Source: Pseudomonadota bacterium
GTDB taxonomy: Bacteria > Pseudomonadota > Alphaproteobacteria > Micavibrionales > UBA2020
Direction of reading: 5' to 3'
NCBI GenBank assembly: GCA_021845905.1
Contig: JAJZVA010000002.1
Location: 76,577 to 140,576, forward strand
DNA: 64,000 nucleotides
Shown: positions 1 to 64,000 of the stretch, piece after piece
Numbering within the stretch: the stretch's first letter is position 1
How the letters are laid out: every line of letters begins with the position of its first letter
Translations under genes and position numbers: made by a program
Notes under the pieces: generated by a model
Databases searched by the model: none
What the model was told of the DNA's origin: nothing
Seen by the model: the letters and a program-made list of their open reading frames with translations, nothing else

Positions 1-1799
1 GCATCCACCGGCTGACCGCGATCCTCGCCGCCGGTCTGGTGAAGCTCGGCTTCGAGATCGAAAACGACCACTGTTTCGACACGGTCACCGTCGATGTCGG
101 CTCCTTGTCCGAGGACGTTCTGGCGCGCGCCGGAACCCACGGCGTCAACCTGCGTGATTTCGGCGACGGCTGCATCGGCGTCTCGCTCGACGAGAAATCG
201 ACCCGCGCGGAAATCGTGACGTTGTGGCAGATTTTCTCGGGCAAGAGCGCGTTCGCGTTCAGCGTCGAAAGCCTCGATGCCGACGCGCCCGACCTTCTGC
301 CGCAGAACCTCAGGCGTGCCTCGGCCTATCTCACCCATCCGACGTTCCATCTCTACCGCTCGGAAACCGAGATGCTGCGCTATCTCGCCCGTCTCGAGCG
401 CAAGGACATCTCGCTCAACCGCGCGATGATCCCGCTCGGCTCCTGCACCATGAAGCTCAACGCCACCGCGGAGATGATCCCCATCTCGTGGCCGGAATTC
501 TGCGACATGCATCCCTTCGCGCCCGCCGGGCAGACAGAAGGCTACCGCCTGCTGCTCCGCGACCTCGCGCAGAAGCTCGCGGCGCTGACCGGCTTCGCCG
601 CCGTGTCGCTGCAGCCCAACGCCGGCGCGCAGGGCGAATACGCGGGGCTTCTGGTCATCCGCGCCTGGCATGCGAGCAAAGGTGAAACGCATCGCAACGT
701 CTGCCTCATCCCGTCGTCCGCGCACGGCACCAATCCCGCCTCGGCGGCGATGGCGGGGATGAAAGTCGTCGTCGTCTCTTGCGATGAACATGGCAATATC
801 GATCTTGCCGATCTCAAGGCCAAGGCCGCAGAACATAAGGACAATCTCGCCGCGCTGATGGTGACCTATCCCTCGACGCACGGCGTCTTCGAGCAGGAGA
901 TCCGCGAGATCTGCGACGTCATCCATGACAACGGCGGGCAGGTCTACATGGACGGCGCGAACTTCAACGCGCTGGTCGGCCTCGCCCTGCCGGGCAAGTT
1001 CGGCGCGGACGTGATGCACATGAACCTGCATAAAACCTTTTGCATTCCGCACGGCGGCGGCGGCCCGGGCATGGGGCCGATCGGCGTGGCCGAGCATCTG
1101 GCGAGGTTTCTGCCGGGCAATCCGGTGGTGCAGACCGGCGGGGAAGAGAGCATCGGCGCGATTTCCGCCGCGCCGTGGGGTTCGGCGTCGATCTTGCCGA
1201 TTTCATGGATGTATATCACGATGATGGGCGCGGAAGGCCTGCGCCGCGCGTCGCAAATCGCCATCCTCAACGCCAATTACGTTTCAAGGAAGCTCGAAAA
1301 GCATTACGCCACGCTTTATACCGGCAGGACGGGATACGTCGCGCACGAATGCATCATCGACACGCGCCCGTTCAAGGAGTCCGCGGGCGTGACGGTGGAG
1401 GACATCGCGAAAAGGCTGATGGACTACGGCTTTCACGCGCCGACGATGTCCTTCCCCGTGCCGGGGACGCTGATGATCGAGCCGACCGAGAGCGAGTCGG
1501 TGCATGAGCTCGACCGTTTCATTTCCGCGCTCGTCTCGATCCGCGAGGAGATCGCGCGCATCGCGCGCGGCGCCTGGCCCAAGGATGACAATCCGCTGCG
1601 CAATGCGCCGCATACGCAAGAGGACATCGCGGCGGAAGACTGGACGCATCCTTATGCGCGGCGGGAGGCCGCGTTCCCCGCGGCTTTTGTCGCGGCGGAC
1701 AAGTTCTGGCCGCCGGTCGGGCGCATCGACAACGCCGCGGGCGACCGCAATCTCGTCTGCTCCTGCCCGCCGGTTGAGGATTATCAGAACGCGGCCTAA
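1..1799 (+). CDS. gcvP: glycine dehydrogenase (decarboxylating) P-protein, C-terminal ~598 aa; 5' end outside window
   Basis: Frame open from window edge (..[20 protein letters not shown]..) to TAA 1797-1799; PLP-lysine block [16 protein letters not shown]; colinear fused-type GcvP. Confidence 0.95.
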
Positions 1800-1902
1800 C
1801 CCAAACCCCGGGCGTGCGCAGTACGCGACGACGGTTTGCGTATATAAAAGGGCCGAACCGCCGGATAAAACACCGCCTGACACTTAAACGAGAGGAAAAA
1901 TA

Positions 1903-3906
1903 ATGTCCGTGAATACCGCCGCAAACCCAAAGCCGCAAACCGCCACCCCGCAGGAAATGGCCAATGCCTTGCGCTCTCTCTCCATGGACGCGGTGCAAAA
2001 GGCCAATTCCGGCCATCCCGGCATGCCGATGGGCATGGCCGACGTGGCGACGGTTTTGTTCACGCGCTTTTTGAAGTTCGATCCCGCGCTGCCGGCGTGG
2101 CCGGACCGCGACCGTTTCATTCTCTCCGGCGGGCACGGCTCGATGCTGCTTTATTCCATCCTCCATCTCACCGGCTACGAGAAGATGACGCTGGACGAGA
2201 TCAGGAACTTCCGCCAGCTCGGCAGCCTCACCGCCGGGCATCCGGAAGTCAACCCCGCGGCGGGCATCGAAACCACCACGGGGCCGCTCGGGCAGGGCAT
2301 CGGCAACGCGGTCGGCTTCGCGCTGGCGGAACGGCTGCTGGCCGCGCGCTTCGGCGACGATCTGGTCAACCACTACACCTACGCGATGTGCGGCGACGGC
2401 GATTTGATGGAAGGCATCAGCCATGAAGCCTGTTCGCTCGCGGGGCATCTCGGCCTTGGCAAGCTGATCGTGCTTTACGACGACAACGGCATCTCCATCG
2501 ACGGGCCGACGGCGCTGTCCTTCACCGACGACACGAGAAAACGTTTCGAGGCCTACGGCTGGGAAACGCATCAGGTCGACGGGCATGACCCCGACGCCGT
2601 GGCGGCGGCGATCGCGAAAGCGCAGGTCAACCACAAGCAGCCGAGCCTGATCTGCTGCAGGACGAAGATCGGCTTCGGCGCGCCGACGAAAGAAGGCAAG
2701 TCCTCCAGCCACGGATCGCCTTTGGGGGCGGAGGAGATCGCGGGCGCGCGCAAGAACCTCGGCTGGCCTTATCCGCCGTTCGAAATTCCGGAGCATATCG
2801 TTTCCGCGTGGCGCGACGCAGGGAAACGCGGCGCGGTCGAGCGCAAGAACTGGCAGGTGCGGCTCGACGGGCACGACAGGCGCGACGCCTTCATCCACGG
2901 CCAGCGCGGCGACGTGACGCAGCAGATCGAAACGCTGATCCGGGATTTTAAAACGAAGATGAAAGCCCAGGCGCCCAAAGTCGCCACGCGCAAGGCGTCG
3001 GGCATGGTGCTGGAGTCCCTTGTGCCGCAGATGCCCGAGCTGATCGGCGGTTCGGCGGACCTGACCGGCTCCAACCTGACGCTGGTGAAAGACATGGGCG
3101 GCATCGCCAAAGACGACTTTTCCGGCAGCTACGTTTACTACGGCGTGCGCGAGCACGGCATGGCGGCGATGATGAACGGCATGGCGCTGCACCGCGGGAT
3201 CATCCCCTACGGCGGAACGTTTCTGAGCTTCACCGATTACTGCCGCCCGTCGATCCGCCTCTCCGCCCTGATGAAACAGCGCGTGGTCTATGTGATGACG
3301 CACGATTCCATCGGTTTGGGCGAGGACGGGCCGACGCACCAGCCGGTCGAGCATCTCGCCGCGCTCCGCGCCATTCCCAATCTTCTGGTGATGCGCCCGG
3401 CGGACGTGATCGAGACGGCGGAATGCTGGCAGATCGCGCTTGAAAAGCAGGACGCGCCGAGCGTTCTTGTTCTTTCACGCCAGAATTTGCCGCTGGCGAG
3501 AAAAGAGAGCGGCGACGAAAACCTTACAAGGCGCGGCGCCTATATTCTCGCCGAAGCGCAAGGCGGGCTGAAAGCGACGCTGTGGGCGACCGGCTCGGAA
3601 GTCGAGATCGCCCTTGCCGCGCGCGACCTGTTGCAAAAAGACGGCATCGGCACGCGGGTCGTGTCCGCGCCGTGCCTCGAATTGTTCGATCAGCAGGACG
3701 AAGCGTATAAAAAGTCGCTCGGCGGCGGAAAAGTCACAGCCGCCATCGAAGCGGCGGTGCGTTCCGGCTGGGATAAATATATCGGGCGGGACGGCGTCTT
3801 CATCGGCATGAAAGGCTTTGGCGAATCCGCGCCTGCGGAAGCGCTTTACCGGCACTTCGGCATCACTGCCGAAGACGCGGCGGCGGCGGTGAAAGCGAAG
3901 CTCTGA
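1903..3906 (+). CDS. tkt: transketolase
   Basis: 667 aa; N-terminal [28 protein letters not shown] and [16 protein letters not shown]-binding blocks; purine-rich RBS upstream. Confidence 0.96.
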
Positions 3907-3930
3907 AAGCTTTTTAAGGCGTGGGGCCTC

Positions 3931-3982
3931 TGGACGATTTTTACGGCCGGGGGCGCTGGATGATTTTTACGGCCGGGGGCCG
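3931..3982. repeat. 26-bp tandem direct repeat x2 (tggaYgatttttacggccggggg..) spanning the stop codon and last codons of the minus-strand ORF 3967-4617
   Basis: Copies 3931-3956 and 3957-3982 differ at about 3 positions; read directly from sequence. Confidence 0.85.
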
Positions 3983-4617
3983 TTGCCGCCGCGTTTGTTG
4001 CGCGGTTTTGCCGCAGGCGGCGTTTCCTTGCCGCCCAGCTTTTCGGCCAGTTTGACGATCTCCGCCAGCACCGGCGCGTTTTGCACGGTGAGGCCGGCCA
4101 TGTCGGCATAATCCTGCAGACTCGGCATGATGGGATCTTCACTGTCTTCCAGCGAAAAGGCGCTGTATCGCGCGCGGATCTCCTGCAGCTGTTCCGGCGC
4201 GGCGGTCTTTGCGAACTGTTCCATTTCTTTCATGTCCGTAAGGATCCCTGCGGCGATCAGCGTGAACGCGCCCTGGCGCGCTTCGAGGGGAATCCGGGGG
4301 AATTTTTCCACGCCGGCAGGGTGCGTGCCGTAGGCATAGGCGATCATGTAATCGACGGCTTGCACGGGCAAAGCCGCTTCGATCCGCCGGTTCAGCGCGG
4401 CATCTTCATTGTAAACGGCAGCCATTTGAACCGGCAGCGCCACCGCCGCCGCGATCAGCGCGGGATCGTTGGGATAGAGGGCGGAAACCGTTTCGGCGAT
4501 TTTCAGGACCTGATCGTCAAAATCGACCATCCCCTGATCGACGTATTTTTTCAGGAACGCATAGGCAGCTTTGACCTCGGGATGCTGTGAAAGTGTTGTC
4601 TCTTCAAAAGGTTTCAT
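3967..4617 (-). CDS. hypothetical protein (orphan) with basic/proline C-terminal tail ..KPRNKRGGNGPRP
   Basis: 216-aa ORF with GC3-rich codons, inserted convergent to tkt and divergent from gap; AT-rich upstream region 4618-4779; no motif recognised. Confidence 0.6.
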   Translation of the reverse strand: MKPFEETTLSQHPEVKAAYAFLKKYVDQGMVDFDDQVLKIAETVSALYPNDPALIAAAVALPVQMAAVYNEDAALNRRIEAALPVQAVDYMIAYAYGTHPAGVEKFPRIPLEARQGAFTLIAAGILTDMKEMEQFAKTAAPEQLQEIRARYSAFSLEDSEDPIMPSLQDYADMAGLTVQNAPVLAEIVKLAEKLGGKETPPAAKPRNKRGGNGPRP

Positions 4618-4779
4618 ATTATTCTCTCCATAATTTTAATTTTTACCATAACGCGGGAGAACTTATAGCATATCTGAAAAATGTCAACACCCTATGTGAA
4701 ATAATAATCATACCAACCCTTTAGCTCGACCGCAAACTGGCGTACAACAAAAACACAAAGGTATTTTGAGGAGAACATC

Positions 4780-5787
4780 ATGACCACCAGAATTTCCATC
4801 AACGGATTCGGGCGCATCGGCCGCCTTGTCCTGCGCGCCATCATGGAAAGCGGCCGCAACGACGTCTCCGTCGTCGCCATCAACGACCTCGCCACGGCGG
4901 AGGCCAACGCCCACCTGCTGAAATACGACACCATCCATGGCCGCTTCGGCGGCGAGGTGAAGGTCAGCGGCGACAAGCTGATCGTCAACGGCCACGAGAT
5001 CCTGATGACGCAGGAAAAAGACCCCGCCGCGCTGCCGTGGAAGAAGCTCGGCGTCGACGTCGCCATGGAATGCACCGGCCGCTTCACCAAGAAGGCCGAC
5101 GCGGAAAAGCACGTCGCCGCAGGGGCGAAGCGGGTGCTGATCTCCGCGCCCGCGACCGACGAAGACATCACCGTCGTCTACGGCGTCAATCACGAGAAGC
5201 TGGAAGCCGCGCACACCGTCGTCTCCAACGCCTCCTGCACCACCAACTGTCTTGCGCCCGTGGCCTTCGCGCTCAACAACGCCATCGGCATCAAAAACGG
5301 CTTCATGACGACGATCCACAGCTACACCGGCGACCAGCCGACGCTGGATACGATGCACAAGGACCTGCACCGCGCCCGCGCCGCCGCCTGCAACATGGTG
5401 CCAACCTCGACCGGCGCGGCGAAAGCCGTCGGCAAGGTTTTGCCCGAGCTGAAAGGCAAGCTCGACGGCGTCTCGATCCGCGTGCCGACGCCCAACGTCT
5501 CGGTGATCGACTTCAAGTTCAACGCCGCGAAGCCGACGACGGCGGAAGAAGTCAACGCCGCGATCGTCAGCGCCGCCGACGGCCCGCTCAGGGGCATTCT
5601 CGGCTATTACGCCGAGCCGCTGGTCTCCCACGATTTCAACCACGATCCGCGCTCCTCGATCTTCGCCCTCAACGAGACCAAGGTCATCGACGGCACGCTG
5701 GTGCGCGTCATGAGCTGGTACGACAACGAGTGGGGCTTCTCCAACCGCATGTCCGATACGGCGGCGGCGATGGCGGCCCTGAAATAA
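4780..5787 (+). CDS. gap: glyceraldehyde-3-phosphate dehydrogenase
   Basis: 335 aa; INGFGRIGR NAD-binding start, active-site SNASCTTNCLAP, WYDNEWG C-terminal block; RBS gaggag. Confidence 0.96.
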   Translation: MTTRISINGFGRIGRLVLRAIMESGRNDVSVVAINDLATAEANAHLLKYDTIHGRFGGEVKVSGDKLIVNGHEILMTQEKDPAALPWKKLGVDVAMECTGRFTKKADAEKHVAAGAKRVLISAPATDEDITVVYGVNHEKLEAAHTVVSNASCTTNCLAPVAFALNNAIGIKNGFMTTIHSYTGDQPTLDTMHKDLHRARAAACNMVPTSTGAAKAVGKVLPELKGKLDGVSIRVPTPNVSVIDFKFNAAKPTTAEEVNAAIVSAADGPLRGILGYYAEPLVSHDFNHDPRSSIFALNETKVIDGTLVRVMSWYDNEWGFSNRMSDTAAAMAALK

Positions 5788-5830
5788 CCGCATCATTGCA
5801 ATAAACCAACCCCGGAAAGGAAACATCATC

Positions 5831-6337
5831 ATGGCGGCAAAGTTGATCGGAAACGTTTTCAAATCCCTCTATCGCGGCGGGGAGCATCTCACGGATTCGC
5901 TGTTGCGCGACATGGAGCCCGCGAAGGCGCATCGCATCGGCCGCGTCGTCGACGCGGGCGCGGGCGCGCTGGTCACGTACATGAGCGCGGCTGGCATCGT
6001 CGGCAACGTCATGGCCGTGGCGACCATCGCGTCGGCGGCGGCGTTCGTGTCCGCGCCGGTGATGGCGGTGACGCTCGCCTCGGCCGCGCTGTTCGGCACG
6101 CTGAATGTCCTGGCCGCGACGTTCGGCCTCGGCCTCCTCGGCGCGGCGGCGCAGAAGTTCGGCGTCATGTCTCCGCGCGAGGTCGCGCGCCGCGCCGCGC
6201 GGGAAACCGTCCGCCCGCTCGCCTGGACGGCGCGAAAGCTCCGCCATCCGTTCCAAAAAGCGCATGACGGGCAGACGGCGCGAAAGGCCGCGCGGCAAAA
6301 GCCCGCGCCGCGCGCAACCGTCAAACATAAGCTGTGA
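5831..6337 (+). CDS. hypothetical Ala-rich membrane protein with basic tail
   Basis: 168-aa ORF, RBS aaagga 8 nt upstream, strong GC3 bias, two or three hydrophobic stretches; occupies the slot where pgk is often found. Confidence 0.5.
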   Translation: MAAKLIGNVFKSLYRGGEHLTDSLLRDMEPAKAHRIGRVVDAGAGALVTYMSAAGIVGNVMAVATIASAAAFVSAPVMAVTLASAALFGTLNVLAATFGLGLLGAAAQKFGVMSPREVARRAARETVRPLAWTARKLRHPFQKAHDGQTARKAARQKPAPRATVKHKL

Positions 6338-6449
6338 CGGACGCTGGGCGCGGCCCTGCGCCCGCGACGGCTGTTTTTCGCTTGATCTTCGGGCGTCCTG
6401 TCCTAGAATGACGCTCGTGTTTCATGAGCCTGTTCGGAAGGAGTTTTCC

Positions 6450-7373
6450 ATGCGCGTCACCCAGAAGGTCAAAAAGATTCTCTCGCATTACGAGAGCGAC
6501 AACCCCGGCACCAAGGCGAACTTGTGCCGCATGCTGATGCACGGCAAGCTCGGCGGGTCGGGCAAAATGGTCATCCTGCCGGTCGATCAGGGCTTCGAGC
6601 ACGGCCCGGCGCGGAGCTTCGCCGTCAACCCCGAAGGCTACGATCCGCATTACCATTATCAGCTGGCGATCGACGCGGGCTGCAACGCCTACGCCGCGCC
6701 GCTCGGCGCTCTGGAGGCGGGCGCCGATACGTTCGCGGGCGCGATCCCGCTGATCCTCAAGATCAACAGCTCCAACAGCCTGATCTCGGCCAAGGACCAG
6801 TCGGTCACGGGGAGCGTCGCCGACGCGCTGCGGCTCGGTTGCTCGGCCATCGGCTTCACCGTCTATCCCGGCTCCGAGCACATGCTTGAGATGCAGGAGG
6901 AAATCACCCAGCTTTCGGAAGAGGCCAAATCCGTCGGCATCGCCACGGTCATCTGGTCATACGTGCGCGGCCCCGCCGTCTCCAAGGACGGCGAAACCGC
7001 CATCGACACCATCGCCTACGGCGCGCACATGGCGGCGCAGCTCGGCGCCCACATCATCAAGGTCAAACTGCCGACCGATCACCTCGAACTGAGTGAAGCG
7101 AAAAAGGTCTATCTCGAGCGGAAAATTCCCATCAAGACGCAGGCGGAGCGCGTGAGGCACGTCATGCAGTCGAGCTTCGCGGGGCGGCGCATCGTCGTCT
7201 TCTCCGGCGGCGCGGCGAAGGGCGATGCCGATGTTCTCGCCGACGCGCGCGCGATTTATGAAGGCGGCGGCAACGGCTCGATCATGGGGCGCAACGCCTT
7301 CCAGCGTCCGCGCGAAGAGGCCTTGAAGCTCCTCGATCAGGTCATGCAGATTTATCTCGGAAAAAACAGTTGA
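6450..7373 (+). CDS. fba: class I fructose-bisphosphate aldolase (DeoC/LacD-type)
   Basis: ATG 6450 with RBS ggaaggag; MRVTQKVKKILSHYESDNPGT.., VILPVDQGFEHGP, IIKVKLP Schiff-base lysine region; the track ORF start at 6105 is an upstream extension. Confidence 0.88.
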   Translation: MRVTQKVKKILSHYESDNPGTKANLCRMLMHGKLGGSGKMVILPVDQGFEHGPARSFAVNPEGYDPHYHYQLAIDAGCNAYAAPLGALEAGADTFAGAIPLILKINSSNSLISAKDQSVTGSVADALRLGCSAIGFTVYPGSEHMLEMQEEITQLSEEAKSVGIATVIWSYVRGPAVSKDGETAIDTIAYGAHMAAQLGAHIIKVKLPTDHLELSEAKKVYLERKIPIKTQAERVRHVMQSSFAGRRIVVFSGGAAKGDADVLADARAIYEGGGNGSIMGRNAFQRPREEALKLLDQVMQIYLGKNS

Positions 7374-7449
7374 TTTTCATATTAATGAAAAATTAACTGT
7401 ATATCCTCTATTATGATATTTATGCGCGTTCTCATCACGGAGGTTTCTC

Positions 7450-7662
7450 GTGGATAAAAAGATGTCTAAAGATAGGCAGTTATTGATGACATTTGCTCAA
7501 GCCCAGGCATATGCGCGTAAACGCGGCGGGAGACTGCCCACAAGCGAAGAGTTAAAAGGCCGTATTGTGAGAGGCGACGGCAATCCGGTTTGGGCTTCTG
7601 ATAAACCGCCAGTGGGCAAACAGAAATCGTCACGCGGGCGCACTATCGTTATAAAAGAATAA
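7450..7662 (+). CDS. small hypothetical protein with DUF1566/Lcl-like motif (..AQAYARKRGGRLPTSEEL..)
   Basis: 70 aa, GTG start 6 nt after GGAGG; sits in a visibly AT-richer 340-bp segment between fba and pheT. Confidence 0.4.
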   Translation: MDKKMSKDRQLLMTFAQAQAYARKRGGRLPTSEELKGRIVRGDGNPVWASDKPPVGKQKSSRGRTIVIKE

Positions 7663-7710
7663 ATAGCATCCTGACGCCTATCCGCGCCCCTGTATGCGAA
7701 GAAGTTCCGC

Positions 7711-10122
7711 TTATATCCGCAGCACGCCGCCGATGCCCTTGACCGCAGTGACGATCTTGCTGCCCATGGCGGAAATCTCCTCGTCGGTGAGGGTTTTCTC
7801 GACCGGTTGCAAGGTCACGGCAACGCCGACCGATTTCTTGCCGTCTTCGACGCCTTTTCCCGTGTAGATGTCGAAGATTTCCACATCGGCGATGAGTTTC
7901 CTGTCGGCGGACGCCACGGCGCGGACGAGCTTGTCCGCCTCCAGCGCCGCATCGACGATGAAGGCGAAGTCGCGGCTGACCGGCTGGAACGGCGAGGGGA
8001 CGAGAAGCTCCTTGCGCGGGCCTTTGTCTTTCACGGGCGGCAGGGCTTCGAGAAAGATCTCGAAACCGGCGAAAGGTTCGTCGCGCTTCAGCGTTTCCAG
8101 CACCGCGGGGTGGATTTCGCCGAAGTGCGCCAGCACCGTCTGCCCGAGGCGCAAGGATCCCGCGCGTCCCGGATGATACCAGTCGGGCGCATCGCGGGCG
8201 ATGTTCAGGCTATTGGTATTGACGGCGCAGGCGGCGAGCGCGGCGAGCGCGTCCGCCTTGACGTCGAGCGCGTCTGCGGCGCGCGCGGGCCGCGACCAGT
8301 GGCGCTTCTCGGCGTTGCCGCAGCGGATCCCCGCGGCGACGACCGGCTGGCCGTCGTGCGCGGGGGAATTGTAGATCCTGCCGATCTCGAACAGCGCCGC
8401 GTCGGTAAGGCCGCGGTCGGCGTTTTTCCCCGCCGCGTCGATCAGGTTGGGCAGGATGGAAGGGCGCATGTGCGAGAGATCGGCGCTGATCGGGTTGACC
8501 AGCGTCAGCGCCTGCTTGTCGCGGCCCGCGCTTGCGCCGAAAAGGTCCGCCTTCGCGCTTTCCATGAAAGACCATGTCACCGTCTCATAAAGACCGCGCG
8601 CGGCCAGCGCGCGCTTCGTCGCGGCGGCGCGTTTCTGCAGCGGCGCGGGCGCGGGCATTTTCTCGCCCGCGGCGCGGGTCACGGCGACGGCGGGGATGTT
8701 GTCGTAGCCGTCGATGCGCAGGATTTCCTCGACGATGTCCGCGACGCCCGCAACGTCGTGCCGCCAGCCCGGGGTGCGCGCGTTCCAGCCGACGAGCCTG
8801 AAGCCGAGCGCGGTCAGTATCTCCTTCTGCCGCGCTTCGGGAAGATCGCGCCCGCCGAGGGTTTTGAGCTTCTCCGGCTTGTAGGCGATGGCGCGGGCGT
8901 TGTCGGGCGCGGCGCCGGCGGCGAAGACCTCGGAAGGGTTGCCGCCGCAGAGATCCAGCACCATGCGCGTCGCCAGTTCCATGCCGTCTTTCGTGAAGCC
9001 GGGGTCGACGCCGCGCTCGAAACGGTAGCGCGCGTCGCTGTCGATTTGCAGTTTCTGCCCGGTCTTCGCGACCGTCGCGGGGTCGAACCAGGCGCATTCG
9101 ATGTAGACGTTCCTGGTGTTTCCGTCGACGGCGGTGGAGGCCCCGCCCATCACGCCGCCGAGGCCGATGACGCGCCCGCCCGCGCTGCCGGCGGCGCCTT
9201 CGCCTTCGTCGCAGACGACGATCATGCCGTCGTCGAGCGCGTAGGTCTTGTCGTTCAGCGCGGCGCATTCCTCGCCTTTTTTCGAGAGGCGCACGTGGAT
9301 GTTGCCCCTGAGCTTGTCGGCGTCGAAGACGTGCAGGGGGCGGCAGAGGCCGATGGAGAAATAATTGGTGATGTCGACCAGCGCGGAGATGGGTTTTTGC
9401 CCGACGGCCTTGAGGCGTTTTTGCAGCCATTCGGGCGACGCGCCGTTTTTGACGTCCCTGATATGCCGCCCGAGGAACAGCGGACAGGTCTTCATGTCCT
9501 TGAGCGCGACGGAGACGGGATTTTTGCAAAGTCCGGCGACGGCTTCGGTGTCGAGCGGCTTCAGGGTTCCGATGCCGGTCGCGGCGAGATCGCGCGCGAT
9601 GCCGTAAACGCCCGCGCAATCGCCGCGGTTGGGGGTGAGGTTGATTTCGATCACCGGATCGGTCAGCCCCAATGCCGCGGCGGCGGGGCTGCCGGTCGCG
9701 GCGTCTTCCGGCAGTTCGATGATGCCGTTATGTTCGTCGGAGAGGAGAAGCTCGCGCTCCGAGCACATCATGCCGTTCGATTCCTGCCCGCGGATATTGG
9801 CCTTTTTGAGCGTGACGCCGAGGCCGGGGATATGGCTGCCCGCGGGCGCGAAGACGCCCTTCATCCCCGCGCGCGCGTTGGGCGCGCCGCAGACGACCTT
9901 GAGCCGTTCCGCGCCGGTATCGACGACGAGGCATTGCAGCTTGTCGGCGTCGGGGTGTTTTTCCGCCGCGACGACATGGCCGACGACGAAGCCCTTCAGC
10001 GCCGATGCGGGATCTTCGATATGTTCGACCTCGAGGCCGATGGCGGTCAGCTTCGCGGAGATTTCGTCGAGCGTGGCGTCGGTTTCAAGATGCTCCTTGA
10101 GCCAGGAGAGGGTGAATTTCAT
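7711..10122 (-). CDS. pheT: phenylalanine--tRNA ligase beta subunit
   Basis: 803 aa; MKFTLSWLKEHLETDATLDEI start, tRNA-binding, B3/4 and B5 regions colinear. Confidence 0.95.
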   Translation of the reverse strand: MKFTLSWLKEHLETDATLDEISAKLTAIGLEVEHIEDPASALKGFVVGHVVAAEKHPDADKLQCLVVDTGAERLKVVCGAPNARAGMKGVFAPAGSHIPGLGVTLKKANIRGQESNGMMCSERELLLSDEHNGIIELPEDAATGSPAAAALGLTDPVIEINLTPNRGDCAGVYGIARDLAATGIGTLKPLDTEAVAGLCKNPVSVALKDMKTCPLFLGRHIRDVKNGASPEWLQKRLKAVGQKPISALVDITNYFSIGLCRPLHVFDADKLRGNIHVRLSKKGEECAALNDKTYALDDGMIVVCDEGEGAAGSAGGRVIGLGGVMGGASTAVDGNTRNVYIECAWFDPATVAKTGQKLQIDSDARYRFERGVDPGFTKDGMELATRMVLDLCGGNPSEVFAAGAAPDNARAIAYKPEKLKTLGGRDLPEARQKEILTALGFRLVGWNARTPGWRHDVAGVADIVEEILRIDGYDNIPAVAVTRAAGEKMPAPAPLQKRAAATKRALAARGLYETVTWSFMESAKADLFGASAGRDKQALTLVNPISADLSHMRPSILPNLIDAAGKNADRGLTDAALFEIGRIYNSPAHDGQPVVAAGIRCGNAEKRHWSRPARAADALDVKADALAALAACAVNTNSLNIARDAPDWYHPGRAGSLRLGQTVLAHFGEIHPAVLETLKRDEPFAGFEIFLEALPPVKDKGPRKELLVPSPFQPVSRDFAFIVDAALEADKLVRAVASADRKLIADVEIFDIYTGKGVEDGKKSVGVAVTLQPVEKTLTDEEISAMGSKIVTAVKGIGGVLRI

Positions 10123-10137
10123 TCTGGATCTCCTCGA

Positions 10138-11226
10138 TCAAAAGGTTTCTTGCGGGCCGAAGCCGTAATGCTTCAGCCAGCGCAAATCGGATTCGAAAAA
10201 CGTGCGCAGGTCGGGAATGCCGTATTTGAGCATCGCCATGCGCTCGACCCCCATGCCGAAGGCGAAGCCCTGATATTCTTCCGCGTCGATGCCGCAGTTT
10301 TTCAGCACGTTGGGGTGCACCATGCCGCAGCCGAGAATTTCCAGCCAGTCGCTGCCTTCGCCGATTTTAAGCTCGCCTTTGCCGCGCGAACAGCCGATGT
10401 CCATCTCCGCCGAAGGTTCGGTGAAGGGGAAAAAGCTCGGGCGGAAACGCGTCGGCAGGTTATCGACCTCGAAAAAGCGCTTGCACAGTTCGGTCAGGCA
10501 GCCTTTCAAGTGGCCCATGTGGGCGGTCTTGTCGATCATCAGCCCTTCGAGCTGGTGGAACATCGGCGTGTGGGTCTGGTCGTAGTCCGAGCGGTAGGTG
10601 CGCCCCGGGATGATCACGCGGATCGGCGGTTTCCGGTTTTGCATCACGTGCACCTGCACGGTCGAAGTGTGGGTGCGCAGAAGCCTTTTTTGATCGGCCG
10701 GCGCCTGTTCGGCGCCTTCTTCGCCGGCGGCGTCGGGCAGGTAGAACGTGTCGTGCATCTGCCGCGCGGGATGCCCGGCGGGGAAGTTGAGCGCGGTGAA
10801 GTTGTGAAAATCGTCCTCGATCTCCGGCCCCTCGGCGACGGAAAAGCCGAAGTCGGCGAAAATGGCGGCGAGTTCCTCCATCGTGCGGGTGATGGGGTGG
10901 AGCGCGCCCTGCGGAAACGGACGCGGGCCGAGCGTGACGTCCATCTTCTCGTTGTGCAGGCGTTCGGCGAGCGCGGCCTTCTTGAGCGTCGCGGCGCGGG
11001 CGTCGATTTCGGCGCTGATCTCGTCCTTGAGGAGGTTGAGCGCCTGGCCTATCTTTTTGCGCTCTTCCGGCGCGAGGCTGCCGAGCGTTTTCATCATGTC
11101 GGTGACCTTGCCTTTTTTGCCCAGCGCCGTCACCCGCACGTCTTCCAGCGCGGCGATGTCATTGGCGGCCTTGACGGTTTCCACCAGTTCCTGTTTCAGG
11201 GCGTCGATGTTGTTCATGGCGGTCAT
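10138..11226 (-). CDS. pheS: phenylalanine--tRNA ligase alpha subunit
   Basis: Start chosen at ATG 11226 ([14 protein letters not shown]..); class II motifs ..[14 protein letters not shown].. and [14 protein letters not shown]. Confidence 0.93.
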
Positions 11227-11234
11227 GTCTCCAG

Positions 11235-11558
11235 TTATTCTTCGGGTTCGGATCCGGGGGCGAGCGCGACGGCGAGCCCGTCCATGTCTTCGCTCAATAT
11301 GATCTGGCACGCAAGACGTGAATTATCCCCGACTTCAAAGGCGTTGTCCAGTTGCGCGATTTCATCTTCCGTGGCGGCGGGCAGCTTTTCCCGCCAGGCT
11401 TCATCCACATAGACGTGGCAGGTGGCGCAGGCGCAGGCGCCGCCGCATTCCGCCTTGATGGGCAGCTTGCCGTCGCGGATGACCTCCATCAGCCGCCAGC
11501 CTTCGAGACCGTCGAGCGTTTGTTCTTTTCCGTTCCTGTCTTTCACGCGGATTTTCAT
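11235..11558 (-). CDS. 2Fe-2S ferredoxin (adrenodoxin/putidaredoxin type)
   Basis: 107 aa from ATG 11558; C-x5-C-x2-C..C pattern ([16 protein letters not shown]); longer track ORF is an upstream extension. Confidence 0.85.
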
Positions 11559-12352
11559 GTTTTCGCGCGCCGCCCGCCGCCGAGGATCTCTTTCAGCGCG
11601 AAGCCCGCCGCCGCGGTCAGCAGGCTCGACGTGAACAGCGACAAGGGCGCGGCGAGAAGATTGAGCAATGTTTGCTGCTGCATGGAAAGGCCGATGCCCG
11701 CGCCCGTCGCGGGGACGCTGTTGGCGAGCACCGCGCCGAGCAGCAGCTGGAAGACGATCATCACCGGAAAAATGCCGAGCAGCGCCATGCCGATCAGCCG
11801 CAGCGAGAACATCGCCCCCCATGTCTTGCGCAGGACACTGCGGATCGGGTGGCCGACGGCGGCGAGAACGGGCACGATGCCGAGACGCGCGCCCCAGAAC
11901 AGCGCGCCGATGATGAGCAGTTCGCCCGTGCCCGCCAGCGCGCCGAGGATGCCCGGCTTTTGCGTCAGTTTCTCGATATGCAGGAGGACGCTGAAGGCCG
12001 TGATGATCGTCATGTTGAAGAGGATGAGGCTGAGCACGGAGGCTTCCATGTCGCGGCGCCGCATGCCGCGCGCGGCGGCGTCGGCGGGCAGGCGGTCGTG
12101 GCGTTCGCCGAGAATCAGGAGGCGCGTCTCCACAAAAAGGAACCATGACAGCAGCAGCATCGAGGGCAGGTTCCAGAGATAAGCCTCGATCTCCGAAGCG
12201 CCGGGCCTTTCATACTGGATGAACAGCGCGCAGGCGATTTGCGCGACCATGGGCACGAGCGCGATTTTGGCCAGATACGCCCTCTCGCGCCAGACGAAAA
12301 GGTAGGCGTTTTTGACGGCGGCGGATATGCTGAACCGGCTGTAGTTGTTCAT
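11555..12352 (-). CDS. hypothetical polytopic membrane protein
   Basis: 265 aa, about 6 hydrophobic segments; stop overlaps ferredoxin start (ATGA at 11555-11558), implying co-translation. Confidence 0.6.
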   Translation of the reverse strand: MNNYSRFSISAAVKNAYLFVWRERAYLAKIALVPMVAQIACALFIQYERPGASEIEAYLWNLPSMLLLSWFLFVETRLLILGERHDRLPADAAARGMRRRDMEASVLSLILFNMTIITAFSVLLHIEKLTQKPGILGALAGTGELLIIGALFWGARLGIVPVLAAVGHPIRSVLRKTWGAMFSLRLIGMALLGIFPVMIVFQLLLGAVLANSVPATGAGIGLSMQQQTLLNLLAAPLSLFTSSLLTAAAGFALKEILGGGRRAKT

Positions 12353-12458
12353 TTTCCCTGTTTATCGTTGGCGGCGTTGCGCGCGGGCTTATTTTGACCA
12401 TTTTGTCCGCCGCCGCCAAGGTTTTCGTATGTTTTTATTATATTTACATAAATACTAT

Positions 12459-12487
12459 TTGACATAGCCATATAAAAGGCATATTCT
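12459..12487 (+). promoter_or_regulatory. candidate sigma70-type promoter TTGACA-17-TATTCT
   Basis: TTGACA 12459-12464, 17-nt spacer, TATTCT 12482-12487 in AT-rich DNA upstream of ORF 12605. Confidence 0.35.
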
Positions 12488-12604
12488 ACATATCAAGATA
12501 TATTGTACTCTGCCCTGTAAAGCGCCGGATAAAGGCGCGGGGCGAACATGCGCCGCGGCGCATACTTTGCGTGCGGCCGCGCTTTACGGAGAGTTTTTAT
12601 TATT

Positions 12605-13081
12605 ATGCCTAAAGGGAACCGCCAACGTGGAAAACAAAGCCTGCCCGCCCTGCCTGACGGCGGGGGCGCGCTTTCAGCTTCTCCGCGCCGCAAGGCGGCT
12701 GACGCAAAAGCCCAGCGCCGCTGGCTTTCCGGCATGATCGCGGGGCAGATCGTTTTCTTCGCGCTGGCCGTGCATGAAATCCCGCTCCTGATGGTGCCGT
12801 CCGCCGCCATTCTTCCGTTGCTTTTCGCCGCGACTTTGACGGGCGGAGTGCTGGGCGGCTTCGTCCAGTCGCGCCTTACCGGCAGGACGACGGATGCCGC
12901 GCAGATGCCGGTGCGCTCTTATATTTTTCAGGCGCTGGCCGAAACCAACCGCAAGCTGGCCGAAATGTTCGTCGAGGAAGAATTCAACGAAGCGGCCAAC
13001 AGCAACTCCGACAGCCGCCGCCTCAAGACCAAGCCGGAGCTGAAAGTCGCGCCGCCGTCAGTGGCTCCGCCACGTTTTTAA
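12605..13081 (+). CDS. hypothetical membrane protein (2 TM) with basic/proline tail
   Basis: 158 aa from ATG 12605; codons from the alternative ATG 12548 to 12604 are AT-rich at third positions, so the shorter form is preferred. Confidence 0.5.
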   Translation: MPKGNRQRGKQSLPALPDGGGALSASPRRKAADAKAQRRWLSGMIAGQIVFFALAVHEIPLLMVPSAAILPLLFAATLTGGVLGGFVQSRLTGRTTDAAQMPVRSYIFQALAETNRKLAEMFVEEEFNEAANSNSDSRRLKTKPELKVAPPSVAPPRF

Positions 13082-13167
13082 AGACTCCTCCGCCACGTTT
13101 TTAAAGACTCCTCCGCCACGTTTTTAAAGACTCCTCCGCCACGTTTTTAAAGACTCCTCCGCCACGT
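13065..13167. repeat. 23-bp tandem direct repeat, 4 full copies plus an 11-bp partial (ctccgccacgtttttaaagactc)
   Basis: Perfect copies start at 13065, 13088, 13111, 13134; partial at 13157. First copy contains the last codons and TAA of ORF 12605-13081. Confidence 0.95.
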
Positions 13168-13180
13168 CTTCACGGATCGT

Positions 13181-13441
13181 TCATGCGGTGAATTCCCGCG
13201 CCTCCTCGCCATCAAGATAAAAGGCGGCGAGATGCCAGATGCCGCGCGTGATGTCCGGCGCGTTTTTGAAGCAGACGTCATAGGGCGGCTCAAGCCGCGC
13301 CATGCGGCGCAGTTCCTCCGCGAGGCTTTTGATGTTTTTGGCGTGGATGTTGTCGTTTGTGCGCACGGTCTTGCTCCCTTTCAAGAAGAAGGCGCCAGAG
13401 AGGATTCTCTGGCGCCGGGAGTTAAGAAGTCGCGTTACCAC
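13181..13441 (-). CDS. hypothetical small protein
   Basis: 86-aa ORF convergent with 12605-13081; no motif recognised. Confidence 0.35.
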   Translation of the reverse strand: MVTRLLNSRRQRILSGAFFLKGSKTVRTNDNIHAKNIKSLAEELRRMARLEPPYDVCFKNAPDITRGIWHLAAFYLDGEEAREFTA

Positions 13442-13658
13442 GACCGCGACGGCCTTTAAGCCGAAGCTCTGGACATGCGCCGCCGCCTCCCGGGCATGAA
13501 AGCACGGAGAAGCGACGTGAATACGGACACGCCACCGGGTAACGCGGGATTCTTAAGCCCCGGTCGCCGCGCGGACGCGGCGACAACGCAAGTGTAAACG
13601 GCTTCAAGGAGAATGAAAAGGCGAAAGCGCGGGATGGAAAAGGGCTGGCCTTCGCGTT

Positions 13659-15893
<2,235 letters not shown>

Positions 15894-16055
15894 TCGGGAA
15901 GACTGGCAAAAATGACCGGGAAGACCGGGTTGCGTTGAGATTCAAGTATTTTGTGGCGAAAATCGTTCCTTTCGAGAACCGGCGCGCAACGGGCTTGAGC
16001 GCCCGTGAGCACCGGAAGCGCAGAAAGGGACGGTTTGCAGACCAAAGGACGCCGA

Positions 16056-17603
16056 ATGTCAACGCAACCCAATAATCCCTGGCTGGTGATGTTCGCCGTC
16101 AGCCTCGCCACCTTCATGGAGGTGCTGGACACGACGATCACCAACGTCTCCCTGCCGCATATCGGCGGAAGCCTCGCCGCGTCGCAGGAGCAGAGCACGT
16201 GGGTGATGACCTCCTATCTCGTCTCCAACGCCATCATCCTGCCGGTTTCGGGCTGGCTCGCCGACGCCATCGGGCGGAAGAAATATTTCATCCTTTCCAT
16301 CGCCTGCTTCACGCTGGCGTCGTTCTTCTGCGGCGCGGCGACGGCCTTGTGGATGATCATCGTCTTCCGCCTGCTGCAGGGCATGGCCGGCGGCGGCCTG
16401 CAGCCGACGCAGAGCGCGATTTTGCTCGACGTCTTTCCGGTCGAGGACAGGCCGAAGGCCTTCGCCCTTTCGGCGGTGACGATGATCGTCGCGCCGGTCA
16501 TCGGGCCGACGCTGGGCGGCTTCATCACCGACAATGTCAGCTGGCGGTGGATTTTCTTCATCAACGTGCCCGTGGGGCTGCTGGCGATCTTTCTCGTCAG
16601 CCGCCTTTATCACGAGCATGCCGAGGCGGCGAAGAAGAAAGTCTCGGTCGATTATTTCGGCTTTCTTCTGATCGCGCTCGGCATCGGCGCGGTGCAGGTC
16701 GTGCTCGACAAGGGTACGCAGTACGACTGGTTCGGCAGCCATTTCATCGTCAGCCTCACCGCGCTGGCGGTCGGCGCGCTGGGGTTCGCCGTCTGGTGGC
16801 TCTTGCGCCAGGAGCATCCGCTGGTGGAATTGCGCCTGCTCAGGATCCCCACCTTCCGCCTCTCCTGCATCCTGATCTTCTTCATGGGGTTCGTGCTTTA
16901 CAGCAGCAGCATTCTCCTGCCGCTGCTGGTGCAGGATTTTTTCCGTTACGACGCGACATGGGCGGGGCTGATCCTCTCGCCGGGCGCGCTGGCGGTGATC
17001 CTGATGATGCCGCTCGTCACGCGCCTCATCCGCGTCTGGAAGCCGAGATACCTGATCGCCACAGGCTTCACGCTCTGCGCGTCGGGCGTTTTCTACACCT
17101 CGCATTTCTCGCCGTCGGCGGACATCTGGACGTTCATCTCGATGCGCGTCCTGACCGTGAGCGGCCTGCCGTTTTTGTTCATTCCCATCAGTACGATGGC
17201 CTACAGCAAGATCGCGCGCCACATGAACAACAAGGCGGCGGCGCTCTATTCCCTCAGCCGCAATCTCGGCGGGAGCTTCGGCATCTCGCTGGTCATGACC
17301 TATCTGTTCCGCCATGCGCAGGCCTGGCAGACCTATCTCGGCGCGCATCTCGCCGCGACAAGCATCGCGACGCAACAGGCCTTGATGCGCAACGCCGCCG
17401 TGCTCAAGGCCGCGGGCGTCGCCCCGTCCGCCGCGCCGGTCGCCGCCAAGGCCCTGTTGTACCGGCAGTTGCAGCAGCAGGCAGGGCTCATGAGTTATGT
17501 CGATTCCTTCCGGCTGATGACGGTGATCATGCTGTTGCTCGTGCCGCTGGCGCTGCTGATGCCCGGCAATTTCCCCAAGAAAGGGGCCGTCGCCGCCGAG
17601 TGA
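16056..17603 (+). CDS. MFS drug:H+ antiporter, DHA2 (EmrB/QacA) family
   Basis: 515 aa from ATG 16056; FMEVLDTTITNVSLPHIGGSL.. signature start, about 14 TM segments. Confidence 0.88.
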   Translation: MSTQPNNPWLVMFAVSLATFMEVLDTTITNVSLPHIGGSLAASQEQSTWVMTSYLVSNAIILPVSGWLADAIGRKKYFILSIACFTLASFFCGAATALWMIIVFRLLQGMAGGGLQPTQSAILLDVFPVEDRPKAFALSAVTMIVAPVIGPTLGGFITDNVSWRWIFFINVPVGLLAIFLVSRLYHEHAEAAKKKVSVDYFGFLLIALGIGAVQVVLDKGTQYDWFGSHFIVSLTALAVGALGFAVWWLLRQEHPLVELRLLRIPTFRLSCILIFFMGFVLYSSSILLPLLVQDFFRYDATWAGLILSPGALAVILMMPLVTRLIRVWKPRYLIATGFTLCASGVFYTSHFSPSADIWTFISMRVLTVSGLPFLFIPISTMAYSKIARHMNNKAAALYSLSRNLGGSFGISLVMTYLFRHAQAWQTYLGAHLAATSIATQQALMRNAAVLKAAGVAPSAAPVAAKALLYRQLQQQAGLMSYVDSFRLMTVIMLLLVPLALLMPGNFPKKGAVAAE

Positions 17604-17667
17604 GGCAGAGGTTCTTGATCTGCGGGCCGGGAAAAAGGATAATGCGCTTCATGACGGATCACGGGAC

Positions 17668-19296
17668 ATGACAGAGGCGTTCGAGCTTCCGCGCGAGGTC
17701 GCCACCGCCTACCGCGCCGCGCCGCAAAAAGCCTTGCGGGTGCTGGCGGCGCTGGCCGACGGCAACGGCCTCAAGGCGGAACAGTTGCGGCTCGTCAGGG
17801 ACGAGACGGAGATCCATATGATCCCCGCCGCGATCACCGTCACGCTTGCGCCGGACATGGCCAAATCGCAGGTGCGCGGCCGCAACCCGCAAGGGGAGGC
17901 GCTGGGCAGCGCGGCCGAAATCATGGCCGCCGCCGAAGCGCTTTTGCCGCAGTTTTTAGAGGGCGAAGCCGCGCGGCAGGAGATTCTCGAAGTCGTGCGC
18001 CGTCTTCCGGGCGAAGGCTTCGGCATGGCGGCGACAAGCATTCCCCTCAAATCCGCGCAGAAGGTTTTCTCGACCGTCGCGCCCTGCGCCGCTTGCGCGG
18101 GCGAAGCGGTCATTCCCTGCCAGCTTTGCCGCGGCACGGGGCGGATGCCCTGCCAGGCCTGCCGCGGCGCGGGCTTCTCGCCCTGCGCCGGTTGCGGCGG
18201 CGGCGGACTTCTGCCGCCCGATGCCGCGGGAAACAGCATGCCCTGCCCGCGCTGCCAGCGGACGGGAAAAATAACCTGTCAGGTTTGCAACGGCGCGCGC
18301 GAGACGGGCTGTCAGGCCTGCGGAGGTCAGGGACGGACGGGCTGCCCGTCTTGCGGACAGACGGGCGCCGAGACGCTGGTTTATCAGATGTCCGCCACGG
18401 CGCGGTGCGTCTTCAAGATCGACTGGCGCAAGGCGCCGCCCGGGGTCAAAGACGTTTTCGAAAAGCTCGGCGGGGATAAAATCGTCGCCCGCAAGCATGC
18501 CGAGGCCTACTGGCAGCTGCCGGAGGTGCGCGGCAAGGAGCTTGTCATCGACGGTCTCGCCTGTTTTCCGGTTTCCGCCGCGACGTTTTCGGTGGCGGGG
18601 AAGATGTTTCCCGCCACGGTCGCGGGGCTGCAGGGCCGCATCGTCACGATGGATCCGGTGCTCGACCCGTTCGTCAAGCCGGGAATTTCCGCGCTGGTCA
18701 AGCTCGCCAAGGGGCCGCTCGCCGCGGCGGCGCTGATCGATACCGCCTGCAAATACAAGCTGACGCGCCGCGTGCTGGCCGACGTGGCGCGCCGCCCGAA
18801 AAAAACGGTCTATCAGGCGCTGGTCGGCGAATACGGCGCGCTGCTGTCGGACAAATACGCCCGCGCCGCCGTCACCAGCGCCGCGCGCGCGCTGCAGGCC
18901 ATCAGCAACGGCCCGCGCGGCAGGGGGCTTGCGCTCGGCGCCGCTCTTTCCGCCGCGCTCGCCGTCGGATATTACATGACGCCGCTCCGTCTTTCCCTGT
19001 TTGCGGCGCTGGCGCAAAGGGGCCTTGAAAAATATATCGCGCTTGCGGATATTGCCGTCGGCCTCGCCGGCGCGCTTCTGACCGTTGTCCTGATCCGCAT
19101 GATGGCGGCGTCGGCGCTGAAAAAAATCCTGCCCGCGGCGGTGCGGGCGGAAGAGACCGGCGGCGGCGCGTCTTTCCGCCCCGGCGCGGGAACGCAGGGA
19201 TTGCTGGCTTTTCCGCTCTGCGCGGCCGTTTCCGTCGCCGCTGCGGCGCTGGCGGCGCACAAGCCGGAGTGGATCATGGTTTTGCTGCGGCGGTGA
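17668..19296 (+). CDS. hypothetical protein with eight CxxC (DnaJ CR-like CxxCxGxG) motifs and C-terminal TM helices
   Basis: 542 aa; aa 140-229 = CAAC..CQLCRGTG..CQACRGAG..CAGCGGGG..CPRCQRTG..CQVCNGAR..CQACGGQG..CPSCGQTG; 3-4 hydrophobic helices in the last ~120 aa. Confidence 0.7.
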   Translation: MTEAFELPREVATAYRAAPQKALRVLAALADGNGLKAEQLRLVRDETEIHMIPAAITVTLAPDMAKSQVRGRNPQGEALGSAAEIMAAAEALLPQFLEGEAARQEILEVVRRLPGEGFGMAATSIPLKSAQKVFSTVAPCAACAGEAVIPCQLCRGTGRMPCQACRGAGFSPCAGCGGGGLLPPDAAGNSMPCPRCQRTGKITCQVCNGARETGCQACGGQGRTGCPSCGQTGAETLVYQMSATARCVFKIDWRKAPPGVKDVFEKLGGDKIVARKHAEAYWQLPEVRGKELVIDGLACFPVSAATFSVAGKMFPATVAGLQGRIVTMDPVLDPFVKPGISALVKLAKGPLAAAALIDTACKYKLTRRVLADVARRPKKTVYQALVGEYGALLSDKYARAAVTSAARALQAISNGPRGRGLALGAALSAALAVGYYMTPLRLSLFAALAQRGLEKYIALADIAVGLAGALLTVVLIRMMAASALKKILPAAVRAEETGGGASFRPGAGTQGLLAFPLCAAVSVAAAALAAHKPEWIMVLLRR

Positions 19297-19315
19297 ATTT
19301 TCGGGAGAGTGATCG

Positions 19316-20440
19316 ATGATGAGGAAGTTCTGTTTTCTTGCTGTTTTTCTGATCTGCGCGGCGGCGCTTCCGGCGCGGGCGCAGATCGTCCAGCCGCCCG
19401 TGCCGCAGGAGACGGCGGAGAAAGACGGGCGCATCGGCACGGTCATCGACGTCGAAGGCCCCGCCGTCCTCACGCCGGTCGGCGGCATGCCCGCCGAAGC
19501 CGCCGTCAACATGCCGGTTTATCTCAACGACATCGCGCAGACGGGCGCGCACGCCCGGCTCTTCATTTTGTTCATCGACAACACCAACGTCGTCCTCTCG
19601 TCCAACGCCATGTTGCGGATCGACAAATACGTTTACGATCCCGATGACGCCACCAGCGCCGACAACAACGCCACTTATACCATCGAGGGCGCGTTCGAAT
19701 ACGTCAGCGGACTGATCGGCCACCGCAAGGACCCGGACGTGCATGTGGAAACGCCGGTCGGTTCCATCGGCATCCGCGGCACGGACTTCTGGGCGGGGCC
19801 GATGGACGGCCAGTATCAGGTGGCGGTGAACGAAGGGCGGGTTTCGCTCAAGACAGACGGCGGCGAGGAGATCGTCAACAAGGGCGAGGGCACTTACGTG
19901 CGCGGCATGTTCGACCGCCCGGCGCCGGCGGAAATCTGGAGCGCGGACAGGTTCCGGCGCATGGCGGCGGAAGTGCGGCTCGCGCGCTATGCCGCGGCCC
20001 TGCGGCGCATGCACGCGCTGCAAAGCCGCCAGCCGGCGTTCAGGGAGGTTTACCGCGCCTATGTGCGCCGCGCCCATCCGCATTGGCTGCGGGATCTTCA
20101 TCCGCGCGGGATGGAGGGCAAAACCGGCGCGGAAAGAATCAGGCAGGAATGGAACGCGCGCAAGTCCGAAGCCGCGCCCGGCCGCGCGGAGAAGAGCCGG
20201 ATGGAAAAAGACCGCACCGAGATGTGGCGGAGCCGCTGGCGCGCCTGGCGGCAACAGCACAGCCACGGCATGCGCGAACAACAGGGTCTGCCGCAGAAAA
20301 ATCAGCAGCGGGAAAGCCTCCGGCCGGAAGACCGGCAACGGGAAAAAGGCGCCGCGCGTCGCCGCGCCCGGCAGACATGGGAAAAAGACCGTGAACGCGG
20401 GGCGAAGAAGCGCCGCGCCGCCGAGGGCACGCGGTATTGA
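19316..20440 (+). CDS. secreted FecR-domain protein with long Arg/Glu/Lys-rich C-terminal half
   Basis: 374 aa; signal peptide MMRKFCFLAVFLICAAALPARA|Q; FecR-like beta region (..VETPVGSIGIRGTDFW..VAVNEGRVSL..); starts 19 nt after the preceding stop. Confidence 0.7.
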   Translation: MMRKFCFLAVFLICAAALPARAQIVQPPVPQETAEKDGRIGTVIDVEGPAVLTPVGGMPAEAAVNMPVYLNDIAQTGAHARLFILFIDNTNVVLSSNAMLRIDKYVYDPDDATSADNNATYTIEGAFEYVSGLIGHRKDPDVHVETPVGSIGIRGTDFWAGPMDGQYQVAVNEGRVSLKTDGGEEIVNKGEGTYVRGMFDRPAPAEIWSADRFRRMAAEVRLARYAAALRRMHALQSRQPAFREVYRAYVRRAHPHWLRDLHPRGMEGKTGAERIRQEWNARKSEAAPGRAEKSRMEKDRTEMWRSRWRAWRQQHSHGMREQQGLPQKNQQRESLRPEDRQREKGAARRRARQTWEKDRERGAKKRRAAEGTRY

Positions 20441-20505
20441 GCGGATCCGGGCTTTTCCGTCGGGATAGAAGGCGGTGATTAAAAGGTAATGAAAGAGCGC
20501 AAGCT

Positions 20506-22518
20506 TTAAAGCGCCGTCGCCGCGCCGGAAGAGCGCGCCATGCCGAGCGCATCGCGCACTTTGGCGACGATCGCCGCGGCATCGAGCCCCGCCTCTGCAT
20601 ATTGCTTTTCCGGCGTGTCGTGGTCGATGAACGCGTCGGGGAGGACCATGGCGCGGACTTTCAATCCGTGATCGAGCAGCCCCGCATCCGACAGATGCTG
20701 CAAAACAAAAGCGCCGAAGCCGCCGACCGACCCTTCCTCGATGGTGATCAGAACCTCATGATTGCGCGCGAGATCTTCCGTCAGTTCCTTATCCAGCGGC
20801 TTGGCGAAGCGCGCGTCGGCGACCGTGGCGGAAAGCCCCAGCGCCGCGAGCTGGTCGGCCGCCTTCAAGCATTCCTGCAACCGCGCGCCGTAACTGAGCA
20901 GCGCGATTTTTTTGCCCTGTCGCACGATCCTTCCCTTGCCGATCGGCAACACCGCGCCGCGTTCCTTCAATTCCGGGCCCGGCGCGCTCTGCGCGCCTGA
21001 TAAATTTTCAGGGCGCACAGCGCCCGTGCCGTTGCCGCGCGGATACCTTAAAGCGACCGGCCCGTCGTTATAGGCGACCATCGTTGCCGTCATGTCCTGC
21101 AATTCACGCTCGTCCGCCGCCGCCATCAAGACGAAATTCGGCAAACAGCCGAGATAGGCGACGTCGAACGACCCCGCGTGGGTCGCGCCGTCCGCGCCGA
21201 CCAGCCCCGCGCGGTCGATGGCGAATTTCACCGGCAGGTTCTGGAGCGCCACGTCGTGCACCACCTGATCGTAGGCGCGCTGCAAAAACGTCGAATAGAT
21301 CGCGCAGACCGGCTTGAAGCCCTCCGCCGCCAGCCCCGCCGCGAAGGTCACCGCGTGCTGTTCGGCGATGCCGACGTCGAACATGCGCTCCGGAAACGCC
21401 TTCTCAAACAGGTCCAGCCCCGTGCCCGCGGGCATCGCGGCGGTGACGGCGACGATCTTGTCGTCATGTTTCGCTTCGGCGATCAGGCTTTCGGCGAAAA
21501 CTTTGGTATAGGAGGGCGGCGCGTTGTGCGGCTTCTTTTGCGCGCCGGTCACGACGTCGAACTTCGCGACGCCGTGCATCTTGTCGGCGGCGTTTTCGGC
21601 GGGCGCGTAACCCTTGCCCTTTTTCGTCACCACATGAATGAGAATGGGCCCCGGATGCGCGCTGTTTTTCACGTTTTCCAGCACCGGGAGGAGATGGTCG
21701 AAGTTATGCCCGTCGATCGGGCCGACGTAATAAAAACCCATCTCGCCGAACAGCGTGCCGCCGGTCCAGAACCCGCGGGTATATTCCTCCGCCTTGCGCG
21801 CCGCTTCTTTGAGCGGGGGCGGCAGTTTGGCGACGGCTTTCTTGCCGATCTCGCGCATGCTGAGATAAGCCTTGCCGGAAATGAGGCGCGAGAGATAAGC
21901 GCTCATCGCGCCGGTCGGCGGCGCGATCGACATGTCGTTGTCGTTCAAAATCACGATCAGGCGGTTTTTCAAATGCCCGGCGTTGTTCATCGCCTCATAG
22001 GCCATGCCGGCGCTCATCGCCCCGTCGCCGATCACCGCGATAACATGATTTGGCGGCGCAAGCGCGACTGCCGCGCCTTGCGCGGCCGATATATTTTTCG
22101 CCTTCAAATCCCGCGCCACCGCCATGCCCAATCCGGCGGAAATCGAGGTCGAGCTGTGCGCCGCGCCAAAGGGATCGTATTCGCTTTCGCTCCGTTTGGT
22201 GAAACCGGACAAGCCGCCGCCCTGCCTTAAGCTGCGAATACGGTCCTTGCGTCCGGTGAGGATTTTATGCGGATAGGCCTGATGCCCGACATCCCAGATC
22301 AGCCTGTCGTCCGGCGTGTTGAAAACGTAATGGAGCGCGCATGTCAGTTCGACCACGCCCAGCCCCGCGCCGAGGTGTCCGCCGGTCACCGCGACGGCGG
22401 AGATCATTTCCCGCCGCACTTCTTCCGCCAGTTGCGGCAGATCTTCCTTGTCGAGGCGGCGCAAGTCCTCCGGCGTGTTGATGTCATCGAGCAGGGACAA
22501 TGCGAAGGCTTTCTTCAA
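20506..22518 (-). CDS. dxs: 1-deoxy-D-xylulose-5-phosphate synthase
   Basis: 670 aa; ..[36 protein letters not shown]..; [18 protein letters not shown] motif. Confidence 0.96.
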
Positions 22519-23423
22519 AGGCGGCGTTGCAGGACGTAGTAGGCAAGGTCTTTCAAAAGGTCGGTGCGGCCTGCGTCGAACACGCGCAGGTGCGCCGCCG
22601 CCTGTTCGACCAGCATCTCGGCGCGCGCGCGCGCCTGTTCGCGGCCCATGGCGGTGACGAAGGTGGATTTCTTTCCGTCCTGATTGGCGGGCTTGCCCAT
22701 TTCCTTCGCGTCGCCCTCGGCGTCCAGCAGGTCGTCGGTGACCTGAAAGGCGAGGCCGAGGTCGTGCGCGTAATTGCGCAGCGCCTGACGGTGCGCGGGG
22801 TTGGCTTTGCCCAAAATCGCCCCCGCTTCGCAGCAGAAGGCGATCAGCTTGCCGGTCTTGAGGCGCTGCAGGCGGCTGATGGTGCCGACGTCGAATTCCT
22901 GTTTCTCGCCGATCATGTCGAGCATCTGCCCGCCGACCATGCCGTGCGGCCCGATGGCCGAGGCCAGCAGAGAAACCAGTTCGATGCGCACGCGCGGGTC
23001 CTCATGCGTCTCGACGTTGGCGATGATGTCGAAGGCCAGCGCCTGCAGGCCGTCGCCCGCCAAAATCGCCGTCGCCTCGTCATAAGCCTTGTGCAGCGCG
23101 GGCTTGCCGCGTCTTGTATCGGCATTGTCCATCGCCGGAAGATCGTCATGCACGAGGGAATAGCTGTGGATGAACTCGACCGCCGCCGCCACGCGCCTTG
23201 CCCTGGCCGCGTCGACGCCGAAAATCCGCGCCCCTTCCATCACCATGAAGGGCCGGAGGCGCTTGCCGCCCGACAAAACCGCATAGCGCATGCCGTCGAA
23301 CAGCGGCGCTTCGGCCAGTTCCGTCCCCGGCAGGAGGCTGGACATCGTCTTGTTGACGCTCTCGCGGCAGGCCTCCATGGCCTGTTGCAGTTTGGGCGAC
23401 GCCTCGCGGGGGGATGGAGCCAT
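22515..23423 (-). CDS. ispA: (2E,6E)-farnesyl/geranylgeranyl diphosphate synthase
   Basis: 302 aa from ATG 23423; [21 protein letters not shown] and [13 protein letters not shown]; stop overlaps dxs start. Confidence 0.9.
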
Positions 23424-23540
23424 GTTGAAAAACTCTTTCGGTGGTAATGGTTGGAACGAATGCAATCAGGAGTGATTCTTTATAACCTATCGCGGGCGAA
23501 AAAGTCATCCTTTTCAGAAATTTAATTTATGAAAAGGTAT

Positions 23541-23569
23541 TTGACATTATGAAATCTATCGGTTACTAA
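23541..23569 (+). promoter_or_regulatory. candidate sigma70-type promoter TTGACA-17-TACTAA for the ankyrin-like pair
   Basis: In the AT-rich 150-bp spacer 23466-23617; shares the 9-mer ATTTGACAT with the sites at 12457 and 52555. Confidence 0.3.
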
Positions 23570-23617
23570 TATTCCATATCTTTATAATGATTCGTTCCCT
23601 GAAAAAAAGAAGCCAAA

Positions 23618-24649
23618 ATGTTCGGACGCGAAGCCAGAAGAAGAAAAGAAGAACAAAGACAGCTGGAACAAAGGAAAGAAAACCTGCTGGCCGCGGCGCG
23701 GAACAACGATACCGCCGGCGTGGTGAAATATTTCATGCGCCGCCCGGTTGTGTTTGATGCCTGCCTTGCCGCCGTGGAGGCGGGTTCCGTCGATGCGCTG
23801 AAGGCTTTATTGCGGAGAAACCTGGGTTTTGACTTTTCGGAATTCAGAGACCAGGACGTTCTGAAAGCAAAGCGTCTCGTCAATGCAGCGCGCGGCTCCG
23901 ATAAAGCCGACGCCTTGCTCACCGTCCTTTTCGCGGCAAACGAAACAACGGAATGCGGCAAGCTGCACCAATCGACGTTCATTTGTCCTGAAATCTCCCA
24001 CGACATACTGAGATGCATCCTGCTCATGACGCCATCAACCTTCGAGACCGCCATCGACGTTATCGGCCTTGAGGATACCGACAGGTTGAAATTCATCCTC
24101 GCCTTTCTGCCGAAGGACGGCAGCGGGCAGGGCGCGCTTGACAAGGCGCTGAGCGTTTCCGCTGAAAGAAACGACGTTGAAAAAGCGCAAATGCTCCTCG
24201 ACAAGGGCGCGAACGCCAATCATGCCGAGGCGCAGGCGTTGCAAAACGCGGCGATGGCCGGTCATATGGACATGGTCTGTCTGTTGTTGCTGCATGTCGA
24301 TCTTCTGCTCTACGGCAACGACGTCTCGGCGCAGGTCGAGCATGCCCATCCCGACCTCGCGAAGCTGATCGCCGACGCGACCGCGATTTGCTTCCAGGAA
24401 GAAGAAAGCCCCTTTGTCGCGCTCAATAAAAACATTCTGGAGGAGCGGCAAACGCTCTCCGGCGGCAAAACGCTGACCACGATATTCAATTTCGAGACAC
24501 GGCAGCAGCATAACGCCATCGAAACGCCGCAGGGAACGGAGAAAATGACCACCGTCAACTTCAAGGATATCGATGCCGGCGTCCTTGAAAAAATGCGCCG
24601 CAAACTCGACGGACTCAACGCTGCAAAACGCCTCGTCAACAAACCTTAA
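23618..24649 (+). CDS. ankyrin-repeat-like hypothetical protein, paralog A1
   Basis: 343 aa; MFGREARRRKEEQRQLEQRKE charged N-terminus; ANK-like ..AERNDVEKAQMLLDKGANANHAEAQALQNAAMAGHMDMVCLLL..; conserved C-terminal module ..TLTTIFNFETRQQHNAI..VNFKDIDAGVLEKMRRK. Confidence 0.7.
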   Translation: MFGREARRRKEEQRQLEQRKENLLAAARNNDTAGVVKYFMRRPVVFDACLAAVEAGSVDALKALLRRNLGFDFSEFRDQDVLKAKRLVNAARGSDKADALLTVLFAANETTECGKLHQSTFICPEISHDILRCILLMTPSTFETAIDVIGLEDTDRLKFILAFLPKDGSGQGALDKALSVSAERNDVEKAQMLLDKGANANHAEAQALQNAAMAGHMDMVCLLLLHVDLLLYGNDVSAQVEHAHPDLAKLIADATAICFQEEESPFVALNKNILEERQTLSGGKTLTTIFNFETRQQHNAIETPQGTEKMTTVNFKDIDAGVLEKMRRKLDGLNAAKRLVNKP

Positions 24650-24662
24650 AGGAGAAAAAACC

Positions 24663-25709
24663 ATGTTTGGACGCGAAAGAAAAGCGCGGGAGCGCGCGGA
24701 AGCGGAGCGGCTGGAACAGGAGGCGCGCAAGGCGGCGGCGCGCGCCGCGGACGAGGCGCGGGCGCAAAAACAGCGCGAAGGCCTGGAGGCGGCGCTCAAG
24801 ACGGACGATCCGTCGCTGTTCGACGAGCAATATTTCGTTTTCGACGTCAGCCCGGTCAACAGAATCTACGATGCCGCGAAAAGAGCCATTGCGCAAAACG
24901 CGCCGAAAGTCTTTCATGCGCTGACCCACGGAAAGTTTCCGAACTACTACAGCTCCTTCACCTTCGGGAGCACATGGGAGGAATCAAAACAGAACGTCCG
25001 CCTGTTGCTCGCCGACATATCCGCATCCGCGGAGCCGGGCCTCTTCTGGGAGATCATGCGCGACGGCAATGAAAAATCGACCGTGGATAAACCACGGCTT
25101 GCTTCCGCGGAGTTTCTGACCCCCGCCGCGTCGCCGGAATTCATCCATGACCAGCTCCTCAAGAATCCGGAGCTCTTCACGACCTGCCTTCGCGACATCG
25201 GCGTTCGGGATCCGGAAAAGCTGGAGCTTATCCTTGCCTTCGCGCCGAAAGACGACAGCGCGCACATCGCGCTGGTCGCGGCGGTGGTGGAGGTCTCTCG
25301 AAATGAGGACGCGCTTGATCAGCTCGCGGCGCTTTTGCCGCATATCGATCTGGCGCGGCACGGCGCGCACATGGCGGCGCTGGTCAGGTTTTTCAACCCC
25401 GAGATGGCAAAGCTGATTTCGGATGCGACGGAGATCATGCGCTGCACCCCTGAGGCGGAAGAAACCGTCCATCCGGCGCAGGAGAGCGACATACACGTTG
25501 AAAAGCAGGCCATTCCCGGCGGCGGCACGCTGACGGCCATCTTCAACTTCACGCTCAAACAGCAGCATAACGTCATCAGGATGCCGGGCGAAGACCCTGT
25601 CGCGACCACCGTCCAGTTCAGGGACATCGACAAGGGCGTTCTCGCCGCGATGCGCCGAAAATACGACGCCGCGCAAAAACCGCCGGAAAGCCCGCCGCCC
25701 GCGCCTTAA
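24663..25709 (+). CDS. hypothetical protein, paralog A2 of 23618-24649
   Basis: 348 aa from ATG 24663 (RBS aaaggag); MFGRERKARERAEAERLEQE..; shares LILAFAPKD.., AKLISDATEI.., ..TLTAIFNFTLKQQHNVI..VQFRDIDKGVLAAMRRK with A1. Confidence 0.7.
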   Translation: MFGRERKARERAEAERLEQEARKAAARAADEARAQKQREGLEAALKTDDPSLFDEQYFVFDVSPVNRIYDAAKRAIAQNAPKVFHALTHGKFPNYYSSFTFGSTWEESKQNVRLLLADISASAEPGLFWEIMRDGNEKSTVDKPRLASAEFLTPAASPEFIHDQLLKNPELFTTCLRDIGVRDPEKLELILAFAPKDDSAHIALVAAVVEVSRNEDALDQLAALLPHIDLARHGAHMAALVRFFNPEMAKLISDATEIMRCTPEAEETVHPAQESDIHVEKQAIPGGGTLTAIFNFTLKQQHNVIRMPGEDPVATTVQFRDIDKGVLAAMRRKYDAAQKPPESPPPAP

Positions 25710-25882
25710 GCTCAGGACCTGTTCATTTCGTGAATTCCGCGCAGAGTGAAAATGCCGATCACGCAAGGAAAAGCCCGACGACGCGTAGCTGGAAGCGTCC
25801 GCGCAAGGGCTTTGACGAAGCGCGGCGGCTTTTTTCGCTTTCCCGCAAAGTCCATGCGGTATATGTCGATCGGTCCTGAACT

Positions 25883-26119
25883 TTATTCCGAAACGGAGAA
25901 TTTCTCCGTTTTGACCGCGCCGTCATTGCCGAGCGTGATTTTCTCGATGCGGGTCTGCGCCTCTTTCAGCTTGTCCTCGCACAGCTTCTTGAGCGCCATG
26001 CCGCGCTCGTAAGAGGCGATCGAGGCGTCAAGGTCCGCGCCGCCGGATTCGAGCTGGCGGACGATCTTCTCCAGTTCGGCGAGGGCGGATTCGAAGGTGA
26101 CGTTTTTCTCGGCGGCCAT
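25883..26119 (-). CDS. xseB: exodeoxyribonuclease VII small subunit
   Basis: 78 aa from ATG 26119 with strong RBS aaggaggg; ..FESALAELEKIVRQLESGGADLDASIASYERGMAL.. Confidence 0.9.
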   Translation of the reverse strand: MAAEKNVTFESALAELEKIVRQLESGGADLDASIASYERGMALKKLCEDKLKEAQTRIEKITLGNDGAVKTEKFSVSE

Positions 26120-26130
26120 GAAACCCTCCT

Positions 26131-27003
26131 TTAGAGCATGAACTTGAAGACGGCAAGCCCCGCGATCACGCGGTAGACGGCGAAGGGCATGAAGCCGCCC
26201 TGCCTGACCCAGCGCATCAGGAGCGCGACGGAAATATAGGCGACGATGAAAGAGACGACGAAGCCTTCCGCCATCATCATCCACTGCATGTGGGTGAGGT
26301 GGGAAACGCCGACGGGGTCCTTGCCGTGGCCGAGCAGCGATTTGAGCAGCGTGTAGAAAACCGCCGCCGCCATCGTCGGCATGGAGAGGAAGAACGAAAA
26401 CTCCAGCGCCGCGGCGCGCGAGAGGCCGACCAGCTGCCCCGCCGCGATGGTCGACATCGAGCGCGAGGTGCCGGGAAAAACGGCGGAGAAAATCTGGCAC
26501 GCGCCGATGAAGGCCGCCTGAAACACGGTCATGTTCTCCATATGCCATGTCGTGATGGAGCTGCCGGGCGCGTTCATCCCCGCATGTTCGGCTTTCGCCT
26601 TCATCAGGTCGACCGCGCCCATGATGACGCCGCCGATGATCAGCGACCAGGCCATCACCGCCGGATTTTCGAGGTTGTGGCCGATGATCTTGATCATCAG
26701 GAGCGAGGGGATCGCGGTGATGACGAACGCCATCATGATGAGCGTGAAAGGGTGGCGGAGCTTGTCTTTGGTGGTGAAAAAGCTCTTCAAAAACGTCATG
26801 ATCCGCGGCCAGAAGTAGACCGGCAGGCATAAGATCGCCCCGAGCTGGATGACGATGGAATACATCTTCCAGTAGCCGCTTTCGAGGGAGAGCCCGAGGA
26901 TCTTCTCGGCAAGACGCAGGTGCGCGGTGGAGCTCACCGGCAAAAACTCCGTGACGCCTTCAACGACGCCGAGCAGACCCGATAACGTATATCCGTGGAG
27001 CAT
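26131..27003 (-). CDS. uppP: undecaprenyl-diphosphate phosphatase
   Basis: 290 aa from ATG 27003; VTEFLPVSSTAHL signature and ..PGTSRSMSTI.. Confidence 0.9.
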   Translation of the reverse strand: MLHGYTLSGLLGVVEGVTEFLPVSSTAHLRLAEKILGLSLESGYWKMYSIVIQLGAILCLPVYFWPRIMTFLKSFFTTKDKLRHPFTLIMMAFVITAIPSLLMIKIIGHNLENPAVMAWSLIIGGVIMGAVDLMKAKAEHAGMNAPGSSITTWHMENMTVFQAAFIGACQIFSAVFPGTSRSMSTIAAGQLVGLSRAAALEFSFFLSMPTMAAAVFYTLLKSLLGHGKDPVGVSHLTHMQWMMMAEGFVVSFIVAYISVALLMRWVRQGGFMPFAVYRVIAGLAVFKFML

Positions 27004-27007
27004 GACG

Positions 27008-27712
27008 TTATGCCGTCCTTGCCGCATTGGCGGCATTCGTTTTGTCCGCCGCATTGGCGGCATTCGGTTTCGTCGCGTCCGCGGCATTCGGTTTCATCGC
27101 GTCCGCGGCATTCGGTTTCGTCGCGTCCGCGACGAGGCCGAGGTTGATCTCCAGCGCGCCGCACAGCATCTGCCCGAGGGTGATGTGCATCTCCTGAATG
27201 CGCGCGGTGGTGGCGGAGGGCACGTTGAGAAGAATGTCGCACAGCGGCGCCATCTCGCCGCCGGTCCTGCCGGTCAGCCCGGCGGTGACGATGCTCATTT
27301 TCTTCGCTTCGGCCAGCGCGTTGATGACGTTTTTGCTGTTGCCCGAGGTCGAGATGCCGATGGCGAGATCGCCTTTTTTGCCCAGCGCCGCGACCTGCCT
27401 TGCGAACAGGTGCTCGAAGCCGAAATCGTTGCCGATGGCGGTCAGCGAAGAAGTATCGGTGGTCAGCGCGACGGCGGCGATCGGCGCGCGGTCGGTTTTG
27501 TAGCGCACGGTCAGCTCGGTGGCGAGGTGCTGCGCGTCGCCCGCGCTGCCGCCGTTGCCGAAAAAGAGGATCTTTCCGCCCGCCTTGATGGTGGCGGAGG
27601 CGGCGAGCAGCAGCTCCTCGAACGGCTCGAGCAAGGCGGCGCGGGTCGCCTGTTGCACCGCTTCATGCTCGGCGAATTCCTCCGCCCAGAAACGCTTGCA
27701 TGTGAAGGTCAT
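27008..27712 (-). CDS. SIS-domain phosphoheptose isomerase family (GmhA/DiaA-like) with ~40-aa repetitive C-terminal extension
   Basis: 234 aa; [18 protein letters not shown] and ISTSGNS blocks; tail [33 protein letters not shown].. Confidence 0.85.
27021..27128. repeat. 24-bp in-frame tandem repeat (3 near-perfect copies 27057-27128 plus degenerate copies 27021-27056) encoding the (A-D-A-T/M-K-P-N-A)n tail
   Basis: gcggcattcggtttc[g/a]tcgcgtcc x3 read directly. Confidence 0.9.
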
Positions 27713-28251
27713 TTTTTCCGCTCCTTGTTGTAGGCATATTGCGCATGGGTCAGCGCGAAGCCGATGATCACTTTATAATCCGCCGCGCCGTCGACGCCGT
27801 GCGGCAGGGGGATTTTGATGCTGTGGTCTTCGGTATTCTCGCCGTTCTCGCTGTTGTCGAAATCGATCGTGGTGGTGAAGGCGGTGCGCTGCAAGATCTC
27901 GTTCCGCGGCGAGAGCACGGCGATGAAATAGGGGAATTTTCGCAGCTTCAGGCCCGCGCCCGCCGGGCCTTTTTGCGCGACGAACGGCACTTTAAGATCG
28001 ACCAGCACGGCGTCCTTCTTCTTGTCGGCGAAGCTGCAGGAGCCGCGGTAGCCGTTGATGCTGGCGCGCACGACGACGTTTTTCTCGCCCTGACCCGCCA
28101 CGGCGTCGGGCGCAAGATAGGTGACGGTGTCCGTATTATCCATAAAACCAGTCACCGGGCAGATGCCCGTCACCGGCGGCTTGTTGGCGCAGGCCGAGAG
28201 CAACAGGACGGCGCAGAATGTTATGAACGGCGTGACAGAACGCTGACGCAT
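27709..28251 (-). CDS. hypothetical lipoprotein
   Basis: 180 aa from ATG 28251; lipobox LLLSAC; stop overlaps the SIS gene start (ATGA). The 509-aa track ORF is an upstream extension antisense to ispH. Confidence 0.65.
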
Positions 28252-28332
28252 GGGAAACCTCGCTTTCCGAGACTGGAGGATACCCTGCATAAGTCCTCGA
28301 CTCAAGACGGCTTGAACAGATATATTTTCCCC

Positions 28333-29316
28333 ATGACAGTCTCCGCAACCGCCCCGAAACCGCCCCTGACAATCATCCTCGCCAGCCCGCGCGGCTTTTG
28401 CGCCGGGGTCGACCGCGCCATCGAGATCGTCGAGCGCGCGCTCGAGAAGTTCGGCGCGCCGGTCTACGTGCGCCACGAGATCGTGCACAACAAAACGGTG
28501 CTCGAAGACCTGAAAGCCAGGGGCGCGGTGTTCGTGAAGGATCTTGACGAGGTTCCGGACGAAATAAGTCCCGGGCGCAGAGCGCCGCCCGTGGTCTTTT
28601 CCGCCCACGGCGTGCCGAAGAGCGTTCCCGCCGCGGCGCGAAAGCGCAACATGATTTACGTCGACGCCACCTGTCCGCTGGTCAGCAAGGTGCACCACGA
28701 GGCCGAGGCGCTGGCGCGGGCGGGAAAGCAGATCATCCTCATCGGCCACGCGGGACACCCCGAAGTCGTCGGCACGATGGGCCAGCTGCCGGAGGGAAAA
28801 ATCCTGCTGGTCGAAAAAGCGCAGGATGTCGCGGCGCTGCGGGTCGAAGATGAAAGCCGTCTTGCCTTTCTCACCCAGACGACGCTTTCGGTCGACGACA
28901 CGGCGGAAATCGTGAGCGCGCTCAAAGCCCGCTTCCCTCAGATTTTCACGCCGAAGAAGGAAGACATCTGCTACGCCACCACCAACCGGCAGGCGGCGGT
29001 GAAGGCGATCGCCCCGCGCGCCGACGCGCTGATCGTCATCGGCTCGCAAAACTCCTCCAACTCCAACCGGCTGGTCGAGGTCGCCAAAGCCCACGGCTGC
29101 GCGCGCGCTTTTCTGGTCGACCGCGCCGCCGACATCGACTGGAAGAAGCTTGAAGACATCCGCACGCTCGGCCTGACGGCCGGGGCGAGCGCGCCCGAGA
29201 AGCTGGTGCGCGAGGTGATCGAAGCGGCGGGCGCGCATTTCGCCGTCACGACCGAAACCGCCGTGACGGCGGAGGAGCGCGTGGTCTTCAACATCCCGCG
29301 CCTGCTCACAGCATAA
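28333..29316 (+). CDS. ispH: 4-hydroxy-3-methylbut-2-enyl diphosphate reductase
   Basis: 327 aa from ATG 28333; ..[18 protein letters not shown].., ..[11 protein letters not shown].., ..NSSNSNRL.. Confidence 0.94.
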
Positions 29317-30242
29317 TGGCCGTCTTCACCCATATCACGGAGACCCAGGCGGCGGCGCATCTTGCCCGCTTCGACATCGGCGCGCTTCAAACCTTAAGCC
29401 CTATCGGCGCGGGCGTCGAGAACACCAACTACAAGCTCTCGACCACGGCGGGGGATTACGTTCTGACGCTGGTGGAAAGACGCACGCCGCGCGACGCGCT
29501 GCCTTTCATCGTCGCCTTCATGGCGCATTTGCAAAAGCGCGGCATTCCCTGCCCGGCGGTGATTGAAAACGCCGACGGCGCTGCCATCGTGCCGCTGGCG
29601 GGGCGGCCCGCCGTCATCACCGGCTTTCTGCCCGGCGCAACGCCGGAGCGGCTCGATCCGCCGCACGCCGCCGCCGCCGGCGCATTGCTGGCGAAAATGC
29701 ACAAGGCCGCGGCGGACTTCAAAATGCAACGCGAGAATCCCGTCGCCCTGCCGGCGTGGAAAAAGCTGATCGGCGACTGCAGGACGGCGCCGGTTTACGA
29801 CATGCTGCAAGGCGAGCTTGCCTATCTTGAAAAAAGCCGTCCGTGGGGTTTGCCCGCGGGCGCGATCCATGCCGACCTGTTCCCCGACAACGCCTTTTTC
29901 AAAGACGGCAGGATCTCCGGCGTGTTCGACTTTTATTTTTCCTGCACCGACGCGCTGGCCTACGACTTCATGGCGACGCTCGACGCCTGGTGCTTCGACG
30001 ACGGCGTTTTTGCCTCCGAACGGGCGCGGGCGTTCTCCGAAGCTTATCAGAAGATCCGCCCGCTTTCCGCCGCCGAAAAGAAATCCCTGCCCTATTTCGG
30101 CCGCGCCGCCGCCTTGCGCATCGTCGCGACGAGGCTCTACGACGCGCTGCACCCCGCGGCGGACGCGCACATCACGCCGCACGACCCGTATGAGCACGTG
30201 CGCATTCTCGCCTTTCACCAGTCGGAAAATTTCTCATGCTGA
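29316..30242 (+). CDS. thrB: homoserine kinase, type II (APH/choline-kinase fold)
   Basis: 308 aa; ..[24 protein letters not shown].., ..[12 protein letters not shown]..; ispH-thrB-rnhA arrangement. Confidence 0.88.
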
Positions 30243-30667
30243 AGGCGGTCGATCTTTTCACCGACGGCGCCTGCTCCGGCAATCCCGGCCCCGGCGGCTG
30301 GGGCGCGATTTTGCGCTACGGCGGGCACGAAAAAGAACTCAGCGGCGGGGCTGCTGAAACCACCAACAACCGCATGGAGCTGACGGCCGTCATCGAAGGC
30401 CTCGCGGCGCTGACGTCGTCCTGCGCCGTCACGGTCCATACCGACAGCAAATACGTGATGGACGGCGTGACGAAATATCTCGCGGGCTGGAAGCGGCGCG
30501 GCTGGAAAACCGCCGACAAAAAACCGGTCAAGAACATCGACCTGTGGGAAAAGCTCGACGCCGCGCTGCAAGGGCATCAGGTGAAGTGGATCTGGGTCAA
30601 GGGTCACGCCGGCCATGCGGAGAACGAACGCGCCGACGCGCTCGCGCGCAACGCGGTGCCGCACTGA
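30236..30667 (+). CDS. rnhA: ribonuclease HI
   Basis: 143 aa; ..[48 protein letters not shown]. Confidence 0.94.
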
Positions 30668-30726
30668 AATTTTCGGCTCCAGCCGCGCTGAACCAGCGGC
30701 GCGGCGGCCATGCCCTCTCATGGATC

Positions 30727-31206
30727 TTACGTCTTTTTGCTGTCGCGGTGAGTGACGTGCTGGAATCCCGCCGCAAAAGAGAAAAGCCGCTCTTTCAGAA
30801 ACGCGGGTTTTAAATCCGTTTCGCGCAGGTCATCGGAAGAAAACCATGAGCTGGTGATGGGCGTGCCGTTTGTGTCGGTCTTGGGCACGGCAAGCGGTTC
30901 GGGCAGCGCGGCGCGGTAGAAAACCATCAGTTCGTGAAAGTCCCGCCGTTCGCTGACAAAGAAATTTTCGACGACGCCCGCGAGTTCAAGGCTGTCGGGC
31001 GCGCAGTGCAGCTCCTCGCCGATTTCGCGTATGACGGCTTCTTCCGATGTTTCGCCGAAAGCAACGCGTCCGCCCGGCATGAACCAGTAATCATGCGCGT
31101 CATGTTGCTGCAGAAGGATTTTCCCTGCGCGGAAAACGAGGAAAGCCACGCGGATATTGAGCTTGCCCCACGGCGTTTGCAGCGTGAGGTCTTTGCTTTC
31201 CGGCAT
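30727..31206 (-). CDS. NUDIX hydrolase
   Basis: 159 aa from ATG 31206; Nudix box GGRVAFGETSEEAVIREIGEELH; start overlaps upstream stop by 1 nt (TGATG). Confidence 0.8.
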   Translation of the reverse strand: MPESKDLTLQTPWGKLNIRVAFLVFRAGKILLQQHDAHDYWFMPGGRVAFGETSEEAVIREIGEELHCAPDSLELAGVVENFFVSERRDFHELMVFYRAALPEPLAVPKTDTNGTPITSSWFSSDDLRETDLKPAFLKERLFSFAAGFQHVTHRDSKKT

Positions 31207-32411
31207 CACGCCGTCTCTTTGAACAATTCCCGCCCGATCAGCATGCGGCGGATCTCGCTCGTGCCCGCGCCGATCTCGTAGAGTTTCGCGTCGCGCAATA
31301 ATCTGCCCGCCGGATAATCGTTGGTATAGCCGTTGCCGCCGAGGCACTGGATGGCGTCGAGCGCCATCGCGGTGGCTTTTTCGGCGGAATACAAAATCGC
31401 GCCCGCCGCGTCCTTGCGGGTCACTTCGCCGCGGTCGCATGCCTTGCCGACGGCGTAAACGTAAGCGCGGGCGGTGTTCATCATCACATACATGTCGGCG
31501 AGTTTGCCCTGCATGAGCTGGAATTCGCCGATGGATTGGCCGAACTGCTTGCGCTCGTGCAAATAAGGCAACACGATATCGAGGCAGGCCTGCATGATGC
31601 CGAGCGGCCCGCCGGACAAGACGGCGCGTTCGTAATCGAGCCCGCTCATCAGCACTTTCACGCCCTTGCCGACCTCGCCCAGCACGTTTTCCTCCGGCAC
31701 TTCGCAGTTATCGAACACCAGCTCGCAGGTGTTGGAGCCGCGCATGCCGAGCTTGTCGAGCTTCTGCGCGGTGGAAAAACCCTTGAATGTGTTCTCGACC
31801 AGAAACGCGGTGATGCCTTTGCTCCCCGCCGCGGGATCCGTCTTGGCGTAGACCACCAGCGTCGCCGCGTCGGGGCCGTTGGTGATCCACATCTTGTTGC
31901 CGTTGAGGACATAGCGGTCGCCCTTTTTCTCTGCCTTGAGTTTCATCGAAACGACGTCGGAGCCCGCGCCCGGCTCGCTCATGGCGAGCGCGCCGATCTT
32001 TTTGCCGGCGCAGAGGTCGGGCAGGTATTTTTGTTTTTGCGCCGGTGTGCCGTTGAGGTTGATCTGGTTGACGCAGAGGTTGGAAAACGCGCCGTAAGAG
32101 AGGCCGATGCTGGCGGAGGCGCGTGAAATTTCCTCCATCGCAACGATGTGCTCGATGTAGCCCATGCCGGTGCCGCCGTATTCCGGATCGGCGGTGAGCC
32201 CGAGCAATCCCAGTCTGCCCATTTCAGGCCAGAGGTCGTTGGGGAAGGCGTTGTCGTGGTCGACCTGCGCCGCGATCGGCGCGATCTCCTTCTGCGCGAA
32301 ATCCTGCACTGTGGCGCGCAAGGCGTCCGCCGTTTCGCCGAGGTCGAAGTTCAGCGACGGAAAATCCTGCGCCTTGGGAACATAAGTTTCTTTCTTTTGA
32401 GCCTGTGTCAT
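31206..32411 (-). CDS. ivd: acyl-CoA dehydrogenase, isovaleryl-CoA dehydrogenase-like
   Basis: 401 aa; ..[27 protein letters not shown].., C-terminal ..[19 protein letters not shown]. Confidence 0.88.
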
Positions 32412-32568
32412 GAGTTTTTCCTCATTGATTCTTTAAGGTAAAATACCAATCGGAAATATAAAGCAAATGACGGCAAAGGGCGACGCCCTATATTTTTACA
32501 TAGTCATGAAGATATTCACTGTGCAACAGGCCGATTGTTGTTAAGATGATTCGCCAGGGAGGATTATC

Positions 32569-32775
32569 ATGAATGAATTTCTTTTATCGTTTTACGACAG
32601 GTGTTTTAAAGGCGTGCGGGGCACGTATTTCAGTTGCGTGCGGGGCACGACAGCCATCGAATACAGCCTGATCGTCGGCGGGATCGCCGTGGCCATTTCC
32701 GTAGTCGTTTTTGCGGTCGGCAGCGATCTCAAGGTGCTGTTTCAGGCTATCGCCACGATGGCGGCGAAATTCTGA
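32569..32775 (+). CDS. flp: Flp/Fap-family type IVb prepilin (orphan: no tad/cpa genes in window)
   Basis: 68 aa; processing-site motif G|TTAIEYSLIVGGIAVAI; RBS gggagga. Confidence 0.75.
   Translation: MNEFLLSFYDRCFKGVRGTYFSCVRGTTAIEYSLIVGGIAVAISVVVFAVGSDLKVLFQAIATMAAKF
32612..32649. repeat. 24-bp-period duplication inside the flp leader (gcgtgcggggcacg at 32612 and 32636) duplicating the VRGT residues preceding the cleavage site
   Basis: 14-nt perfect core repeated with 24-nt offset; protein reads ..KGVRGTYFSCVRGT|TAIEY. Confidence 0.8.
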
Positions 32776-32828
32776 TTTTATGAATATGCAAGAATAAGAT
32801 AAATTCCCGTTGCCTTTATATGTTTATC

Positions 32829-33113
32829 GTCCTAGGGTCAGACCTCATTAATCTATGGCAATTCTACGCGAAGCGAAAATGGCGATCCTGCAATGACAAG
32901 GCTGCAGAGCGTAGCGGTTGCTACGGTCAAAGCCTTGGAAGCCGCAGGGCGTCATTTTCGCCGCGCCCGGAAGGGTAAGCCCTCGGCCGCACCGTCTGCG
33001 GCGTCAAAGCAACTGAAGCGTGGGATCCACCACGCTTTCGTTGCTTTTCCTTGCATCCAATACGGCGCAGGGCTTATATAATTCCATAGATTAATGAGGT
33101 GTGATCCTAAGAC
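32829..33113. mobile_element. 285-bp element bounded by 30-bp imperfect terminal inverted repeats (MITE-like, or a structured RNA with a long closing stem)
   Basis: Left gtcctagggtcagacctcattaatctatgg (32829-32858) versus reverse complement of 33084-33113, 27/30 match; interior is G+C-richer than flanks and full of local hairpins. Confidence 0.35.
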
Positions 33114-33148
33114 TTGGGGCATTATAAAACATAATAAAGGAATTTATC

Positions 33149-33298
33149 ATGCATATCGTCATGAAAGACCTCGCCTCCAGCCTTGATTCCATCGCCGCGC
33201 CGCCGCGTCCGCAAGAAACGGCGGAAGAGATGATCAGCGCAAAGCAGGCGCGTCTGCGTGACGCCCGCCGCCGTCCGGCGGTCAAGTTCCGCCGCTGA
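33149..33298 (+). CDS. possible 49-aa small protein (not in supplied ORF track)
   Basis: ATG 33149 with aaagga 7-8 nt upstream; MHIVMKDLASSLDSIAAPPRPQETAEEMISAKQARLRDARRRPAVKFRR*; speculative. Confidence 0.25.
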   Translation: MHIVMKDLASSLDSIAAPPRPQETAEEMISAKQARLRDARRRPAVKFRR

Positions 33299-33323
33299 GC
33301 GGCGAAGCGCGCGCCGGTTCTTT

Positions 33324-34049
33324 TTATTGCGGATACAGCGCGGCGTAGAAGCCGTAAGCGCCGCTGCCGTTGCTGACGCACATTTGCTTCATATTGACGC
33401 AGGCCGCGCAGGCCGTCGCGTCGATGGTCACCGTCGCGTCGCTGGTGAACAGGCTGGTGAAGGCGGTGGAGCTCATTGTCGGGATCGCCGTCGTGCCGTT
33501 GACGATCTGGTTGATGCGCGCGCAATAGGCCGCGTTCTCGACATTGGCGGTGAAGACGGTGTCGCCGGGGCCGGAATCGGTCGGCCCGACGCCGACGATG
33601 ATCGCCCCGGGGTCGATGCCGTAGCCCGACGCCACCGGCGTGCCGGAATTGGAACTGGCGGAAAGATAAGAGACGCCGCCGCCGCTCGGATAAAAGAGTT
33701 CCAGCGCGTGGTTCGAATCGCCGCTCGCGCCGCTTTCATAGGTTGCGTCGCCCGGTTTGGATAGATCGAGGCTGCTGTAAAGCGTGTCGGCCTGCGCGTA
33801 GCCGGAAACCACCATCTCGTTGAGCGCCTGCCCGATCGTCGCGGTATAGGCGAGCATGCGGTTGATCTGGTCGTCTTCCGTCTGCTGCGGCAGGACGTTC
33901 GACTGGTCTTTGGAATAGTTGGCGATGGCCAGCGTCAGGAGGCCGAAGATGAAAATGCCGATCAGCACCAGATAAAGAATGCTGCCGCGCGCGGGTTGTT
34001 TTTCCGGCGGGTTGTTTTCCGTTTTTTCTCGCGGCGCTTTTGTTTTCAT
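33324..34049 (-). CDS. hypothetical pilin-like protein (charged N-terminus, single N-terminal hydrophobic helix, Cys-rich C-terminal region)
   Basis: 241 aa; ..QPARG|SILYLVLIGIFIFGLLTLAIANY.. resembles a degenerate class III (prepilin) signal lacking Glu5; Gly/Ser/Thr-rich body; C-terminal ..ATACAACVNMKQMC.. Confidence 0.55.
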   Translation of the reverse strand: MKTKAPREKTENNPPEKQPARGSILYLVLIGIFIFGLLTLAIANYSKDQSNVLPQQTEDDQINRMLAYTATIGQALNEMVVSGYAQADTLYSSLDLSKPGDATYESGASGDSNHALELFYPSGGGVSYLSASSNSGTPVASGYGIDPGAIIVGVGPTDSGPGDTVFTANVENAAYCARINQIVNGTTAIPTMSSTAFTSLFTSDATVTIDATACAACVNMKQMCVSNGSGAYGFYAALYPQ

Positions 34050-34146
34050 GGACGATCCCCGTTCCTTGCGAGAATCCTAAAGCTTCCGCCGTCAAAATAG
34101 AAGGCTTCTTCGTGAAAAACGGCCTTTCGGGGCGGAAAACCGCGAT

Positions 34147-34183
34147 AAAAAAAGACCCGGCCTCGGGAGGACGGGTCTTTTTT
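34147..34183 (-). terminator. bidirectional intrinsic terminator hairpin downstream of the Clp-like gene
   Basis: aaaaaaa-GACCCG-gcctcgggagga-CGGGTC-tttttt: A-run and T-run flank a GC stem. Confidence 0.6.
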
Positions 34184-34207
34184 GTAAAAGCGGCGCTGTG
34201 CCGGAGA

Positions 34208-36829
34208 TCAGGCGCCGGGATTTTGCCCGACCGCCCGCTTCTTGCGCGCGGCGCTTCTCTTTTTCGTCACGACGTTGTCGTTGGCGGTTTCGCTCGCCGG
34301 CGGCTCGTTCGGGACGATCGACGGAGCGACGGCGTAACGCCGCTTGTCGTTCATTTCGATCGAGTTGATGACGATCGTCACCGCGCTCTTTTCCGAGGCC
34401 TTCTCGATTTCCTCGCGGTTTTCCATCAGCCACTTGGTGAGCGGATTGATGATCTTGTCGCGAATGACCTTGTCCATCGGACGCGCGCCCATCGTCGGGT
34501 CGTAGCCCATCTTGCAGAGCTCGTCCATCACCTTGGGGGCGACGGAAAGCGACACGCCGGAGAGGCCCTGGCCGTCCGCGTTCGAAAGGCGGGCGCTGAT
34601 GTCGCCGATCTGTTTCTTGGCGATCAGCGCGACGACTTCCTTGGCAAGCGGCAGATAGGTGATGAAGCCGCCGAGCATGTTGATGCGGTTGACCATCTCC
34701 GGACGGAAGAGCGCCGCGCGCGCCGGCGCGAAGGCCGTGGCGGGAATCGGCTGGCTGATGGCTTGGGCGTAGATTTTCTCCAGCGCCGTTTTCAGCTCTT
34801 CCGGTTCGAGGGTGTTCTTCCCGAAGCCCATGCCGCCGGTTTTTCCGCCCTTGGAGATGAGCTCCATGGCTTCGGACGCGCCAGCATTGGTCGTCATCAG
34901 GATGATGGTGTTGTTGAACTTGATGGTGTTGCCGTGGTTGTCCGTCGTCTGGCCGTCCTGCAGGATGGGCAGAAGGATGTTGAACACGTCCGGGTGCGCC
35001 TTTTCGATTTCATCGAGCAGGAGAATAGTGTAGGGGCGCTGGCGGATCTGTTCGAACACCGGCTCGGAATCCTCGAAGCCGACGAAGCCCGGAGGCGCGC
35101 CGATCAGGCGGGAAACCGCGTGCTTTTCGGCGTATTCGGACATGTTGAGGGTGATCACCGCGTCTTCGGAACCGAAGAGGTAGCGGGCGAGCGCCTTGGC
35201 GGTTTCGGTCTTGCCGGTGCCGGTCGGGCCTTGCAGCACGAAGCAACCCCACGGCTGGCGCGGGTTGGGCAGGCCGCCGCGCGCGCCGATCAGCGCGTCG
35301 GTGATGCGCAGGAGGTCGGGCTGGCCGAGCACTTTCTTCGGCAGTTCCTCTTCGAGCTTGAGGAAACGCTCCTTGTCCTTCTGCGCGAGGAAGTCCTGCG
35401 ACAGGCCGGACATTTGCGACACGGCGGCGATGATGTCCTTGCGCGTCACGGTTACGCGGCCGTCGAATTCCGCGCCGGAAGCGGCGGTATTCATGGCTTT
35501 TTCGCCCTTGCGCGGCTGGGCTTCCTGCGGCGCGAAGCGGTTGGTCATGGTGATGAGGTATTTGAGGTCGTCGTCCGAGATCGCTTCCGAGAGACCGTTG
35601 TGCTCCTCCGTCAGCGGCCACAGCTTGCGCAGGATGGCGAAGGTCGTTTCATCGTCCGGCGGCATGAGGCGCGTCTTCTCGAAGCGGCTGGCGAGCGCCG
35701 GGTCCTTTTCGATGTGCTTGCGGTATTCCTTGTCGGTGGTCGTGCCGAGGACGGAGACGCCCTTGGCGGTGAGGAACGGCTTCATCATGTTGCCGGCGTC
35801 CGTGCCGCCCTGGGCCATGCCGGCCGTGAGCTGCGAGTGGATTTCGTCGATGGCGAGGATGATCTTCTTGCCGCGGAAGATGCCGCCGCGCTCGGCGAGG
35901 CCGTCGATCAGCGGTTTCAGCCTTTCCTCGAATTCGCCGCGGAACTTTGCGCCGGCGTTCATGCTTTGCAGGTCGAGTTCGAGGACGCGCGCGCCTTCGA
36001 GGCTGATGGGCAGCTTGCCCGTTTCGGCGTTGTCGACGAGATACTGGGCGATGCCGGAGAACATGGTGCTTTTGCCCACGCCGGCGTCGCCTGTGAAGCA
36101 CTGGCTCGACTGCTTGCGGCGGCCGAGGACGCGCATCGCCTGCTCGATTTCCTGATCGCGGCCGATGACGGGGTCAAGATCGCCGCGGCGGGCCATTTCG
36201 GTCAGGTCCTTGCAGTATTTGACAAGGGCCTGCTCGAGCTGGCTGTCGGAGATTTTATAGTTGCGCTGCGCCGTATTGTTGAACGGCACGCGCACCGGAC
36301 GCGGCTTTTGCACCGCGAGCCGCGGCGGAACGGGCGCGCCGTGCGCGGCGCGCGCGGTTTGGGCGATGCCGTTCGTGTGTTGCGGCGGCAGGGAGAGATA
36401 GACCGTGCCCGGCTGGTTCGCGGGCGAATCGACGTTCTCGAAGCGCGCCGGGAAGTCGGCGCCGAAGTTTTCCTGCGCGATGAGTTTTTTCGATTCGGGG
36501 GTCAGTTCGAAGGCGATGCGTCCGCCGGCCGAAGGTACGGCCCTGTAGGTGACGTCAATCGTCTCGCCTTCATAGTCGCCCGCGTTGGTCATGGCGATCT
36601 TGTAGACAGTGACGGTGACTGCCGCGCGGGTGCCGCTGACGGTCATCATTTGCTTGTCGTCGAACGCGTAGATTTTCTGCCCCGCCGCGAGCGGTTCGCC
36701 ATTATAGGCGTGCAACGGCCGTTGCGGTTCCCCATCCTTGAATTCCAGCGCGTACTGGCGGGTGCTTTTGGCGTCCGTCAGGTAGATGAAGCCGTTGAAG
36801 TTTTCGGTGTTGGCGGGATCTGTCGTCAT
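34208..36829 (-). CDS. atypical two-ring Clp/Hsp100 AAA+ ATPase lacking Clp_N and M-domain, with an unrecognised ~215-aa N-terminal domain
   Basis: 873 aa; D1 ..DLDPVIGRDQEIEQAMRVLGRRKQSSQCFTGDAGVGKST.. Walker B ILAIDEIH; D2 ..VLQGPTGTGKTETAKALA.. Walker B ILLLDEIEKAH, ..RPEMVNRI..; N-terminal 215 aa beta-rich with no Clp_N repeat; basic tail ..TKKRSAARKKRAVGQNPGA. Confidence 0.85.
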   Translation of the reverse strand: MTTDPANTENFNGFIYLTDAKSTRQYALEFKDGEPQRPLHAYNGEPLAAGQKIYAFDDKQMMTVSGTRAAVTVTVYKIAMTNAGDYEGETIDVTYRAVPSAGGRIAFELTPESKKLIAQENFGADFPARFENVDSPANQPGTVYLSLPPQHTNGIAQTARAAHGAPVPPRLAVQKPRPVRVPFNNTAQRNYKISDSQLEQALVKYCKDLTEMARRGDLDPVIGRDQEIEQAMRVLGRRKQSSQCFTGDAGVGKSTMFSGIAQYLVDNAETGKLPISLEGARVLELDLQSMNAGAKFRGEFEERLKPLIDGLAERGGIFRGKKIILAIDEIHSQLTAGMAQGGTDAGNMMKPFLTAKGVSVLGTTTDKEYRKHIEKDPALASRFEKTRLMPPDDETTFAILRKLWPLTEEHNGLSEAISDDDLKYLITMTNRFAPQEAQPRKGEKAMNTAASGAEFDGRVTVTRKDIIAAVSQMSGLSQDFLAQKDKERFLKLEEELPKKVLGQPDLLRITDALIGARGGLPNPRQPWGCFVLQGPTGTGKTETAKALARYLFGSEDAVITLNMSEYAEKHAVSRLIGAPPGFVGFEDSEPVFEQIRQRPYTILLLDEIEKAHPDVFNILLPILQDGQTTDNHGNTIKFNNTIILMTTNAGASEAMELISKGGKTGGMGFGKNTLEPEELKTALEKIYAQAISQPIPATAFAPARAALFRPEMVNRINMLGGFITYLPLAKEVVALIAKKQIGDISARLSNADGQGLSGVSLSVAPKVMDELCKMGYDPTMGARPMDKVIRDKIINPLTKWLMENREEIEKASEKSAVTIVINSIEMNDKRRYAVAPSIVPNEPPASETANDNVVTKKRSAARKKRAVGQNPGA

Positions 36830-37103
36830 TCTATGTACTCCTGGGTGGGATCTCTTTTGTGGATCTATAGTTATGGCTTTGTTGTTTACGTAGTGTTAAA
36901 CATTTGAATCACCACATCAAGAAAAATTATATGGATTATTGTTTTTTAAAAATATAATTATTTTTCTAAGGCATAAAAAAACAGTATTACGAATAATAAC
37001 AATAAAATTATTCGATTATGAAATTAAAACCCCTAAACCATCTCCATGTCCGACAAATGAGACACATAAAATGAGGAAAAGACTCGATTCTTGGCGCGCA
37101 GAA
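36830..37103. promoter_or_regulatory. strongly AT-rich ~270-bp upstream region of the Clp-like gene
   Basis: Long A/T runs (..ttgttttttaaaaatataattatttttctaagg..) in an otherwise GC-rich genome; RBS aggag 9 nt before ATG 36829. Confidence 0.5.
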
Positions 37104-38066
37104 TCAGTTATGTATTGCAGGCTCTTCCTCGATATCCGGAAAAAAGAACGGGCGCGACCCTTGTTGTTCCGCCGCAAGGCAGGCGGCAAGGCCGCTGTGA
37201 TAATCCGGATAGATCAAGGTGACGCCGAGCTCGTTTTTGAGCGCATCGTTGCGCACGCGCTTGTTGTCTTTATAGAAGCTGCGCACCATCGGCGGCATTT
37301 CGGCGCTTTCATAAGGAACCAGCGGCGGCGTCTCCGCGCCGATGAGGTTGCAGGCGAGGCCGATGACGGCGTGGCTGGGCGCAGGTTCGTCGTCGGCGAG
37401 GTTGTAGATAGCGCCGGGGCGCGGTTTTCCGATCGAGGCTTCAAGCGTTTGCGCGATATCCGCCACATGGATGCGGTTGAACATGTGGCCTGGCTTGTCG
37501 ATGCAGCGCGCGGAGCCGGCGCGCACCACGTCGAGCGCGCTGCGGCCCGGCCCGTAGATGCCGGCGATGCGAAAGATATGCAGGGGCAGGCCTTCGCTGA
37601 GGCAGAGCGACTGCCATTGTTCCTCGGCTTTCAAACGCAAGCTGCCGCGGCGGCTGGAAGGCGCGGGCGGCGTCGTTTCATCGACCCATTTGCCGTCCTG
37701 ATTGCCGTAGACGGCGGTGGTGGAAAGATATCCCGCCCAGCTGAGGTTTTCGAGCGCTGCGATGTCCGCGCCGTGCGTGTTGAAGACCGGGTCTCCGTCG
37801 CCGTCCGGCGGCACGGAGAAGAGCATGTGCGTCACGCCGGAAAAAGTCTTCACGGGATCGGCGATGGGATGCGTCTGGTCGAAGAGCGTTGCGGCGATGC
37901 CGTTTTTTCGCAGATAATCGCGTTTTTTCGGGGATGTCGTGGTGCCGCCGACCTGCCAGCCCCGCGCCATCAGCCTTTCGGCGAGGAACGCCGCCGTATA
38001 GCCGAAGCCGAAGCAGAAGAGCTTTCCTTTCTCTGTGGCGGCGGCTGTATGCGGTGCGGGCGTCAA
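37104..38066 (-). CDS. NAD(P)-binding SDR-family epimerase/dehydratase-like protein
   Basis: 320 aa; N-terminal ..LFCFGFGYTA.. Rossmann start, ..YLSTTAVYG.., ..RIAGIYGPGR.. Confidence 0.7.
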   Translation of the reverse strand: MTPAPHTAAATEKGKLFCFGFGYTAAFLAERLMARGWQVGGTTTSPKKRDYLRKNGIAATLFDQTHPIADPVKTFSGVTHMLFSVPPDGDGDPVFNTHGADIAALENLSWAGYLSTTAVYGNQDGKWVDETTPPAPSSRRGSLRLKAEEQWQSLCLSEGLPLHIFRIAGIYGPGRSALDVVRAGSARCIDKPGHMFNRIHVADIAQTLEASIGKPRPGAIYNLADDEPAPSHAVIGLACNLIGAETPPLVPYESAEMPPMVRSFYKDNKRVRNDALKNELGVTLIYPDYHSGLAACLAAEQQGSRPFFFPDIEEEPAIHN

Positions 38067-38106
38067 CGGGTTTGTCCCCTTGCAATGAATTTAACGGGTC
38101 CTGAGC

Positions 38107-38775
38107 CTAGAAATCGAGGTTCTGATAATGGCTGGGCGGGGAGAATCCGGGGATCATGTCCTCCAGCAGGGGCTTGAAGCCGGGGCGTGACTTGATGCGC
38201 ACGTACCAGTCCTTGGCGGCGGCGTGTTCTTCCCACGGCACGTCGCCGATGTAGTCGATGGTCGAAAGGTGCGCGGCGGCGGCGAGATCGGCGAGCGAGA
38301 TGTTTTCGCCTGCGAGCCAGCGGCGGCGCTCGGTCAGAAAGCCGATGTAATCGAGATGGTAATGGATGTTGGCGTGGCCCGCGCGGATGCTCGCGCCCGA
38401 AGGCTCGCCCTGTTTCAGGAACCGCTTCATCATTTTTTCGCCGACGAGGTTTTCCGTCACCTCGGCGTTGAACTTCTGGTCGAACCAGGCGACGAGGCGG
38501 CGCGTTTCGGCGCGCTGGAGCGGATTGTGGCCGATGAGATCGACGGTGTTGTAAACCTCATTGAGATATTCCGAGATCACCTGACTGTCGGTGAGCGTGG
38601 TGCCGTCCGGCTCGACCAGCACCGGCACGTCGCCCGCCGGATTGATGGCGAGGAACTCGGTGCGGCGTTCCCATGTCTTTTCGATTTTCAGCTCGAAATC
38701 GAGCTTCTTCTCCGCGAGCGCGAGGCGCACTTTGCGTGAAAAAGGATGGAGCCAGAGGTGGTAGAGCGTTCTCAT
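38107..38775 (-). CDS. glutathione S-transferase
   Basis: 222 aa; ..LYHLWLHPFSRKVRLALAEKKLDFEL..INPAGDVPVLV..SQVISEYL.. thioredoxin-like N-domain. Confidence 0.85.
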   Translation of the reverse strand: MRTLYHLWLHPFSRKVRLALAEKKLDFELKIEKTWERRTEFLAINPAGDVPVLVEPDGTTLTDSQVISEYLNEVYNTVDLIGHNPLQRAETRRLVAWFDQKFNAEVTENLVGEKMMKRFLKQGEPSGASIRAGHANIHYHLDYIGFLTERRRWLAGENISLADLAAAAHLSTIDYIGDVPWEEHAAAKDWYVRIKSRPGFKPLLEDMIPGFSPPSHYQNLDF

Positions 38776-38854
38776 AACCTGACTTTAGCGCACTCGCGGC
38801 CAAAGTTATATAGTTAAATCAGTGGCATGAACAGCCGCGCGCGCGGATTTTGTT

Positions 38855-40096
38855 TTACGTATGCTGTTTTGCGCCGAGCGCGACGATATGAAAGAAAACC
38901 GGCACCTGACTTGCAATAATATCCGTCGCCTTCCATTGCCCCGTGCCGATGTTGAATTTGGAGCGGTCGAGCGTGAGGCTGCCGTCGGCGGTGGCAATTT
39001 CGCCGCCGTCCGGATTCCTGGAGAATATCACGGTGAACGGCAGCTGCACGGGCAGCGACACGCCCTTGATGGTCAGGATGCCGTCGGCGGTGTAGGCGTT
39101 TGCGCCGACCTTGTGGAAAGCGGTCGATTTGAAGATCGCGTCCGGAAAGCGCGCGACGTCGAACCATTCCGCGCTCATCAGGTTCTGGTCGCGGTCCGAC
39201 GCGCCGGTCGAGGCCGTCGTCATGTGCACGTCTACATAGACGCTGCTCCCCGCGAGGTTGTCAGGTGAAAAAAAAATGCTCGCCGCGAAAACGCCGAAAT
39301 GCCCGGTGAAGGCCTTGCCGAGCTGCGTCGGCTTGAAGGTGATGGTGCTTTTCTGATGCAGCATCACCCAGGCGCGGGCGGGTTTTGCGGCCGTTGCGAT
39401 GTTCGTTTGCGCTGGAACATTTACTATCGCGGCCTTCGCCGGAATATTGGTTGTCGCGGCCTTCGCCGGAATATTGGTTGTCGCGGCCTTCGCCGGAATA
39501 TTGGTTGTCGCGGCCTTCGCCGCGGGCGCCGCGCCGAGCAAAAGCGCCGCAAGCAGCAAGGGCAGCATGCGTTTCAGCACCGTGTCCTTCTTGAAGAAGT
39601 GGTGCATCAGCGCCGCGCCGGCGTGGGCAGAGACGACGGCGATCAGCACGTCGCTGATGTAGCCGTGCAGTTCGCGGTAAAGATGCGCGCCCGCCTTGCT
39701 CTTGACGACGAAGTCCGGCAACGTGAAGAGGCCGAAGACGTGCACGGGGACGCCGAAGGCCGACGACATCGCCCAGCCGGTGAGCGGCATGGCGATCAGC
39801 AGCAGATAGAAGCTGTCGTGCAGGGCGCGCGCGCCGATGCGCTCCATCTTCGTCAGGGTTTCGACCGGCTGCGGGCGGCGGCTGAACAGATGCCAGAGGA
39901 CGCGCACGGCGATGAGGGCGAGCACGAGGATGCCGAGCGATTTGTGCAGGTCGTAGATCTTGAACTTGAAATCGCTGCGCGGCAGGCCGTGCATCCACGA
40001 ACCGACGACGAGCTGGAAGATGACGATCAAGGCGATCGTCCAGTGCAGGAGTTTGCTGACGCTGCCGTATTGCGACGGCGTGTTTTTGAAAGCCAT
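38855..40096 (-). CDS. cytochrome b561 (YceJ-like) fused in frame to a YceI-like domain via a repetitive linker
   Basis: 413 aa; N-half ..SKLLHWTIALIVI..YDLHKSLG..HAGAALMHHF..; then signal-peptide-like MLPLLLAALLLGAAPAAKA, (AKAATTNIP)x3, then YceI-like ..WVMLHQKSTITFKPTQLGKAFTGHF..LTIKGVSLPV.. Confidence 0.8.
   Translation of the reverse strand: MAFKNTPSQYGSVSKLLHWTIALIVIFQLVVGSWMHGLPRSDFKFKIYDLHKSLGILVLALIAVRVLWHLFSRRPQPVETLTKMERIGARALHDSFYLLLIAMPLTGWAMSSAFGVPVHVFGLFTLPDFVVKSKAGAHLYRELHGYISDVLIAVVSAHAGAALMHHFFKKDTVLKRMLPLLLAALLLGAAPAAKAATTNIPAKAATTNIPAKAATTNIPAKAAIVNVPAQTNIATAAKPARAWVMLHQKSTITFKPTQLGKAFTGHFGVFAASIFFSPDNLAGSSVYVDVHMTTASTGASDRDQNLMSAEWFDVARFPDAIFKSTAFHKVGANAYTADGILTIKGVSLPVQLPFTVIFSRNPDGGEIATADGSLTLDRSKFNIGTGQWKATDIIASQVPVFFHIVALGAKQHT
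39414..39523. repeat. 27-bp in-frame tandem repeat (3 perfect copies 39428-39508 plus partial or degenerate flanks) encoding the (A-K-A-A-T-T-N-I-P)n linker
   Basis: cgcggccttcgccggaatattggttgt x3 read directly. Confidence 0.95.
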
Positions 40097-40123
40097 GGTT
40101 TTCCGCCTCTCTGTTTGTTGAGG

Positions 40124-40729
40124 TTATTTGTTGAGGTTGGTGAAGTTTTCGCGGAAGCCGTCGACGGCGATGTCGATCCCGACGTCGTCGCCGACCACGG
40201 GGATGAACTTGCCCATGCCGAAGGCGGAGCGCCTGATCGTGCCGGTGACGGTGAAGCCCGCGTCGACGCGCGGCGCCATGAAGGGGTTGGGGCCGATCTT
40301 GTTGAGCGTGACGCGCAGGGTGACCGGTTTCGTCACGCCGTGGAGCGTGAGATTGCCGGTGAGCAGGGCGGTCTTCGGCCCGGTCTGGACGACCTTGGTG
40401 CTTTTGAAGGTGATGTCGGGGTATTTGGCGCTGTCGAGAAAATCCTCCTCGATATGCGTATCCCAGATGGAAGAGCCCATATCGACGCTGTCGGCCTTGA
40501 TCGTGAAGTCGGCGCTGGCGAGTTCCGGGTGTTTTTTGTCGAGCGTGAAGGTGCCGTCGAAGGTGTCGAAGCGCCCGCGCACCGTGGTGAAGCCCATGTG
40601 GTCGATGGTGAAGAACACCTGCGTGTGCAAAGGGTCGTAGGCGTAGGTTCTGGCGGCGGCGCGGGCGCCGCCGGACATGGCGGCGAGCGCGAGAAGGAAA
40701 ACCAGAAGCGATGCTGCGGTTTTTTTCAT
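40124..40729 (-). CDS. YceI-family periplasmic protein
   Basis: 201 aa from ATG 40729; signal peptide MKKTAASLLVFLLALAAMSGGARA; ..HTQVFFTIDHMGFTTVRGRFDTFDGTF..LTLHGVTKPV..; start overlaps accC stop (ATGA). Confidence 0.85.
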   Translation of the reverse strand: MKKTAASLLVFLLALAAMSGGARAAARTYAYDPLHTQVFFTIDHMGFTTVRGRFDTFDGTFTLDKKHPELASADFTIKADSVDMGSSIWDTHIEEDFLDSAKYPDITFKSTKVVQTGPKTALLTGNLTLHGVTKPVTLRVTLNKIGPNPFMAPRVDAGFTVTGTIRRSAFGMGKFIPVVGDDVGIDIAVDGFRENFTNLNK

Positions 40730-42093
40730 GAGGCGGCCTTCTTTTGCTCCTCCTTGTTGCCGGAGAGGAATTTCTCCAGCCAGTGGATGTTGTACTGGCC
40801 GGTGCGGAAATCCGGCTCCTGCAAAATGCGCAGATGGAGCGGGATGTTGGTGTTGATGCCCTCGATGACGGTTTCCTCGAGCGCGCGCTCCATGCGCATC
40901 ATCGCCTCCTCGCGGCTGGCGGCGTGGACGACGATCTTGGCGACGAGGCTGTCGTAGGTCGGCGGCACCGCGTAGCCGTCGTAAAGCGCGCTGTCGACCC
41001 GCACGCCGAGGCCGCCCGGCGCGTGGAAGCGGTGCACCTTGCCCGGCGAGGGGATGAAGGTTTCGGGGTGTTCGGCGTTGATGCGGCATTCGATCGAATG
41101 GCCGTTGAACTTGACGTCTTCCTGCCTGAACGAGAGTTTTTTGCCCGCCGCGACGAGGATCTGCTCCCTCACGAGGTCGATGCCGGTGACCATTTCCGTG
41201 ATGGGATGCTCGACCTGCAGGCGGGTGTTCATTTCAAGGAAGTAGAACTTGCCGTCCTCGAAGAGGAACTCCATCGTGCCGACGCCGAGATACTTCATCT
41301 TGCGCACGCAGGACGCGGCGAGCTCGCCGACTTCCTTGCGCTGCGCGGCGGTCAGCGCGGGCGAGGGGCATTCCTCGACGACCTTCTGGTGATTGCGCTG
41401 GATCGAGCAGTCGCGCTCGCCGAGGTGCACGGCGTTGCCGTACATGTCGCCGATCACCTGCACCTCGATGTGGCGCGGATGGGAGAGATATTTCTCGATG
41501 TAAACGTCGCCGTTGCCGAAGGCGGCCTTGGCTTCCGCCGAGGCCATGGAAAAGCAGGATTTGAACTCGCCCTCGCTGCGCGCCACCTTCATGCCCTTGC
41601 CGCCGCCGCCCGCGACCGCCTTGATGAGCACGGGGAAACCGCACTCTTTGGCGATTTTGAGGCCGTCGTCGGCATTTTTGACGATGCCGGGCGAACCCGG
41701 GATCAGCGGCAGGCCCAGCGCCTTCATGGTGTCCTTGGCGACGGCCTTGTCGCCCATCTTGGCGATATGCTCGGGCGCGGGGCCGATGAAGGTGTGGCCG
41801 TGCTCGCCGACCATGCGGCAGAACTCCTCGTTCTCGGCGAGAAAGCCGATGCCGGGGTGGATGGCGTCGGCGTTGGTCAGCGCCGCGGCGGAGAGAATGG
41901 CGGGAATGTTGAGATAGCTCAAGCGGCCCGGCGCGGGGCCGATGCAGACGCTTTCGTCCGCCATGCGCACGGCCATGCCATTGGCGTCGGCGGTGGAGTG
42001 GACGACGACCGTTTCGATGCCCATTTCCTTGCAGCAACGCACGATCCTGAGGGCGATTTCCCCGCGGTTGGCGATGAGTATTTTATTGAACAT
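40726..42093 (-). CDS. accC: acetyl-CoA carboxylase biotin carboxylase subunit
   Basis: 455 aa from ATG 42093; MFNKILIANRGEIALRI.., ..GGGGKGM.., ..EMNTRLQVEHPITE.. Confidence 0.96.
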   Translation of the reverse strand: MFNKILIANRGEIALRIVRCCKEMGIETVVVHSTADANGMAVRMADESVCIGPAPGRLSYLNIPAILSAAALTNADAIHPGIGFLAENEEFCRMVGEHGHTFIGPAPEHIAKMGDKAVAKDTMKALGLPLIPGSPGIVKNADDGLKIAKECGFPVLIKAVAGGGGKGMKVARSEGEFKSCFSMASAEAKAAFGNGDVYIEKYLSHPRHIEVQVIGDMYGNAVHLGERDCSIQRNHQKVVEECPSPALTAAQRKEVGELAASCVRKMKYLGVGTMEFLFEDGKFYFLEMNTRLQVEHPITEMVTGIDLVREQILVAAGKKLSFRQEDVKFNGHSIECRINAEHPETFIPSPGKVHRFHAPGGLGVRVDSALYDGYAVPPTYDSLVAKIVVHAASREEAMMRMERALEETVIEGINTNIPLHLRILQEPDFRTGQYNIHWLEKFLSGNKEEQKKAAS

Positions 42094-42200
42094 GATCTCT
42101 TCTCTCTTTCGCCGCCCTGCCGCCCTTGTTCCGGCATCCATCATGCTTCACATGCCAAGCCATGCCTGGACGCCGCAACCGACGCGGCGCGGCGGAATGT

Positions 42201-42692
42201 TTAAACGATAATCACCAAAGGCTGGCCGAACTCGACAGGCTGGCTGTCGTCGACGAGGATGTCCTGCACCGTGCCGCCTTTTTCCGCCTTGATCGGGTTC
42301 ATGACCTTCATCGCCTCGATGATCAGCAAAGTGTCTCCGGCCTGCACCGTCTGGCCCTTGGAGATGAAGGTGGCGGAGCCGGGCTCGGGCTGCAGATAAA
42401 CCGTGCCGACCATCGGCGACTTGACGGCGCCGGGATGGTTTTCATGGCTGACCGCAGCGGGTTCCGCGGCGGCGGGCGCGGCATTCGCCGCAGGCGCCGT
42501 TTGCGGCAGCGTGTTCGGCGCGGAGAAGACCTGCGCCGTCAGCGTGCGCGTCACCCGGATACGTTTGTCGCCCTCGGCGATCTCGATCTCCGTCAGGTCG
42601 GTTTCCGTCAGCAGCGTCGCGAGGTTGCGGATCGCTTCGTGGTCGATTTTCATGGGGGCCATTTTCGGTTTCCTCTCAGATTTTGTGGGCAT
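42201..42692 (-). CDS. accB: acetyl-CoA carboxylase biotin carboxyl carrier protein
   Basis: 163 aa from ATG 42692 (GGAGG 7 nt upstream; alt. ATG 42662); biotinyl-lysine motif IIEAMKVMN; Ala/Pro linker. Confidence 0.92.
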
Positions 42693-42694
42693 TC

Positions 42695-43189
42695 TTATTC
42701 CTCCAGCAGGGCGCGCATCGCGTCGAGCGCGAGCAGGTAGCCGTGGCCGCCGAACCCGCAGATGACGCCTTGCGCCGTTTCCGCGATATAAGAGTGGTGG
42801 CGGTACGGCTCGCGCCTGTATGTGTTGGTGATGTGCACTTCTATAATCGGTACCTCCAGTATTCTCAAGGCGTCGGCCACCGCGATGGACGTATGCGCGT
42901 AGGCTCCGCCGTTGATGATCACGCCGGAACAGGTTCCGCGCGCCTCTTGTATGACCGTCACCATCTCGCCCTCGATATTGGTCTGGCGGAAGTCGATGGT
43001 GCAGCCAAGCTCGCTTGCGTATTCCTCGCACTCCAGCGCGATGGCGCTGAGATTTTTGAATCCATACACGTCCGGCTCGCGAACGCCAAGCATATTCAGG
43101 TTCGGGCCGTTGAGAATAAGAATGTTATGTCGTTGTTTTGTCAAACTGTTTCCATCGCTCGGAGAGGTTTGCAAGGACGGGTGGGGCAA
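42695..43189 (-). CDS. aroQ: type II 3-dehydroquinate dehydratase
   Basis: ..[19 protein letters not shown]..; ..[12 protein letters not shown]..; ..EVHITN...RE.YRHHS..; exact start uncertain. Confidence 0.9.
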
Positions 43190-43348
43190 ATATCTTTTCC
43201 AGAGTAGACACTTATACCATTTAGGGGGCTGTCAGGCGATGAAAAAGTATATTTACATAAATATTATAAATGACATATTGCCAATTCCCGGATTGTTGAA
43301 TATAAATACGCCATTATTCTGAAAAAATATTAGAAAAGGAGATTCGTC

Positions 43349-43834
43349 ATGGATTTCAAGGCTGAAAATTTTCCTCTCTATATCCTCTTGCTTCAAAACG
43401 GCACGCCGGAAGCGAAAAAACTGGCCGGATTCTTCGAACTGGCGCGGACGGGCGACGACCTCGACAGGTATGCCTTCGCGCAAGGCATGCAGGCGCTGGC
43501 GCAACTGGGCCGCATGCCCGACCAGACGGAAGAGCTGAACGGCAAAACGCTCGAAGCCTGCCTTGCCGTTTTCGAGGAGCAGGGCGTGCGCCACGCGCAG
43601 AGCGCTTTTATGGCGGGATACAACCGACTCCATGGCTTGGGATGCGCGCCCGACCCCGCCGCCGGAAAACGCTGGCTCGACAAGGCCGGGGAACTTTCAG
43701 CAGAGGGCCGCATGCGCAAGTCGCTGGAAGACTTCAACAGAGAGGTAAAGGCGATCCGCGTCATCGCCGATGAAAAACCCTTCAAAAGCAAACGCAAGCG
43801 CCGTTGGAACAATCCTTATTGGCCGCGGCCCTGA
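43349..43834 (+). CDS. hypothetical Sel1-like-repeat protein with KRKRR tail
   Basis: 161 aa; RBS aaaggag; ..HAQSAFMAGYNRLHGLGCAPDPAAGKRWLDKAGE.. fits the SLR pattern; tail ..KPFKSKRKRRWNNPYWPRP; AT-rich flanks. Confidence 0.6.
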   Translation: MDFKAENFPLYILLLQNGTPEAKKLAGFFELARTGDDLDRYAFAQGMQALAQLGRMPDQTEELNGKTLEACLAVFEEQGVRHAQSAFMAGYNRLHGLGCAPDPAAGKRWLDKAGELSAEGRMRKSLEDFNREVKAIRVIADEKPFKSKRKRRWNNPYWPRP

Positions 43835-43864
43835 GGCGAAGGGCGTTGCCGTTCCTTGGCGGCT

Positions 43865-44251
43865 TTAAACAGCCGGCGCGGGTTTTTTTGTCTTTTTCCT
43901 GCCCGGGATGTAATAGATATCCGGCACATGGCCATTATATGCCACCGCCATCGCCGCCCCAAAGAAAGCCGTAGGCAGGCCAAACGACAGGCCGAAAGCA
44001 GCTGCTCCGGCGAGGCTGCCGGTCAGCAGACCGACCAGCGCGAAGCCGCCGCCAACGACAACGCCCGACTCTATGCCGGTGACGGCGGCGGTGAACGCCA
44101 CGCGCAGAACATGTTTCGAGATGCGCTTTGCTGCGGTCAGGCCATTTTTAAGCACGCCGGCGGCGCAGTTGAAGGCGTGCCTGTTCGTTTGGGTGATATT
44201 ATTGCGGGTATTCGAATCATTCAGGAAAAACGCTTCATCGTGGAATTTCAT
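43865..44251 (-). CDS. hypothetical small membrane protein (Gly/Ala-rich TMs) with basic tail
   Basis: 128 aa; ..GVVVGGGFALVGLLTGSLAGAAAFGLSFGLPTAFFGAAMAVA..; tail ..GRKKTKKPAPAV. Confidence 0.45.
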   Translation of the reverse strand: MKFHDEAFFLNDSNTRNNITQTNRHAFNCAAGVLKNGLTAAKRISKHVLRVAFTAAVTGIESGVVVGGGFALVGLLTGSLAGAAAFGLSFGLPTAFFGAAMAVAYNGHVPDIYYIPGRKKTKKPAPAV

Positions 44252-44374
44252 ATGGATTTGCCTTTCAAATTTTGAGGTTTTTTAAATTTCAAGTTTCACA
44301 GACCCTAGTAAAGCCAAAAAATATAGGCAAATTATTTTATAGGGAAGTTCAAAAAAACTGGAGGCCCGCGCTTT

Positions 44375-44929
44375 TCAAGCCAGGGCGCGGCATTTTTCGA
44401 GGACAAAGTCCGTTCGCGCCGCAATAGGCATCACCGGCACGCGCACCGGATCATACCCGACGGCGCGATAGTCTTCTTCGAGCATTTTGTCGATTTTTTC
44501 CGCCAGCGCGGCGTCTTCGGTACGTACGTCGTCTTTGACGACCGGCAGACGGTCGAAGATGAAAACCGCCCTGTAGCGGAACAGCCGCGCCGCGGCCAGC
44601 GCATCCGCGGGATGGGCATGTCCCGCGAGGCGGAGATAGGTGATGCTGTCGGGCAGTCCGCGGTCGAGAAACACCAGGGCGCCGGGATCGAGTTCTTCCT
44701 CGCGCGCCACGGAGACGGAGAGGATGTCGTGTTGCAGCCGCGACGGATGATTGCGGATCTGCGCCAGGCTGCGCCCGTCCTGCAGGGCTTCCTCGATCAG
44801 CTCCCGCGCCACTTCGTTTTCCACCGCAAAGCCGCGCTTTTTCAGGGCCTCGATGACGGAGGTCTTGCCCGACGACGGCGCGCCGGTGATGGCGCACCAG
44901 TTGGTATCGTGTTGAAATTCTCCGGACAC
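44375..44929 (-). CDS. P-loop ATPase/kinase (AAA_28 / NadR-C-terminal-like)
   Basis: 184 aa; Walker A ITGAPSSGKTS; ..VFLDRGLPDS.. Walker B-like. Confidence 0.65.
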   Translation of the reverse strand: MSGEFQHDTNWCAITGAPSSGKTSVIEALKKRGFAVENEVARELIEEALQDGRSLAQIRNHPSRLQHDILSVSVAREEELDPGALVFLDRGLPDSITYLRLAGHAHPADALAAARLFRYRAVFIFDRLPVVKDDVRTEDAALAEKIDKMLEEDYRAVGYDPVRVPVMPIAARTDFVLEKCRALA

Positions 44930-44933
44930 GGCT

Positions 44934-45341
44934 TTAAACCCCGCCCATCTTGCAAAGGATGTCCCACTCCTCTTTCGTCACCGGCGAAACGGAGAGGCGC
45001 GACTGGCGGATCAGCGCCATGTCCTGCAATTCCGGGCGCGCCTTGATTTGCAGCAGCGTGACGGGCTTTTTGAAAGGCTTCAGCGGGGCGACGGCGACCA
45101 TGCCGAAGGCGCCGGTCGCGTCGGTCGGGTCGGGGTGGTATTCCTTGACGACCTCCATCACGCCGACGATCTCGCGCCCGTCGTTGGAGTGGTAAAAGAA
45201 GGCGCGGTCGCCTTTTTTCATCGCCCGCATGTTGTTGCGCGCCTGATAGTTGCGCACGCCCGTCCAGCCGGATTTCCTGTCCCTGACGAACTGCTCCCAG
45301 GAATAGGCGGCGGGTTCCGATTTCATCAGCCAGTATTGCAT
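44934..45341 (-). CDS. EVE (PUA-like) domain protein
   Basis: 135 aa from ATG 45341; MQYWLMKSEPAAYSWEQF.., ..GVRNYQARNNMRAMKKGDRAFFYHS..; start overlaps gpsA stop. Confidence 0.85.
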   Translation of the reverse strand: MQYWLMKSEPAAYSWEQFVRDRKSGWTGVRNYQARNNMRAMKKGDRAFFYHSNDGREIVGVMEVVKEYHPDPTDATGAFGMVAVAPLKPFKKPVTLLQIKARPELQDMALIRQSRLSVSPVTKEEWDILCKMGGV

Positions 45342-46390
45342 CAGATGTTTTCCTCCTTGAGGTCGCGTTCCATCAGGCCGGCGATCACCCGATCGATGTC
45401 GGCGTTCTGATGGAGAATCCCGTCCACGGCGGCGCAAATCGGCATTTCGACGCCGAATGTCCGCGCGTTGACGGCGATCGCCCGCGCGGTGGCGACGCCT
45501 TCCGCGACGGAGCGCCGCGCCGCCAGCACGTTGGCGAGCTTTTGCCCCCGTCCGAGCGCCAGCCCCAGAGAGAAATTGCGCGATGCCGTGGCGTTGCAGG
45601 TGAGCGCAAGGTCGCCTATCCCTGAGAGGCCGAGAAAGGTTTCCGCATCCGCGCCCCGCTTCAGGCCGAGGCGCTTCATTTCGGCGATGCCGCGCGTCAT
45701 CACGGCGGCGCGGGCGTTGAGGCCGAGGTTTTTCCCTTCGACGATGCCGCAGGCGATGGCGATGACGTTCTTGACCGCGCCCGCGATCTCCGCGCCCGTC
45801 ACGTCACTTGAAAGATAAAGACGGAATGTTTTAGTGGAGAGAGTCCGCGCGGCGCGCGCCGCCTCTTCGGGCGCGGCGCGGGTGGCGAAAGTGACGGCGG
45901 CGGGCAGGCCTTGCGCCACTTCCGCCGCGAAGGTCGGGCCGGAGAGCACGGCATAGGGCTGTCCCGGCAATGTTTCCGCCGCGGCTTCGAAGAGCAGTTT
46001 GCCGTTTTCGATCTCGATGCCCTTGGCGCAGTTGACGACCAGCGCGGCGGGAGAAAGATGCGGCTTCAGCGCGCGCATGGCGGTGCGGGCGAATTGCGTC
46101 GGCGTGGCGAGCAGGACGATGTCAGCGTCTTGCGCCGCGGCGGCGAGGTCCGCCGTCGCCGCGACCGCGGGGCTGAGCGCGATGCCGGGAAGGTAGGTTT
46201 TGTTTTCGCGCGCGCCGTTGATCTCCGCGGCCAGCGCCGCCTCGCGCGCGCAGAGCGCGACGGCGCGGCCTTCTTTCGCCAGCGCTTGCGCGAGGGCGGT
46301 GCCCCAGGCGCCCGCGCCTAAGACCATTATTTTGCCCGCGCCTAAGACCATTATTTTGCCCGCGCCGGGGGCTGCCGTTTTTGCCGTCAT
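45341..46390 (-). CDS. gpsA: NAD(P)H-dependent glycerol-3-phosphate dehydrogenase
   Basis: ..VLGAGAWGTALAQALA.., ..NKTYLPG.., ..GLSGIGDLALTC..; N-terminus carries a duplicated GAGKIMVL octapeptide, so the true start may be an internal Met. Confidence 0.92.
   Translation of the reverse strand: MTAKTAAPGAGKIMVLGAGKIMVLGAGAWGTALAQALAKEGRAVALCAREAALAAEINGARENKTYLPGIALSPAVAATADLAAAAQDADIVLLATPTQFARTAMRALKPHLSPAALVVNCAKGIEIENGKLLFEAAAETLPGQPYAVLSGPTFAAEVAQGLPAAVTFATRAAPEEAARAARTLSTKTFRLYLSSDVTGAEIAGAVKNVIAIACGIVEGKNLGLNARAAVMTRGIAEMKRLGLKRGADAETFLGLSGIGDLALTCNATASRNFSLGLALGRGQKLANVLAARRSVAEGVATARAIAVNARTFGVEMPICAAVDGILHQNADIDRVIAGLMERDLKEENI
46311..46366. repeat. perfect 24-bp tandem duplication (cccgcgcctaagaccattattttg x2 plus 8-bp partial) in the gpsA 5' end
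   Basis: Copies 46311-46334 and 46335-46358; encodes GAGKIMVL-GAGKIMVL-GAGAWG. Confidence 0.95.
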
Positions 46391-47277
46391 ATCTTGTTCA
46401 CGGGGATGATGAGCGCGTCGCCGACGTCTCCCGCGCGGAGGTTGACTTGCAACGACGGGAGAAGAAGCTCGGGCACCGGCTTGCCGCGGTCGGCTTCCTT
46501 GCGCCGCGCGATGAAATCCGCCATGGAGATGGCGGCGGCGGCGCGGATGTTGCCTTGTTTTTGCTCCGCCACCGTCGCCATGCAGCAGGGGTCGCGCGTG
46601 GCGGGCGGGTAATCGTGGCCGACGTACATGCGCGTCGCGTCCGGCAGGGCGATCAACTTGCGCGTCGAGGCGTAGGAATCCGCCGCGCTGCCGCCGGGAA
46701 AATCGCAGCGCCCCGCGCCGACGTCGGGCAGGAACATCGCGTCGCCGACGAATGCCGCGTTGTTCATGATATAGCTCGTGTCGGCGGGCGTATGGCCCGG
46801 CGTGTGGATGATGCGCGCGGCGAGAGCGCCGATGCCGAAAGTTTCATCGTCTTCGAACAGGTGGTCGAATTGCGATCCGTCCATGGGAAAGGCGTTGTCC
46901 GGCGTCGCGCCTGCGTTGCCGAAAACCGGCTCCCATGTTTTCAGGACGTCGAGGATATGGCGGCTGATCGCGGTCCTGCCGCCGGTCTTGCTTTTGATGT
47001 AGCGCGCGGCGGTGAGATGGTCGGCGTGGATGTGGGTTTCGAGGATCCATTCCACCCGCAGGTCTCTGCCCGCGATGAAATGGAGCACCCTGTCGGCGGA
47101 CGCCGTCGACGTCCGCCCCGCCGCGGCGTCGTAGTCAAGGACGCTGTCGATGACGGCGCAGTTTTTATCGCCCGCGCCCCACACGACATATGTCCACGTC
47201 GCGGTCGCGGGGTCGAAAAAGCCCCGCACCTCGGGAAAGGTTCCGTCCGAGCGCCGCACAGCGGGATCTTCCGTCAT
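46387..47277 (-). CDS. MBL-fold metallo-hydrolase (persulfide-dioxygenase/Blh-like)
   Basis: 296 aa from ATG 47277; HIHADH metal motif, ..HTPGHTP.., ..VGHDY..; ATGA overlaps on both sides. Confidence 0.8.
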   Translation of the reverse strand: MTEDPAVRRSDGTFPEVRGFFDPATATWTYVVWGAGDKNCAVIDSVLDYDAAAGRTSTASADRVLHFIAGRDLRVEWILETHIHADHLTAARYIKSKTGGRTAISRHILDVLKTWEPVFGNAGATPDNAFPMDGSQFDHLFEDDETFGIGALAARIIHTPGHTPADTSYIMNNAAFVGDAMFLPDVGAGRCDFPGGSAADSYASTRKLIALPDATRMYVGHDYPPATRDPCCMATVAEQKQGNIRAAAAISMADFIARRKEADRGKPVPELLLPSLQVNLRAGDVGDALIIPVNKI

Positions 47278-47927
47278 GCGCAGCCGCCCGCGGCGGAATT
47301 GTCCGGCGTTTGCGGCAGGCCGCTCTTGTCCCCGCCGGTATCGCAGGTATTGGCGGCGGCGCAGCAGCTGGCCGTCATGCCCTTGTTCCACGGCATTTTA
47401 ATGAGCACGAGCGCCATGCCGCAGCGGTCGGTGATGCCCGCGTACATGAGGCCGAGGCCGATGAAGAACGGCACGAGATAAAAGGCGGGCGCGGCATAAA
47501 AGCCAAGCAGCGTGCCGAGCGCGGAAAGCGCGCCGGCGACGATGCGCACCTGCCGCTCCAGCGGGATGAACCGCGGCGCGGCGCCGCCTTGCGCAACGGC
47601 GCTTGTCACCTCGACGCCCGCGGCGGCGGCAGCGAGAATGCCGCCCTCGATGACCGCGGCGTTGCCGTATCCGGCGGCGGCGAATTTTTCCGCCGCGGTT
47701 TTCGCGCGCATGCCGCTGCGGCAGAGGATATAGACCGGCGCGTCCTTGTCGAGCCCGCGCTTCAGCATGAAATCCGCCGGGTCGAGCGCGTCGAGCGGCA
47801 AAAGCGCGTGTTTGGCGACAAGGCTTTGCTGGGCGTGCTCGCCGGGCGTGCGCACGTCGAGGATGGTGGCGCCGGCGGCGGCGAGGCGCGGGATGTCGGC
47901 GGCGGGGACGGTTGCGATTTTAGCCAT
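47274..47927 (-). CDS. rhodanese-domain protein fused to DUF2892-like membrane domain (YgaP-like)
   Basis: 217 aa; active-site loop ILCRSGMRA; C-terminal two TM with ..GITDRCGMA.. Confidence 0.8.
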
Positions 47928-48993
47928 GGGATGTTCCTTTCAATGGGTGCGGTTTCAGTTCTTCAAGCGGCCAGCGAGGGCGGACGGCAAAGTCGAGCGT
48001 GTCGGTCATGCCGCGGACGAGGCGCTCCATTCCCGCCCAGGCGATCATCGCGGCGTTGTCGGTGCAAAGCTTCGGCGGCGGCGCGACAAAGCGCATATTA
48101 TATTGTTTCGCCAAAGCTTCAAGAGCCTGCCGCAGCGCTGTGTTGGCGGCGACGCCTCCCGCCACGACCAGCGCCGGCGACGGCGGCTTCAGCGCGAGAT
48201 ATTGCTTTATGGCGCGTTCCGTCCTGTCGGCCATGATCAGCCCGACCGCATGCTGGAAAGAATGGCAAATGGCGGCGGCGGCGTCCGGCGCGATCGCGCC
48301 CGCGGGCAGGGCGTCGACCGTTTGCCGCACCGCCGTCTTGAGGCCGGAAAAGGAGAAATCGCAGCCCGGCTTGCCGACCATCGGCGCGGGCAGAGGGTAT
48401 TTTTCCAAAGCGGCGGCGGGGTCTTTGCACGCGCGCGCCATTTTCTCGACCGCCGGGCCTCCGGGATAGCCGAGGCCGAGCAGCTTCGCCGTCTTGTCGA
48501 AACATTCGCCCGCCGCATCGTCGCGCGTCGTGCCGAGACAGTGATAGCGCCCGACTTCCTCGACGATCAGCAGCTGGCAGTGCCCGCCCGAGACGAGCAG
48601 CAGGAGATAGGGAAACGCCACGTCTTCCACCAGCCGCACGGTGAGCGCGTGGCCTTCGAGATGGTTGACGGCGATGACGGGAATGCCGCGCACCGCGGCG
48701 ATGGCCTTGGCCGTCATCGCGCCGACCATCACGCCGCCGATCAGCCCCGGCCCCGCCGTCGCCGCGACGGCGTCGATATCGTCGAGCGTGAGCTTCGCCC
48801 CGGCGAGGGCTTCTTTGATCAGCGCGTCGATGTGGTTGAGGTGCGCGCGCGCCGCGATCTCCGGCACCACGCCGCCGAAGGCCGCGTGCTCCTGCTGGCT
48901 CAGGACGACGTTGGCGAGGATCCGCCCGTCCTCCGTCACGATGGCGGCGGCTGTTTCATCGCAGCTGGTTTCTATGCCGAGAAGCGTCTTCAT
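47920..48993 (-). CDS. tsaD: tRNA N6-adenosine threonylcarbamoyltransferase
   Basis: 357 aa from ATG 48993; [19 protein letters not shown].., ..AVNHLEGH.., ..VSGGHCQL.. Confidence 0.95.
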
Positions 48994-49076
48994 CTTTCCA
49001 TCATAGCACAAAAGGAACGGCCCGTCACAGCGTGCAAGGCGTGGCGGGCCGTCATGTCCTTGAAGGCCGCGGCTTG

Positions 49077-49934
49077 TTACGGTTGCGGCGGCTGTTGCGG
49101 TTTTTGGGTCGCGTTGGCGGCGCGGACGGCGGCCTGCATGTCGCTGATCGGGTCCTTGTCCGCCGTCGTGGTGACGATGACGTTGCCGCTCTTGGCGACG
49201 TCGCGCAGCGTGTCGAGCTCCATCATCTTGATGAGAATCTTCTCCGCCGTTTCCTGCGGCATGCCCGCCTGCACCAGCGCGTTGAACTGTCTGGTGAGGT
49301 TTTGGAACATGGCGGCGCGCTGTTCGGCGACGCCTTCGCCGTCGAGGCGCAAGGCCTCTTTGCGCGCCTCGGCGTCCATGATCGCCGCCTGCTTGTTGGC
49401 CTTGGCGGCGTTCATCGTCGCCTTGGCGGTCTGCTCGCTGGCCTTGGCGCTGTTGTATTGCCTTTGCACCTCTTCGGGCACGACCGGCTGGTCGATGATC
49501 ACGTCGATGATCTTGAGTCCGTATTTTTCCTCAAGCTCCGCGCCGACTTTTTCGCGCACGGCGTCGCCGAGCGTCTCGCGCGCCTGGTAGACATGGTCGA
49601 GCTCCATGTCGTTGGTGAGCTGCTTCATGGCGGCGGTGATCTTGTTGCCGGCCTGCCGGTAGGGATTGTCCGAATTGTAATGGAACTGCCTCGGGTTGCA
49701 GACTTGCAGGTGCAGCACGGTCGGCACCTTGACGAACATGTTGTCCTTGGTCTTGGTTTCGAGCGGGATTTCATGCTCGGTGATCTTGAGATCGATGCGC
49801 GCGGCGACTTTGAGAAACTGGCCGGGCAGGATGAACTTCAGGCCGGGCTTGTCCTTGACGGTGTTGAATTTGCCGAAGCGTTCGAGAATGACGGCTTCGT
49901 TTTGCCTGACTTCATAGGGGCGGAAAAGTGCCAT
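49077..49934 (-). CDS. SPFH/band-7 domain protein
   Basis: 285 aa from ATG 49934 (RBS aggag); ..[15 protein letters not shown]..; Ala/Gln-rich coiled-coil C-half. Confidence 0.8.
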
Positions 49935-50155
49935 GGTGTAATCTCCTGTTTGAATAATGCTGTGTTTTGTAAACTCTCTTTCTCTGGCATACTGCCGATT
50001 GCGATTTTCCGTCAATTAAAACAGCAAAAAATCGACATATATTTTCCGCAAGATAAATCCATAAAAATATATAGGCATAATAATATTAAGAAATGATCCG
50101 CGCGCCGCATTTTTTGTATCACCGCGCCGCGCAAAGCGAGGTATGACTATATGTC

Positions 50156-51094
50156 ATGAACGGAATCAAAGCGACTCTCAGAATCGGCACAAGAAGCAGC
50201 CCGCTCGCGCTCGCGCAGGTGGATTTGCTGATCGGCGCGGTGCAGAAGGCGCATCCCGGCGTCGCGTTCGAGATCGTGAAGATCACCACCAGCGGCGACA
50301 GGATTCAGGACCGCGCGCTCAGCGAAGCGGGCGGCAAGGGCCTCTTCACCAAGGAGATCGAGGAGGCGCTTTTGGCGGGAACCATCGACTGCGCCGTCCA
50401 CTCGATGAAGGACATGCCGACGAAGCTGCCGGACGGCCTCGTCATTCCCTGCCTGTTGCCGCGCGAGGATCCGCGCGACGCGTTTTTCTCCCGCCATGGC
50501 GGGTCGCTCGACGATCTGCCCGAAGGATCCGTCGTCGGCACCTCGAGCCTGCGCCGTCAGGCGATCCTTCTCGCCCGCCGTCCGGATTTGAAGATCGCCC
50601 TGCTGCGCGGCAACGTCGGCACAAGATTGCGAAAGCTCGAAGAGGGCGTCGTCGATGCAACATTGCTCGCCGTCGCGGGCCTGAAGCGCCTCGGGCAGGA
50701 GCATCTGATCAGGAACATTCTCGAACCCGACGTGATGCTGCCCGCCGTGGCGCAGGGCGCGGTCGGCATCGAGGTGCGCGGGAACGATGCGCGCGCGCGG
50801 GAGATTCTCTCGTCGGTGCATTGCCATGTGACGGAGTTGCGCGTGACGGCGGAGCGGGCGTTTCTCGACGCGATGGACGGCTCTTGCAAGACGCCGCTCG
50901 CCGCGCTGTTGCAAGAGCCGGACGCGCAGGGCCGCGCGCGTTTCGACGTGCTGGTGGCGCGCCCCGACGGCAGCGACGTCAAGACCGCGTCCGTCATGGC
51001 GGAGGTGCCGGATGTGAAAGCGGCGGACGCGCTCGGGCGCAAGGCCGGACGCGATTTGAAAGCGCGTCTGCCGGAAGGCTATCTGGCGGCCTGA
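50156..51094 (+). CDS. hemC: hydroxymethylbilane synthase (porphobilinogen deaminase)
   Basis: 312 aa; ..LRIGTRSSPLALAQ.., ..TSGD.., ..AVHSMKDMPT.., ..GTSSLRRQ.., ..GSCKTP.. Confidence 0.95.
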   Translation: MNGIKATLRIGTRSSPLALAQVDLLIGAVQKAHPGVAFEIVKITTSGDRIQDRALSEAGGKGLFTKEIEEALLAGTIDCAVHSMKDMPTKLPDGLVIPCLLPREDPRDAFFSRHGGSLDDLPEGSVVGTSSLRRQAILLARRPDLKIALLRGNVGTRLRKLEEGVVDATLLAVAGLKRLGQEHLIRNILEPDVMLPAVAQGAVGIEVRGNDARAREILSSVHCHVTELRVTAERAFLDAMDGSCKTPLAALLQEPDAQGRARFDVLVARPDGSDVKTASVMAEVPDVKAADALGRKAGRDLKARLPEGYLAA

Positions 51095-51122
51095 GAAGCT
51101 GTTTTTATTCGAGAAGCCGTTT

Positions 51123-51593
51123 TCACTTTCCGCCGAGAGCGTCGAGCCTGTCTTTGGCCGCCCGCGCGATGGCGGCGTAGGGTTTGGCGTTGCCTGCCGC
51201 CCTGTGTTCCTGGGCTTTTTTGCTGGCGGCGTCGAAAAGATTGCCGAACGCACTGCGGGCGAGCGGCCGGAGTGCGCGTCGCATGTCATCCGGCAATTTT
51301 TCCGCCGCGTCTTCGGCGAAGGCCAGCGCGTCGCGCGCATTCTGCACGGCGCCGGTTTGCGCGCAGGCCTCGGCGGCGGCGCAGGCGGCTTTGAAAATGC
51401 GCGGCAGCGCCTCTTTCTCGGCAGTCATGATCCGTTCGGAGGCGGTGAAATGCAATCCGAATTCCGGGATGCTTTCGGCGCTGGCGAGGATCGCCGCGGA
51501 CAGGCTGATATGGCCCTGCTCGGCGGCGTCTGCGGAGCGGTTCAGAAGCTCTCTCACCGTATCCACAAGCATGTCGTTTCTGGTCGTTTTCAT
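51123..51593 (-). CDS. hypothetical all-alpha (Ala-rich) protein
   Basis: 156-aa ORF convergent on hemC; AT-rich upstream region 51594-51745; no motif recognised. Confidence 0.45.
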   Translation of the reverse strand: MKTTRNDMLVDTVRELLNRSADAAEQGHISLSAAILASAESIPEFGLHFTASERIMTAEKEALPRIFKAACAAAEACAQTGAVQNARDALAFAEDAAEKLPDDMRRALRPLARSAFGNLFDAASKKAQEHRAAGNAKPYAAIARAAKDRLDALGGK

Positions 51594-51745
51594 GGCGTCT
51601 CTCCTTAAAATGCATTGCGCGGGTGTGCGTGCATGTAATTTAACATATTAATTAAATTTGCAAAATAAATAATTTATTATTTATATATATCAATGGAATA
51701 TATTTTCTCCGTGGAGCAAATCTTTACAACGCGCGACGCGCTTTT

Positions 51746-52390
51746 TTAAAGATGCGGCTTTCCGGCGGACGGCGCGGCGGCGGATTTTTCCCGCAACTGC
51801 GCTTCAATCCGCGCCAGGGTTTTCGGCGCGAGCGCCCAGCCGGGAGATGACGCGGCGTTGAAGGTGGCGCATAAGTTTTTATAAGCTTCCGTCTCCACCA
51901 TGGAGGTGTAAGGGCGATGGCCTTCCGCCGCGCAGGCGAGAAAATAGGCGATGTCGTCAGGGTTAAAGCCGCTCGCGACGCCCTGAATCAGAGTGTAATG
52001 CGCGTAAGGGTCTTTTTGCGTGTCGCAGTTTATCGCGCCAAGGTCGGGATTGCGCGCCACAAGCGCGCAGGCGACTTCCGCCATGCGGCGGCTGAAGCTG
52101 TCGCGCGAGATGTCATTGCGATGGCGCATAAGCAAGGCATATGTTTCGAGATCCTGTGGAGATACGCTCTCCGGCAGGATGTAATGCCGCGCGATGCCTG
52201 AAAGGCCATGGCGTTTCTCAAAAATTGCGGCGGGCTGATGAAAGCGGATGTCCGAAATCTTCAACGTTACCGCCGTGAGTGGCGGCAGGACTTCACTGTA
52301 GGAAAGGCCTGTTTTCGCGTCGACGCAAGACATTCCGCGTCTTTTGAAATAAGCGAGCGTTGCGGAGATGTCGCGGGCGATGTTGTCCAT
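51746..52390 (-). CDS. hypothetical protein
   Basis: 214-aa ORF divergent from the deamidase-like gene; no motif recognised. Confidence 0.5.
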   Translation of the reverse strand: MDNIARDISATLAYFKRRGMSCVDAKTGLSYSEVLPPLTAVTLKISDIRFHQPAAIFEKRHGLSGIARHYILPESVSPQDLETYALLMRHRNDISRDSFSRRMAEVACALVARNPDLGAINCDTQKDPYAHYTLIQGVASGFNPDDIAYFLACAAEGHRPYTSMVETEAYKNLCATFNAASSPGWALAPKTLARIEAQLREKSAAAPSAGKPHL

Positions 52391-52540
52391 GTGGAAGAAA
52401 ATCCTTTGATATTTAATTTACGAAATACTGAAAAATAAGCAAGTGAAAACGGAAATATCATTATTATTCAGCTGGATAATATTTACCTATCCTGCGGTTG
52501 GAAACAAATTCCGCTATCAAGGTCGGCGCTGAAAAATCTC

Positions 52541-52573
52541 TTGAAAATAAATCAATTTGACATATAATGTCAA
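52541..52573 (+). promoter_or_regulatory. near-consensus promoter TTGAAA-16-TATAAT overlapped by a perfect 17-bp palindrome (candidate operator)
   Basis: TTGAAA 52541-52546; TATAAT 52563-52568; palindrome TTGACAT-ATA-ATGTCAA 52557-52573; ATG of downstream gene at 52589. Confidence 0.5.
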
Positions 52574-52588
52574 ATACGGAGCTGGCAG

Positions 52589-53344
52589 ATGGCAGAAGAT
52601 TTGGACAACGTTTTAGATTCGGACAACGCTTTCGACCCGAAAGCCTTCGGCGGGCATTTGAAGGGATACTTTCAGGACAATGCCTGCCGCGCCCTGTCTT
52701 TCTTCGACGCGATGGCGCTTTTCGACCGGCTGGCCGACCGCCCCGACATCGCTTTCGGTTATGTCCGCGATGGATGCTACGCCCGCGCGCATCTGATGTG
52801 CCTTGAGATGGAGGCGCAAGGTTTGGCGCCGCTCAAGGCGTGGGCGCTTGAATATATCTATAAAGGCAACCCTCCGCCCGTCACGATGCCGAATGGAAAG
52901 ATTGCGCGGTGGGACTGGCACGTCGCGCCCGCCCTGCCGGTGCGCATGGCGGAGGGCGATGTGCGGATGATGGTGTTCGATCCCGGTCTGTTCGACGGGC
53001 CGGTGCCGCCCGAGGAGTGGGCGCGGCTCATTCACGTCACGTCTGAAAAGATCAAAATTCTCCCGTTCGGCGCGCCGCCGCTGGATGACAACGGAGATTA
53101 TATCCCCGACAACTCTTCTTTTACGCATCGGGAAGACATTCTCGACCATGCCCGCGCCACGATGGAAAAATACCTTTCTTTCCAGACCGCGCCGCGGCGC
53201 ACCGTCTTTGCTTCGGCGGCGCGGAAACAGGCGTGCGATCAAAAGCCGATGTCTTTCTCGATGCAGGGCAAAACCTGGGTTTCTCTGGACGCCACGGCGA
53301 CAGGGCCCGCCGTCTCGCCGCATCTTCCGCCGTGCGGGCCTTGA
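52589..53344 (+). CDS. protein-glutamine glutaminase-like papain-fold deamidase (Cys-His-Asp), no signal peptide
   Basis: 251 aa; ..RDGCYARAHLM.. (Cys), ..ARWDWHVAPAL.. (His), ..MMVFDPGLFDGPV.. (Asp) match, as I recall it, the C-x-x-RAH-x-M / W-x-YHVA / IDPSLF-x-GPV blocks of Chryseobacterium protein-glutaminase. Confidence 0.65.
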   Translation: MAEDLDNVLDSDNAFDPKAFGGHLKGYFQDNACRALSFFDAMALFDRLADRPDIAFGYVRDGCYARAHLMCLEMEAQGLAPLKAWALEYIYKGNPPPVTMPNGKIARWDWHVAPALPVRMAEGDVRMMVFDPGLFDGPVPPEEWARLIHVTSEKIKILPFGAPPLDDNGDYIPDNSSFTHREDILDHARATMEKYLSFQTAPRRTVFASAARKQACDQKPMSFSMQGKTWVSLDATATGPAVSPHLPPCGP

Positions 53345-53355
53345 GGGAGACGCGC

Positions 53356-53571
53356 ATGAAAACGCTCCGCTCGCAAAGCCGCGTCAGGCGCATCATTGAA
53401 GAAAACGGCGCGTTCCTCGTCGCCTTCGTCATGCACGACGGACTTTTCACCGTGCCGCCGGATTCGCCCGATGTTGCGGCCATGCGCGCGCGGATCCTGC
53501 AAGCGCAGCGCGAAAACGCGGAGGTGTCGTTCGAATACGACAGCGATCTCAATATTGTCGGGTTGTTGTGA
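53356..53571 (+). CDS. small hypothetical protein tightly linked to the deamidase-like gene (candidate inhibitor, immunity protein or chaperone)
   Basis: 71 aa from ATG 53356, 11 nt after the upstream stop, RBS gaggga; MKTLRSQSRVRRIIEENGAFLVAFVMHDGLFTVPPDSPDV.. Confidence 0.5.
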   Translation: MKTLRSQSRVRRIIEENGAFLVAFVMHDGLFTVPPDSPDVAAMRARILQAQRENAEVSFEYDSDLNIVGLL

Positions 53572-53637
53572 GCGCGCACAGCTTCTGTTATAATGCCGCG
53601 AGAAGAAGATATTTCACCGGGGTTCCAGAAAACATCC

Positions 53638-55617
53638 ATGCGCACGGTTCTCGTTACACGCCCGCAGCCGGTCGCGGATGAATTGGCCGAAAGAATCCGC
53701 GCGGGCGGGCATCGGGCCTATGTCGCGCCGATGATGGAATATGTCGCCGTCGCCGCCGCTTTCCCCGATCTTGCCGGTTATCAGGCGCTGATCTTCACCA
53801 GCAGGGAGGGCGTGCGGCATTTTTGCGACATGTCGGCGGCGCGGGACCTGCCCGTGCTCGCCGTCGGCGACGCGACTGCCGCCGCCGCCGCGCAGGCGGG
53901 CTTCGCGCGCATCTTTTCCGCCAAGGGCAACGGCGCCGCCGTCGCCGCGCTGGCGAAAGAGGAAGCGCCCGGGCTGGGCCTCAAAAAGATCCTCCATCCC
54001 TGCAGCGCCGACACGCCGGATGACATTTCCGCCGCGCTCGAAAGCGCGGGCGTCGCCGTCGTGCGCCGCCCCGTCTACAAGGCGGCGCTGACGGAAAAAT
54101 TCCCCGCCGAAGCGGCCGCCGCGCTCCGCGCCGGCCTTGTCGACACGGTCATGCTCTTTTCCACCCGCACGGCGGTCAATTTCGTCCGTCTGCTGCGTCA
54201 GAACGGCCTTGACGGACAAAGCCCGGAGATGGAGGCGATTTGCATCAGCAAGGCCGTTGCGGAGCCGCTTCACGCCCTGCGCTGGCGCGGCGTGCGCGTC
54301 GCGTCAAAGCCGCAGCTCGGCGCGGTGATGCAGGCGCTTGCCGCGGCCGACAAGGCCGACCCCGCCGACCGCCGCCGCAAGACCGACCGCCGCGCGCGTG
54401 ACGCGCAACATGACGCCGACGGCAATATCATCGCCAAAGGCTATGCCGGGCCCGACCGCCGCCGCGCCGCGCGCCGCGCGCACGAGCAAATGCAAAGACA
54501 GCGCATCTGGCAGGAGAAGATGAAATTCGTCAACCGCTCGATGCTGACCTTCGCCTTCATGTTCGCCGCCATCGTCCTCGCCGGGGTTTTCCTCATGGCG
54601 CCGGAATACGCGCGCATCGACCATGTGCCGCTGGCGGGCGGCGGGCAGTCGGTGATGGGGCGGATCGGCGGGATGGTCGGCCATGGCCTCGACACGGTTG
54701 AGAGCGCGGTCGGGCTTTCGCCCGCGCAACCTGCCGCGCCGCCGCCGAAGGATTACACCCAGGTGCTCTACAATCTTTCCGTCCTGCGGCGGCAGGATGG
54801 CGACGCGGCGGCGGAGCGGGCGCTCGCCCGCCTGCAGGCGGCGATGGCCGCGCCCGACGTGCAGACGCCGCAGGACATCGCCCGCGTCGTCGCCGGCCAG
54901 CGTCGGCAAAGCGGCGCGCTCAACAGCCTGTTCGGCTCTCTTGGCGGAGACGACGTCGCGGCGGGCGCGATGCTGCTCGCGCTCAACGAGTTCAGGGGCG
55001 ACGTCAACAGTGGACGCCCTTATGCCGAGGATCTTGCCGTCCTGCAGAAATTCACCGGCAACGACCCGCGCATGAACCGCGCGCTCAGCCGCCTTGCGCC
55101 CTATGCCGCGACCGGCGTGCTCAACCGCCGCGCGCTGCAGGCGGAACTCGGCGGACTGCTGGTCGACGTCATCAAGGCGGAGATGACGGGGCAGGACATT
55201 TCCGTTCAGCAGGACGCGCAGGCGCGCTATGCGCGGCTGGTGAAGGCGGGCAATCTCGCCGCCGTGCAGGGGAGTTCATCCGCCGCGACCGTGGCGCGGG
55301 CGCAGATTTTGCTCGACGAGGGCAACGTCGCCGGCGCGACCGAGCTGCTTGAAACGCTGCAAGGCCCCGCCGCGGGCGTGGTGCAGCCGTGGATGCAGCA
55401 GGCGACGGCCTACAACGCCACCAGCACTGCGGGCGACAGCCTTACGCAAGGCATTCTTTATAATCTCTCGTCGGTGGGGACGACCTCGGCGCAGACGGTG
55501 ATGGAGGAAATCAAGGAGAGCCTCGGCATGGCGACCGTGCCCTACGTGTCGCCGGCCTTGACCGTCGGCCAGCGCGGCGGCGGCGATACCGTCGCGCCGA
55601 CGTCGCTTTTCCCCTGA
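53638..55617 (+). CDS. hemD: uroporphyrinogen-III synthase (HemD) fused in frame to a membrane-anchored Mic60/mitofilin-like (HemX-like) region
   Basis: 659 aa from ATG 53638; N-terminal ~240 aa HemD-like (..VLVTRPQP..IFTSREGV..); Arg-rich linker; TM MLTFAFMFAAIVLAGVFLMA; C-terminus ..ARAQILLDEGNVAGATELLETLQGPAAGVVQPWMQQA.. Confidence 0.75.
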   Translation: MRTVLVTRPQPVADELAERIRAGGHRAYVAPMMEYVAVAAAFPDLAGYQALIFTSREGVRHFCDMSAARDLPVLAVGDATAAAAAQAGFARIFSAKGNGAAVAALAKEEAPGLGLKKILHPCSADTPDDISAALESAGVAVVRRPVYKAALTEKFPAEAAAALRAGLVDTVMLFSTRTAVNFVRLLRQNGLDGQSPEMEAICISKAVAEPLHALRWRGVRVASKPQLGAVMQALAAADKADPADRRRKTDRRARDAQHDADGNIIAKGYAGPDRRRAARRAHEQMQRQRIWQEKMKFVNRSMLTFAFMFAAIVLAGVFLMAPEYARIDHVPLAGGGQSVMGRIGGMVGHGLDTVESAVGLSPAQPAAPPPKDYTQVLYNLSVLRRQDGDAAAERALARLQAAMAAPDVQTPQDIARVVAGQRRQSGALNSLFGSLGGDDVAAGAMLLALNEFRGDVNSGRPYAEDLAVLQKFTGNDPRMNRALSRLAPYAATGVLNRRALQAELGGLLVDVIKAEMTGQDISVQQDAQARYARLVKAGNLAAVQGSSSAATVARAQILLDEGNVAGATELLETLQGPAAGVVQPWMQQATAYNATSTAGDSLTQGILYNLSSVGTTSAQTVMEEIKESLGMATVPYVSPALTVGQRGGGDTVAPTSLFP

Positions 55618-55642
55618 TGGCGGCGCCGCGGTTTGTCGTTCT

Positions 55643-56428
55643 TCAGCGCGGGGGCTTGATCCGCACCGCCGGTTTCGATTTTCGCGCGGCGGCGCGCAAG
55701 GCTTCGGTGCGGCGGGCGATCTCTCCGGCCGTTCCGGCGGACGGAGCTGTTTCCGGCGGGCGGTCTTTCTCTGCCATCTGCGGGATGGCGCACCCGTAAA
55801 TCTCGATCTTCTCGCAGTTGGCGCTTCCGAAGTTGTTGTTCCTCGCGTAGTCGAGCGCGACGGAGAAATCCGCGCCGCCGGCGCACAGCAGCTTCAGCGT
55901 CGCGACGGACTGGCAGGCCGTCACCGCATGGGCGAGGATGCAACCCGCCGCGCGGTCGCCGACGGCGGCGTTGGGATTGGCGCCCAGATCCAGCAATACC
56001 CCGGTCAGGGTCTCCGCCATGAAATGCGATATCATCGCGGAGAGAAGCGCGGCATCGAGCGTCTGCTGTCTTTTCGCGGCGGGCACGGCGGCGAGCGCGA
56101 CGCGCGCGGCTGCCAAAGGATCGGCGGGCGCCGGATAGTGGGATCCGGCGCACAGCAGGTCCCCCAGTTCATGGCCGACGTTGATCTTGATTTCCTCGTG
56201 CATGTTGCCGTAGACGGCGTTGAGAAAATGAAACTTGAGCGGTTCCGCCAGCAGCGTCTGGATGTTCTCAGGCCGCCCCTGATGGAAGGCGGCGCGCGCG
56301 CCGAGCTTCAGCATCATGATTTTGTCGTAGGGTTTTTCTTCCGCTTTCAGCGCGGCATAGGCCGCCTCGAAATCGGCCTTTGTGCCGTCGCGGCCGAGCT
56401 CGAAATAATATTGTCCGTCTTGCGCCAT
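55643..56428 (-). CDS. ankyrin-like hypothetical protein, paralog B1
   Basis: 261 aa; ..GVLLDLGANPNAAVGDRAAGCILAHAVTACQSVATLKLLCAGGADFSVAL..; tail ..AAARKSKPAVRIKPPR. Confidence 0.6.
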   Translation of the reverse strand: MAQDGQYYFELGRDGTKADFEAAYAALKAEEKPYDKIMMLKLGARAAFHQGRPENIQTLLAEPLKFHFLNAVYGNMHEEIKINVGHELGDLLCAGSHYPAPADPLAAARVALAAVPAAKRQQTLDAALLSAMISHFMAETLTGVLLDLGANPNAAVGDRAAGCILAHAVTACQSVATLKLLCAGGADFSVALDYARNNNFGSANCEKIEIYGCAIPQMAEKDRPPETAPSAGTAGEIARRTEALRAAARKSKPAVRIKPPR

Positions 56429-56437
56429 GCCGTGCTC

Positions 56438-57280
56438 CTATTTCCGCGGGCGGCGGGCAACGGGCCGCTTGTTGCGCGCGGCATGGAGCCGGCGGACGTG
56501 CGGTTTTTCAGGCGGCTGTTTCGCCGCGGGCGCGTTCGCCCTGATCTCCGATTCCAGAGCGTCGACCCGTTTCGTCAGTTCAAAAAGGTTCTCCGCCAGC
56601 GCGATGATCAGTTCATCCTTCCTTTGCGCGTCGGGATCGTCGGCGGGCGGGGTTACTTTTTGGCGGTAGTCCTCCAGCCTGTCGCGGAAATTCTCGGCCA
56701 GACCGTGTCTAACCATGTAATCTTCCGCCGCCGCGAAATCGCCGCCATGGGTAGAGAGAAGCTTGATGACGGTGCGCGGCAGATTGTTGCGGACGGCAGC
56801 CGTCATGGCGAGACCTGCTTCGATCGTCTTGCTGTTGGCGTCCGCACCCGCGGCGAGCAGAGCGCCGATGAACGTTTCCCCGTATTTTGCTTCAATGGCG
56901 TCGACCAGCGCTTTATCGAGCACGTCCTGCATTTTATATGGGGGCACTTTTTCGAGCGCCAGCTTCACCATCGCTTCAGGTTCCTTGCTTCCGTCCGAGA
57001 GAAAGTAGAGCTGTAGCATGACGTTGATTCTCATTTCAAAAGGCCAGGAGTCCCGATCGTCTGCATAATAGAAGTACGCGAATTCTTCCGGAGCGCCGAG
57101 CACGGTTTGCATTTTCTCCGGTCTGCCGGCGTAAAAAGCCGCGGCTGCGCCGTCAAAAAGCAGGTTTATCTCATTGCGCGGGTCGTGTTTGTTTTTGAGT
57201 TTTTTGAAGGTTTTCTCGAACTCTTCGAGCGTGCATTCGCGTCCCAGCGTGCGGTAATCCGTTTTTCTGCCGAAGATCAT
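56438..57280 (-). CDS. ankyrin-like hypothetical protein, paralog B2
   Basis: 280 aa; RBS aggag; shares ..AAF(Y/H).GRPE..QT.L..P..F.., LDKAL/LDAAL and ..LL..GA(D/N).N.. blocks with B1; tail ..HVRRLHAARNKRPVARRPRK. Confidence 0.6.
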   Translation of the reverse strand: MIFGRKTDYRTLGRECTLEEFEKTFKKLKNKHDPRNEINLLFDGAAAAFYAGRPEKMQTVLGAPEEFAYFYYADDRDSWPFEMRINVMLQLYFLSDGSKEPEAMVKLALEKVPPYKMQDVLDKALVDAIEAKYGETFIGALLAAGADANSKTIEAGLAMTAAVRNNLPRTVIKLLSTHGGDFAAAEDYMVRHGLAENFRDRLEDYRQKVTPPADDPDAQRKDELIIALAENLFELTKRVDALESEIRANAPAAKQPPEKPHVRRLHAARNKRPVARRPRK

Positions 57281-57368
57281 GCGATTCTCTCCTATGAAAA
57301 TGAGTTATTTCATTAACATAAGGAAAATGATGACGCAACGCTTATATAAATTCTTTTTTATCAAAGCC

Positions 57369-58064
57369 TTATATGGCGCGCGTGCCGAGCCTGAGGCAGG
57401 GCTTGAACAGGAGCAGCCCGGCGACGAACCCGCCGATATGCGCCGTCCAGGCGATCGGGCTGTTGACGCCGGGCATGCCGAAGATGCCGAAAAACGCCGC
57501 GCCGCCGATCCACAGCAGGATCACCGGCAGCAGGGTTTTGTAACGCGGTTTCTTTTCGCCGCCCATCAGCCCCGCGTCCGCCATGATCAGCAGGATGCCG
57601 CCGAAAAGCCCGCTGATCGCGCCCGACGCGCCGATCACCGGCACGGTTCCGGCGGGATAGAAAAGCGCGTGGGTCAGCGCCGCGGCAAGGCCGGTGAGAA
57701 CATAGAAAACCAGCATGCGCGCCGCGGCCAGCGTCTTGCCCGCGCCCATGCCCATGGCTTTTTCCACGCCCGCGCCGAAAGCCATCAGCGCGGTGACGTT
57801 GATGCCGATATGCAGCCAGCCGCCGTGCAGGAACATGTAGGTGAAGGGCGAGAGAAACGCCGCCGCGCCGAGCGGCGCAGGCCCCGTGTAGCGCGCCGGG
57901 ATGAAGCCGAAAAACGTCACCCACCGGTCGGCGACCTGCGTCGGCAACGAGATTTCAAGCAAAAAGACGGCGATGTTGGCAAGGCAGAGCGCCTGCGTCA
58001 CAGGCGGAAGGTTGAAGATGGGTTCTTTCGCCTGCGGGGCGGGCGTCTCCGGAACGTCTGTCAT
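57369..58064 (-). CDS. rhomboid-family intramembrane serine protease
   Basis: 231 aa from ATG 58064; ..YMFLHGGWLHIGINV.. and catalytic GASGAISGLFG. Confidence 0.88.
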   Translation of the reverse strand: MTDVPETPAPQAKEPIFNLPPVTQALCLANIAVFLLEISLPTQVADRWVTFFGFIPARYTGPAPLGAAAFLSPFTYMFLHGGWLHIGINVTALMAFGAGVEKAMGMGAGKTLAAARMLVFYVLTGLAAALTHALFYPAGTVPVIGASGAISGLFGGILLIMADAGLMGGEKKPRYKTLLPVILLWIGGAAFFGIFGMPGVNSPIAWTAHIGGFVAGLLLFKPCLRLGTRAI

Positions 58065-58103
58065 GATGGGCGAAAGTATGCCAGCGCGCCGGAGAGAATG
58101 CAA

Positions 58104-58751
58104 TCAGGCGTGGCCCGCCTCGAAGGACAGCGCCATCGGGTCGACGCCGATCTTGGCCAGCGCGTGGCGCCATTTGTCGGCGAGCGCGTCGTGGAAAACC
58201 AGATCGTCGTCGGCGGGCACGGTCAGCCAGTTGTTGGCGGCGATCTCGGCGTCGAGCTGGCCCGGGCCCCACCCGGCGTAGCCGAGCGCGAAAAGGCTTT
58301 TCTCGGGGCCTTCGCCTTCCGAGATGGCGCGCAGGATATCGACCGTGCCGGTGATGCCCATGCCGCGGTTGAGACGGATGGTGTCGTCGCGCATGAAATC
58401 GGTCGAGTGCAGCACGAAGCCGCGTCCCTGCTCGACGGGCCCGCCGAAATGGACGATGGGATTGCGGCGCGCGGGGTCGAGCTCTATCCTGTCATGCGGC
58501 AGGTTCAGCTGGTCGAGCAGATCGGAGAACTCAAGCTCCGGCACGCGCTGGTTGATGACGATGCCCATGGCGCCCGACGCGCTGTGGGTGCAGACATAGA
58601 TGACGCTCTTGCTGAAAACGTCGCCGCGCAACAGCGGCGTCGCCACCAGCAACATGTTGCGCAACGGGCTTTGCTCTTCTTTGGCCGGGCGCGGCGGTTC
58701 CAGATTTTGCGGCGCACGGGGATCTTGGTTTTTCTGCGTCATATCTTTCAT
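58104..58751 (-). CDS. YqgE/AlgH-family protein (UPF0301)
   Basis: 215 aa; ..LLVATPLLRGDVFSKSVIYVCTHSASGAMGIVINQ.., ..GYAGWGPGQLDAEI..NWL.. Confidence 0.85.
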   Translation of the reverse strand: MKDMTQKNQDPRAPQNLEPPRPAKEEQSPLRNMLLVATPLLRGDVFSKSVIYVCTHSASGAMGIVINQRVPELEFSDLLDQLNLPHDRIELDPARRNPIVHFGGPVEQGRGFVLHSTDFMRDDTIRLNRGMGITGTVDILRAISEGEGPEKSLFALGYAGWGPGQLDAEIAANNWLTVPADDDLVFHDALADKWRHALAKIGVDPMALSFEAGHA

Positions 58752-58795
58752 TTTACCCCGGAAATCCTGAAGGAGCCGTGAACGGGCGGGTATTT

Positions 58796-59794
58796 TTATT
58801 GCTTATTTTGCTTTTCACCGGCGCGGCGCGCGCGGAGCCATTTGTCGATGTCGCGCTTATGTTGCTGTAATGTCTTGGCAAATGTGCTGCCGCCGGAGCC
58901 GTTGGCGACGAAATAGAAATCGTCCGTTTGCGCGGGATTCAAGGCGGCTTCCAATGCCGCGACGCCCGGATTGCAGATCGCGCCGGGCGGCAGCCCCGCG
59001 ACGGCATAGGTGTTGTAGGGCGATTTTATTTTAAGGTCGGCGGCGGTGAGCGAACGCCCGAGCGGGTCTTGCCCCTGCGTCAGCGCGAAAATGACCGTCG
59101 GGTCGGATTGCAGCGGGATGCCGCGTTTCAGGCGGTTGTAAAAGACGCCGGCGATGCGCGCGCGGTCGGAGGCCCTGCCGGTTTCCTTCTCGACGATCGA
59201 GGCGAGGATCACGGCCTGCTGTTCGGTCACGGGCAGATTGGGCGCGCGTTTGGTCCACAGCGCGGCCATTTCCTCCTTCATCGCCGCCTGCATGCGGCGG
59301 ATGAGGCTCATGCGCGTGTCGCCGTAGGAAAAATCGTAAGTATTGGGCAGGAGGCTGCCCTCGGGTGGCATGGGCGCGATGGCGCCGGCAAGCGCTTTTT
59401 CATTGTCGAGAATGCGCACGATGTCCGGCGAGGTCAGCCCTTCCGGGATGGTGACTTTGCGCTGGTAGGTTTTGCCGCTTTGCAGCAGCGTGACGAGATC
59501 GAGGATGCTGATATGGGCGGGGATGTCGTATTCCCCCGCTTTCAGCGGCGCGATGCGGCCTTGCAGCCGCGCTTCGATGCGAAACGCGCGGGCGCTGCCG
59601 ATGACGTCTTCTTTTTCCAGCGCGCGCGCCATGACGCCTGTCGCCGTGCCGGGCGGAATATACACAAGTTTTTGCGCGGGCAACGGCCCTTGCGCGTTGA
59701 TCGCCGCGTCGAACCAGTGCGCGGCGGCGAAGACGAAAGCAAGGACGATGACGACCGCGGCGAGCAGCAGGCCTTTTACGGCGGACATTCTCAC
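58796..59794 (-). CDS. mltG: endolytic murein transglycosylase (YceG-like)
   Basis: 332 aa; N-terminal TM; ..ASIVEKETG...R..IAGVFYNRL..GIPLQSDPTV.., ..YNTY...GLPPGAICNPG. Confidence 0.92.
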   Translation of the reverse strand: MRMSAVKGLLLAAVVIVLAFVFAAAHWFDAAINAQGPLPAQKLVYIPPGTATGVMARALEKEDVIGSARAFRIEARLQGRIAPLKAGEYDIPAHISILDLVTLLQSGKTYQRKVTIPEGLTSPDIVRILDNEKALAGAIAPMPPEGSLLPNTYDFSYGDTRMSLIRRMQAAMKEEMAALWTKRAPNLPVTEQQAVILASIVEKETGRASDRARIAGVFYNRLKRGIPLQSDPTVIFALTQGQDPLGRSLTAADLKIKSPYNTYAVAGLPPGAICNPGVAALEAALNPAQTDDFYFVANGSGGSTFAKTLQQHKRDIDKWLRARRAGEKQNKQ

Positions 59795-61080
59795 GGGGCG
59801 GCCTTGAAGATCAGGCAGGCATTGGTGCCCCCGAAGCCGAAGGAGTTGGAGAGCGCGGTTTTGATGTTGCGTTCTTTGGCCTTGAGCGGCACGAGGTCCA
59901 GAAATTGTCCGTTTCCGAGGGCCGCGACGTCCGACGGGTCTTCAAGGTTGAGCGTCGGCGGGATGACGCCGGTTTGCAGCGCTTTGATGCTGTAAATCGC
60001 CTCGACCGCGCCCGCCGCGCCGAGCAGGTGGCCGATGGCGGATTTGGTCGAAGAGATGCTGATGTTTTTGGTGTTGCCGCCGAACAGGCGCTTGATCGCG
60101 GTCAGCTCGATGTCGTCGCCGAGCGGCGTGGAGGTGCCGTGGGCGTTGATGTAGTCGATGTCTTCGGGGTTGATGGCCGCGCGCCGCAACGCCGCCTTCA
60201 TCGCCCTGTACCCGCCGTCGCCGTCGTCGGCGGGCGAGGTGACGTGGTGCGCGTCGCCCGACATGCCGTAGCCGGTCAGTTCGGCGTAAATCTTCGCGCC
60301 GCGCTTCCTGGCGTGTTCGTATTCTTCCAAAACAACGCAGCCCGCGCCTTCGCCGATGACAAACCCGTCTCTATCTTTGTCGAACGGGCGCGAGGCCTTT
60401 TCGGGCGCGTCGTTGAATCCGGTGGAGAGCGCGCGGCAGGCGGCAAATCCGCCCACGCCGATGCGGCAGATCGCCGCTTCCGCGCCGCCCGCGACCATCA
60501 CGTCGGCGTCATCGAGCATGATCAGCCGCGCGGCATCGCCGAGCGCGTGCGATCCGGTGGCGCAGGCGGTGACGACCGCGTGGTTCGGGCCTTTGAACTT
60601 GTATTTGATCGAGACGTTGCCGGAGATGAGGTTGATCAGCGAAGAAGGAATAAAAAAGGGAGAAATGCGTCTTGGCCCTTTCTCCTGCATCGTGACGGTG
60701 GTGTTCTGGATGTTGACGAGGCCGCCGATGCCCGAGCCGATCAAAACGCCGGTGCGGCAGCGCTCTTCCTCGCCCTCCGGTTTCCAGCCGCTGTCCTCGA
60801 CCGCGTCGACCGCCGCCACGTATCCGTAGTGGATGAAGCGGTCCATCTTCTTTTGTTCTTTGGGGTCGATGTAGGCGTTGATGTCGAGAGAACCGGCGCC
60901 CGCATCCGCTTCTCCGGCCAGCGGCACTTCGCCCGCGATTTGCGACGGCAGGTCTGACGCGTCAAAGGTGCGGATCTTGCGCAGGCCCGACTTGCCGGAC
61001 GTGAGCGCGGCCCAGTTGTGGTCCGCCCCCAAACCCAGCGGGCTGACGATGCCGATGCCTGTGACGACGACGCGCCTCAT
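59791..61080 (-). CDS. fabF: beta-ketoacyl-ACP synthase II
   Basis: 429 aa; MRRVVVTGIGIVSPLG.., active-site ..VVTACATGSHA.., ..NAHGTSTP.., ..NSFGFGGTNA. Confidence 0.96.
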   Translation of the reverse strand: MRRVVVTGIGIVSPLGLGADHNWAALTSGKSGLRKIRTFDASDLPSQIAGEVPLAGEADAGAGSLDINAYIDPKEQKKMDRFIHYGYVAAVDAVEDSGWKPEGEEERCRTGVLIGSGIGGLVNIQNTTVTMQEKGPRRISPFFIPSSLINLISGNVSIKYKFKGPNHAVVTACATGSHALGDAARLIMLDDADVMVAGGAEAAICRIGVGGFAACRALSTGFNDAPEKASRPFDKDRDGFVIGEGAGCVVLEEYEHARKRGAKIYAELTGYGMSGDAHHVTSPADDGDGGYRAMKAALRRAAINPEDIDYINAHGTSTPLGDDIELTAIKRLFGGNTKNISISSTKSAIGHLLGAAGAVEAIYSIKALQTGVIPPTLNLEDPSDVAALGNGQFLDLVPLKAKERNIKTALSNSFGFGGTNACLIFKAAP

Positions 61081-61107
61081 GTCTTCCTCTCCGGTTTCAT
61101 CATAAAA

Positions 61108-61142
61108 ATGGCTCCGGTTCTTTTGAAAAGAAAAGGAGCCAT
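61108..61142 (-). terminator. hairpin between acpP and fabF (possible attenuator or terminator)
   Basis: ATGGCTCC..19 nt..GGAGCCAT; on the minus strand followed by TTTT. Confidence 0.35.
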
Positions 61143-61179
61143 TTTAAAAACAGGTTGTCGCAAAACAAGGCCGCGCTGG

Positions 61180-61422
61180 TTAGGCGGCTTTCGCGTTCTG
61201 CTGGATGAAGGAGATCGCGTCCTTCACCGTCTGGATCTTCTCGGCGGCGTCGTCGGGGATTTCGATGCCGAATTCCTCTTCGAAGGCCATGACCAGCTCG
61301 ACCGTGTCGAGGCTGTCGGCGCCGAGATCGTCGATGAAGCTGGCGCTGTCGGTAACCTTGGCGGCGTCAACGCCCAGATGTTCGACGACGATTTTCTTGA
61401 CGCGTTCGCTGATATCGCTCAT
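61180..61422 (-). CDS. acpP: acyl carrier protein
   Basis: 80 aa; phosphopantetheine site [13 protein letters not shown]. Confidence 0.96.
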
Positions 61423-61574
61423 GTATCTTTACCCTTTGTGGTTTACGTTAAAGCCTGTTTTCTTGTATTGGAAAACCGATAGCATACTCGTTTGCGCTTG
61501 GCAAACCTAGAATGTTAATTTTCATAAAATATAAATTCAGGATTGGCGCGGCTTGGAAGCTTTTTAACAAGACG

Positions 61575-62669
61575 TCATTTGAAAAGCAGGGCGCGGATCT
61601 TTTTCCAGCCGCGCGACGCGGCGGGTTTCGGCGACGGATTTTCCTTGAGCGTGCGTTTTTTATCCATTGCGACGGAGGCATCGAGGATAAATCCGCTGTC
61701 TTTTTCGTGTTGCGCAAGTTCTTTTTGCAGGACGTTGAACTGGGCGAAAGCCGTGGATGCGGGATCGTCAGCGATTATTTTCGCGATCTTTTCCTGTATA
61801 TCGGCGTCATCAAGGAGGCGTCTGCCCGCGCGGTAGATGTCGTCGTTATCCTTGTGCGCGCGCATGGCGCGTGCAACTGCTTCCAGAGTTTCGGCGAATT
61901 CTTCGGGCGTGGCTTTTTTTTGATAGAGTTTCTTCGTTTCCCCATAAATCTCGCCAATTTTTTCCACGGTCGCTTCGTTCAGCGCGTAATCCTCCGCGAT
62001 GCGCGCCGCCAGCTCGGCCGTTTGTTGTAGCGAGAGAGATGCGATCTCGATTTCGCCTTCATCCACGATGCGGGCGATTTTTTCGATGACGGCGGTGGTG
62101 TCGTGGATGGGTGGATTTTCTAACGCAACGCATCCTGCATGAACCCATTTCATATGGGGTATCATATCGGTTTCATCGCCGAAGCGCTGGATATGGCGGA
62201 GCGCCGCAAAGGCGTCTGCCACGCATTCGTTGTGATGGGCGGAATCACTGATCTGCTCAAGAATGTATTCGTCGTTTTCGAAATCTATATATATTCCCCT
62301 GCCTCCTCTTACAAGAAGGTGGCCCATCTCGTGGTCGAGAGAATGAAAATAATCCATTTCGCTGCTATAATGGGCGTAAGGAGAATAAAAATTTTTTTTC
62401 TCTCCAAGGGTGATGATATTCAGCAGTTGCTCTCCCGCATCGAATGCGCTGATCGAGGCGGCGGCATGATCACCTAACCGTTCATGTTTTTTCCGAACGG
62501 CCTCTTTGAACTCCTCCGGAAAAGCGGAGAGCAGCGGGGTCGTCTCCGGCGCGACATAGACCAGCTTTTTCTCGAACGCCATCACTAATCCCGCCATCCG
62601 CGCGGGGAAGGCGTCGTGATATTCCGCCGCGGCGTTGAAAATTTCTCTCAAGGGGAACGCGGCGGTCAC
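61575..62669 (-). CDS. hypothetical HExxH protein, paralog H1 (putative zincin-like)
   Basis: 364 aa; HEMGH; ..ECVADAFAALRHIQRFG.., ..PPIHDTTAV.., ..DIYRAGRR.., ..AQHEKDSGFILD..DKKR.. then basic tail. Confidence 0.65.
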   Translation of the reverse strand: MTAAFPLREIFNAAAEYHDAFPARMAGLVMAFEKKLVYVAPETTPLLSAFPEEFKEAVRKKHERLGDHAAASISAFDAGEQLLNIITLGEKKNFYSPYAHYSSEMDYFHSLDHEMGHLLVRGGRGIYIDFENDEYILEQISDSAHHNECVADAFAALRHIQRFGDETDMIPHMKWVHAGCVALENPPIHDTTAVIEKIARIVDEGEIEIASLSLQQTAELAARIAEDYALNEATVEKIGEIYGETKKLYQKKATPEEFAETLEAVARAMRAHKDNDDIYRAGRRLLDDADIQEKIAKIIADDPASTAFAQFNVLQKELAQHEKDSGFILDASVAMDKKRTLKENPSPKPAASRGWKKIRALLFK

Positions 62670-63661
62670 GGCGCGTTCCTTTCCGGCTTCGGCGCGGGCG
62701 GCGCTTTTCCTGCGGCGCGTTTTTTGTCCACAGCGAGGGCGGGATCGAGGATGAAGCCCGTTTCCTCCTCGTGCTGCGCCATCTTTCTGCGCAGGTTATA
62801 AAGCACGGCGTCGTGGGGCAGTTTGGCGGCGATCATGTCTTTCGTCTTTTTGCATTCGAAACAAAGCCTGCCCGCGCGGTAGATGTCTTCGTCATGCCTG
62901 TTGTCGAGCATGACTTCGGCGATGGTCTTGAAGATATCGCGCAGTTTTCCGCTGTCGGAGAGCGGCCGTTTGTCGGTTGCGACGATCCAGTTGACCGGCG
63001 CGAAAGCATCGCTGATCTTGCCGAGCGTCGCGTCGTCGAGCGCGTAGGCCGCGGCGATTTTGGCAGCGAGCGCGGCGGTTTTCTCCAGCGAGAGCCCGCG
63101 GATGTCGATCTTGCCGCCATCGTGCATGTTGCGGATTTTTTGCACCACGGCGCTGGTGTAATGGATCGGCGGGGGCGTTTCGAAAACCGCATGATGCGCC
63201 AGCTCCGCCGCGGCGTCTTCCGTCATCCCGCCGAAGCGCTGGATATGGCGCAAGGTCGCGAAGGCGTCGGCGGCGCATTCGCCCAGATGCGGCGAGGCTC
63301 CCAGCCCGTTTTCGACAATGAAGTGCCCGGCCTCATGTTCGGCGTCCTGTATCTGGCGGCGGATGTCGCGCTCTTGCGCGCCGGGTTTAAGATCTTTCAT
63401 CGCGATGTGGTTCACGGGAACGAAGCCGATGTAATCCCGCGCGGCGGCGGCGCAGGAGCCGCGCGCCTTCATCCAGTCGAGGCGTTCCTCGATTTTCTTT
63501 TCGGTCAGAGAGGGGTTTTTGGCGATAAAGTCTGCGATTTCCGGCGCGATGAAAATCCGTTCCGTTCCGAGCGTGACGAAGAGATTGGCGAGTTTTTCAG
63601 GAAAGGCCGCGCGGTAAGCGGCGGCGTTGAAGGCTTCCTTCAAAGAAAGCTTTCCGGTCAT
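62666..63661 (-). CDS. hypothetical HExxH protein, paralog H2
   Basis: 331 aa; HEAGH; ..ECAADAFATLRHIQRFG.., ..PPIHYTSAV.., ..DIYRAGRL.., ..AQHEEETGFILD..DKKR..; stop overlaps H1 start (ATGA). Confidence 0.65.
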   Translation of the reverse strand: MTGKLSLKEAFNAAAYRAAFPEKLANLFVTLGTERIFIAPEIADFIAKNPSLTEKKIEERLDWMKARGSCAAAARDYIGFVPVNHIAMKDLKPGAQERDIRRQIQDAEHEAGHFIVENGLGASPHLGECAADAFATLRHIQRFGGMTEDAAAELAHHAVFETPPPIHYTSAVVQKIRNMHDGGKIDIRGLSLEKTAALAAKIAAAYALDDATLGKISDAFAPVNWIVATDKRPLSDSGKLRDIFKTIAEVMLDNRHDEDIYRAGRLCFECKKTKDMIAAKLPHDAVLYNLRRKMAQHEEETGFILDPALAVDKKRAAGKAPPAPKPERNAP

Positions 63662-64000
63662 GGCCTGCCCCCTCCCGGCGCGGCGGGCGGTTTGCGCGCG
63701 GCCTGTTTTTCATGCGCCGCGCCGCCGTCAAGCGTGAAGCCGGTTTCCTTTTCGTGTTGCGCCATGCGGGCGGCCATGGCGCGGAAGGCGGGGTCGCGCT
63801 CGAGCATTTTTCTCGCCAGGGCCCTGACGTCGTCGCGGGCGAGAAACTGGCTGCCCGCGCGGTAGATGTCCGCATCGTTTCTATGTTCCAGCATGATGCC
63901 GGCGATGTCGCGGATGACGTCTGCGCCGCTGCCCGCGCTTTCTCCGCGCAGCACGGGACGGACGGGCGCATAGGCGGCGGCGATTTTTTCCAGCGTCGCG
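63658..64000 (-). CDS. hypothetical protein, paralog H3 (C-terminal part; 5' end beyond window)
   Basis: Frame stays open to the window edge (..ATLEKIAAAYAPV.. aligns with H2 ..ATLGKISDAFAPV..); ..DIYRAGSQ.., ..AQHEKETGFTLD..; stop overlaps H2 start. Confidence 0.6.
   Translation of the reverse strand, partial: ATLEKIAAAYAPVRPVLRGESAGSGADVIRDIAGIMLEHRNDADIYRAGSQFLARDDVRALARKMLERDPAFRAMAARMAQHEKETGFTLDGGAAHEKQAARKPPAAPGGGRP

Follow-up and report, generated by a model that had tools for sequence, protein, structure and literature searches.

The window, a 64,000-nucleotide stretch of DNA from an uncultured alphaproteobacterium, contains 64 called genes. Pfam scanning divided these into 42 family-assigned ORFs and 22 ORFs without a family (orphans). 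An earlier note had quoted Lys/Arg/Pro-rich C-terminal tails from 13 proteins and control termini from four core enzymes (tkt, gap, dxs and fabF); all 13 tails, which belong to nine families, and all four control termini were found immediately before the stop codons of their ORFs. The carriers are listed in Table 1 together with two further proteins with basic ends, MltG and a FecR-domain protein.

Table 1. Proteins of the window with basic C-terminal ends.
Feature	Position	Strand	Length (aa)	Description	C-terminal end	Tail position
3967..4617	3967..4617	-	216	Soluble orphan between tkt and gap	..GGKETPPAAKPRNKRGGNGPRP	3970-4008 (quoted 13 aa)
5831..6337	5831..6337	+	168	Membrane orphan, 2-3 Gly/Ala-rich hydrophobic helices		6281-6334
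12605..13081	12605..13081	+	158 (as called in public assemblies)	Membrane orphan, two-helix hairpin		13016-13078
FecR-domain protein	19316..20440	+		Signal peptide; long Arg/Lys/Glu-rich C-terminal region	..RGAKKRRAAEGTRY	
A1	23618..24649	+	343	Ankyrin-repeat protein	..MRRKLDGLNAAKRLVNKP	24620-24646
A2	24663..25709	+		Paralogue of A1	..MRRKYDAAQKPPESPPPAP	25668-25706
ClpA-like ATPase	34208..36829	-	873	Double AAA+ ATPase	TKKRSAARKKRAVGQNPGA	34211-34267
Sel1-like	43349..43834	+	161	Soluble orphan	..EKPFKSKRKRRWNNPYWPRP	43775-43831
43865..44251	43865..44251	-	128	Membrane orphan, Gly-rich two-helix hairpin	..GRKKTKKPAPAV	43868-43903
B1	55643..56428	-	261	Helical-repeat orphan	..ARKSKPAVRIKPPR	55646-55687
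B2	56438..57280	-	280	Adjoins rhomboid gene	..HVRRLHAARNKRPVARRPRK	56441-56500
MltG/YceG	58796..59788	-		Housekeeping, N-terminal membrane anchor (YceG E = 1e-83); basic tail	..KWLRARRAGEKQNKQ	
H1	61575..62669	-	364	HExxH family	..DKKRTLKENPSPKPAASRGWKKIRALLFK	61578-61664
H2	62666..63661	-	331 (as in public gene calls)	HExxH family	..DKKRAAGKAPPAPKPERNAP	62669-62728
H3	63658..64000	-	339 in full	HExxH family, truncated by window end	..HEKQAARKPPAAPGGGRP	63661-63714

Under a strict criterion chosen after inspection of the data (net charge of at least +4 and at least seven K, R and P residues in the last 20 aa), tails were present in 11/22 orphan and 2/42 family-assigned ORFs (Fisher's test, p = 5e-5), or in 9/18 and 2/42 after paralogues were collapsed (p = 1e-4). 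The mean net charge of the last 20 aa was +3.2 in orphans versus +0.24 in family-assigned proteins (MWU, p = 1e-4), and K, R and P were each enriched individually at orphan C-termini. Internal 20-mers of the window proteins satisfied the criterion in 1-1.5% of cases and N-termini in 1 of 64. The pass rate was 3.3% among 390 ORFs from 80 further GC-rich alphaproteobacterial loci; those passing included 3 of the 127 locus-unique ORFs (2.4%), all three Arg-rich. Among 33 hold-out genes flanking the window in the same genome, the charge difference recurred (orphan +1.9 versus 0.0, p = 0.03), while the strict-criterion enrichment was not reproduced (0/10 orphan versus 1/23 family-assigned). The K/R/P-tail pattern on lineage-specific proteins is real in this bacterium.

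The division into tailed accessory and untailed housekeeping proteins drawn in the earlier note holds as an enrichment in orphans, but not as a strict rule, since MltG, the FecR-domain protein and, outside the window, UbiD (end ..EKKKPRRRA) have tails too. MltG and the FecR-domain protein, both periplasmic, are counter-examples to accessory-only tails. In both sister species, too, MltG ends in a basic tail, and this tail is conserved to the same degree as the body. Family-assigned exceptions numbered 3/65 across window and hold-out, close to the 3-4% background; likewise, the tails of the ClpA-like ATPase, MltG and the FecR-domain protein occur at about the background rate of core proteins.

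The 'Clp-like' protein, treated previously as accessory, turned out to be a conserved ClpA-like ATPase whose gene keeps its synteny in relatives. Its full-length homologues fall into about 80 clusters, 44-65% identical to it, and it has a novel N-domain without Clp_N. Its NCBIfam scores for ClpB (509 bits), ClpA (456) and ClpV/TssH (447) lie below the respective cut-offs of 1232, 993 and 885, and assignment to any of the three was rejected. With homologues scoring 673-1245 bits versus about 430 for ClpB, it constitutes a family of its own. A conserved ..ANDN motif precedes the tail, and an NDN/NDD motif followed by a K/R/P tail occurred in all 36 members whose sequences were read; canonical ClpB has neither. 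The tails of the ClpA-like ATPase and MltG are properties of their respective families. Because the tail is conserved clade-wide on the ATPase, K/R/P tails can have non-export roles.

One speculative role would involve the ATPase itself, with the tails of the other proteins serving as a recognition tag or degron for this clade-specific unfoldase encoded in the same window. AAA+ unfoldases typically engage disordered termini, an (I/M)GF-type loop was noted by eye in the sequence, and the ClpA-like family co-occurs with the tail-bearing families in one clade. The ATPase bears an identical kind of tail, however, and we regard this role as very improbable.

The tails are real and maintained C-terminal extensions, some 11-20 residues long, that are intrinsically disordered and cationic with a high content of Lys, Arg and Pro. 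They are coding, enriched and kept in composition among relatives. A Lys-Pro dipeptide is present in nearly all of them and a terminal Pro is frequent. In-frame read-through of 25 codons past the window stops gave 6.5% K, 14.2% R, 9.3% P and 5.6% D+E, that is, about +3 per 20 aa. Because read-through is already basic here, a positive charge by itself carries less weight than the earlier note assumed. Lys, at 14.5% of tail residues, exceeds read-through 2.2-fold, and Pro, at 15.1%, 1.6-fold; the K:R ratio is about 1.1 versus 0.46 expected, and KP outnumbers PK 13:2 (shuffle p = 0.008). Codon usage is that of the gene bodies (GC3 0.72 versus 0.76), with the same CGC/CCG preference. AF2 predicted disorder for the tails of H2 and B1, the two carriers modelled. 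Among relatives of five families, composition rather than sequence is retained. B and H tails diverge far faster than the bodies (28-47% versus 60-79% identity) with many indels, and paralogues differ in tail length and sequence.

This variability, together with the basic read-through, would suit a near-neutral origin, in which stop-codon shifts and indels carry the loosely constrained C-termini of young, lineage-specific genes into GC-rich DNA, giving them functionless Arg/Pro/Ala-rich basic ends. The excess of Lys and Pro, the KP bias and the body-like codon usage speak against such drift, as do the rarity and Arg-richness of such ends in locus-unique ORFs elsewhere and the persistence of tails among Clp-like proteins at 45-65% identity and among H-family proteins of at least four lineages. 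We consider a near-neutral origin improbable, and recent stop-codon drift, which the earlier note had already discounted, does not account for the tails.

Three carriers are membrane proteins. The proteins at 5831..6337, 12605..13081 and 43865..44251 all have K/R-rich segments on both sides of a hydrophobic hairpin; in the first the C-terminal ~60 aa are basic throughout, and the second is basic at both termini. The first had no match in Pfam or NCBIfam, and no homology was found between it and the protein at 43865..44251. Cytoplasmic termini of membrane proteins are expected to be basic under the positive-inside rule, which, judging from these 2-3 hydrophobic helices with K/R-rich flanks, probably explains the basic ends of all three best. 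The rule covers 3 of the 13 carriers, whereas the other ten lack a TM segment. Several tails are explicable more simply than by a type IV secretion signal.

The excess over background consists of five soluble, acidic-bodied, lineage-restricted families, namely 3967, A, B, H and Sel1-like, for which no signal peptide or TM segment was predicted. The protein at 3967..4617 has three homologues among 1.8 billion representatives, ending in ..GKTSKPSAANSPKP, ..GKTPKPAAPAASTPAP and ..SRKPPGPRR, all K/P tails; no homologue was found at 80 other tkt loci. The A1 gene sits between ispA and xseB, on the strand opposite to theirs, and its product passes the Pfam gathering scores for Ank_4 (33.2 versus 22.7) and Ank_2 (32.0 versus 27.3). 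A2, which likely starts at Met31 of the 24573 ORF, shares 37% identity with A1; it has no Pfam Ank match, and its sole Pfam match, TPR_20, is sub-threshold (18.9 versus 25). B1 and B2 share 36% identity. The AF2 model of B1 (pLDDT 72.7, last 11 aa below 50) gave weak fold matches of ankyrin type only. B2 has a single orthologue at the same site in each of two sister species, with tails of +5 and +6 and identities of 28% in the tail and 78% in the body.

Sel1 membership of the protein at 43349..43834 was rejected (19.6 bits, gathering cut-off 30.7). Its tail contains KRKR, the clearest cluster resembling a eukaryotic nuclear localization signal (NLS). If the proteins were delivered into a host, such K/R clusters could steer them to the nucleus, and the minimal K-K/R-x-K/R motif is also present in 43865..44251 (KKTK) and H1 (KKIR), while A1 has ankyrin repeats. 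These three tails are the only ones of the 13 with the motif, one of them on a membrane protein, and most tails are rich in K-P/A-P rather than in K/R clusters; the reading also presupposes a eukaryotic host and a system for delivery into it. Nuclear targeting is accordingly a very unlikely explanation, and the NLS resemblance put forward in the earlier note is weak and not a shared feature.

H1-H3, together with a fourth copy (H4) immediately beyond the window, form a new HExxH family. The AF2 model of H2 was confident overall (pLDDT 90.6, pTM 0.88), with the final two 10-residue blocks averaging pLDDT 48-51. All ten H2 homologues compared have K/R/P-rich C-termini, one of them (P0004) barely basic, and the basic K/P character is present in H homologues of at least four lineages.

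The carriers comprise three hairpin membrane proteins, family tails of the Clp-like and MltG type and five soluble families, so the tails do not form a single class. A common export route for all 13, as proposed in the earlier note, fails, because three membrane proteins and a clade-wide syntenic ATPase are among them. For the 3967, A, B, H and Sel1-like tails, a VirB/VirD4-type (type IVA) C-terminal translocation signal is the best single reading from our analysis, tentative as it is. The exposed cationic tail would dock onto an acidic surface of the coupling ATPase, which would then pass the tailed protein to the secretion channel. Any recognition of the tails by a secretion machine is an inference.

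Alphaproteobacterial type IV effectors, as formalized in S4TE, have hydrophilic C-termini with at least three H/R/K residues and a charge of at least +2 in the last 25 aa (PMC3814349). Applied to the window, these thresholds were passed by 13/13 tails, in agreement with the earlier note, and by 16/22 orphan versus 8/42 core proteins; with 19% of core proteins passing, the criteria are unspecific. According to reviews, VirD4 recognises T4ASS substrates by a positively charged C-terminus that serves as their signal, and TM segments are present in about one third of T4SS effectors (PMC11098119, PMC12981334). An exposed, unstructured C-terminus was seen in the H2 and B1 models. Like substrates of the Agrobacterium Vir system, Bartonella Beps and Anaplasma/Ehrlichia effectors, the window proteins have short, hydrophilic, unstructured and net-positive extreme C-termini. 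They also lack Sec signals, some have ankyrin-type repeats, and the host is an alphaproteobacterium (PMC3814349, PMC11098119). In contrast to those substrates, the window tails have no BID domain or Arg pattern and are Lys/Pro-rich, with recurrent KP and terminal Pro. The Arg consensus of Agrobacterium, reportedly R-x7-R-x-R-x-R or an RPR motif (Vergunst et al.), was found in 0/13 tails for the long form, even allowing K, and in 1/13 for RPR (B2 only).

No T4SS Pfam family was detected among roughly 100 genes in roughly 100 kb, a few percent of the genome, and no T4SS gene was present among annotated neighbours of H and Clp-like homologues in relatives (L089, L091, L102-L105). If all carriers were effectors, these would make up 14-20% of genes, which counts against type IV secretion; we know of no system with effectors at that proportion. 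The clade-wide tail of the ATPase, the lack of strict-criterion enrichment in the flanking genes and the basic read-through weigh against it as well.

Other C-terminal signals were considered and rejected. Dot/Icm (type IVB) signals are likewise C-terminal and disordered, but acidic or polar, whereas the window tails are net positive; the E-block (EExxE, last 30 aa) occurred in 0/13, and 3/13 had a hydrophobic residue at -3/-4. LPXTG, PEP-CTERM and GlyGly-CTERM/rhombosortase sorting signals combine an N-terminal signal peptide with a C-terminal motif, TM helix and basic cluster, in that order; they do not fit the ten non-TM carriers (nine orphans and the Clp-like ATPase), which have no signal peptide and no hydrophobic segment in the last 30 aa. 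A rhomboid gene adjoins B2, yet the tails lack the TM part of rhombosortase-type signals.

It is also possible, though on balance doubtful, that the Lys/Pro tails are a clade-wide habit that serves retention instead of export, fixing proteins electrostatically to an anionic intracellular surface such as inner-membrane phospholipid, the nucleoid or RNA, or polyphosphate. The diversity of carriers (three membrane proteins, membrane-anchored MltG, the cytosolic ClpA-like family and UbiD) is consistent with tethering. Some H-family members elsewhere end in a basic-hydrophobic sequence (..RRFSKLWQRKI, ..KKPFTKFLRV) instead of a K/P tail, and two such ends have a significant helical hydrophobic moment. 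The window's own tails, however, are Pro-rich and non-helical, the MltG tail is expected in the periplasm, remote from the nucleoid and the inner leaflet, and tethering leaves the concentration of the excess in lineage-specific soluble proteins unaccounted for. A further point for tethering is the likeness of K/P/A-rich tails to the histone-H1-like or 'PAKKA'-type tails with which some bacterial proteins, nucleoid-associated ones among them, bind DNA. The window tails share composition, disorder and C-terminal position with these, the Clp-like family tails (..KKPARKPRKK..) being closest, but are much shorter, non-repeat and attached to unrelated enzymes and repeat proteins.

A broader and rather improbable possibility is that the clade uses a short cationic 'Lys-Pro' tag, often with Pro at its end, as a general address label by which 5-15% of its lineage-specific soluble proteins would reach a single acidic receptor. 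Were this so, the receptor would be either a targeting system not yet described or, in a GC-rich environmental bacterium, a T4SS with an unusually large effector repertoire, and the tagged proteins would include the structurally novel HExxH family, tandem-amplified within housekeeping operons.

All 13 Lys/Arg/Pro-rich C-terminal peptides quoted in the earlier note, and its four control termini (tkt, gap, dxs and fabF), were found by six-frame search directly before the stops of the named ORFs. Gene calling with a codon model gave 64 genes in the window (62% G+C), which were scanned against Pfam. Ordinary families accounted for 42 of them (core), including GcvP, Tkt, Gap, PheST, Dxs, IspA, IspH, AccBC, AroQ, GpsA, TsaD, HemCD, FabF, AcpP, MltG and others; the remaining 22 had no family, or repeat matches only (orphans). 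The mean net charge of the last 20 residues was +3.2 in orphans versus +0.24 in core proteins (p = 1e-4). A strict criterion (net charge of at least +4 and K+R+P of at least 7 in these residues), picked post hoc with the data already seen, was passed by 11/22 orphans versus 2/42 core proteins (p = 5e-5), or 9/18 versus 2/42 with paralogues collapsed.

The same criterion was passed by 1–1.5% of internal 20-mers of the same proteins, by 1/64 N-termini and by 3.3% of 390 background ORFs taken from 80 further GC-rich loci of Alphaproteobacteria. Locus-unique ORFs of those loci passed in 3 of 127 cases, all three Arg-rich. As these controls are low, the basic-tail pattern is real and specific to this organism. 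In the same genome, 33 genes lying beyond the window gave an orphan charge of +1.9 versus 0.0 in core (p = 0.03), with 0/10 orphans and 1/23 core proteins passing; pooled with the window, the counts were 11/32 and 3/65 (p = 2e-4). The three core exceptions equal the background rate. They are MltG and a FecR-domain protein in the window and UbiD outside it (ending ..EKKKPRRRA), so the division into tailed accessory and tailless housekeeping proteins was overstated. To the left of the window (L112, 2929–3978), two adjacent paralogous orphans of 130 and 153 aa have a common C-terminal motif, ..ATDYSxQKQxLGxK; their ends are mildly basic and have no K/P tail. Hence the tail is not on every lineage-specific ORF.

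Lineage-specific ORFs occur singly or in small tandem arrays within conserved housekeeping clusters. At 80 other tkt loci of Alphaproteobacteria, the 3967 and 5831 ORFs are absent. An origin of the orphans in a mobile island was rejected, since neither a tRNA nor an integrase lies nearby, codon usage is native, and the genes keep their synteny in sister species.

Positions of the features discussed and, for lineage-specific ORFs, their insertion sites
Feature	Position	Site
3967 ORF	3967–4617	tkt / gap
5831 ORF	5831–6337	gap / aldolase
12605 ORF	12605–13081	
FecR-domain protein	19316–20440	
A1/A2 pair	23618–25709	ispA / xseB
SIS-domain protein	27008–27712	
Variable junction	~32400–33300	
Flp/Fap-pilin-like ORF	32638–32775	
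Contig breaks	32832–32858	
241-aa orphan	33324–34049	
Clp-like ATPase	34208–36829	
Sel1-like and 43865 ORFs	43349–44251	AAA_28 / aroQ-accBC
43865 ORF	43865–44251	
B1/B2 pair	55643–57280	rhomboid / hemD
MltG	58796–59788	
H1–H3	61575–64000	fabG / acpP

The tails could have arisen by near-neutral drift of stop codons, which the earlier note had dismissed as unable to yield Lys. An in-frame read-through null (25 codons past stops) contained 6.5% K, 14.2% R, 9.3% P and 5.6% D+E, or about +3 per 20 residues, more basic than had been assumed; positive charge by itself is thus weak evidence. The argument was nevertheless right in direction, as the tails contain 14.5% K, 12.9% R and 15.1% P. This Lys and Pro excess is not weak evidence, nor is the body-like codon usage, with GC3 of 0.72 in tails versus 0.76 in gene bodies and the same CGC and CCG preferences. 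The KP dipeptide occurred in 12/13 tails versus 5/42 core termini, with a KP:PK ratio of 13:2 (shuffle p = 0.008). Drift ranks third among the explanations and is improbable.

Terminal Pro was found in 6/13 tails and in 10/64 window proteins versus 4.4% of the 390 background ORFs. Pro-ending core proteins include FabF (..AAP), HemD (..LFP) and SPFH (..PQP), and the terminal prolines of FabF and HemD are kept in sister species. The SIS-domain protein has a low-complexity Ala/Asn/Lys tail with imperfect KPNAA-like repeats. In AlphaFold models, the tails of H2 and B1 lie outside the fold: the final two 10-residue blocks of H2 average 48–51 (AF2 model pLDDT 90.6, pTM 0.88), and the final 11 residues of B1 fall below 50 (pLDDT 72.7).

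The tail observation is sound, and the set of carriers is mixed. The 5831, 12605 and 43865 ORFs encode 2–3 hydrophobic helices with basic segments flanking both sides, which the positive-inside rule suffices to explain; 5831 and 43865 were considered as paralogues, which was rejected as they are not homologous on comparison. MltG is membrane-anchored and periplasmic and the FecR-domain protein has a signal peptide, so such tails are found on Sec-exported proteins too.

The Clp-like ATPase, previously listed as accessory, belongs to a conserved family of about 80 full-length clusters from alphaproteobacterial MAGs (44–65% identity), and its gene is syntenic with accBC-yceI-GST in relatives. This distinct family has a ClpA-like layout without Clp_N and scores under every NCBIfam Clp cut-off. 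The C-terminus is a K/R/P tail preceded by a conserved NDN/NDD motif in 36/36 members read, but not in canonical ClpB. The protein in the window, a double AAA+ ATPase, has a novel N-domain of about 200 aa; an (I/M)GF-type loop was spotted in it by eye.

The residual excess lies in five families of soluble proteins that have acidic bodies and lack signal peptides: 3967, A1/A2, B1/B2, H1–H4 and the Sel1-like protein. Only A1 gave a repeat match above the Pfam threshold (ankyrin); Sel1 and TPR matches were sub-threshold. The B proteins are helical repeats; the only fold matches of the B1 model, to ankyrin-type structures, were weak. A rhombosortase/GlyGly-CTERM reading, suggested by the rhomboid gene adjoining B2, was rejected as the tails have no TM segment.

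Several metagenome assemblies contain the window sequence, as do TPA MAGs (GCA_027431835.1 plus three more). Tkt is about 57–66% identical to those of species representatives, which places the source no lower than class; because the best such identity is ~65%, it is a deep-branching alphaproteobacterial lineage. Only 10 homologous clusters of the H family came out of a word-indexed search of 5.8 billion proteins, and fetched contigs added a few more members; there was no relative among the genome representatives scanned, no match to H2 on plasmids, and none to the family in Pfam, NCBIfam or PDB sequences. HExxH (typically DHEMGH) is kept in 9/10 homologues and a ..LRHIQRFG motif in 10/10. In all ten the C-terminus is rich in K/R/P and variable in sequence; several end in -AP, and P0004 is barely basic. 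No fold in PDB matched the H2 model (best Foldseek E 0.5, TM < 0.2). H is apparently an HExxH protein family (DHEMGH plus ECAADAFAALRHIQRFG) that has not been described before.

Between fabG and acpP there are four H genes in tandem, which run on past the window end (L086, 7990–12087). Two sister species have 2–3 H copies at the same site and a single B orthologue adjoining the rhomboid gene, with basic tails on both. Farther H members occur in L102, in a seven-gene array of another lineage (L104) and at six metagenome loci (L106–L111), with C-termini of +2 to +6. For the 3967 family there are three homologues, each with a KP/Pro tail. Compared between the two sister species, the tails of B and H show 28–47% identity, with indels, and the bodies 60–79%. 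Tail composition is kept and sequence is not; MltG and hyp221 tails are conserved to the same degree as their bodies.

Type IVA secretion substrates have positively charged C-termini recognised by VirD4, and about one third of T4SS effectors contain TM segments (PMC11098119; PMC12981334). Alphaproteobacterial effectors show at least three H/R/K and a charge of at least +2 within the last 25 residues (PMC3814349). The published C-terminal criteria were passed by 13/13 tails, and also by 19% of core proteins. C-terminal signals reportedly follow an Arg consensus in Agrobacterium. It was found in 0/13 tails, which resemble type IVA substrates in their positive C-terminus but not in this consensus; no E-block was found in the 13 tails either. 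No T4SS families were detected among the ~100 genes seen in the genome (a few percent of it), and no secretion genes among the annotated neighbours, all housekeeping, of H and Clp-like homologues in L089, L091 and L102–L105. In strain variant L095, the genes after an SLT-domain ORF are GNAT and IleRS, with no virB operon there.

Among single explanations of the excess we tentatively place first a VirB/D4-type signal, which the tail would provide on the five soluble families. For this subset a secretion signal is plausible and unproven; as a common export route for all carriers it does not suit a set including membrane hairpins, the Clp-like ATPase, MltG and the FecR-domain protein. A close second, and equally tentative, is a non-export electrostatic tether. 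The proposed NLS-like signal fared poorly, with a minimal motif in 3/13 tails, and an NLS is very unlikely; the same low probability is given to a degron.

If the tails are translocation signals, the 64-kb window alone would name five new candidate effector families from an uncultured, deep-branching alphaproteobacterium, among them an HExxH family whose fold is predicted with confidence and matches none in PDB, and would provide a simple sequence rule to mine the remaining repertoire. If they are not, they warn that in GC-rich genomes a positively charged C-terminus predicts effectors poorly, because random translation of this DNA gives basic peptides anyway and the usual thresholds let through 19% of core proteins.

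At the variable junction, contigs of several assemblies stop, the breaks adjoining the small Flp/Fap-pilin-like ORF, or run into differing neighbours: UbiD in L093, SLT/GNAT/IleRS in L095, and, in both L103 and the window, acyl-CoA dehydrogenase. The site could be either a repeat or a junction that varies between strains. The 241-aa orphan, which adjoins the pilin-like ORF, has one N-terminal hydrophobic helix and no Pfam match and may be a Tad-pilus accessory (TadE/TadG-like) protein. Outside the window in the same genome, L093 (13999–22622) encodes UbiD, two U32 peptidases, a radical SAM protein, NrdD, two Crp/Fnr regulators and a Host_attach (PF10116) ORF. This flank, with its anaerobic-lifestyle genes and Host_attach, hints that the organism is facultatively anaerobic and possibly attached to a surface or a host.

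Follow-up and report, generated by a model that had tools for sequence, protein, structure and literature searches.

Background

J-domain-less DnaJ-type zinc-finger proteins have been studied almost only in plastids, where they help to assemble membrane complexes and Rubisco and to control their quality. These proteins (the membrane-anchored ORANGE/OR, ZnJ6, FIP and LQY1, together with the soluble BSD2) have a length of only about 100-300 aa, lack a J domain and contain a single module of four CxxCxGxG-type motifs (two Zn); OR, ZnJ6 and FIP have a membrane anchor in addition to this module. Holdase and thiol-disulfide chemistry are documented for the group (PMC7865324, PMC12063368, PMC9225386): zinc binding, holding and oxidising activities are described for one J-less DnaJ-like zinc-finger analogue (PMC7865324), and the OR proteins are presented as DnaJE1 chaperones (PMC12063368), with a stabilising effect on phytoene synthase (PMC5025653) and a disulfide reductase activity (PMC9225386). 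In type I Hsp40/DnaJ, for which an oxidoreductase activity is also reported (PMC8262869), the cysteine-rich (CR) domain comprises four CxxCxGxG motifs with two zinc centres and is inserted in a beta-rich domain.

The protein described here, ORF1, likewise carries CxxCxGxG-type modules without a J domain and, as in OR, ZnJ6 and FIP, a membrane anchor. In contrast to the plastid proteins, it is bacterial and predicted to face the cytoplasm, its two modules stand in tandem, the motifs within each recurring strictly every 11 residues, and both are inserted in a scaffold of about 320 aa of unknown fold followed by three C-terminal TM helices; no homology to the plastid group is detectable beyond the Cys array. 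The array is inserted as in DnaJ, whereas the J domain, the G/F region and the C-terminal domains are lacking, the motif spacing is 11-11-11 and the protein is membrane-anchored. We tentatively propose, by analogy, that ORF1 is a membrane-tethered, J-domain-less zinc-finger holdase or thiol-disulfide chaperone.

Organization of the locus

Both open reading frames of the initial annotation are present in the window (the whole stretch of 64,000 nucleotides analysed) where it had placed them (Table 1), and ORF2 indeed begins 19 nt 3' of ORF1 on the same strand. The gap contains a GGGAGAG ribosome-binding site before ORF2 and no terminator, and ORF2, co-oriented and with a ribosome-binding site of its own, is probably co-transcribed with ORF1. 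Upstream lies an EmrAB-type DHA2 pump, as had been suggested, with a 14-TM DHA2 MFS permease (414.8 bits against the cutoff of 230.2 for TIGR00711 in NCBIfam) and a HlyD-family fusion protein (HlyD_D23, HlyD_3). This EmrB is 68-89% identical to those of syntenic relatives, in which the EmrA gene also lies 5' of EmrB; no TolC-like gene was seen near the EmrA/EmrB genes. The spacer between EmrB and ORF1 contains a weak sigma-70-like match (17615-17643), and Rfam gave no match across the whole window.

A few kb 5' of ORF1, on the other strand, there are a conserved 2Fe-2S ferredoxin gene and a ferredoxin/thioredoxin-reductase-like flavoprotein gene, both part of a lineage-wide synteny. AhpC/Redoxin and thioredoxin-reductase-like Pyr_redox_2 genes recur near ORF1 homologues in relatives.

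Table 1. Features of the ORF1-ORF2 locus, in positions of the window.
Feature	Position	Strand	Basis
EmrA-like membrane-fusion protein (HlyD family), first gene of the cluster	14859..15893	+	PF16576 HlyD_D23 E=7e-23, PF13437, PF00529
EmrB-type DHA2 MFS efflux permease	16005..17603	+	TIGR00711 efflux_EmrB E=4.7e-124; MFS_1 E=1.1e-57
64-nt spacer, site of a 497-aa NCS1 transporter gene in relatives	17604..17667	.	NCS1 (PF02133, TIGR00800) absent from window
ORF1, 542 aa	17668-19296	+	open reading frame
ORF1 residues 1-139, predicted cytoplasmic N-terminal half of alpha/beta scaffold	17668..18084	+	AF2 model
ORF1 residues 140-183, first four-knuckle CxxC block, of DnaJ/BSD2 CR type, period 11	18085..18216	+	profile matches to PDB
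ORF1 residues 193-236, second four-knuckle CxxC block	18244..18375	+	Foldseek, BSD2_CRD
ORF1 residues 237-415, second half of scaffold	18376..18912	+	AF2 model, alignments
ORF1 residues 416-542 and stop codon, membrane anchor, three TM helices	18913..19296	+	family-averaged hydropathy
ORF2	19316-20440	+	open reading frame
ORF2 residues 1-23, predicted Sec-type signal peptide	19316..19384	+	hydrophobic N-terminus, AxA-type end
ORF2 residues 24-205, predicted periplasmic FecR-fold beta domain	19385..19930	+	PF04773 E=2.1e-10
ORF2 residues 206-260, conserved Arg/Ala-rich helical segment	19931..20095	+	alignment A2
ORF2 residues 261-374 and stop codon, basic tail	20096..20440	+	composition, alignment

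A doubled DnaJ/BSD2-type cysteine array

The eight CxxC motifs of ORF1 (residues 140, 151, 162, 173, 193, 204, 215 and 226) form two blocks of four with an exact period of 11 residues; 20,000 shuffles of the same protein gave 0.71 CxxC on average and never more than 5. The initial annotation had counted the eight motifs correctly and had assigned them to the DnaJ cysteine-rich type, with enough cysteines for four metal sites, which the profile, structural and Pfam family matches given below uphold. Its statement that most motifs read CxxCxGxG was too generous for ORF1 itself, in which four of the eight are strict and six read CxxCxG, whereas seven of the eight are of CxxCxGxG/CxxCxG type in the family consensus. 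All 16 knuckle cysteines are invariant among 18 close homologues, and a 60-sequence alignment with homologues of 20-43% identity leaves 15 of them invariant and the remaining one 98% conserved. The two blocks share 17 of 44 residues, the second being an apparent tandem duplicate of the first.

Searched as a profile against the PDB, the array matches BSD2 (9ci1, E=1.4e-4; 6ekb, E=1.5e-3), the CR domain of DnaJ (1exk, E=3.6e-4), of which ORF1 has the counterpart twice in tandem, and also anti-TRAP. BSD2 is the best match by both sequence profile and structure, Foldseek aligning the array to 6ekb with a probability of 1.00, a target TM-score of 0.68 and 31% identity over 61 columns. ORF1 alone reaches the threshold of no CR-domain Pfam model (best GRXCR1-2_C, E=0.032). 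Among 60 family members, BSD2_CRD (PF25436) matches 27 (best E=9.8e-8) and DnaJ_CXXCXGXG (PF00684) 15; GRXCR1-2_C and Anti-TRAP also match, and no other domain does so consistently. The J domain (PF00226, HPD motif) was found neither in ORF1 (E<=1) nor in any of these 60 proteins. DnaJ C-terminal domains I/II (PF01556) had no Pfam match in the same set, and outside the CR segment Foldseek retrieved no DnaJ or Ydj1 match. By sequence, ORF1 thus groups with the J-less DnaJ-like zinc-finger proteins: its cysteine-rich region is of BSD2/DnaJ type, and a J domain is lacking.

Homologues with 6, 2 or 0 CxxC retain the flanking scaffold, and the array is therefore a variable insert: an expandable DnaJ/BSD2-type CxxC array inserted into the ORF1 scaffold, here as two tandem four-motif modules, and apparently placed between two long beta-strands. 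The eight motifs would make four putative tetra-cysteine zinc sites, although the rubredoxin-like form of the knuckles means that the metal could be iron.

Scaffold and membrane anchor

Outside the array, ORF1 has no match in Pfam, NCBIfam, PADLOC or the PDB, in agreement with the earlier remark that its domain combination is not a recognised one. The scaffold makes up about 60% of the protein, and no recognisable relative of it was found in Pfam, NCBIfam, the PDB or BFVD. Profile and Foldseek searches retrieved no known family for either half: residues 1-139 lack a Pfam or PDB match, and residues 237-415 a match in Pfam, the PDB or BFVD. In the AF2 model (mean pLDDT 86.7 for ORF1), the first half consists of helices, a long beta-hairpin (40-70) and a strand (123-139), with conserved GNG and GFG motifs (G32 invariant and N33 98% conserved in 60 sequences). 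The second half is composed of a beta-sheet (234-328) and a helical bundle (333-415), with G320 invariant and C361 invariant among close homologues. The middle region announced as about 190 aa measures about 182 aa.

Family-averaged hydropathy displays three C-terminal peaks (about 422-437, 458-476 and 513-528), which settles the earlier estimate of three to four TM helices at three. ORF1 is accordingly a domain of about 415 aa without a signal peptide, followed by three TM helices. The segments flanking these helices carry 4.45, 1.5, 4.83 and 1.0 K+R per sequence and, following the positive-inside rule, the predicted topology is N-in/C-out, placing all zinc knuckles on the cytoplasmic side. 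Only a loop of about 20 aa and a tail of about 12 aa would be exposed to the periplasm; D461, at the periplasmic end of TM2, is 93% conserved, and the tail contains a PxW motif (P533 86%, W535 93%).

Family and distribution

The ORF1 family comprises at least 303 clusters at 50% identity scoring E<=1e-30; of their representatives, the best 150 nearly all match over most of their length. Eight CxxC with period 11 are kept in 127 of 148 representatives, and a few members have no zinc knuckles at all. No name beyond "hypothetical protein" was found among 20 family representatives looked up and 18 close homologues. The family is widespread in Alphaproteobacteria and appears to be an unnamed and vertically inherited one, so far confined to uncultivated members of this class. 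Patterns specific to the close clade (alignment A1) detected just 6 genomes and 6 metagenome loci, and this 6 out of 185,579 species must not be taken as the size of the family. Pfam and NCBIfam have no model for it; one could be defined from the present alignments.

Plasmids (tblastn) and PADLOC gave no match to ORF1, and in PHROGs only the zinc-finger and FecR segments matched, to families of unknown function. We rejected ORF1 as a gene of a defence system or mobile element on the basis of the PADLOC result and of the core, origin-proximal position of distant members. An integrase island beside one homologue (L005) is an insertion that adjoins the gene and does not contain it.

Transporter genes next to ORF1

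In close relatives the gene order is EmrA-EmrB-NCS1-ORF1. Of 12 close loci that could be assessed, 10 have the NCS1 gene directly 5' of the ORF1 homologue; the stop codon of NCS1 overlaps the ORF1 start by 4 nt (ATGA/GTGA) in all seven junctions read. These observations, together with the conservation of D461 within the membrane, could be explained if ORF1 were, in this sub-lineage, an assembly or regulatory subunit devoted to the NCS1 and/or EmrB permease, to which it would dock by its three TM helices while the zinc-finger arm gates or stabilises the transporter. Nevertheless, the window has lost NCS1 and keeps an intact ORF1, and the link, like that with FecR, is confined to one syntenic lineage: in seven distant loci the ORF1 homologue lies in the origin-proximal mnmE/rho/hemE region, with no transporter gene adjoining. 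A dedicated subunit is therefore unlikely in our view.

The FecR-domain protein and its association with ORF1

The signal peptide and FecR domain first attributed to ORF2 are both recovered. Its hydrophobic N-terminus and AxA-type end, here ...LPARA before Q, are conserved in 15 homologues, and PF04773 scores 41.4 bits against a cutoff of 24. The beta domain has the domain and fold of the periplasmic part of FecR/PupR anti-sigma regulators (E~1e-6), Foldseek retrieving BDI_1681 (4m0n, E=9.9e-7) and the C-terminal cell-surface signalling domain of PupR (6ovk_R, E=2.9e-6) with a probability of 1.00. Its first half also matches the N-terminal retention module of the giant RTX adhesin MpIBP (5ix9; profile E=1.6e-6, Foldseek probability 1.00, target TM-score 0.74), although ORF2 would be a small Sec-exported protein rather than the N-terminus of a type I-secreted adhesin.

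In contrast to FecR/PupR, a cleavable-type signal peptide replaces the cytoplasmic anti-sigma domain and TM helix, and a basic helical/disordered tail replaces the C-terminal STN-binding subdomain. Pfam finds no anti-sigma N-domain. Beyond the signal peptide of residues 1-23, the protein has no second hydrophobic stretch, and its beta domain starts near residue 36. Neither an ECF sigma factor nor a TonB-dependent transducer is nearby, as previously noted; sigma-factor and TonB-receptor genes are absent within about 6 kb in the window and, according to Pfam lists, within 8 kb in relatives. ORF2 thus has nothing of what makes FecR an anti-sigma regulator, and its architecture is closer to the stand-alone secreted FecR proteins of Leptospira (LipL45, Lsa33), with weak NCBIfam matches.

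The C-terminal 170 aa of ORF2 (R 22%, E 10%, K 5%, W 4%) had been described as low-complexity throughout. They are Arg-rich, but the part at about 205-260 is conserved and confidently modelled as helical (helices 210-259, pLDDT 84-91), and the variable tail comprises residues 261-374 only (net charge +17), its length and sequence differing among homologues of 254-473 aa. An out-of-frame artefact was rejected as an explanation of the tail, which is in frame in the closest relative (L011, 50% over 120 aa) and basic in all homologues. We therefore regard ORF2 as a protein predicted to reach the periplasm by Sec export, in which a FecR-type beta domain is followed by the conserved helical segment and then by a disordered basic tail.

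The pairing of the two genes as a conserved module did not hold. Co-occurrence was followed through gene neighbourhoods: of 14 distinct close loci, 9 have the FecR gene directly 3' of the ORF1 homologue and one more has it 3 kb off, whereas it is missing from the other 4 and from all 7 distant loci; the adjacency is confined to the close lineage. Since the close loci are syntenic over >10 kb, this adjacency is weak evidence of a functional link, and the FecR gene is a lineage-specific operon neighbour of ORF1 and not an obligate partner. In L007 and L008 its place is taken by a 594-aa protein with a signal peptide, coiled coil, TM helices and an MscS-like C-terminus, which we rejected as a divergent FecR because it shows no FecR similarity.

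The two proteins had been suggested to form a transmembrane sensing or redox-switch pair, in which the FecR fold would sense, the signal would pass through the ORF1 anchor and cytoplasmic zinc-thiolates would switch as in Hsp33 or RsrA. The 19-nt, terminator-free gap on one strand, the frequent adjacency in close loci, the recurrence of AhpC/Redoxin and Pyr_redox_2 genes in relatives, the PxW tail and the Asp at the periplasmic end of TM2 are compatible with such a pair. Against it stand the 4 close and 7 distant loci without FecR, the synteny, the mere 30 or so ORF1 residues that could contact a secreted protein, the absence of sigma-factor and TonB-dependent receptor genes, and the lack of any kinase, HTH, anti-sigma or cyclase output domain in ORF1 (Pfam, ORF1 and 60 family members), which make it quite improbable.

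Possible function of ORF1

Least probable of all is a metal-centred role, in which the 16 cysteines would buffer or deliver zinc at four sites (metallochaperone or store) or hold rubredoxin-like iron centres relaying electrons at the membrane: the conserved paired knuckles have a rubredoxin-like CxxC geometry and ferredoxin and flavoprotein genes lie a few kb 5', but the profile matches are to DnaJ/BSD2 CR domains with structural zinc and not to rubredoxin, the upstream genes belong to the other strand and to the lineage-wide synteny, and some members lack the array altogether.

The chaperone role that we tentatively favour draws solely on analogy with other CR-domain proteins. A thiol/zinc redox role for ORF1 is also possible. 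As a tethered holdase or thiol-disulfide chaperone, ORF1 would use its zinc-finger arm to hold or redox-edit clients on the cytoplasmic side of the inner membrane. In the present sub-lineage these clients could plausibly be the transporters encoded just 5', namely EmrB here and, in relatives, the NCS1 permease whose gene overlaps the ORF1 start (ATGA/GTGA). Such a transporter-specific role cannot be family-wide, because distant members have no transporter neighbour, and the core function may reside outside the knuckles, since a few members lack them entirely.

A broader and more doubtful proposal is that the family represents an undescribed class of bacterial inner-membrane proteins, with a new cytoplasmic fold and an expandable array of 0-8 metal knuckles, in which a zinc-thiolate redox switch or a rubredoxin-like iron chain would make the folding, stability or activity of membrane proteins depend on the redox state of the cytoplasm. 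If true, the family, which is conserved in the origin-proximal mnmE/rho/hemE region in the seven distant loci, would be to bacteria what the assembly factors OR/ZnJ6/LQY1 are to plastids.

Significance

The outcome for FecR calls for caution in annotation, as a FecR domain beside a membrane protein does not imply cell-surface signalling. A conserved bacterial ORF1 family would broaden the class of J-less zinc-finger proteins with members in which a doubled module is joined to both a membrane anchor and a scaffold lacking Pfam, NCBIfam and PDB matches. It would offer a tractable system for what tandem zinc-knuckle arrays do at the membrane, its natural variation in knuckle number (8, 6, 2 or 0) being a ready structure-function series.

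Features of the ORF1–ORF2 locus and of the related loci compared with it
Feature	Locus	Position	Strand	Length
Upstream block kept through the lineage	window	11235-15155		
Spacer in place of NCS1	window	17604-17667		64 nt
ORF1 (eight CxxC knuckles)	window	17668-19296	+	542 aa
ORF2 (FecR domain)	window	19316-20440	+	374 aa
ORF2 segment homologous to 5ix9 (residues 29-106)	window	19400-19633		
ispA/dxs, 3' of ORF2	window	20506-23465	-	
First tandem paralogue (ankyrin repeats)	window	23618-24649	+	
Second tandem paralogue	window	~24663-25709	+	
xseB (PF02609)	window	near 25883-26120	-	
NCS1 symporter (TIGR00800)	L001	6511-8004		497 aa
MscS-like protein in the FecR position	L007	10002-11786		
MscS-like protein in the FecR position	L008	9955-11814		
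MscS-like protein in the FecR position	L022	7973-9781		
Integrase-led island	L005/L014	9999-17626		

The ORF1 family and its cysteine array

ORF1 has no significant match in Pfam, NCBIfam or PADLOC, and a word-indexed search retrieved only 18 homologues (42-65% identity, ~535-545 aa), all 'hypothetical' or unnamed and from alphaproteobacterial MAGs. An exhaustive HMMER profile search recovered at least 303 representatives of 50%-identity clusters with E<=1e-30, and among the best 150 of these nearly all align over most of their length. No name but 'hypothetical protein' was found among 20 representatives looked up, and these searches indicate a real, large and unnamed family, whose taxonomy is read from the titles of a few MAGs (Alphaproteobacteria, Rhodospirillales) and from alphaproteobacterial-type gene order.

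The CxxC motifs of ORF1 (residues 140, 151, 162, 173 and 193, 204, 215, 226) fall into two four-motif blocks and are spaced exactly 11 residues apart within each, while shuffled ORF1 sequences hold a mean of 0.71 and a maximum of 5 such motifs (20,000 trials). The strict form CxxCxGxG occurs in 4/8 motifs and CxxCxG in 6/8, with 7/8 in the family consensus. The blocks share 17/44 identical residues, consistent with a tandem duplication. All 16 knuckle cysteines are invariant among the 18 close homologues; in a broader alignment of 60 sequences (20-43% identical to ORF1) 15 are invariant and the remaining one is 98% conserved, G32 and G320 being invariant too. Eight CxxC with the 11-residue period are kept in 127/148 representatives. 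Variants with six (3+3), two or no CxxC keep the flanking scaffold intact (variation in knuckle number was noted in P0110, P0137, P0144, P0148, P0157 and P0249), and the array is a variable-size insert.

The Pfam models that recur among the 60 members are all of cysteine-rich domains: BSD2_CRD (27/60), GRXCR1-2_C (16/60), DnaJ_CXXCXGXG (15/60) and Anti-TRAP (5/60). A PDB search with the family profile picked up BSD2 (9ci1, E=1.4e-4), anti-TRAP and the cysteine-rich (CR) domain of E. coli DnaJ (1exk, E=3.6e-4), always within residues ~150-240. With the ORF1 model, Foldseek returned BSD2 6ekb as sole PDB match (61 columns, probability 1.00), nothing else being found at E<0.4, and BFVD matches were of CR type only. 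The array belongs to the superfamily of plastid J-less DnaJ-type zinc-finger domains. ORF1 is not a DnaJ, since the J domain, the G/F region and the C-terminal domains are all missing. In Pfam, NCBIfam, the PDB and the literature searched, we found no described counterpart for the doubled CR module with its rigid period, the ~320-aa scaffold or the three-TM anchor.

Predicted structure and topology

AlphaFold2, with an 18-sequence alignment, gave a confident predicted model of ORF1 (mean pLDDT 86.7, pTM 0.62). N-terminal helices, a long beta-hairpin (40-70), two helices and a strand (123-139) precede the knuckle array (140-233), which is followed by a strand (234-251), a sheet (279-328), a helical bundle (333-415) and long hydrophobic helices up to the C-terminus. 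From this order of secondary structures, we infer that the strands on either side of the array may pair as a hairpin.

Hydropathy averaged over the 60 sequences has three peaks (~422-437, ~458-476 and ~513-528), so that three of the three to four C-terminal TM helices of the initial annotation stand and the fourth does not. K+R residues per sequence number 4.45 before TM1, 1.5 in the TM1-TM2 loop, 4.83 in the TM2-TM3 loop and 1.0 in the tail. Given this pattern and the lack of a signal peptide at the N-terminus, ORF1 is predicted to be N-in/C-out, which would place the 415-aa domain and all knuckles in the cytoplasm and leave only ~30 residues in the periplasm. This prediction answers the question, raised by the initial annotation, of which side the knuckles face. 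Conserved on the predicted periplasmic side are R441 (81%) and, at the outer end of TM2, D461 (93%), together with a PxW motif in the C-terminal tail (P533 86%, W535 93%).

Gene neighbourhood

Both ORFs are present as the initial annotation had described them, with a ribosome-binding site (GGGAGAG) in the 19 nt between them, and the emrAB-like pump reported ahead of them was recovered as an EmrA-like HlyD protein and an EmrB-type DHA2 permease (TIGR00711, E=4.7e-124). That annotation had made the proposed pair depend on co-occurrence elsewhere, and comparing 14 distinct close loci (>=42% identity) with 7 distant ones (24-39%) upholds it only partly. FecR lies immediately 3' of the ORF1 homologue in 9/14 close loci, window included, and ~3 kb downstream in another (L013, behind an inserted MacAB-like cassette), whereas it is absent from four close loci (L005, L007, L008, L024) and from all seven distant ones. 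Therefore, the FecR link holds only within a single syntenic sub-lineage, and even there not at every locus.

The typical close order is Fer2 / Pyr_redox_2 / (AhpC) / EmrA / EmrB / NCS1 / ORF1 / FecR, against parAB-gidAB-mnmE … ORF1 … rho-hemJ-hemH-hemE in distant loci. NCS1, a 497-aa nucleobase:cation symporter, lies immediately 5' of the ORF1 homologue in 10/12 assessable close loci and in 0/7 distant ones; at all seven junctions read, the NCS1 stop codon and the start of ORF1 overlap (ATGA or GTGA). The two exceptions are L005 and the window; the clean spacer in the window implies that the gene was lost or never acquired there. ORF1 is tied to NCS1 no less strongly than to FecR, and in an equally lineage-bound way. 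As ORF1 is co-oriented with the transporter genes and overlaps the NCS1 end, it is likely co-transcribed with them in this sub-lineage.

The upstream block of the window, also present at equivalent positions in L006-L008, contains genes for a 2Fe-2S ferredoxin (PF00111), for a thioredoxin-reductase-like flavoprotein (Pyr_redox_2) and for a membrane protein of ~265 aa that matches no Pfam model, besides a small unknown ORF; some relatives carry an extra AhpC/Redoxin gene ahead of emrA. In L007, L008 and L022 a protein of 594-619 aa holds the FecR position, separated from the ORF1 homologue by a 61-aa reverse ORF. It combines a signal peptide and a coiled coil with TM helices and a C-terminal motif like that of MscS, and it has no Pfam match; in L007 and L008 it is not related to FecR. 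The L005/L014 island, immediately 3' of the ORF1 homologue (phage integrase, AlpA, Toprim, AAA_25, second integrase; AAA_15/AAA_23 ATPase pair upstream), may have displaced the FecR gene. Distant members (L015, L016/L017, L018, L019, L023, L026, L027) always lie in the origin-proximal block, often preceded by DUF255 thioredoxin-like and dienelactone hydrolase genes, and TerD and Na/Ca-exchanger genes recur 3' in two loci. Downstream in the window, tandem paralogues with a charged N-terminus (32% identity, E=3e-41) lie between ispA/dxs and xseB, thereby interrupting the usual xseB-ispA-dxs arrangement.

The FecR-domain protein

ORF2 (FecR domain PF04773, E=2.1e-10) begins with a hydrophobic stretch that ends LPARA|Q, and its last 170 aa are rich in Arg. 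Its AlphaFold2 model (pLDDT 78.3) contains an all-beta domain (39-205), confident conserved helices (210-259) and further helices at lower confidence. Foldseek matches FecR-type periplasmic domains (BDI_1681, 4m0n, E=9.9e-7; PupR, 6ovk, E=2.9e-6) and 5ix9 (sequence profile E=1.6e-6), a retention domain for 'cell surface anchoring' from the N-terminus of a Marinomonas ice-binding RTX adhesin. The detectable homology to 5ix9 covers the FecR-fold domain's first half and connects FecR-type domains with adhesin retention modules. Unlike FecR regulators, with which it shares only that domain, ORF2 has no anti-sigma domain, internal TM helix or STN-binding C-terminal subdomain, and, as the initial annotation had noted, neither an ECF sigma factor nor a TonB-dependent receptor gene was found nearby. 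Its homologues (254-473 aa) all have a basic tail, not conserved in length or sequence past residue 260. ORF2 is a secreted, stand-alone FecR-domain protein of an ordinary kind.

Possible function

ORF1 combines a conserved, signal-peptide-less domain carrying a tandem DnaJ/BSD2-type CR array with three hydrophobic C-terminal helices. By analogy with the DnaJ CR domain, BSD2, OR and ZnJ6, as supported by PMC7865324, PMC12063368, PMC9225386, PMC5025653 and PMC8262869, we tentatively favour a cytoplasmic-facing zinc array with holdase and/or thiol-disulfide activity. With the N-in/C-out orientation, the array would lie in the cytoplasm, form four tetra-cysteine zinc sites and act on client proteins at the membrane, possibly working like plastid J-less DnaJ-type zinc-finger proteins. 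The probability left by this and the following readings goes to a function carried by the unrecognised scaffold, which the knuckle-less members keep in play. A transporter-specific accessory subunit is unlikely: the NCS1 overlap speaks for it and the distant loci against. Somewhat less likely still is the transmembrane redox-sensing pair with FecR first proposed, given its patchy adjacency, and a metal-buffering or rubredoxin-like electron-relay role for the cysteines is the most doubtful.

The knuckle counts of 8, 6, 2 and 0 across the family provide a natural insert-size series, and they suggest that the scaffold may function independently of the zinc fingers.

Follow-up and report, generated by a model that had tools for sequence, protein, structure and literature searches.

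Layout of the locus and its predicted signals

In the window (the whole 64 kb stretch of DNA that was analysed), two plus-strand genes, A1 (23618–24649; 343 aa) and A2 (24663–25709; 348 aa), were found between ispA and xseB. On the left flank, the minus-strand gene dxs (20506–22518), which encodes 1-deoxy-D-xylulose-5-phosphate synthase, was assigned by Pfam DXP_synthase_N (E 1.6e-116). It is followed by ispA (22515–23423, minus strand), a polyprenyl/farnesyl diphosphate synthase gene (polyprenyl_synt, E 1.4e-54; 302-aa product according to the gene callers) that is divergent from A1. On the right, xseB (25883–26119, minus strand), encoding the exonuclease VII small subunit (Exonuc_VII_S, E 1.3e-20), is convergent with A2. 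The starts of A1 and A2 were identical in the public gene calls and in the ORF calls of the window. The genes of the window cover central, fatty-acid, haem and isoprenoid metabolism, which looked complete; an obligate symbiont would not be expected to combine such a gene content with a GC of 62%.

The preliminary description had stated that xseB and ispA-dxs are normally contiguous and are here separated by A1 and A2; the Pfam matches and the gene order of E. coli K-12 both agreed with this. In the genome of E. coli K-12, the three genes follow one another directly on a single strand, and their order and strand are the same in the window. In contrast to the E. coli operon, the operon of the window is interrupted by opposite-strand genes that span 2.46 kb, ispA-dxs has acquired its own conserved, putative promoter, and xseB is now last in another transcription unit. 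The locus thus represents a clean case of an old xseB-ispA-dxs operon split by inserted genes, with a new conserved promoter probably serving the essential downstream genes.

The spacer between ispA and A1 (23424–23617) is AT-rich, with 33% GC versus 62% for the whole window, and contains blocks conserved in four lineages, as would suit a divergent promoter region. A likely A1-A2 promoter was read on the plus strand as TTGACA (23541–23546), 17 nt and TACTAA (23564–23569). This AT-rich spacer and promoter had already been pointed out, and the TTGAC of the -35 element proved to be conserved in three of four lineages. A consensus promoter scan did not call the site because its -10 hexamer ends in A; a perfect TATAAT is also present at 23583–23588. 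The likely ispA-dxs promoter lies on the minus strand as ATGACT (23508–23503), 17 nt and TATAAA (23485–23480). On the plus strand, it corresponds to the conserved blocks TTCTTTATAAC and GAAAAAGTCATCTTTTTC, which are near-invariant in the window and in the lineages L010, L013 and L017. The 13-nt spacer between A1 and A2 holds a putative ribosome-binding site of A2, AAGGAG (24649–24654, plus strand). Downstream of A2, a terminator-like hairpin followed by a T run was found on the plus strand (25793–25837; arms 25793–25804 and 25820–25831), with an RNA fold z-score of -2.7; a terminator scan did not call it. These predicted elements suggested that the two genes are an operon of their own, equipped with a promoter, a ribosome-binding site and a terminator.

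Ankyrin part and C-terminal domain

The two proteins were aligned by BLASTP over their full length with 32% identity (E 1e-41), which confirmed the proposed paralogy. Both start with MFGRE followed by a charged helix, as had been noticed, and residues 2–28 of A1 were helical in the AlphaFold model (pLDDT 89). A1 consists of the basic N-terminus and charged helix, an ankyrin-like helical solenoid, a linker, a C-terminal domain and a basic tail; A2 corresponds to A1 minus one ankyrin repeat and ends in a non-basic tail, PPESPPPAP. The canonical ankyrin repeats of A1 were located at residues 175–228 (24140–24301, plus strand), where the Pfam models Ank_4 (33.2 bits, threshold 22.7), Ank_2 (32 bits, threshold 27.3) and Ank_3 (27.5 bits, threshold 22.3) all matched above their thresholds. 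A2 gave no Pfam ankyrin match at E <= 1, because a 28-residue gap opposite A1 residues 187–214 in the BLASTP alignment takes out one repeat. The claim that a clear ankyrin repeat is present in A1 and missing from A2 was therefore upheld, since A1 alone passed the Pfam thresholds. The repeat is still present in the A2 ortholog of L010; its loss in A2 is secondary, and A2 is a member of the ankyrin proteins only through its homology to A1.

The AlphaFold model of A1 was all-helical across residues 2–260. Its best PDB fold matches were DARPins and the ankyrin domains of MIB1 and FEM1C, and these matches were weak (E ~1e-2, TM 0.27–0.41). For the N-terminal 140 residues, the profile comparison with the canonical repeats was not significant (hhalign probability 1.2%), and neither was any profile match to PDB ankyrin proteins (E >= 0.12), so that an ankyrin nature of this part was unsupported by profile-profile comparison.

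The C-terminal domain of A1 spans residues 262–335 (24401–24622, plus strand) and is followed by the tail AKRLVNKP. Modelled alone, it was predicted with pLDDT 95.9 and pTM 0.83 to form five beta strands and a helix. The corresponding domain of A2, at residues 267–338 (25461–25676, plus strand), was detected by hmmsearch with the module profile (79.9 bits, E 1.6e-23). This module of about 75 residues could be aligned between A1 and A2 and over 48 family members, in which positions G22, L25, F29, N30, F31, Q35 and F54 are near-invariant. Both the alignment over 48 members and the confident fold prediction (pLDDT ~96) bore out the conserved C-terminal module of the preliminary description. Its novelty was likewise corroborated by the lack of a relative in Pfam, NCBIfam and PDB sequences and of a significant fold match in PDB and BFVD. 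Pfam and NCBIfam gave no match to the C-terminal region of A1 or A2, and the 48 isolated modules matched no Pfam family of any kind, BID included, at E <= 1. The lowest E was 0.34 in the profile search against PDB and 0.15 in the Foldseek search against PDB, the latter with TM <= 0.54 over 40–50 columns of generic beta meanders. The matches to phenolic acid decarboxylase, CdiI and LolA are of this kind and were not considered meaningful; nor were the profile match or the BFVD fold matches (best E 8e-3), which were uncharacterised phage proteins in the case of BFVD. Plasmid and phage sequences searched with the module by tblastn gave no match, and no relative was present in viral contigs. A role in DNA binding like that of AP2 or Sso7d was rejected for the module, as the A1 module has a net charge of about -1 by hand count and no such fold was matched by Foldseek. 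Acidic residues are common in the modules of other family members too.

In all loci scanned, the module was joined to an ankyrin part. Among the best 150 matches of an exhaustive search, the module-bearing sequences that were read all had an ankyrin part as well, and the similarity of the remaining sequences was limited to ankyrin-repeat positions. The absence of the module from any other cargo in these sequences and loci argues against a generic secretion module, and the suggestion that it is a generic targeting or secretion domain is not favoured, the module being seen only on the ankyrin scaffold.

Family distribution and rate of evolution

A word-indexed search found 3 family proteins among 5.8 billion, A1 itself included; the same kind of search with the module alignment was empty and missed even the source proteins of the alignment. 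By exhaustive profile search, about 50 representative full-length members (50% clusters) were obtained. The family is small, rare and lineage-restricted, in uncultured alphaproteobacteria-like bacteria; a transketolase comparison indicated no more than an alphaproteobacterial affinity (about 61% identity). One relative was sampled at a landfill site, in an adjacent groundwater well. Its N-terminal motif is conserved as MFGKKKKW, or as KPKGW..LS.ED..WAK in a distant subgroup.

Five diverged lineages had members of the family in the slot between ispA and xseB; the copy numbers were 1, 2, 2, 3 and at least 1, and one distant member is single-copy. The idea of a local novelty was therefore not upheld, and a recent horizontal insertion of A1 and A2 was rejected. 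Occupation of a fixed housekeeping slot across deep divergence looks like that of a vertically inherited clade gene and not of a mobile effector. Another slot, after lysS, is conserved as well, and some members, including a five-copy array, sit at other housekeeping loci; the neighbours of the family loci are ispA, xseB, mazG, lysS, dapF and dciA. Tandem copies number two in the window, three in L010, two in L013 and five in L016, and in L019 two members are 3 kb apart. According to the NJ tree, the A1/A2 split is older than the divergence from the three-copy relative, and the tandem expansions arose independently. The tandem amplification of ankyrin-type repeat proteins, as described before, was thus supported by the A1/A2 paralogy and by 1–5 copies across lineages.

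The two genes and their neighbours differed in rate. Between the window and L010, IspA was 94% and Dxs 88% identical, while the A1 orthologs were 50% and the A2 orthologs 39% identical. The dN of the ankyrin genes was 0.47–0.64 versus 0.04–0.15 for the neighbours, and dN/dS was 0.37–0.60 versus 0.08–0.27, with the highest value (0.60) for A2. These estimates showed that A1 and A2 evolve far faster than the neighbour genes. GC3 was 0.69 in A1 and 0.77 in A2 versus 0.80–0.85 in the neighbours. Among six strain assemblies, the differences were too few for use of a population dN/dS; the few polymorphisms of A2 (2, 2 and 1 in three strains) were all non-synonymous. The high dN/dS and these polymorphisms, together with the missing repeat and missing basic tail, might indicate that A2 has lost its function and is a duplicate decaying under relaxed constraint. 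We consider this highly improbable: the 348-codon frame of A2 was intact in all six public assemblies, its AAGGAG ribosome-binding site is strong, its C-terminal domain scored 80 bits against the family profile, its dN/dS is still below 1, and an ortholog is maintained in L010.

The constancy of position and the high rate bear differently on a second explanation, in which A1 and A2 would be endogenous cytoplasmic adaptors. The solenoid and the C-terminal domain would scaffold or regulate a clade-specific process inside the bacterium, and the basic end peptides would dock to a membrane, a nucleic acid or a hub protein. The ispA|xseB position maintained in five lineages, the distant single-copy member included, would suit such a role, as would the second slot after lysS, the conserved extreme N-terminal motif, the absence of a hydrophobic N-terminal stretch as read from the sequence, the absence of secretion genes nearby, and the isoprenoid/envelope neighbours (dxs, ispA, uppP or PAP2, a SIS-domain gene and ispH). 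However, dN was 5–13 times that of the neighbours, with orthologs 39–50% identical versus 94% for IspA, and independent duplications have produced copy numbers between 1 and 5. The neighbours at other loci are unrelated, so no consistent functional linkage emerges. We regard this explanation as possible, though doubtful.

Fast evolution and tandem arrays are also typical of immunity genes, and ankyrin-type immunity proteins have been described for polymorphic toxin systems. A1 and A2 could accordingly be immunity or decoy proteins that bind and neutralise a toxin or a phage protein, with the arrays as collections of immunity specificities. Partial PADLOC matches to PDC-M72A and to the Ankyrin model would agree with this; however, they span the ankyrin repeats only and were weak for A1 (PDC-M72A, E 1.3e-3) and absent for A2. 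A known anti-phage defence system was rejected, as no defence protein model in PADLOC was matched over its full length and the partial matches were ankyrin to ankyrin only. With one exception, no toxin, nuclease, Rhs, CdiA or defence gene adjoins any array. The exception is found at the L016 array, where a HEPN AbiU2 gene lies some 1.6 kb upstream. At the loci examined, no toxin gene lay directly beside family members, and the neighbours had no toxin domain. Since the flanks are housekeeping genes and the proteins are large for immunity proteins, an immunity or decoy role seems improbable.

Putative role and comparison with known systems

A short basic C-terminal tail appeared to be present in most family members. 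Averaged over the family, the last 20 residues had a net charge of +2.5, versus +1.05 in 41 window proteins (p 8e-5), and a basic tail motif was present in 25 of 58 family tails versus 1 of 41 window proteins. Over the same 20 residues, the net charge is +5 in A1 and +2 in A2, and the last 9 residues of A2 contain no basic residue. Read directly from the sequence, neither A1 nor A2 has a hydrophobic N-terminal stretch. No secretion-system genes were found in the 64 kb window, nor any secretion genes in the examined 10-kb flanks of related loci. Among type IV effectors, the ankyrin proteins of bacteria form an established class that evolves fast (PMC3563639), and VirD4 recognises a positively charged C-terminus as the signal in type IVA effectors (PMC12981334).

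The best-fitting reading, which we put forward as putative and with less than even confidence, is that A1 and A2 are effector-like ankyrin binders aimed at another organism, with the C-terminal domain and tail as a docking handle. The predicted operon encodes two proteins of about 350 residues without a hydrophobic N-terminal stretch. In the family, a predicted ankyrin-type solenoid is combined with a constant domain of about 75 residues, to which a short basic peptide is usually added at the C-terminus. The helical solenoid would bind a protein partner, and we infer that the targets would be proteins of a host, prey or competitor. Fast diversification of the solenoid and multiplication of the genes in tandem are what one would expect of proteins directed against a different organism. 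The constant domain and basic tail would serve as a handle for an export machine or a fixed partner; our best guess for the docking partner is a VirD4-type type IV secretion coupling protein.

Fast evolution, recurrent duplication and basic C-terminal tails appear to fit this effector-like role. The ankyrin content, the small restricted family with several copies per genome, the shifted GC3, the separate operon, the absence of a hydrophobic N-terminal stretch and the type IV effector literature also count for it, whereas the absence of nearby secretion genes, the complete-looking metabolism, the fixed housekeeping slot, the groundwater origin of one relative, the non-basic tail of A2 and a dN/dS below 1 count against it. 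A further step, which we consider unlikely, is that the five-strand-plus-helix domain and the basic tail could be a new bipartite export signal delivering diversifying ankyrin binders into protists or other cells, its users being an uncultured, metabolically complete alphaproteobacteria-like clade of groundwater and similar habitats.

Bacterial ankyrin proteins are known mostly from intracellular pathogens and symbionts. With its fast evolution, its recurrent duplication in tandem and its loss of repeats, the present family looks typical of conflict proteins, although it occurs in high-GC, free-living-looking bacteria, and its C-terminal domain is compact, confidently folded by prediction and without a described relative. 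If export is true, the domain would be a module of a new kind for delivery or docking, and hidden interactions of an uncultured clade with eukaryotes or prey would be indicated; if the delivery reading is true, a new effector-delivery module would exist outside the classical intracellular pathogens. If export is false, the domain still merits a family entry.

Several known systems resemble the A1/A2 family. Anaplasma AnkA, the Ank proteins of Legionella and Coxiella and the ANK proteins of Wolbachia share with it ankyrin repeats, the absence of a hydrophobic N-terminal stretch, fast evolution, duplication, repeat loss and, apparently in most members, a positive C-terminus (PMC3563639; PMC12981334). 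In contrast to these type IV effectors, the bacteria carrying A1 and A2 are high-GC and metabolically complete, the secretion and host link is putative, and the position is fixed among housekeeping genes and not phage- or island-borne. The conserved five-strand-plus-helix C-terminal domain is not known from the Anaplasma, Legionella, Coxiella or Wolbachia ankyrin effectors. PRANC/F-box ankyrin proteins of poxviruses and Orientia likewise have their ankyrin part at the N-terminal end and a small conserved domain at the C-terminal end, and are multicopy. PRANC is helical, whereas A1 and A2 had no PRANC or F-box match in Pfam and their predicted fold comprises five strands and one helix. The Bartonella Bep proteins have a variable N-terminal functional part, a folded C-terminal domain (BID) of about 75–100 residues and a short basic tail, and this bipartite type IV signal resembles the layout of the A1/A2 family, in which a folded C-terminal domain precedes a basic tail. 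BID is helical, whereas the A1/A2 domain is predicted to be mostly beta, has no BID match (Pfam, E <= 1) and is always carried on the same ankyrin scaffold.

Genomic setting of A1 and A2

Three minus-strand genes with strong Pfam support flank the two paralogs: dxs (20506-22518) and ispA (22515-23423) on one side and xseB (25883-26119) on the other. Between ispA and xseB, the plus strand carries A1 (23618-24649; 343 aa) and A2 (24663-25709; 348 aa). In Escherichia coli K-12, xseB, ispA and dxs adjoin one another on a single strand; thus the operon is interrupted in the window, as the preliminary description had proposed. Six public assemblies of this organism, independent of one another, carry both genes with identical starts and with very little variation between strains. 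The gene content of the window was that of a housekeeping chromosome segment (gcvP, tkt, gap, an aldolase gene, pheST, a ClpB-like ATPase gene, accC, gpsA, aroQ, hemC, hemD, fabF and mltG), and no rRNA, tRNA or Rfam match was observed in it. No toxin gene adjoins the pair, which makes a role of A1 and A2 as immunity or decoy proteins improbable.

Several other features of the window were recorded. Its transketolase was nearest (about 61% identity) to alphaproteobacterial copies borne on plasmids. Directly upstream of dxs, in six of six strain assemblies, lie a gene for a 542-aa protein (17668-19296) with many CxxC/CxxCxG zinc-finger-like repeats, a hydrophobic C-terminal part and no significant Pfam family, and then one for a protein that has a FecR domain and a long tail rich in Arg and Glu (19316-20440). 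Sizeable high-GC3 ORFs with no Pfam match at E <= 0.01 were found at 47746-49590 (614 aa), 33324-34049 (241 aa), 11555-12352 (265 aa) and 3967-4617 (216 aa).

The ispA-A1 spacer is 194 bp long, with 33% GC. We aligned it across four lineages, namely the window, L010 (MAG 'Proteobacteria bacterium LL3.bin49') and two JGI metagenome loci, L013 and L017, whose flanking ankyrin proteins are merely 30-50% identical. The alignment revealed two nearly invariant blocks at 23476-23516, TTCTTTATAAC and the palindrome-like GAAAAAGTCATCTTTTTC. Their minus-strand reading is ATGACT, 17 nt, TATAAA, which is plausibly a new ispA-dxs promoter; for the inverted arms, each of 7 bp, an operator is another possibility. 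The plus-strand element TTGACA-17-TACTAA, reported earlier from this AT-rich spacer, is present, with TTGAC kept in three of the four lineages; the consensus promoter scan made no call there. A gap of 13 nt separates A1 from A2, AAGGAG precedes A2 as a ribosome-binding site, and a GC-rich hairpin (25793-25831) followed by a U run lies downstream. These elements, including the putative promoter and terminator, together indicated a two-gene operon A1-A2.

Ankyrin-like solenoid and C-terminal module

A1 and A2 aligned over their full length with 32% identity (E 1e-41), which confirmed their tandem paralogy. Both had been presented as ankyrin-type proteins. In Pfam searches this held for A1, whose residues 175-228 exceeded the gathering thresholds for Ank_4, Ank_2 and Ank_3, and not for A2, which had no ankyrin match. 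A 28-residue gap in A2, about one repeat in length, faces A1 residues 187-214, and with the Pfam result it bore out the claim that A2 lacks a repeat present in A1. The ortholog of A2 in L010 (P0014) retains this repeat; therefore, its loss from A2 was secondary. Decay of A2 alone is very unlikely, since its frame is intact, its ribosome-binding site is strong and its C-terminal module is well kept. In the AlphaFold model of A1 (pLDDT 89), residues 2-260 were helical, and the top PDB matches were DARPins and the ankyrin domains of MIB1 and FEM1C, all weak (E near 1e-2). The ankyrin nature of the N-terminal 140 residues was not demonstrable by sequence (hhalign probability 1.2%). A1 is thus fairly described as two canonical ankyrin repeats within an ankyrin-like helical solenoid. 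Such solenoids are scaffolds for protein binding.

The C-terminal module comprises about 75 residues (262-335 in A1, 267-338 in A2). An alignment of 48 modules gave the core LP.G..LTTLFNF..RQQ, then V.F.DI, then a helix. Folded alone by AlphaFold (pLDDT 95.9, pTM 0.83), the module formed five antiparallel strands followed by one helix. None of the 48 modules matched Pfam, and no NCBIfam model matched A1 or A2. Against the PDB, a sequence profile search found nothing (best E 0.34); Foldseek found nothing significant in the PDB (best E 0.15) or in BFVD (best E 8e-3, unnamed phage proteins). Within what could be tested, these results indicated an undescribed domain, in agreement with the novelty suggested previously.

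A word-indexed search of 5.8 billion proteins found only three, A1 itself among them. An exhaustive profile search yielded about 50 full-length members of 325-520 residues, as representatives of clusters at 50% identity, and thousands of generic ankyrin proteins in which the match was limited to two canonical repeats. All members read shared one architecture with some variable pieces: a short basic N-terminus, the ankyrin-like solenoid, a Pro/Ala/Glu-rich linker, the module, a second linker and usually a short basic tail. The N-terminus was MFGKKKKW-like in most members and KPKGW..LS.ED..WAK in a distant subgroup. In the scanned loci, the module occurred exclusively as the C-terminal part of the family's ankyrin proteins; every module-bearing protein read among the best 150 exhaustive-search matches also had an ankyrin part, and the collections of plasmids, phages and viral contigs lacked the module. 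These results speak against a generic secretion module that is independent of its cargo.

Conservation and duplication of the locus

The recurring gene order was dxs-ispA, the opposite-strand ankyrin gene(s), xseB, a uppP or PAP2 gene, a SIS-domain gene, a lipoprotein gene, ispH, thrB and rnhA. The slot between ispA and xseB held two family copies in the window and in L013, three in L010, one in L017 (a distant subgroup member) and at least one in a further JGI metagenome locus, L009. In a neighbour-joining tree, the partner of A1 was copy 1 of L010 and that of A2 was copy 2, which places the multiplication of the array before the split of the two organisms; copy 3 stood apart and has no counterpart in the window. 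Elsewhere, members were found after lysS in two lineages and beside mazG. At 7615-13909 of L016, from a groundwater-well metagenome of a landfill site, five tandem members of 359-520 aa occupy the interval between dapF and dciA-efp. One contig bears two members separated by 3 kb. Occupation of the slot across lineages, the tree and the copies at other loci indicated an old insertion, retained by vertical descent, and recurrent duplication. The genes thus do split the operon, as an old, clade-wide feature and not as the local insertion first supposed. This fixed position among housekeeping genes, a metabolism that looks complete, and the finding that no secretion-system genes were seen in the window or the flanks of related loci support the main rival reading, an endogenous adaptor, which is a real but doubtful possibility.

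The neighbourhoods also varied. Between xseB and the SIS-domain gene, the window and L010 carry uppP (BacA family), L009 and L017 a PAP2 phosphatase gene, and L013 (3692-4562) neither; the swap looks like a non-orthologous replacement of undecaprenyl-diphosphate phosphatase. At the 3' end of the window SIS-domain gene, a 24-bp tandem repeat (27057-27131; 3.1 copies, 96% matches) lengthens the protein (234 aa vs 203-204 aa in relatives) by a C-terminal stretch of KPNAADA-type repeats and overlaps a long upstream ORF of uppP. An acyl-CoA dehydrogenase gene directly adjoins dxs in L010 (region compared, 792-4997), L007 and L017. Beyond it, L010 has a ClpB-like ATPase gene (869 aa, unusual N-terminus), and L007 has a gene for an Flp pilin and a large one that lacks annotation and is truncated where the contig ends. 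The window has its dehydrogenase and ClpB-like (873 aa) genes on the cluster's other side (31206-36829), after rnhA and a NUDIX gene; this implies that DNA was inverted or translocated, with a breakpoint adjoining dxs. Upstream of the L016 array, at a distance of a few kb, are genes for a patatin-like phospholipase and for a HEPN AbiU2 protein. In L011, family member P0006 is directly followed by a convergent gene for a separate, small canonical ankyrin protein (5015-5473; 152 aa).

Divergence and possible roles

Rates were compared between the window and L010 by the Nei-Gojobori method. Amino-acid identity was 94% for ispA (dN 0.036, dS 0.47, dN/dS 0.08), 88% for dxs (0.093, 0.60, 0.16), 85% for the SIS-domain gene (0.115, 0.44, 0.26) and 80% for ispH (0.143, 0.53, 0.27), compared with 50% for A1 and L010 copy 1 (0.47, 1.28, 0.37) and 39% for A2 and L010 copy 2 (0.64, 1.06, 0.60). 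Non-synonymous change in the ankyrin genes was about 3-18 times that of the neighbours, and about 5-13 times that of dxs and ispA; A1 and A2 remain under some constraint. Their GC3 was 0.69 and 0.77, respectively, vs 0.80-0.85 in the neighbours.

The last 20 residues had a mean net charge of +2.5 in the family vs +1.05 in 41 window proteins (p 8e-5), and a basic motif occurred in the tail of 25 of 58 members vs 1 of 41 window proteins. The A1 tail, AKRLVNKP, is basic; that of A2, PPESPPPAP, is not. Taken together, the rapid evolution, the repeated tandem duplication, the multiple copies in a genome and the constant handle at the C-terminus, with its basic tail, would fit engagement with another organism. 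In Alphaproteobacteria, type IVA secretion is the known route for such proteins lacking an N-terminal signal peptide. The coupling protein of this system recognises C-termini with a positive charge (PMC12981334), and ankyrin proteins form an established class of effectors that evolve rapidly (PMC3563639). We tentatively favour, at somewhat less than an even chance, the reading that A1 and A2 are exported effector-like proteins with type IVA secretion as a candidate route; the earlier labels 'effector' and 'secretion domain' are taken here as hypotheses. Collectively, A1 and A2 belong to a known kind, the bacterial ankyrin proteins, and their new part is a C-terminal domain with no prior description.

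What the first reader, a model, noticed from the sequence alone, without database searches (positions are those of the whole stretch)
32420..37103. AT-rich-flanked islet: orphan Flp pilin, IR-bounded element, pilin-like protein and atypical Clp ATPase between ivd and an SDR gene
Seen: between two ordinary metabolic genes lie four features. They are a 68-aa Flp prepilin (G|TTAIEYSLIV), a 285-bp inverted-repeat element, a 241-aa protein and the atypical Hsp100. The 241-aa protein has pilin-like architecture: a charged leader, one N-terminal hydrophobic helix, a Gly/Ser/Thr-rich body and a Cys cluster near the C-terminus. No tad/cpa assembly genes (prepilin peptidase, CpaF/TadA ATPase, secretin) are in the window. 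Intergenic DNA here is conspicuously AT-rich compared with the genome. Inference: the co-location of two filament-subunit-like proteins with an unfoldase-type ATPase could be an uncharacterised surface-fibre or export module. It could also simply be a patchwork of acquired genes.
Basis: inference. Interest (0 to 1): 0.6.

Follow-up and report, generated by a model that had tools for sequence, protein, structure and literature searches.

The report
Orphan Flp, new pilin-like family, odd Hsp100
The region is ordinary inherited chromosome, not one machine: a stand-alone Flp pilin gene lies tail-to-tail with a gene from a large, unannotated family of pilin-shaped proteins, next to an unrelated unusual Clp/Hsp100 ATPase and a small mobile repeat.

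Summary
All four features exist at the stated coordinates. They do not form one module.

- **ATPase.** It has its own AT-rich upstream region and a strong terminator before the 241-aa gene. It belongs to a distinct alphaproteobacterial Hsp100 clade of about 83 clusters, with no Clp_N, no M-domain and a novel N-domain. Five more distant clade members have neither the 241-aa gene nor flp nearby.
- **241-aa protein.** It is not an orphan. An exhaustive profile search finds 1,749 representative clusters, none matching Pfam.
  - AlphaFold with 118 homologues (pLDDT 90.5) gives a 59-residue helix that starts right after an invariant Gly, plus a beta domain.
  - The top Foldseek PDB hits are type IV pilins, but the scores are weak.
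  - There is no Glu at +5, as in GspK or ComGG minor pilins.
- **flp pairing.** flp lies tail-to-tail, 0 to about 10 bp away (548 bp in the window itself), in 6 of 11 informative lineages. Only one of these is outside the shared ivd synteny.
- **Inverted-repeat element.** It is a multi-copy MITE. Assemblies of the same species diverge or break exactly at it.
- **Origin.** Codon usage and synteny argue against recent acquisition, and AT-rich intergenic DNA occurs across the whole window.

Verdict: the pilin-like reading is supported, and the unfoldase-fibre module is not.

The parts
31206..32411 (-). Isovaleryl-CoA-dehydrogenase-type acyl-CoA dehydrogenase. It is the left flank and is divergent from flp.
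   Evidence: Pfam Acyl-CoA_dh_N, _M and _1. It is syntenic with flp in L001, L003, L017, L020-L025.
32412..32568 (+). AT-rich flp upstream region with promoter-like sites and a GGGAGGA ribosome-binding site.
   Evidence: GC 0.38-0.42. Sigma-70-like matches at 32467-32494 and 32541-32570. Sequence read.
32569..32775 (+). Stand-alone Flp (Tad, type IVc) prepilin. It has a 25-aa leader, the cleavage motif G|TTAIEY and a 43-aa mature peptide.
   Evidence: Pfam PF04964 at 33.7 bits against a 32.2 cut-off. Flp orthologues lie in the same convergent position in L001, L003, L016, L017 and L025.
32598..32645 (+). 24-nt tandem duplication inside the Flp leader. It repeats the peptide ..CFKGVRG / YFSCVRG, so the leader is 8-13 aa longer than in relatives.
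   Evidence: the repeat finder family D6, 75% identity. Relatives' Flp proteins are 55-60 aa.
32829..33113 (.). 285-bp non-coding element bounded by inverted repeats. It is a multi-copy MITE, and TA abuts each terminus (GGGTCAGACC...GGTGTGATCC).
   Evidence: 30-nt arms, 90% complementary. The fold z-score is -12.7. There is no Rfam match. Four 99.5%-identical contigs diverge into three different flanks exactly at its outer end, 32831-32833. Four other contigs end at 32973, which is 141 nt (the assembly k-mer) into the element.
33149..33298 (+). 49-aa ORF of unknown function, followed by a terminator-like hairpin at 33300-33316. It is present only in this species and lies inside the ~540 bp that relatives lack.
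   Evidence: It is called as a gene in L005-L008 and L021. GC3 is 0.74. It has no family match and no homologue in any other locus. Hairpin.
33324..34049 (-). 241-aa member of a large unannotated family of type-IV-pilin-like proteins. It has a 22-aa charged leader, an invariant Gly22, a 59-residue alpha-1 helix (23-81), a beta-sheet domain, an HPxGGG motif (YPSGGG in the window protein) and 4 conserved Cys.
   Evidence: 1,749 representative clusters at E<=1e-3. AF2 pLDDT 90.5 and pTM 0.79. Foldseek top hits are type IV pilins. N-terminal logo. Weak GspK, GspJ and ComGG hits among members.
34148..34183 (-). Intrinsic terminator between the ATPase stop codon and the start of the 241-aa gene. It has a 17-bp G+C-rich stem and a T7 tail.
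   Evidence: Inverted repeat I7, 94% complementary. Sequence read. It is picked up as the terminator part of Rfam Thr_leader, a sub-threshold match.
34208..36829 (-). 873-aa class-I Hsp100/Clp ATPase of a distinct alphaproteobacterial clade. It has a novel ~160-190-aa N-domain, no Clp_N, no M-domain, two intact AAA+ rings and a conserved C-terminal ANDN-basic tail.
36830..37103 (-). Upstream region of the ATPase, 274 bp and very AT-rich (down to 25% GC), presumed to hold its own promoter and leader. A long upstream gap is also seen in orthologues.
   Evidence: Upstream gaps are 277-480 bp in L009, L010 and L011.
37104..38066 (-). 320-aa epimerase/SDR-like protein forming the right flank. It is the conserved upstream neighbour of the ATPase in close relatives.
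   Evidence: Weak Pfam Epimerase match. It is syntenic in L009 and L013 at 71-73% identity.

Best explanation
The segment is vertically inherited chromosome of an uncultured Rhodospirillales-like alphaproteobacterium. It carries independent units that happen to lie side by side.

1. **flp.** A stand-alone Flp prepilin gene with its own promoter region. Its assembly machinery must be encoded elsewhere.
2. **The 241-aa gene.** It lies tail-to-tail with flp and belongs to a large, uncurated family of type-IV-pilin-like proteins.
   - Shown: a predicted lollipop fold, with the long helix starting exactly after an invariant Gly that follows a short charged leader.
   - Inferred: a prepilin peptidase cleaves after that Gly. 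Because the protein lacks Glu+5, like GspK, PilX and ComGG, it would act as a low-abundance tip or initiator (minor) subunit or adhesin of a type IV / Tad-class filament rather than as a polymerising major subunit. The recurrent pairing with flp suggests the Tad/Flp filament as its partner.
3. **The Hsp100 ATPase.** It has its own AT-rich upstream region and terminator.
   - Shown: a double-ring AAA+ protein with intact Walker motifs and pore loops, without an M-domain.
   - Inferred: a cytoplasmic unfoldase that uses its clade-specific N-domain to pick substrates or adaptors. It is unrelated to pilus biogenesis, which uses TadA/CpaF-type ATPases.
4. **The MITE.** A 285-bp multi-copy MITE, with an adjacent 49-aa ORF, was inserted in this species into the few bp that originally separated the two convergent stop codons.
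For: **Separate units**
- A terminator at 34148-34183 lies between the ATPase and the 241-aa gene.
- An MFS gene sits between them in L003/L004 and L013, and directly upstream of the 241-aa homologue in L025/L026 and L027, whose contigs end before any ATPase.
- flp and the 241-aa gene are on opposite strands.

**ATPase is independent**
- 83 clusters form a clade with 673-1957 bits, 62-100% coverage (92-100% for the 80 full-length members; three are fragments) and no PF02861. Scores then drop to ClpB at 439 bits.
- Contexts L009, L010, L011, L028 and L029 contain no 241-aa homologue and no Flp within 7-8 kb.

**241-aa family**
- 1,749 hits, almost all full-length and 208-263 aa.
- Gly22 is present in 118 of 118 sequences and +1 is Asn or Ser in 115 of 118. 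There is no Glu at +5. Four Cys are conserved in 97% or more.
- AF2 gives pLDDT 90.5 with helix 23-81 and a beta domain.
- Seven of the first ten Foldseek PDB hits are type IV pilins (CofA pilus, C. difficile PilA1, TcpA). The other three are very weak PIP4K-beta matches.
- The recurrent weak NCBIfam hits are GspK, GspJ, ComGG, XpsI, ComGE and GspI.

**flp pairing**
- flp is convergent in the window (548 bp away, after the insertion) and 0 to about 10 bp away in L001/2/12, L003/4, L025/26, L017 and L016. L016 shares neither ivd nor the ATPase.

**Native origin**
- GC3 is 0.81 for the 241-aa gene and 0.86 for the ATPase, against 0.82 for ivd.
- Synteny is conserved.
- There is no tRNA.

**MITE**
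-. L021 independently confirms the window's arrangement at 99.94% identity.

**Precedent**
- Orphan flp genes are known in Alphaproteobacteria: B. diazoefficiens has five outside its tad clusters (PMC12918737).
Against: - The family matches no prepilin N-methylation model and lacks the Phe/Met+1 and Glu+5 hallmarks.
- No peptidase or filament machinery was seen, because the genome outside the window is inaccessible. Cleavage and incorporation into a filament are therefore inference.
- flp adjacency is absent in 5 of 11 informative lineages (L013, L014, L015, L018, L019).
- Five of the six positive lineages share ivd synteny, so they are not independent. Only L016 is an independent case.
- Convergent genes cannot be co-transcribed.
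- The function of the ATPase, including any ClpP docking, is untested. The loop motif MGF at the ClpA/ClpC loop position is not conserved in the clade.
Confidence: 0.6

Rival explanations
1. The first reader's module: Flp, the 241-aa pilin-like protein and the Hsp100 ATPase work together as a surface-fibre or export apparatus, with the unfoldase feeding or extracting subunits.
For: The three genes are neighbours in the window and in relatives L002/L012, L003/L004 and L013.
Against: - A terminator lies between the ATPase and the 241-aa gene.
- An MFS gene is inserted between them in L003 and L013.
- Five of five more distant ATPase-clade contexts lack both partners.
- Six lineages of the 241-aa family lack the ATPase in their flanks.
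- The ATPase has no signal peptide or membrane segment. Known type IV filaments use PilB/TadA-type ATPases (established knowledge).
- All positive cases share wider synteny (aroQ-accBC-yceI-GST-SDR ... ivd), so the co-location can be explained by inheritance alone.
Confidence: 0.06
2. The 241-aa protein is not a filament subunit. It is an N-terminally anchored periplasmic or envelope protein whose long helix merely resembles pilin alpha-1, and its position next to flp is synteny inertia.
For: - The Foldseek scores are insignificant.
- It has no Glu+5, no N-methyl motif and no Pfam or NCBIfam membership.
- Family members sit as singletons next to unrelated genes such as dnaN, hemF and ankyrin genes, not in pilus operons.
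- flp is absent next to it in 5 of 11 lineages.
Against: - A Gly immediately before the hydrophobic segment is strictly invariant in 118 of 118 sequences, and leader lengths range from 5 to 39 aa. A simple signal anchor has no need for this, whereas it is the one universal requirement of prepilin peptidases (established knowledge of PilD/TadV specificity).
- The helix begins exactly at +1 and is 59 residues long.
- Seven of the first ten structural hits, and all recurrent weak sequence hits, are pilins or pseudopilins.
- flp adjacency recurs in L016 outside the shared synteny.
Confidence: 0.28
3. The region is a horizontally acquired islet, a patchwork of foreign genes marked by AT-rich borders.
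For: - AT-rich DNA lies at 32326-32650 and 36751-37175.
- A mobile element sits inside the region.
- The flp gene has somewhat lower GC3, 0.68.
Against: - Sixteen comparable AT-rich intergenic segments occur across the window.
- GC3 of the 241-aa gene and the ATPase equals that of the housekeeping neighbours.
- Gene order is conserved in relatives down to about 50% protein identity.
- There is no tRNA, integrase or direct-repeat boundary.
- Only about 540 bp (MITE plus 49-aa ORF) is lineage-specific.
Confidence: 0.04
4. The inverted-repeat element is a structured non-coding RNA gene or a regulatory structure rather than a mobile repeat.
For: The predicted structure is very stable: -163.7 kcal/mol, z = -12.7, with nested internal hairpins. 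A terminator-like hairpin lies inside it at 33015-33038.
Against: - There is no Rfam match even at E<=1.
- It is absent from the same intergenic position in all relatives.
- Contigs of the same species join it to three different flanks, and other contigs stop exactly one k-mer inside it. This is the behaviour of a dispersed repeat.
- It has terminal inverted repeats with TA at every junction.
Confidence: 0.06

Closest known systems
Flp/Fap pilins of Tad (type IVc) pili, e.g. Aggregatibacter Flp1 and Caulobacter PilA
   Same: The 68-aa product passes the Pfam Flp_Fap threshold. It has the G/XXXXEY processing motif and a ~43-aa hydrophobic mature peptide.
   Different: No tadV/cpaA, rcpA/cpaC or tadA/cpaF lies within 64 kb. 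The leader carries a 24-nt internal duplication. Orphan flp copies are, however, known, for example five in Bradyrhizobium diazoefficiens (PMC12918737).
Glu5-less minor (pseudo)pilins GspK / PilX / ComGG, and by fold the type IVb pilins CofA and TcpA
   Same: A short charged leader, an invariant Gly at -1, a ~20-residue hydrophobic start to a helix of more than 50 residues, a globular beta domain and C-terminal cysteines. The best structural hits are CofA, TcpA and PilA1. The recurrent weak HMM hits are GspK, GspJ and ComGG.
   Different: No significant sequence or structural score to any of them. +1 is Asn or Ser, not Phe or Met. The family has its own signature (HPxGGG, C..RIN, CxxC...C, [FY]Y..L.PG). 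Members are encoded as singletons, not in gsp, pil or com operons.
Class-I Hsp100 ATPases without a middle domain (ClpA, ClpV/TssH) and ClpC, ClpB
   Same: Two AAA+ modules, intact Walker A/B (GDAGVGKS / AIDEIH; GPTGTGKT / LLDEIEKAH), pore loops (KFRGEFE; GAPPGFVG) and a ClpB_D2-small domain. The best PDB sequence matches are ClpB, ClpC and ClpA.
   Different: - No Clp_N domain. Instead there is a clade-specific N-domain with no detectable homologue.
- No coiled-coil M-domain.
- A ~29-aa insertion relative to ClpB at the position of the ClpP-docking loop, without a conserved [LIV]-G-[FL] motif.
- A conserved ANDN-basic C-terminal tail.
- Scores are less than half of every NCBIfam equivalog cut-off.
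- No T6SS genes are nearby.
MITEs with TA target sites derived from IS630/Tc1-mariner-type transposons (e.g. Neisseria Correia elements; comparison from my own knowledge)
   Same: Small (285 bp), non-coding, with 30-nt terminal inverted repeats. It is dispersed, intergenic, abutted by TA at all four observed junctions and highly structured.
   Different: No parent transposase was identified, no empty site was seen and the copy number was not measured. No similar sequence exists in the plasmid collection.

Membership tests
Flp/Fap pilin (PF04964) | Profile match above the curated threshold | tested here: met
   33.7 bits against a cut-off of 32.2, E = 3.1e-8.
Flp/Fap pilin (PF04964) | TadV/CpaA processing motif G/XXXXEY followed by a hydrophobic stretch, with a mature peptide of about 40-60 aa | tested here: met
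   VRG|TTAIEYSLIVGGIAVAISVVVF, mature peptide 43 aa.
Flp/Fap pilin (PF04964) | Encoded with, or served by, a tad/cpa locus (prepilin peptidase, secretin, TadA/CpaF ATPase) | tested here: not met
   None in the 64-kb window. The rest of the genome could not be examined.
Type IV pilin / pseudopilin superfamily (241-aa protein) | Class III signal peptide: a short charged leader ending in an invariant Gly, directly followed by about 20 hydrophobic residues | tested here: met
   Gly is present in 118 of 118 sequences. Leaders are 5-39 aa. Consensus: [QE][RS]G|N[AV]L[IF]Y[IV]LIA[IV]AL[FL][AG]AL[TS].
Type IV pilin / pseudopilin superfamily (241-aa protein) | Phe/Met at +1 and Glu at +5 (N-methylation motif, TIGR02532 / PF07963) | tested here: not met
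   +1 is Asn or Ser and +5 is Tyr, Ile or Leu. None of 118 members matches Pfam. Glu5 is also absent in the accepted members GspK and ComGG (my own knowledge).
Type IV pilin / pseudopilin superfamily (241-aa protein) | Lollipop fold: an N-terminal alpha-1 helix of about 50 residues packed on an antiparallel beta-sheet | tested here: inconclusive
Type IV pilin / pseudopilin superfamily (241-aa protein) | Cleavage by a prepilin peptidase and incorporation into a filament | not testable with these tools
   This needs N-terminal proteomics or pilus preparations.
ClpB/Hsp104 disaggregase | Clp_N domain and a coiled-coil M-domain inserted in AAA-1 | tested here: not met
   No PF02861 in any of the 83 clade members. 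D1 and D2 are contiguous, and ClpB matches come in separate stretches. TIGR03346 scores 509 bits against a cut-off of 1232.
ClpA/ClpC (ClpP-coupled unfoldase) | ClpP-docking loop [LIV]-G-[FL] in AAA-2 | tested here: inconclusive
   The window protein has GGMGFG inside a ~29-aa insertion relative to ClpB. Clade members show LAL, MEL, LSF, LDF or nothing comparable. TIGR02639 ClpA scores 456 bits against a cut-off of 993.
ClpV/TssH (type VI secretion) | Equivalog score and a T6SS gene neighbourhood | tested here: not met
   TIGR03345 scores 447 bits against a cut-off of 885. There are no T6SS genes in the window or in L009-L011, L028 or L029.
MITE | Terminal inverted repeats, small size and no transposase ORF | tested here: met
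   30-nt TIRs at 90% complementarity, 285 bp. The only ORFs inside are short, overlapping stop-to-stop ORFs (52-62 aa) that carry no family evidence.
MITE | Multiple dispersed copies in the genome | tested here: met
   The evidence is indirect. The same element is joined to three different flanks in contigs that are 99.5% identical. Four contigs end 141 nt (k = 141) inside it.
MITE | Target-site duplication | tested here: inconclusive
   TA abuts the terminus at all four junctions seen. No empty site is available to prove duplication.

The most novel reading that the evidence does not exclude
The 241-aa family is a previously unrecognised class of Glu5-less type IV pilin. It would be the dedicated tip, initiator or adhesin subunit of Flp (Tad) pili in many free-living and host-associated Alphaproteobacteria, encoded with a cognate orphan flp away from the tad machinery. 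This would supply the large minor subunit that Tad pili are not known to have.
Probability: 0.2. Interest if true: 0.6.

Novelty: new variant of a known kind. Interest (0 to 1): 0.35.

Why it matters
- **The proposed unfoldase-driven fibre or export module is not there.** That part of the finding is ordinary.
- **A large pilin-shaped family has no annotation.** It has at least 1,749 clusters at 50% identity and no Pfam or NCBIfam model. It repeatedly sits tail-to-tail with an orphan flp gene. If it is a real filament subunit, it would add a large minor pilin or adhesin to Tad-type pili, whose tip composition and adhesive determinants are poorly known.
- **A well-delimited Hsp100 clade has a novel N-domain.** It occurs in uncultured Alphaproteobacteria, several of which carry Dot/Icm-like and ankyrin genes. 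It is a clean target for structure prediction and for substrate or adaptor discovery.
- **The MITE matters in practice.** It is a breakpoint at which metagenome assemblies of this species fragment or join different loci.

Tried and rejected
- **N-domain word search.** A word-indexed homologue search with the ATPase N-domain alone returned nothing, not even the protein itself. The full-length query was used instead.
- **AF2 with a shallow alignment.** With only 6 homologues of the 241-aa protein, the model was unusable (pLDDT 50.8). It was redone with 118 sequences.
- **Profile of the 241-aa family against PDB sequences.** Nothing meaningful.
- **N-domain profile against PDB and Pfam.** Only noise, e.g. 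an adhesin coiled coil at E = 0.11.
- **The search for related loci.** Narrower alignments found 5 genome loci and 3 metagenome loci, so the co-occurrence sample is small.
- **MITE.** No match in the plasmid collection and no further copy in any fetched locus.
- **241-aa protein against plasmids by tblastn.** No match.
- **PADLOC.** Only generic AAA+ hits, so a defence-system reading was rejected.
- **Rfam.** Only two sub-threshold chance-level matches in the region.
- **Heat-shock control of the ATPase.** No sigma-32 or CIRCE-like motif was evident by eye upstream of the ATPase, so no claim is made.

Full report
**Observation**

- An ivd-type acyl-CoA dehydrogenase lies at 31206-32411(-).
- A 68-aa Flp prepilin lies at 32569-32775(+). 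It matches Pfam Flp_Fap at 33.7 bits against a 32.2 cut-off and carries VRG|TTAIEYSLIV.
- A 285-bp element at 32829-33113 has 30-nt arms that are 90% complementary. No such match is expected in shuffles.
- A 241-aa ORF at 33324-34049(-) has no Pfam or NCBIfam match.
- An 873-aa Clp/Hsp100 ATPase lies at 34208-36829(-).
- A 320-aa epimerase/SDR-like gene lies at 37104-38066(-).

- A 49-aa ORF at 33149-33298(+), with its own terminator-like hairpin.
- A strong intrinsic terminator at 34148-34183, between the ATPase stop and the start of the 241-aa gene.
- A 24-nt tandem duplication in the Flp leader (D6).

Pfam scans of about 35 further ORFs, together with the annotations of syntenic contigs, show only housekeeping genes and no tad/cpa genes in the 64 kb.

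**Is it an islet?**

No, for four reasons.
- Sixteen separate segments of the window fall below 45% GC. AT-rich intergenic DNA is therefore a genome-wide trait, although the 274 bp upstream of the ATPase is the extreme case at 25% GC.
- GC3 is 0.81 for the 241-aa gene and 0.86 for the ATPase, against 0.82 for ivd and 0.77 for the SDR-like gene.
- There is no tRNA between 30 and 39 kb.
- Gene order is conserved in relatives (see below).

**The inverted-repeat element is a MITE and an assembly breakpoint**

Four contigs of the same species (L005-L008) are 99.4-99.5% identical to the window from 44103 down to 32831-32833. That position is the outer end of the left arm. Beyond it they continue into three different flanks: flp-ivd in the window, a UbiD operon in L005, L006 and L008, and an SLT gene in L007.

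Conversely, four contigs that carry ivd-flp (L020, L022-L024) stop at window position 32973. That is 141 nt into the element, which equals the k-mer of the k141 assemblies. This is the signature of a dispersed repeat.

One 3.3-kb contig (L021) spans ATPase-end / 241-aa / ORF49 / element / flp / ivd at 99.94% identity. It independently supports the window's arrangement.

Other properties fit a mobile repeat.
- TA abuts the terminus (GGGTCAGACC...) at all junctions seen. This is compatible with an IS630/mariner-type TA target, but it is unproven.
- The element is very structured (z = -12.7) and has no Rfam match.
- In relatives the two convergent stop codons are 0-9 bp apart (L001, L003, L025). 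In the window they are 548 bp apart, so about 540 bp (MITE plus ORF49) is a lineage-specific insertion.
- ORF49 has no homologue in any other locus fetched.

**The ATPase**

A full-length search gives a sharply delimited clade. It contains 83 clusters (P0007-P0089) at 673-1957 bits. The 80 full-length members are 825-949 aa with 92-100% coverage, and three are shorter fragments. None has Clp_N (PF02861). The scores then fall to canonical ClpB at 439 bits or less.

An alignment of 11 members shows the following.
- A conserved N-domain of 160-184 aa (YLVDA..RQYA, AxDD, PPxHxGG.A.AR), followed by a variable linker.
- No M-domain.
- Intact Walker A/B motifs and pore loops in both rings.
- A conserved C-terminal ANDN-basic tail.

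The N-domain profile finds nothing in the PDB or Pfam. All NCBIfam equivalogs (ClpB, ClpA, ClpV, ClpK, ClpG) score at less than half their cut-offs.

Relative to ClpB there is a ~29-aa insertion where ClpA and ClpC carry the ClpP loop. The window protein reads GGMGFG there, but the motif is not conserved in the clade. ClpP coupling is therefore open.

Contexts of the clade:
- L009 (52% identity) keeps the upstream synteny (aroQ-accBC-yceI-GST-SDR), but a two-component system follows the ATPase.
- L010, L011 and L029 have an acetyltransferase upstream and DUF6782 downstream, with ankyrin arrays and DotD/TraI-like genes a few kb away.
- L028 differs again.
- None of these has a 241-aa homologue or an Flp within 7-8 kb.

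**The 241-aa protein**

The word-indexed search found only 6 relatives. An exhaustive profile search of 1.84 billion representatives found 1,749 at E<=1e-3 and 240 at E<=1e-10, nearly all full-length. The 118 aligned members are 208-263 aa. None of these 118 matches Pfam.

Family signature:
- a leader of 5-39 aa;
- [QE][RS]-G (118 of 118), then N/S-[AV]-L-[IF]-Y..., a ~20-residue hydrophobic stretch with no Glu at +5;
- HPxGGG;
- C..RIN;
- CxxC and a further Cys, giving four Cys conserved in 97% or more of members;
- a C-terminal [FY]Y..L.PG.

AlphaFold2 with the 118-sequence alignment gives pLDDT 90.5 and pTM 0.79. A continuous helix runs from residue 23, the residue after the invariant Gly, to residue 81. 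It is followed by short helices and four strands. With only 6 sequences the model was poor.

Foldseek against the PDB returns, as seven of its first ten hits, type IV pilins: the ETEC CofA pilus, C. difficile PilA1 and the V. cholerae TcpA pilus. None is significant (E 0.29-3.3, TM 0.2-0.48). The other fold libraries were unavailable.

The only recurrent weak NCBIfam hits of family members are minor (pseudo)pilins: GspK (5 members), GspJ (5), ComGG (4), XpsI, ComGE and GspI.

I conclude that the protein is most likely a type-IV-pilin-like protein of the Glu5-less, minor-pilin type. Membership of the superfamily is supported but not proven.

**Co-occurrence**

Lineages are ordered by identity of the 241-aa protein to the window's.

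| Locus | Identity | Context around the 241-aa gene (p241) |
|---|---|---|
| window | 100% | ATPase, terminator, p241, then convergent flp, then ivd |
| L001/L002/L012 | 73% | ATPase, p241, convergent flp, ivd |
| L003/L004 | 57% | ATPase, MFS, p241, convergent flp, ivd |
| L013 | 54% | SDR, ATPase, MFS, p241, no flp |
| L027 | 52% | MFS, p241, contig ends |
| L025/L026 | 48% | MFS, p241, convergent flp, ivd |
| L014 | 44% | p241 next to dnaN |
| L017 | 43% | unrelated gene, p241, convergent flp, ivd |
| L019 | 41% | flagellar-rod-like gene, p241, dnaN nearby |
| L016 | 36% | p241, convergent flp, ankyrin gene; no ivd, no ATPase |
| L018 | 35% | p241 next to hemF |
| L015 | 33% | Micavibrio MAG, no flp |

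- flp is the tail-to-tail neighbour in 6 of 11 informative lineages. Five of the six share ivd synteny. Only L016 is an independent case.
- The ATPase is a neighbour only within the closest clade, and there an MFS gene is often in between.

**Mechanism proposed**

- *Shown:* three separate transcription units, native composition, a pilin-like predicted fold with an invariant Gly, a double-ring AAA+ ATPase with intact motifs, and a dispersed repeat.
- *Inferred for the pilins:* flp and the 241-aa protein are both substrates of a prepilin peptidase and are used by a type IV / Tad-class machine encoded elsewhere. The 241-aa protein would be a low-copy tip or initiator subunit or adhesin, because Glu5-less pilins cannot propagate the filament register (established for GspK and PilX; my own knowledge).
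- *Inferred for the ATPase:* it is a cytoplasmic unfoldase whose novel N-domain selects substrates or adaptors.
- *Precedent:* orphan flp genes away from tad clusters occur in Alphaproteobacteria. B. diazoefficiens has five (PMC12918737).

**Verdict**

- The pilin-like reading of the 241-aa protein is supported.
- The unfoldase-fibre module and the acquired-patchwork alternatives are not supported.
- What is new is modest: an unannotated, widespread pilin-like family that often pairs with orphan flp, a distinct Hsp100 clade, and a MITE that fragments assemblies.
- Interest is 0.35.

Noticed in passing
window 39427-39522 (in the YceI/cytochrome-b561 fusion gene 38855-40096, minus strand): A perfect 27-nt tandem repeat of 3.6 copies encodes AKAATTNIP repeats in a linker. 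The orthologue in same-species contigs L005-L008 is 395 aa against 413 aa here, and the window-to-contig alignment has about 54 gap positions. This suggests copy-number variation between strains.
   Followed up: partly
L005/L006/L008 11217-12790 and L007 11219-11664: In contigs of the same species, the MITE is joined to a UbiD-family decarboxylase operon or to an SLT lytic transglycosylase gene instead of flp-ivd. These are either real recombination between MITE copies or chimeric metagenome joins. In L029 a similar SLT gene sits beside DotD and TraI-like type IVB secretion genes.
   Followed up: partly
L010, L011, L029 (contexts of ATPase-clade members at 48-50% identity): The ATPase is consistently preceded by a GNAT acetyltransferase and followed, convergently, by a DUF6782 protein. 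Arrays of ankyrin-repeat genes and DotD/T4SS_TraI genes lie 3-8 kb away, which hints at a host-associated lifestyle in these lineages.
   Followed up: no
window 23603-24646(+) and 52589-53341(+): An ankyrin-repeat protein and a Gln_deamidase_2 (PF18626) protein are encoded in the window. These domains are typical of secreted effectors of host-associated bacteria.
   Followed up: no
L019 5557-5964(+), 19 bp upstream of the 241-aa homologue at 5983-6687: In a 40%-GC metagenome contig, the 241-aa-family gene directly follows a 135-aa protein with a flagellar basal-body rod C-terminal domain (Flg_bbr_C, E = 5e-7). This is a single case of unknown significance.
   Followed up: no
window 33149-33298(+): A 49-aa ORF (MHIVMKDLASSLDSIAAPPRPQETAEEMISAKQARLRDARRRPAVKFRR) has an AT-rich upstream region, a GGA-rich ribosome-binding site and a terminator-like hairpin. 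It is found only in this species, lies next to the MITE and has no family match.
   Followed up: partly
window 36830-37103: The ATPase upstream region is the most AT-rich stretch of the window at 25% GC. Orthologues also keep a long upstream gap of 277-480 bp. A conserved regulatory leader or promoter may lie here, but no Rfam match or obvious heat-shock motif was found.
   Followed up: partly
window 17668-19293(+), 55646-57304(-), 62666-63661(-): Several sizeable ORFs (542, 264, 288 and 331 aa) with native codon bias have no Pfam match at the thresholds used.
   Followed up: no
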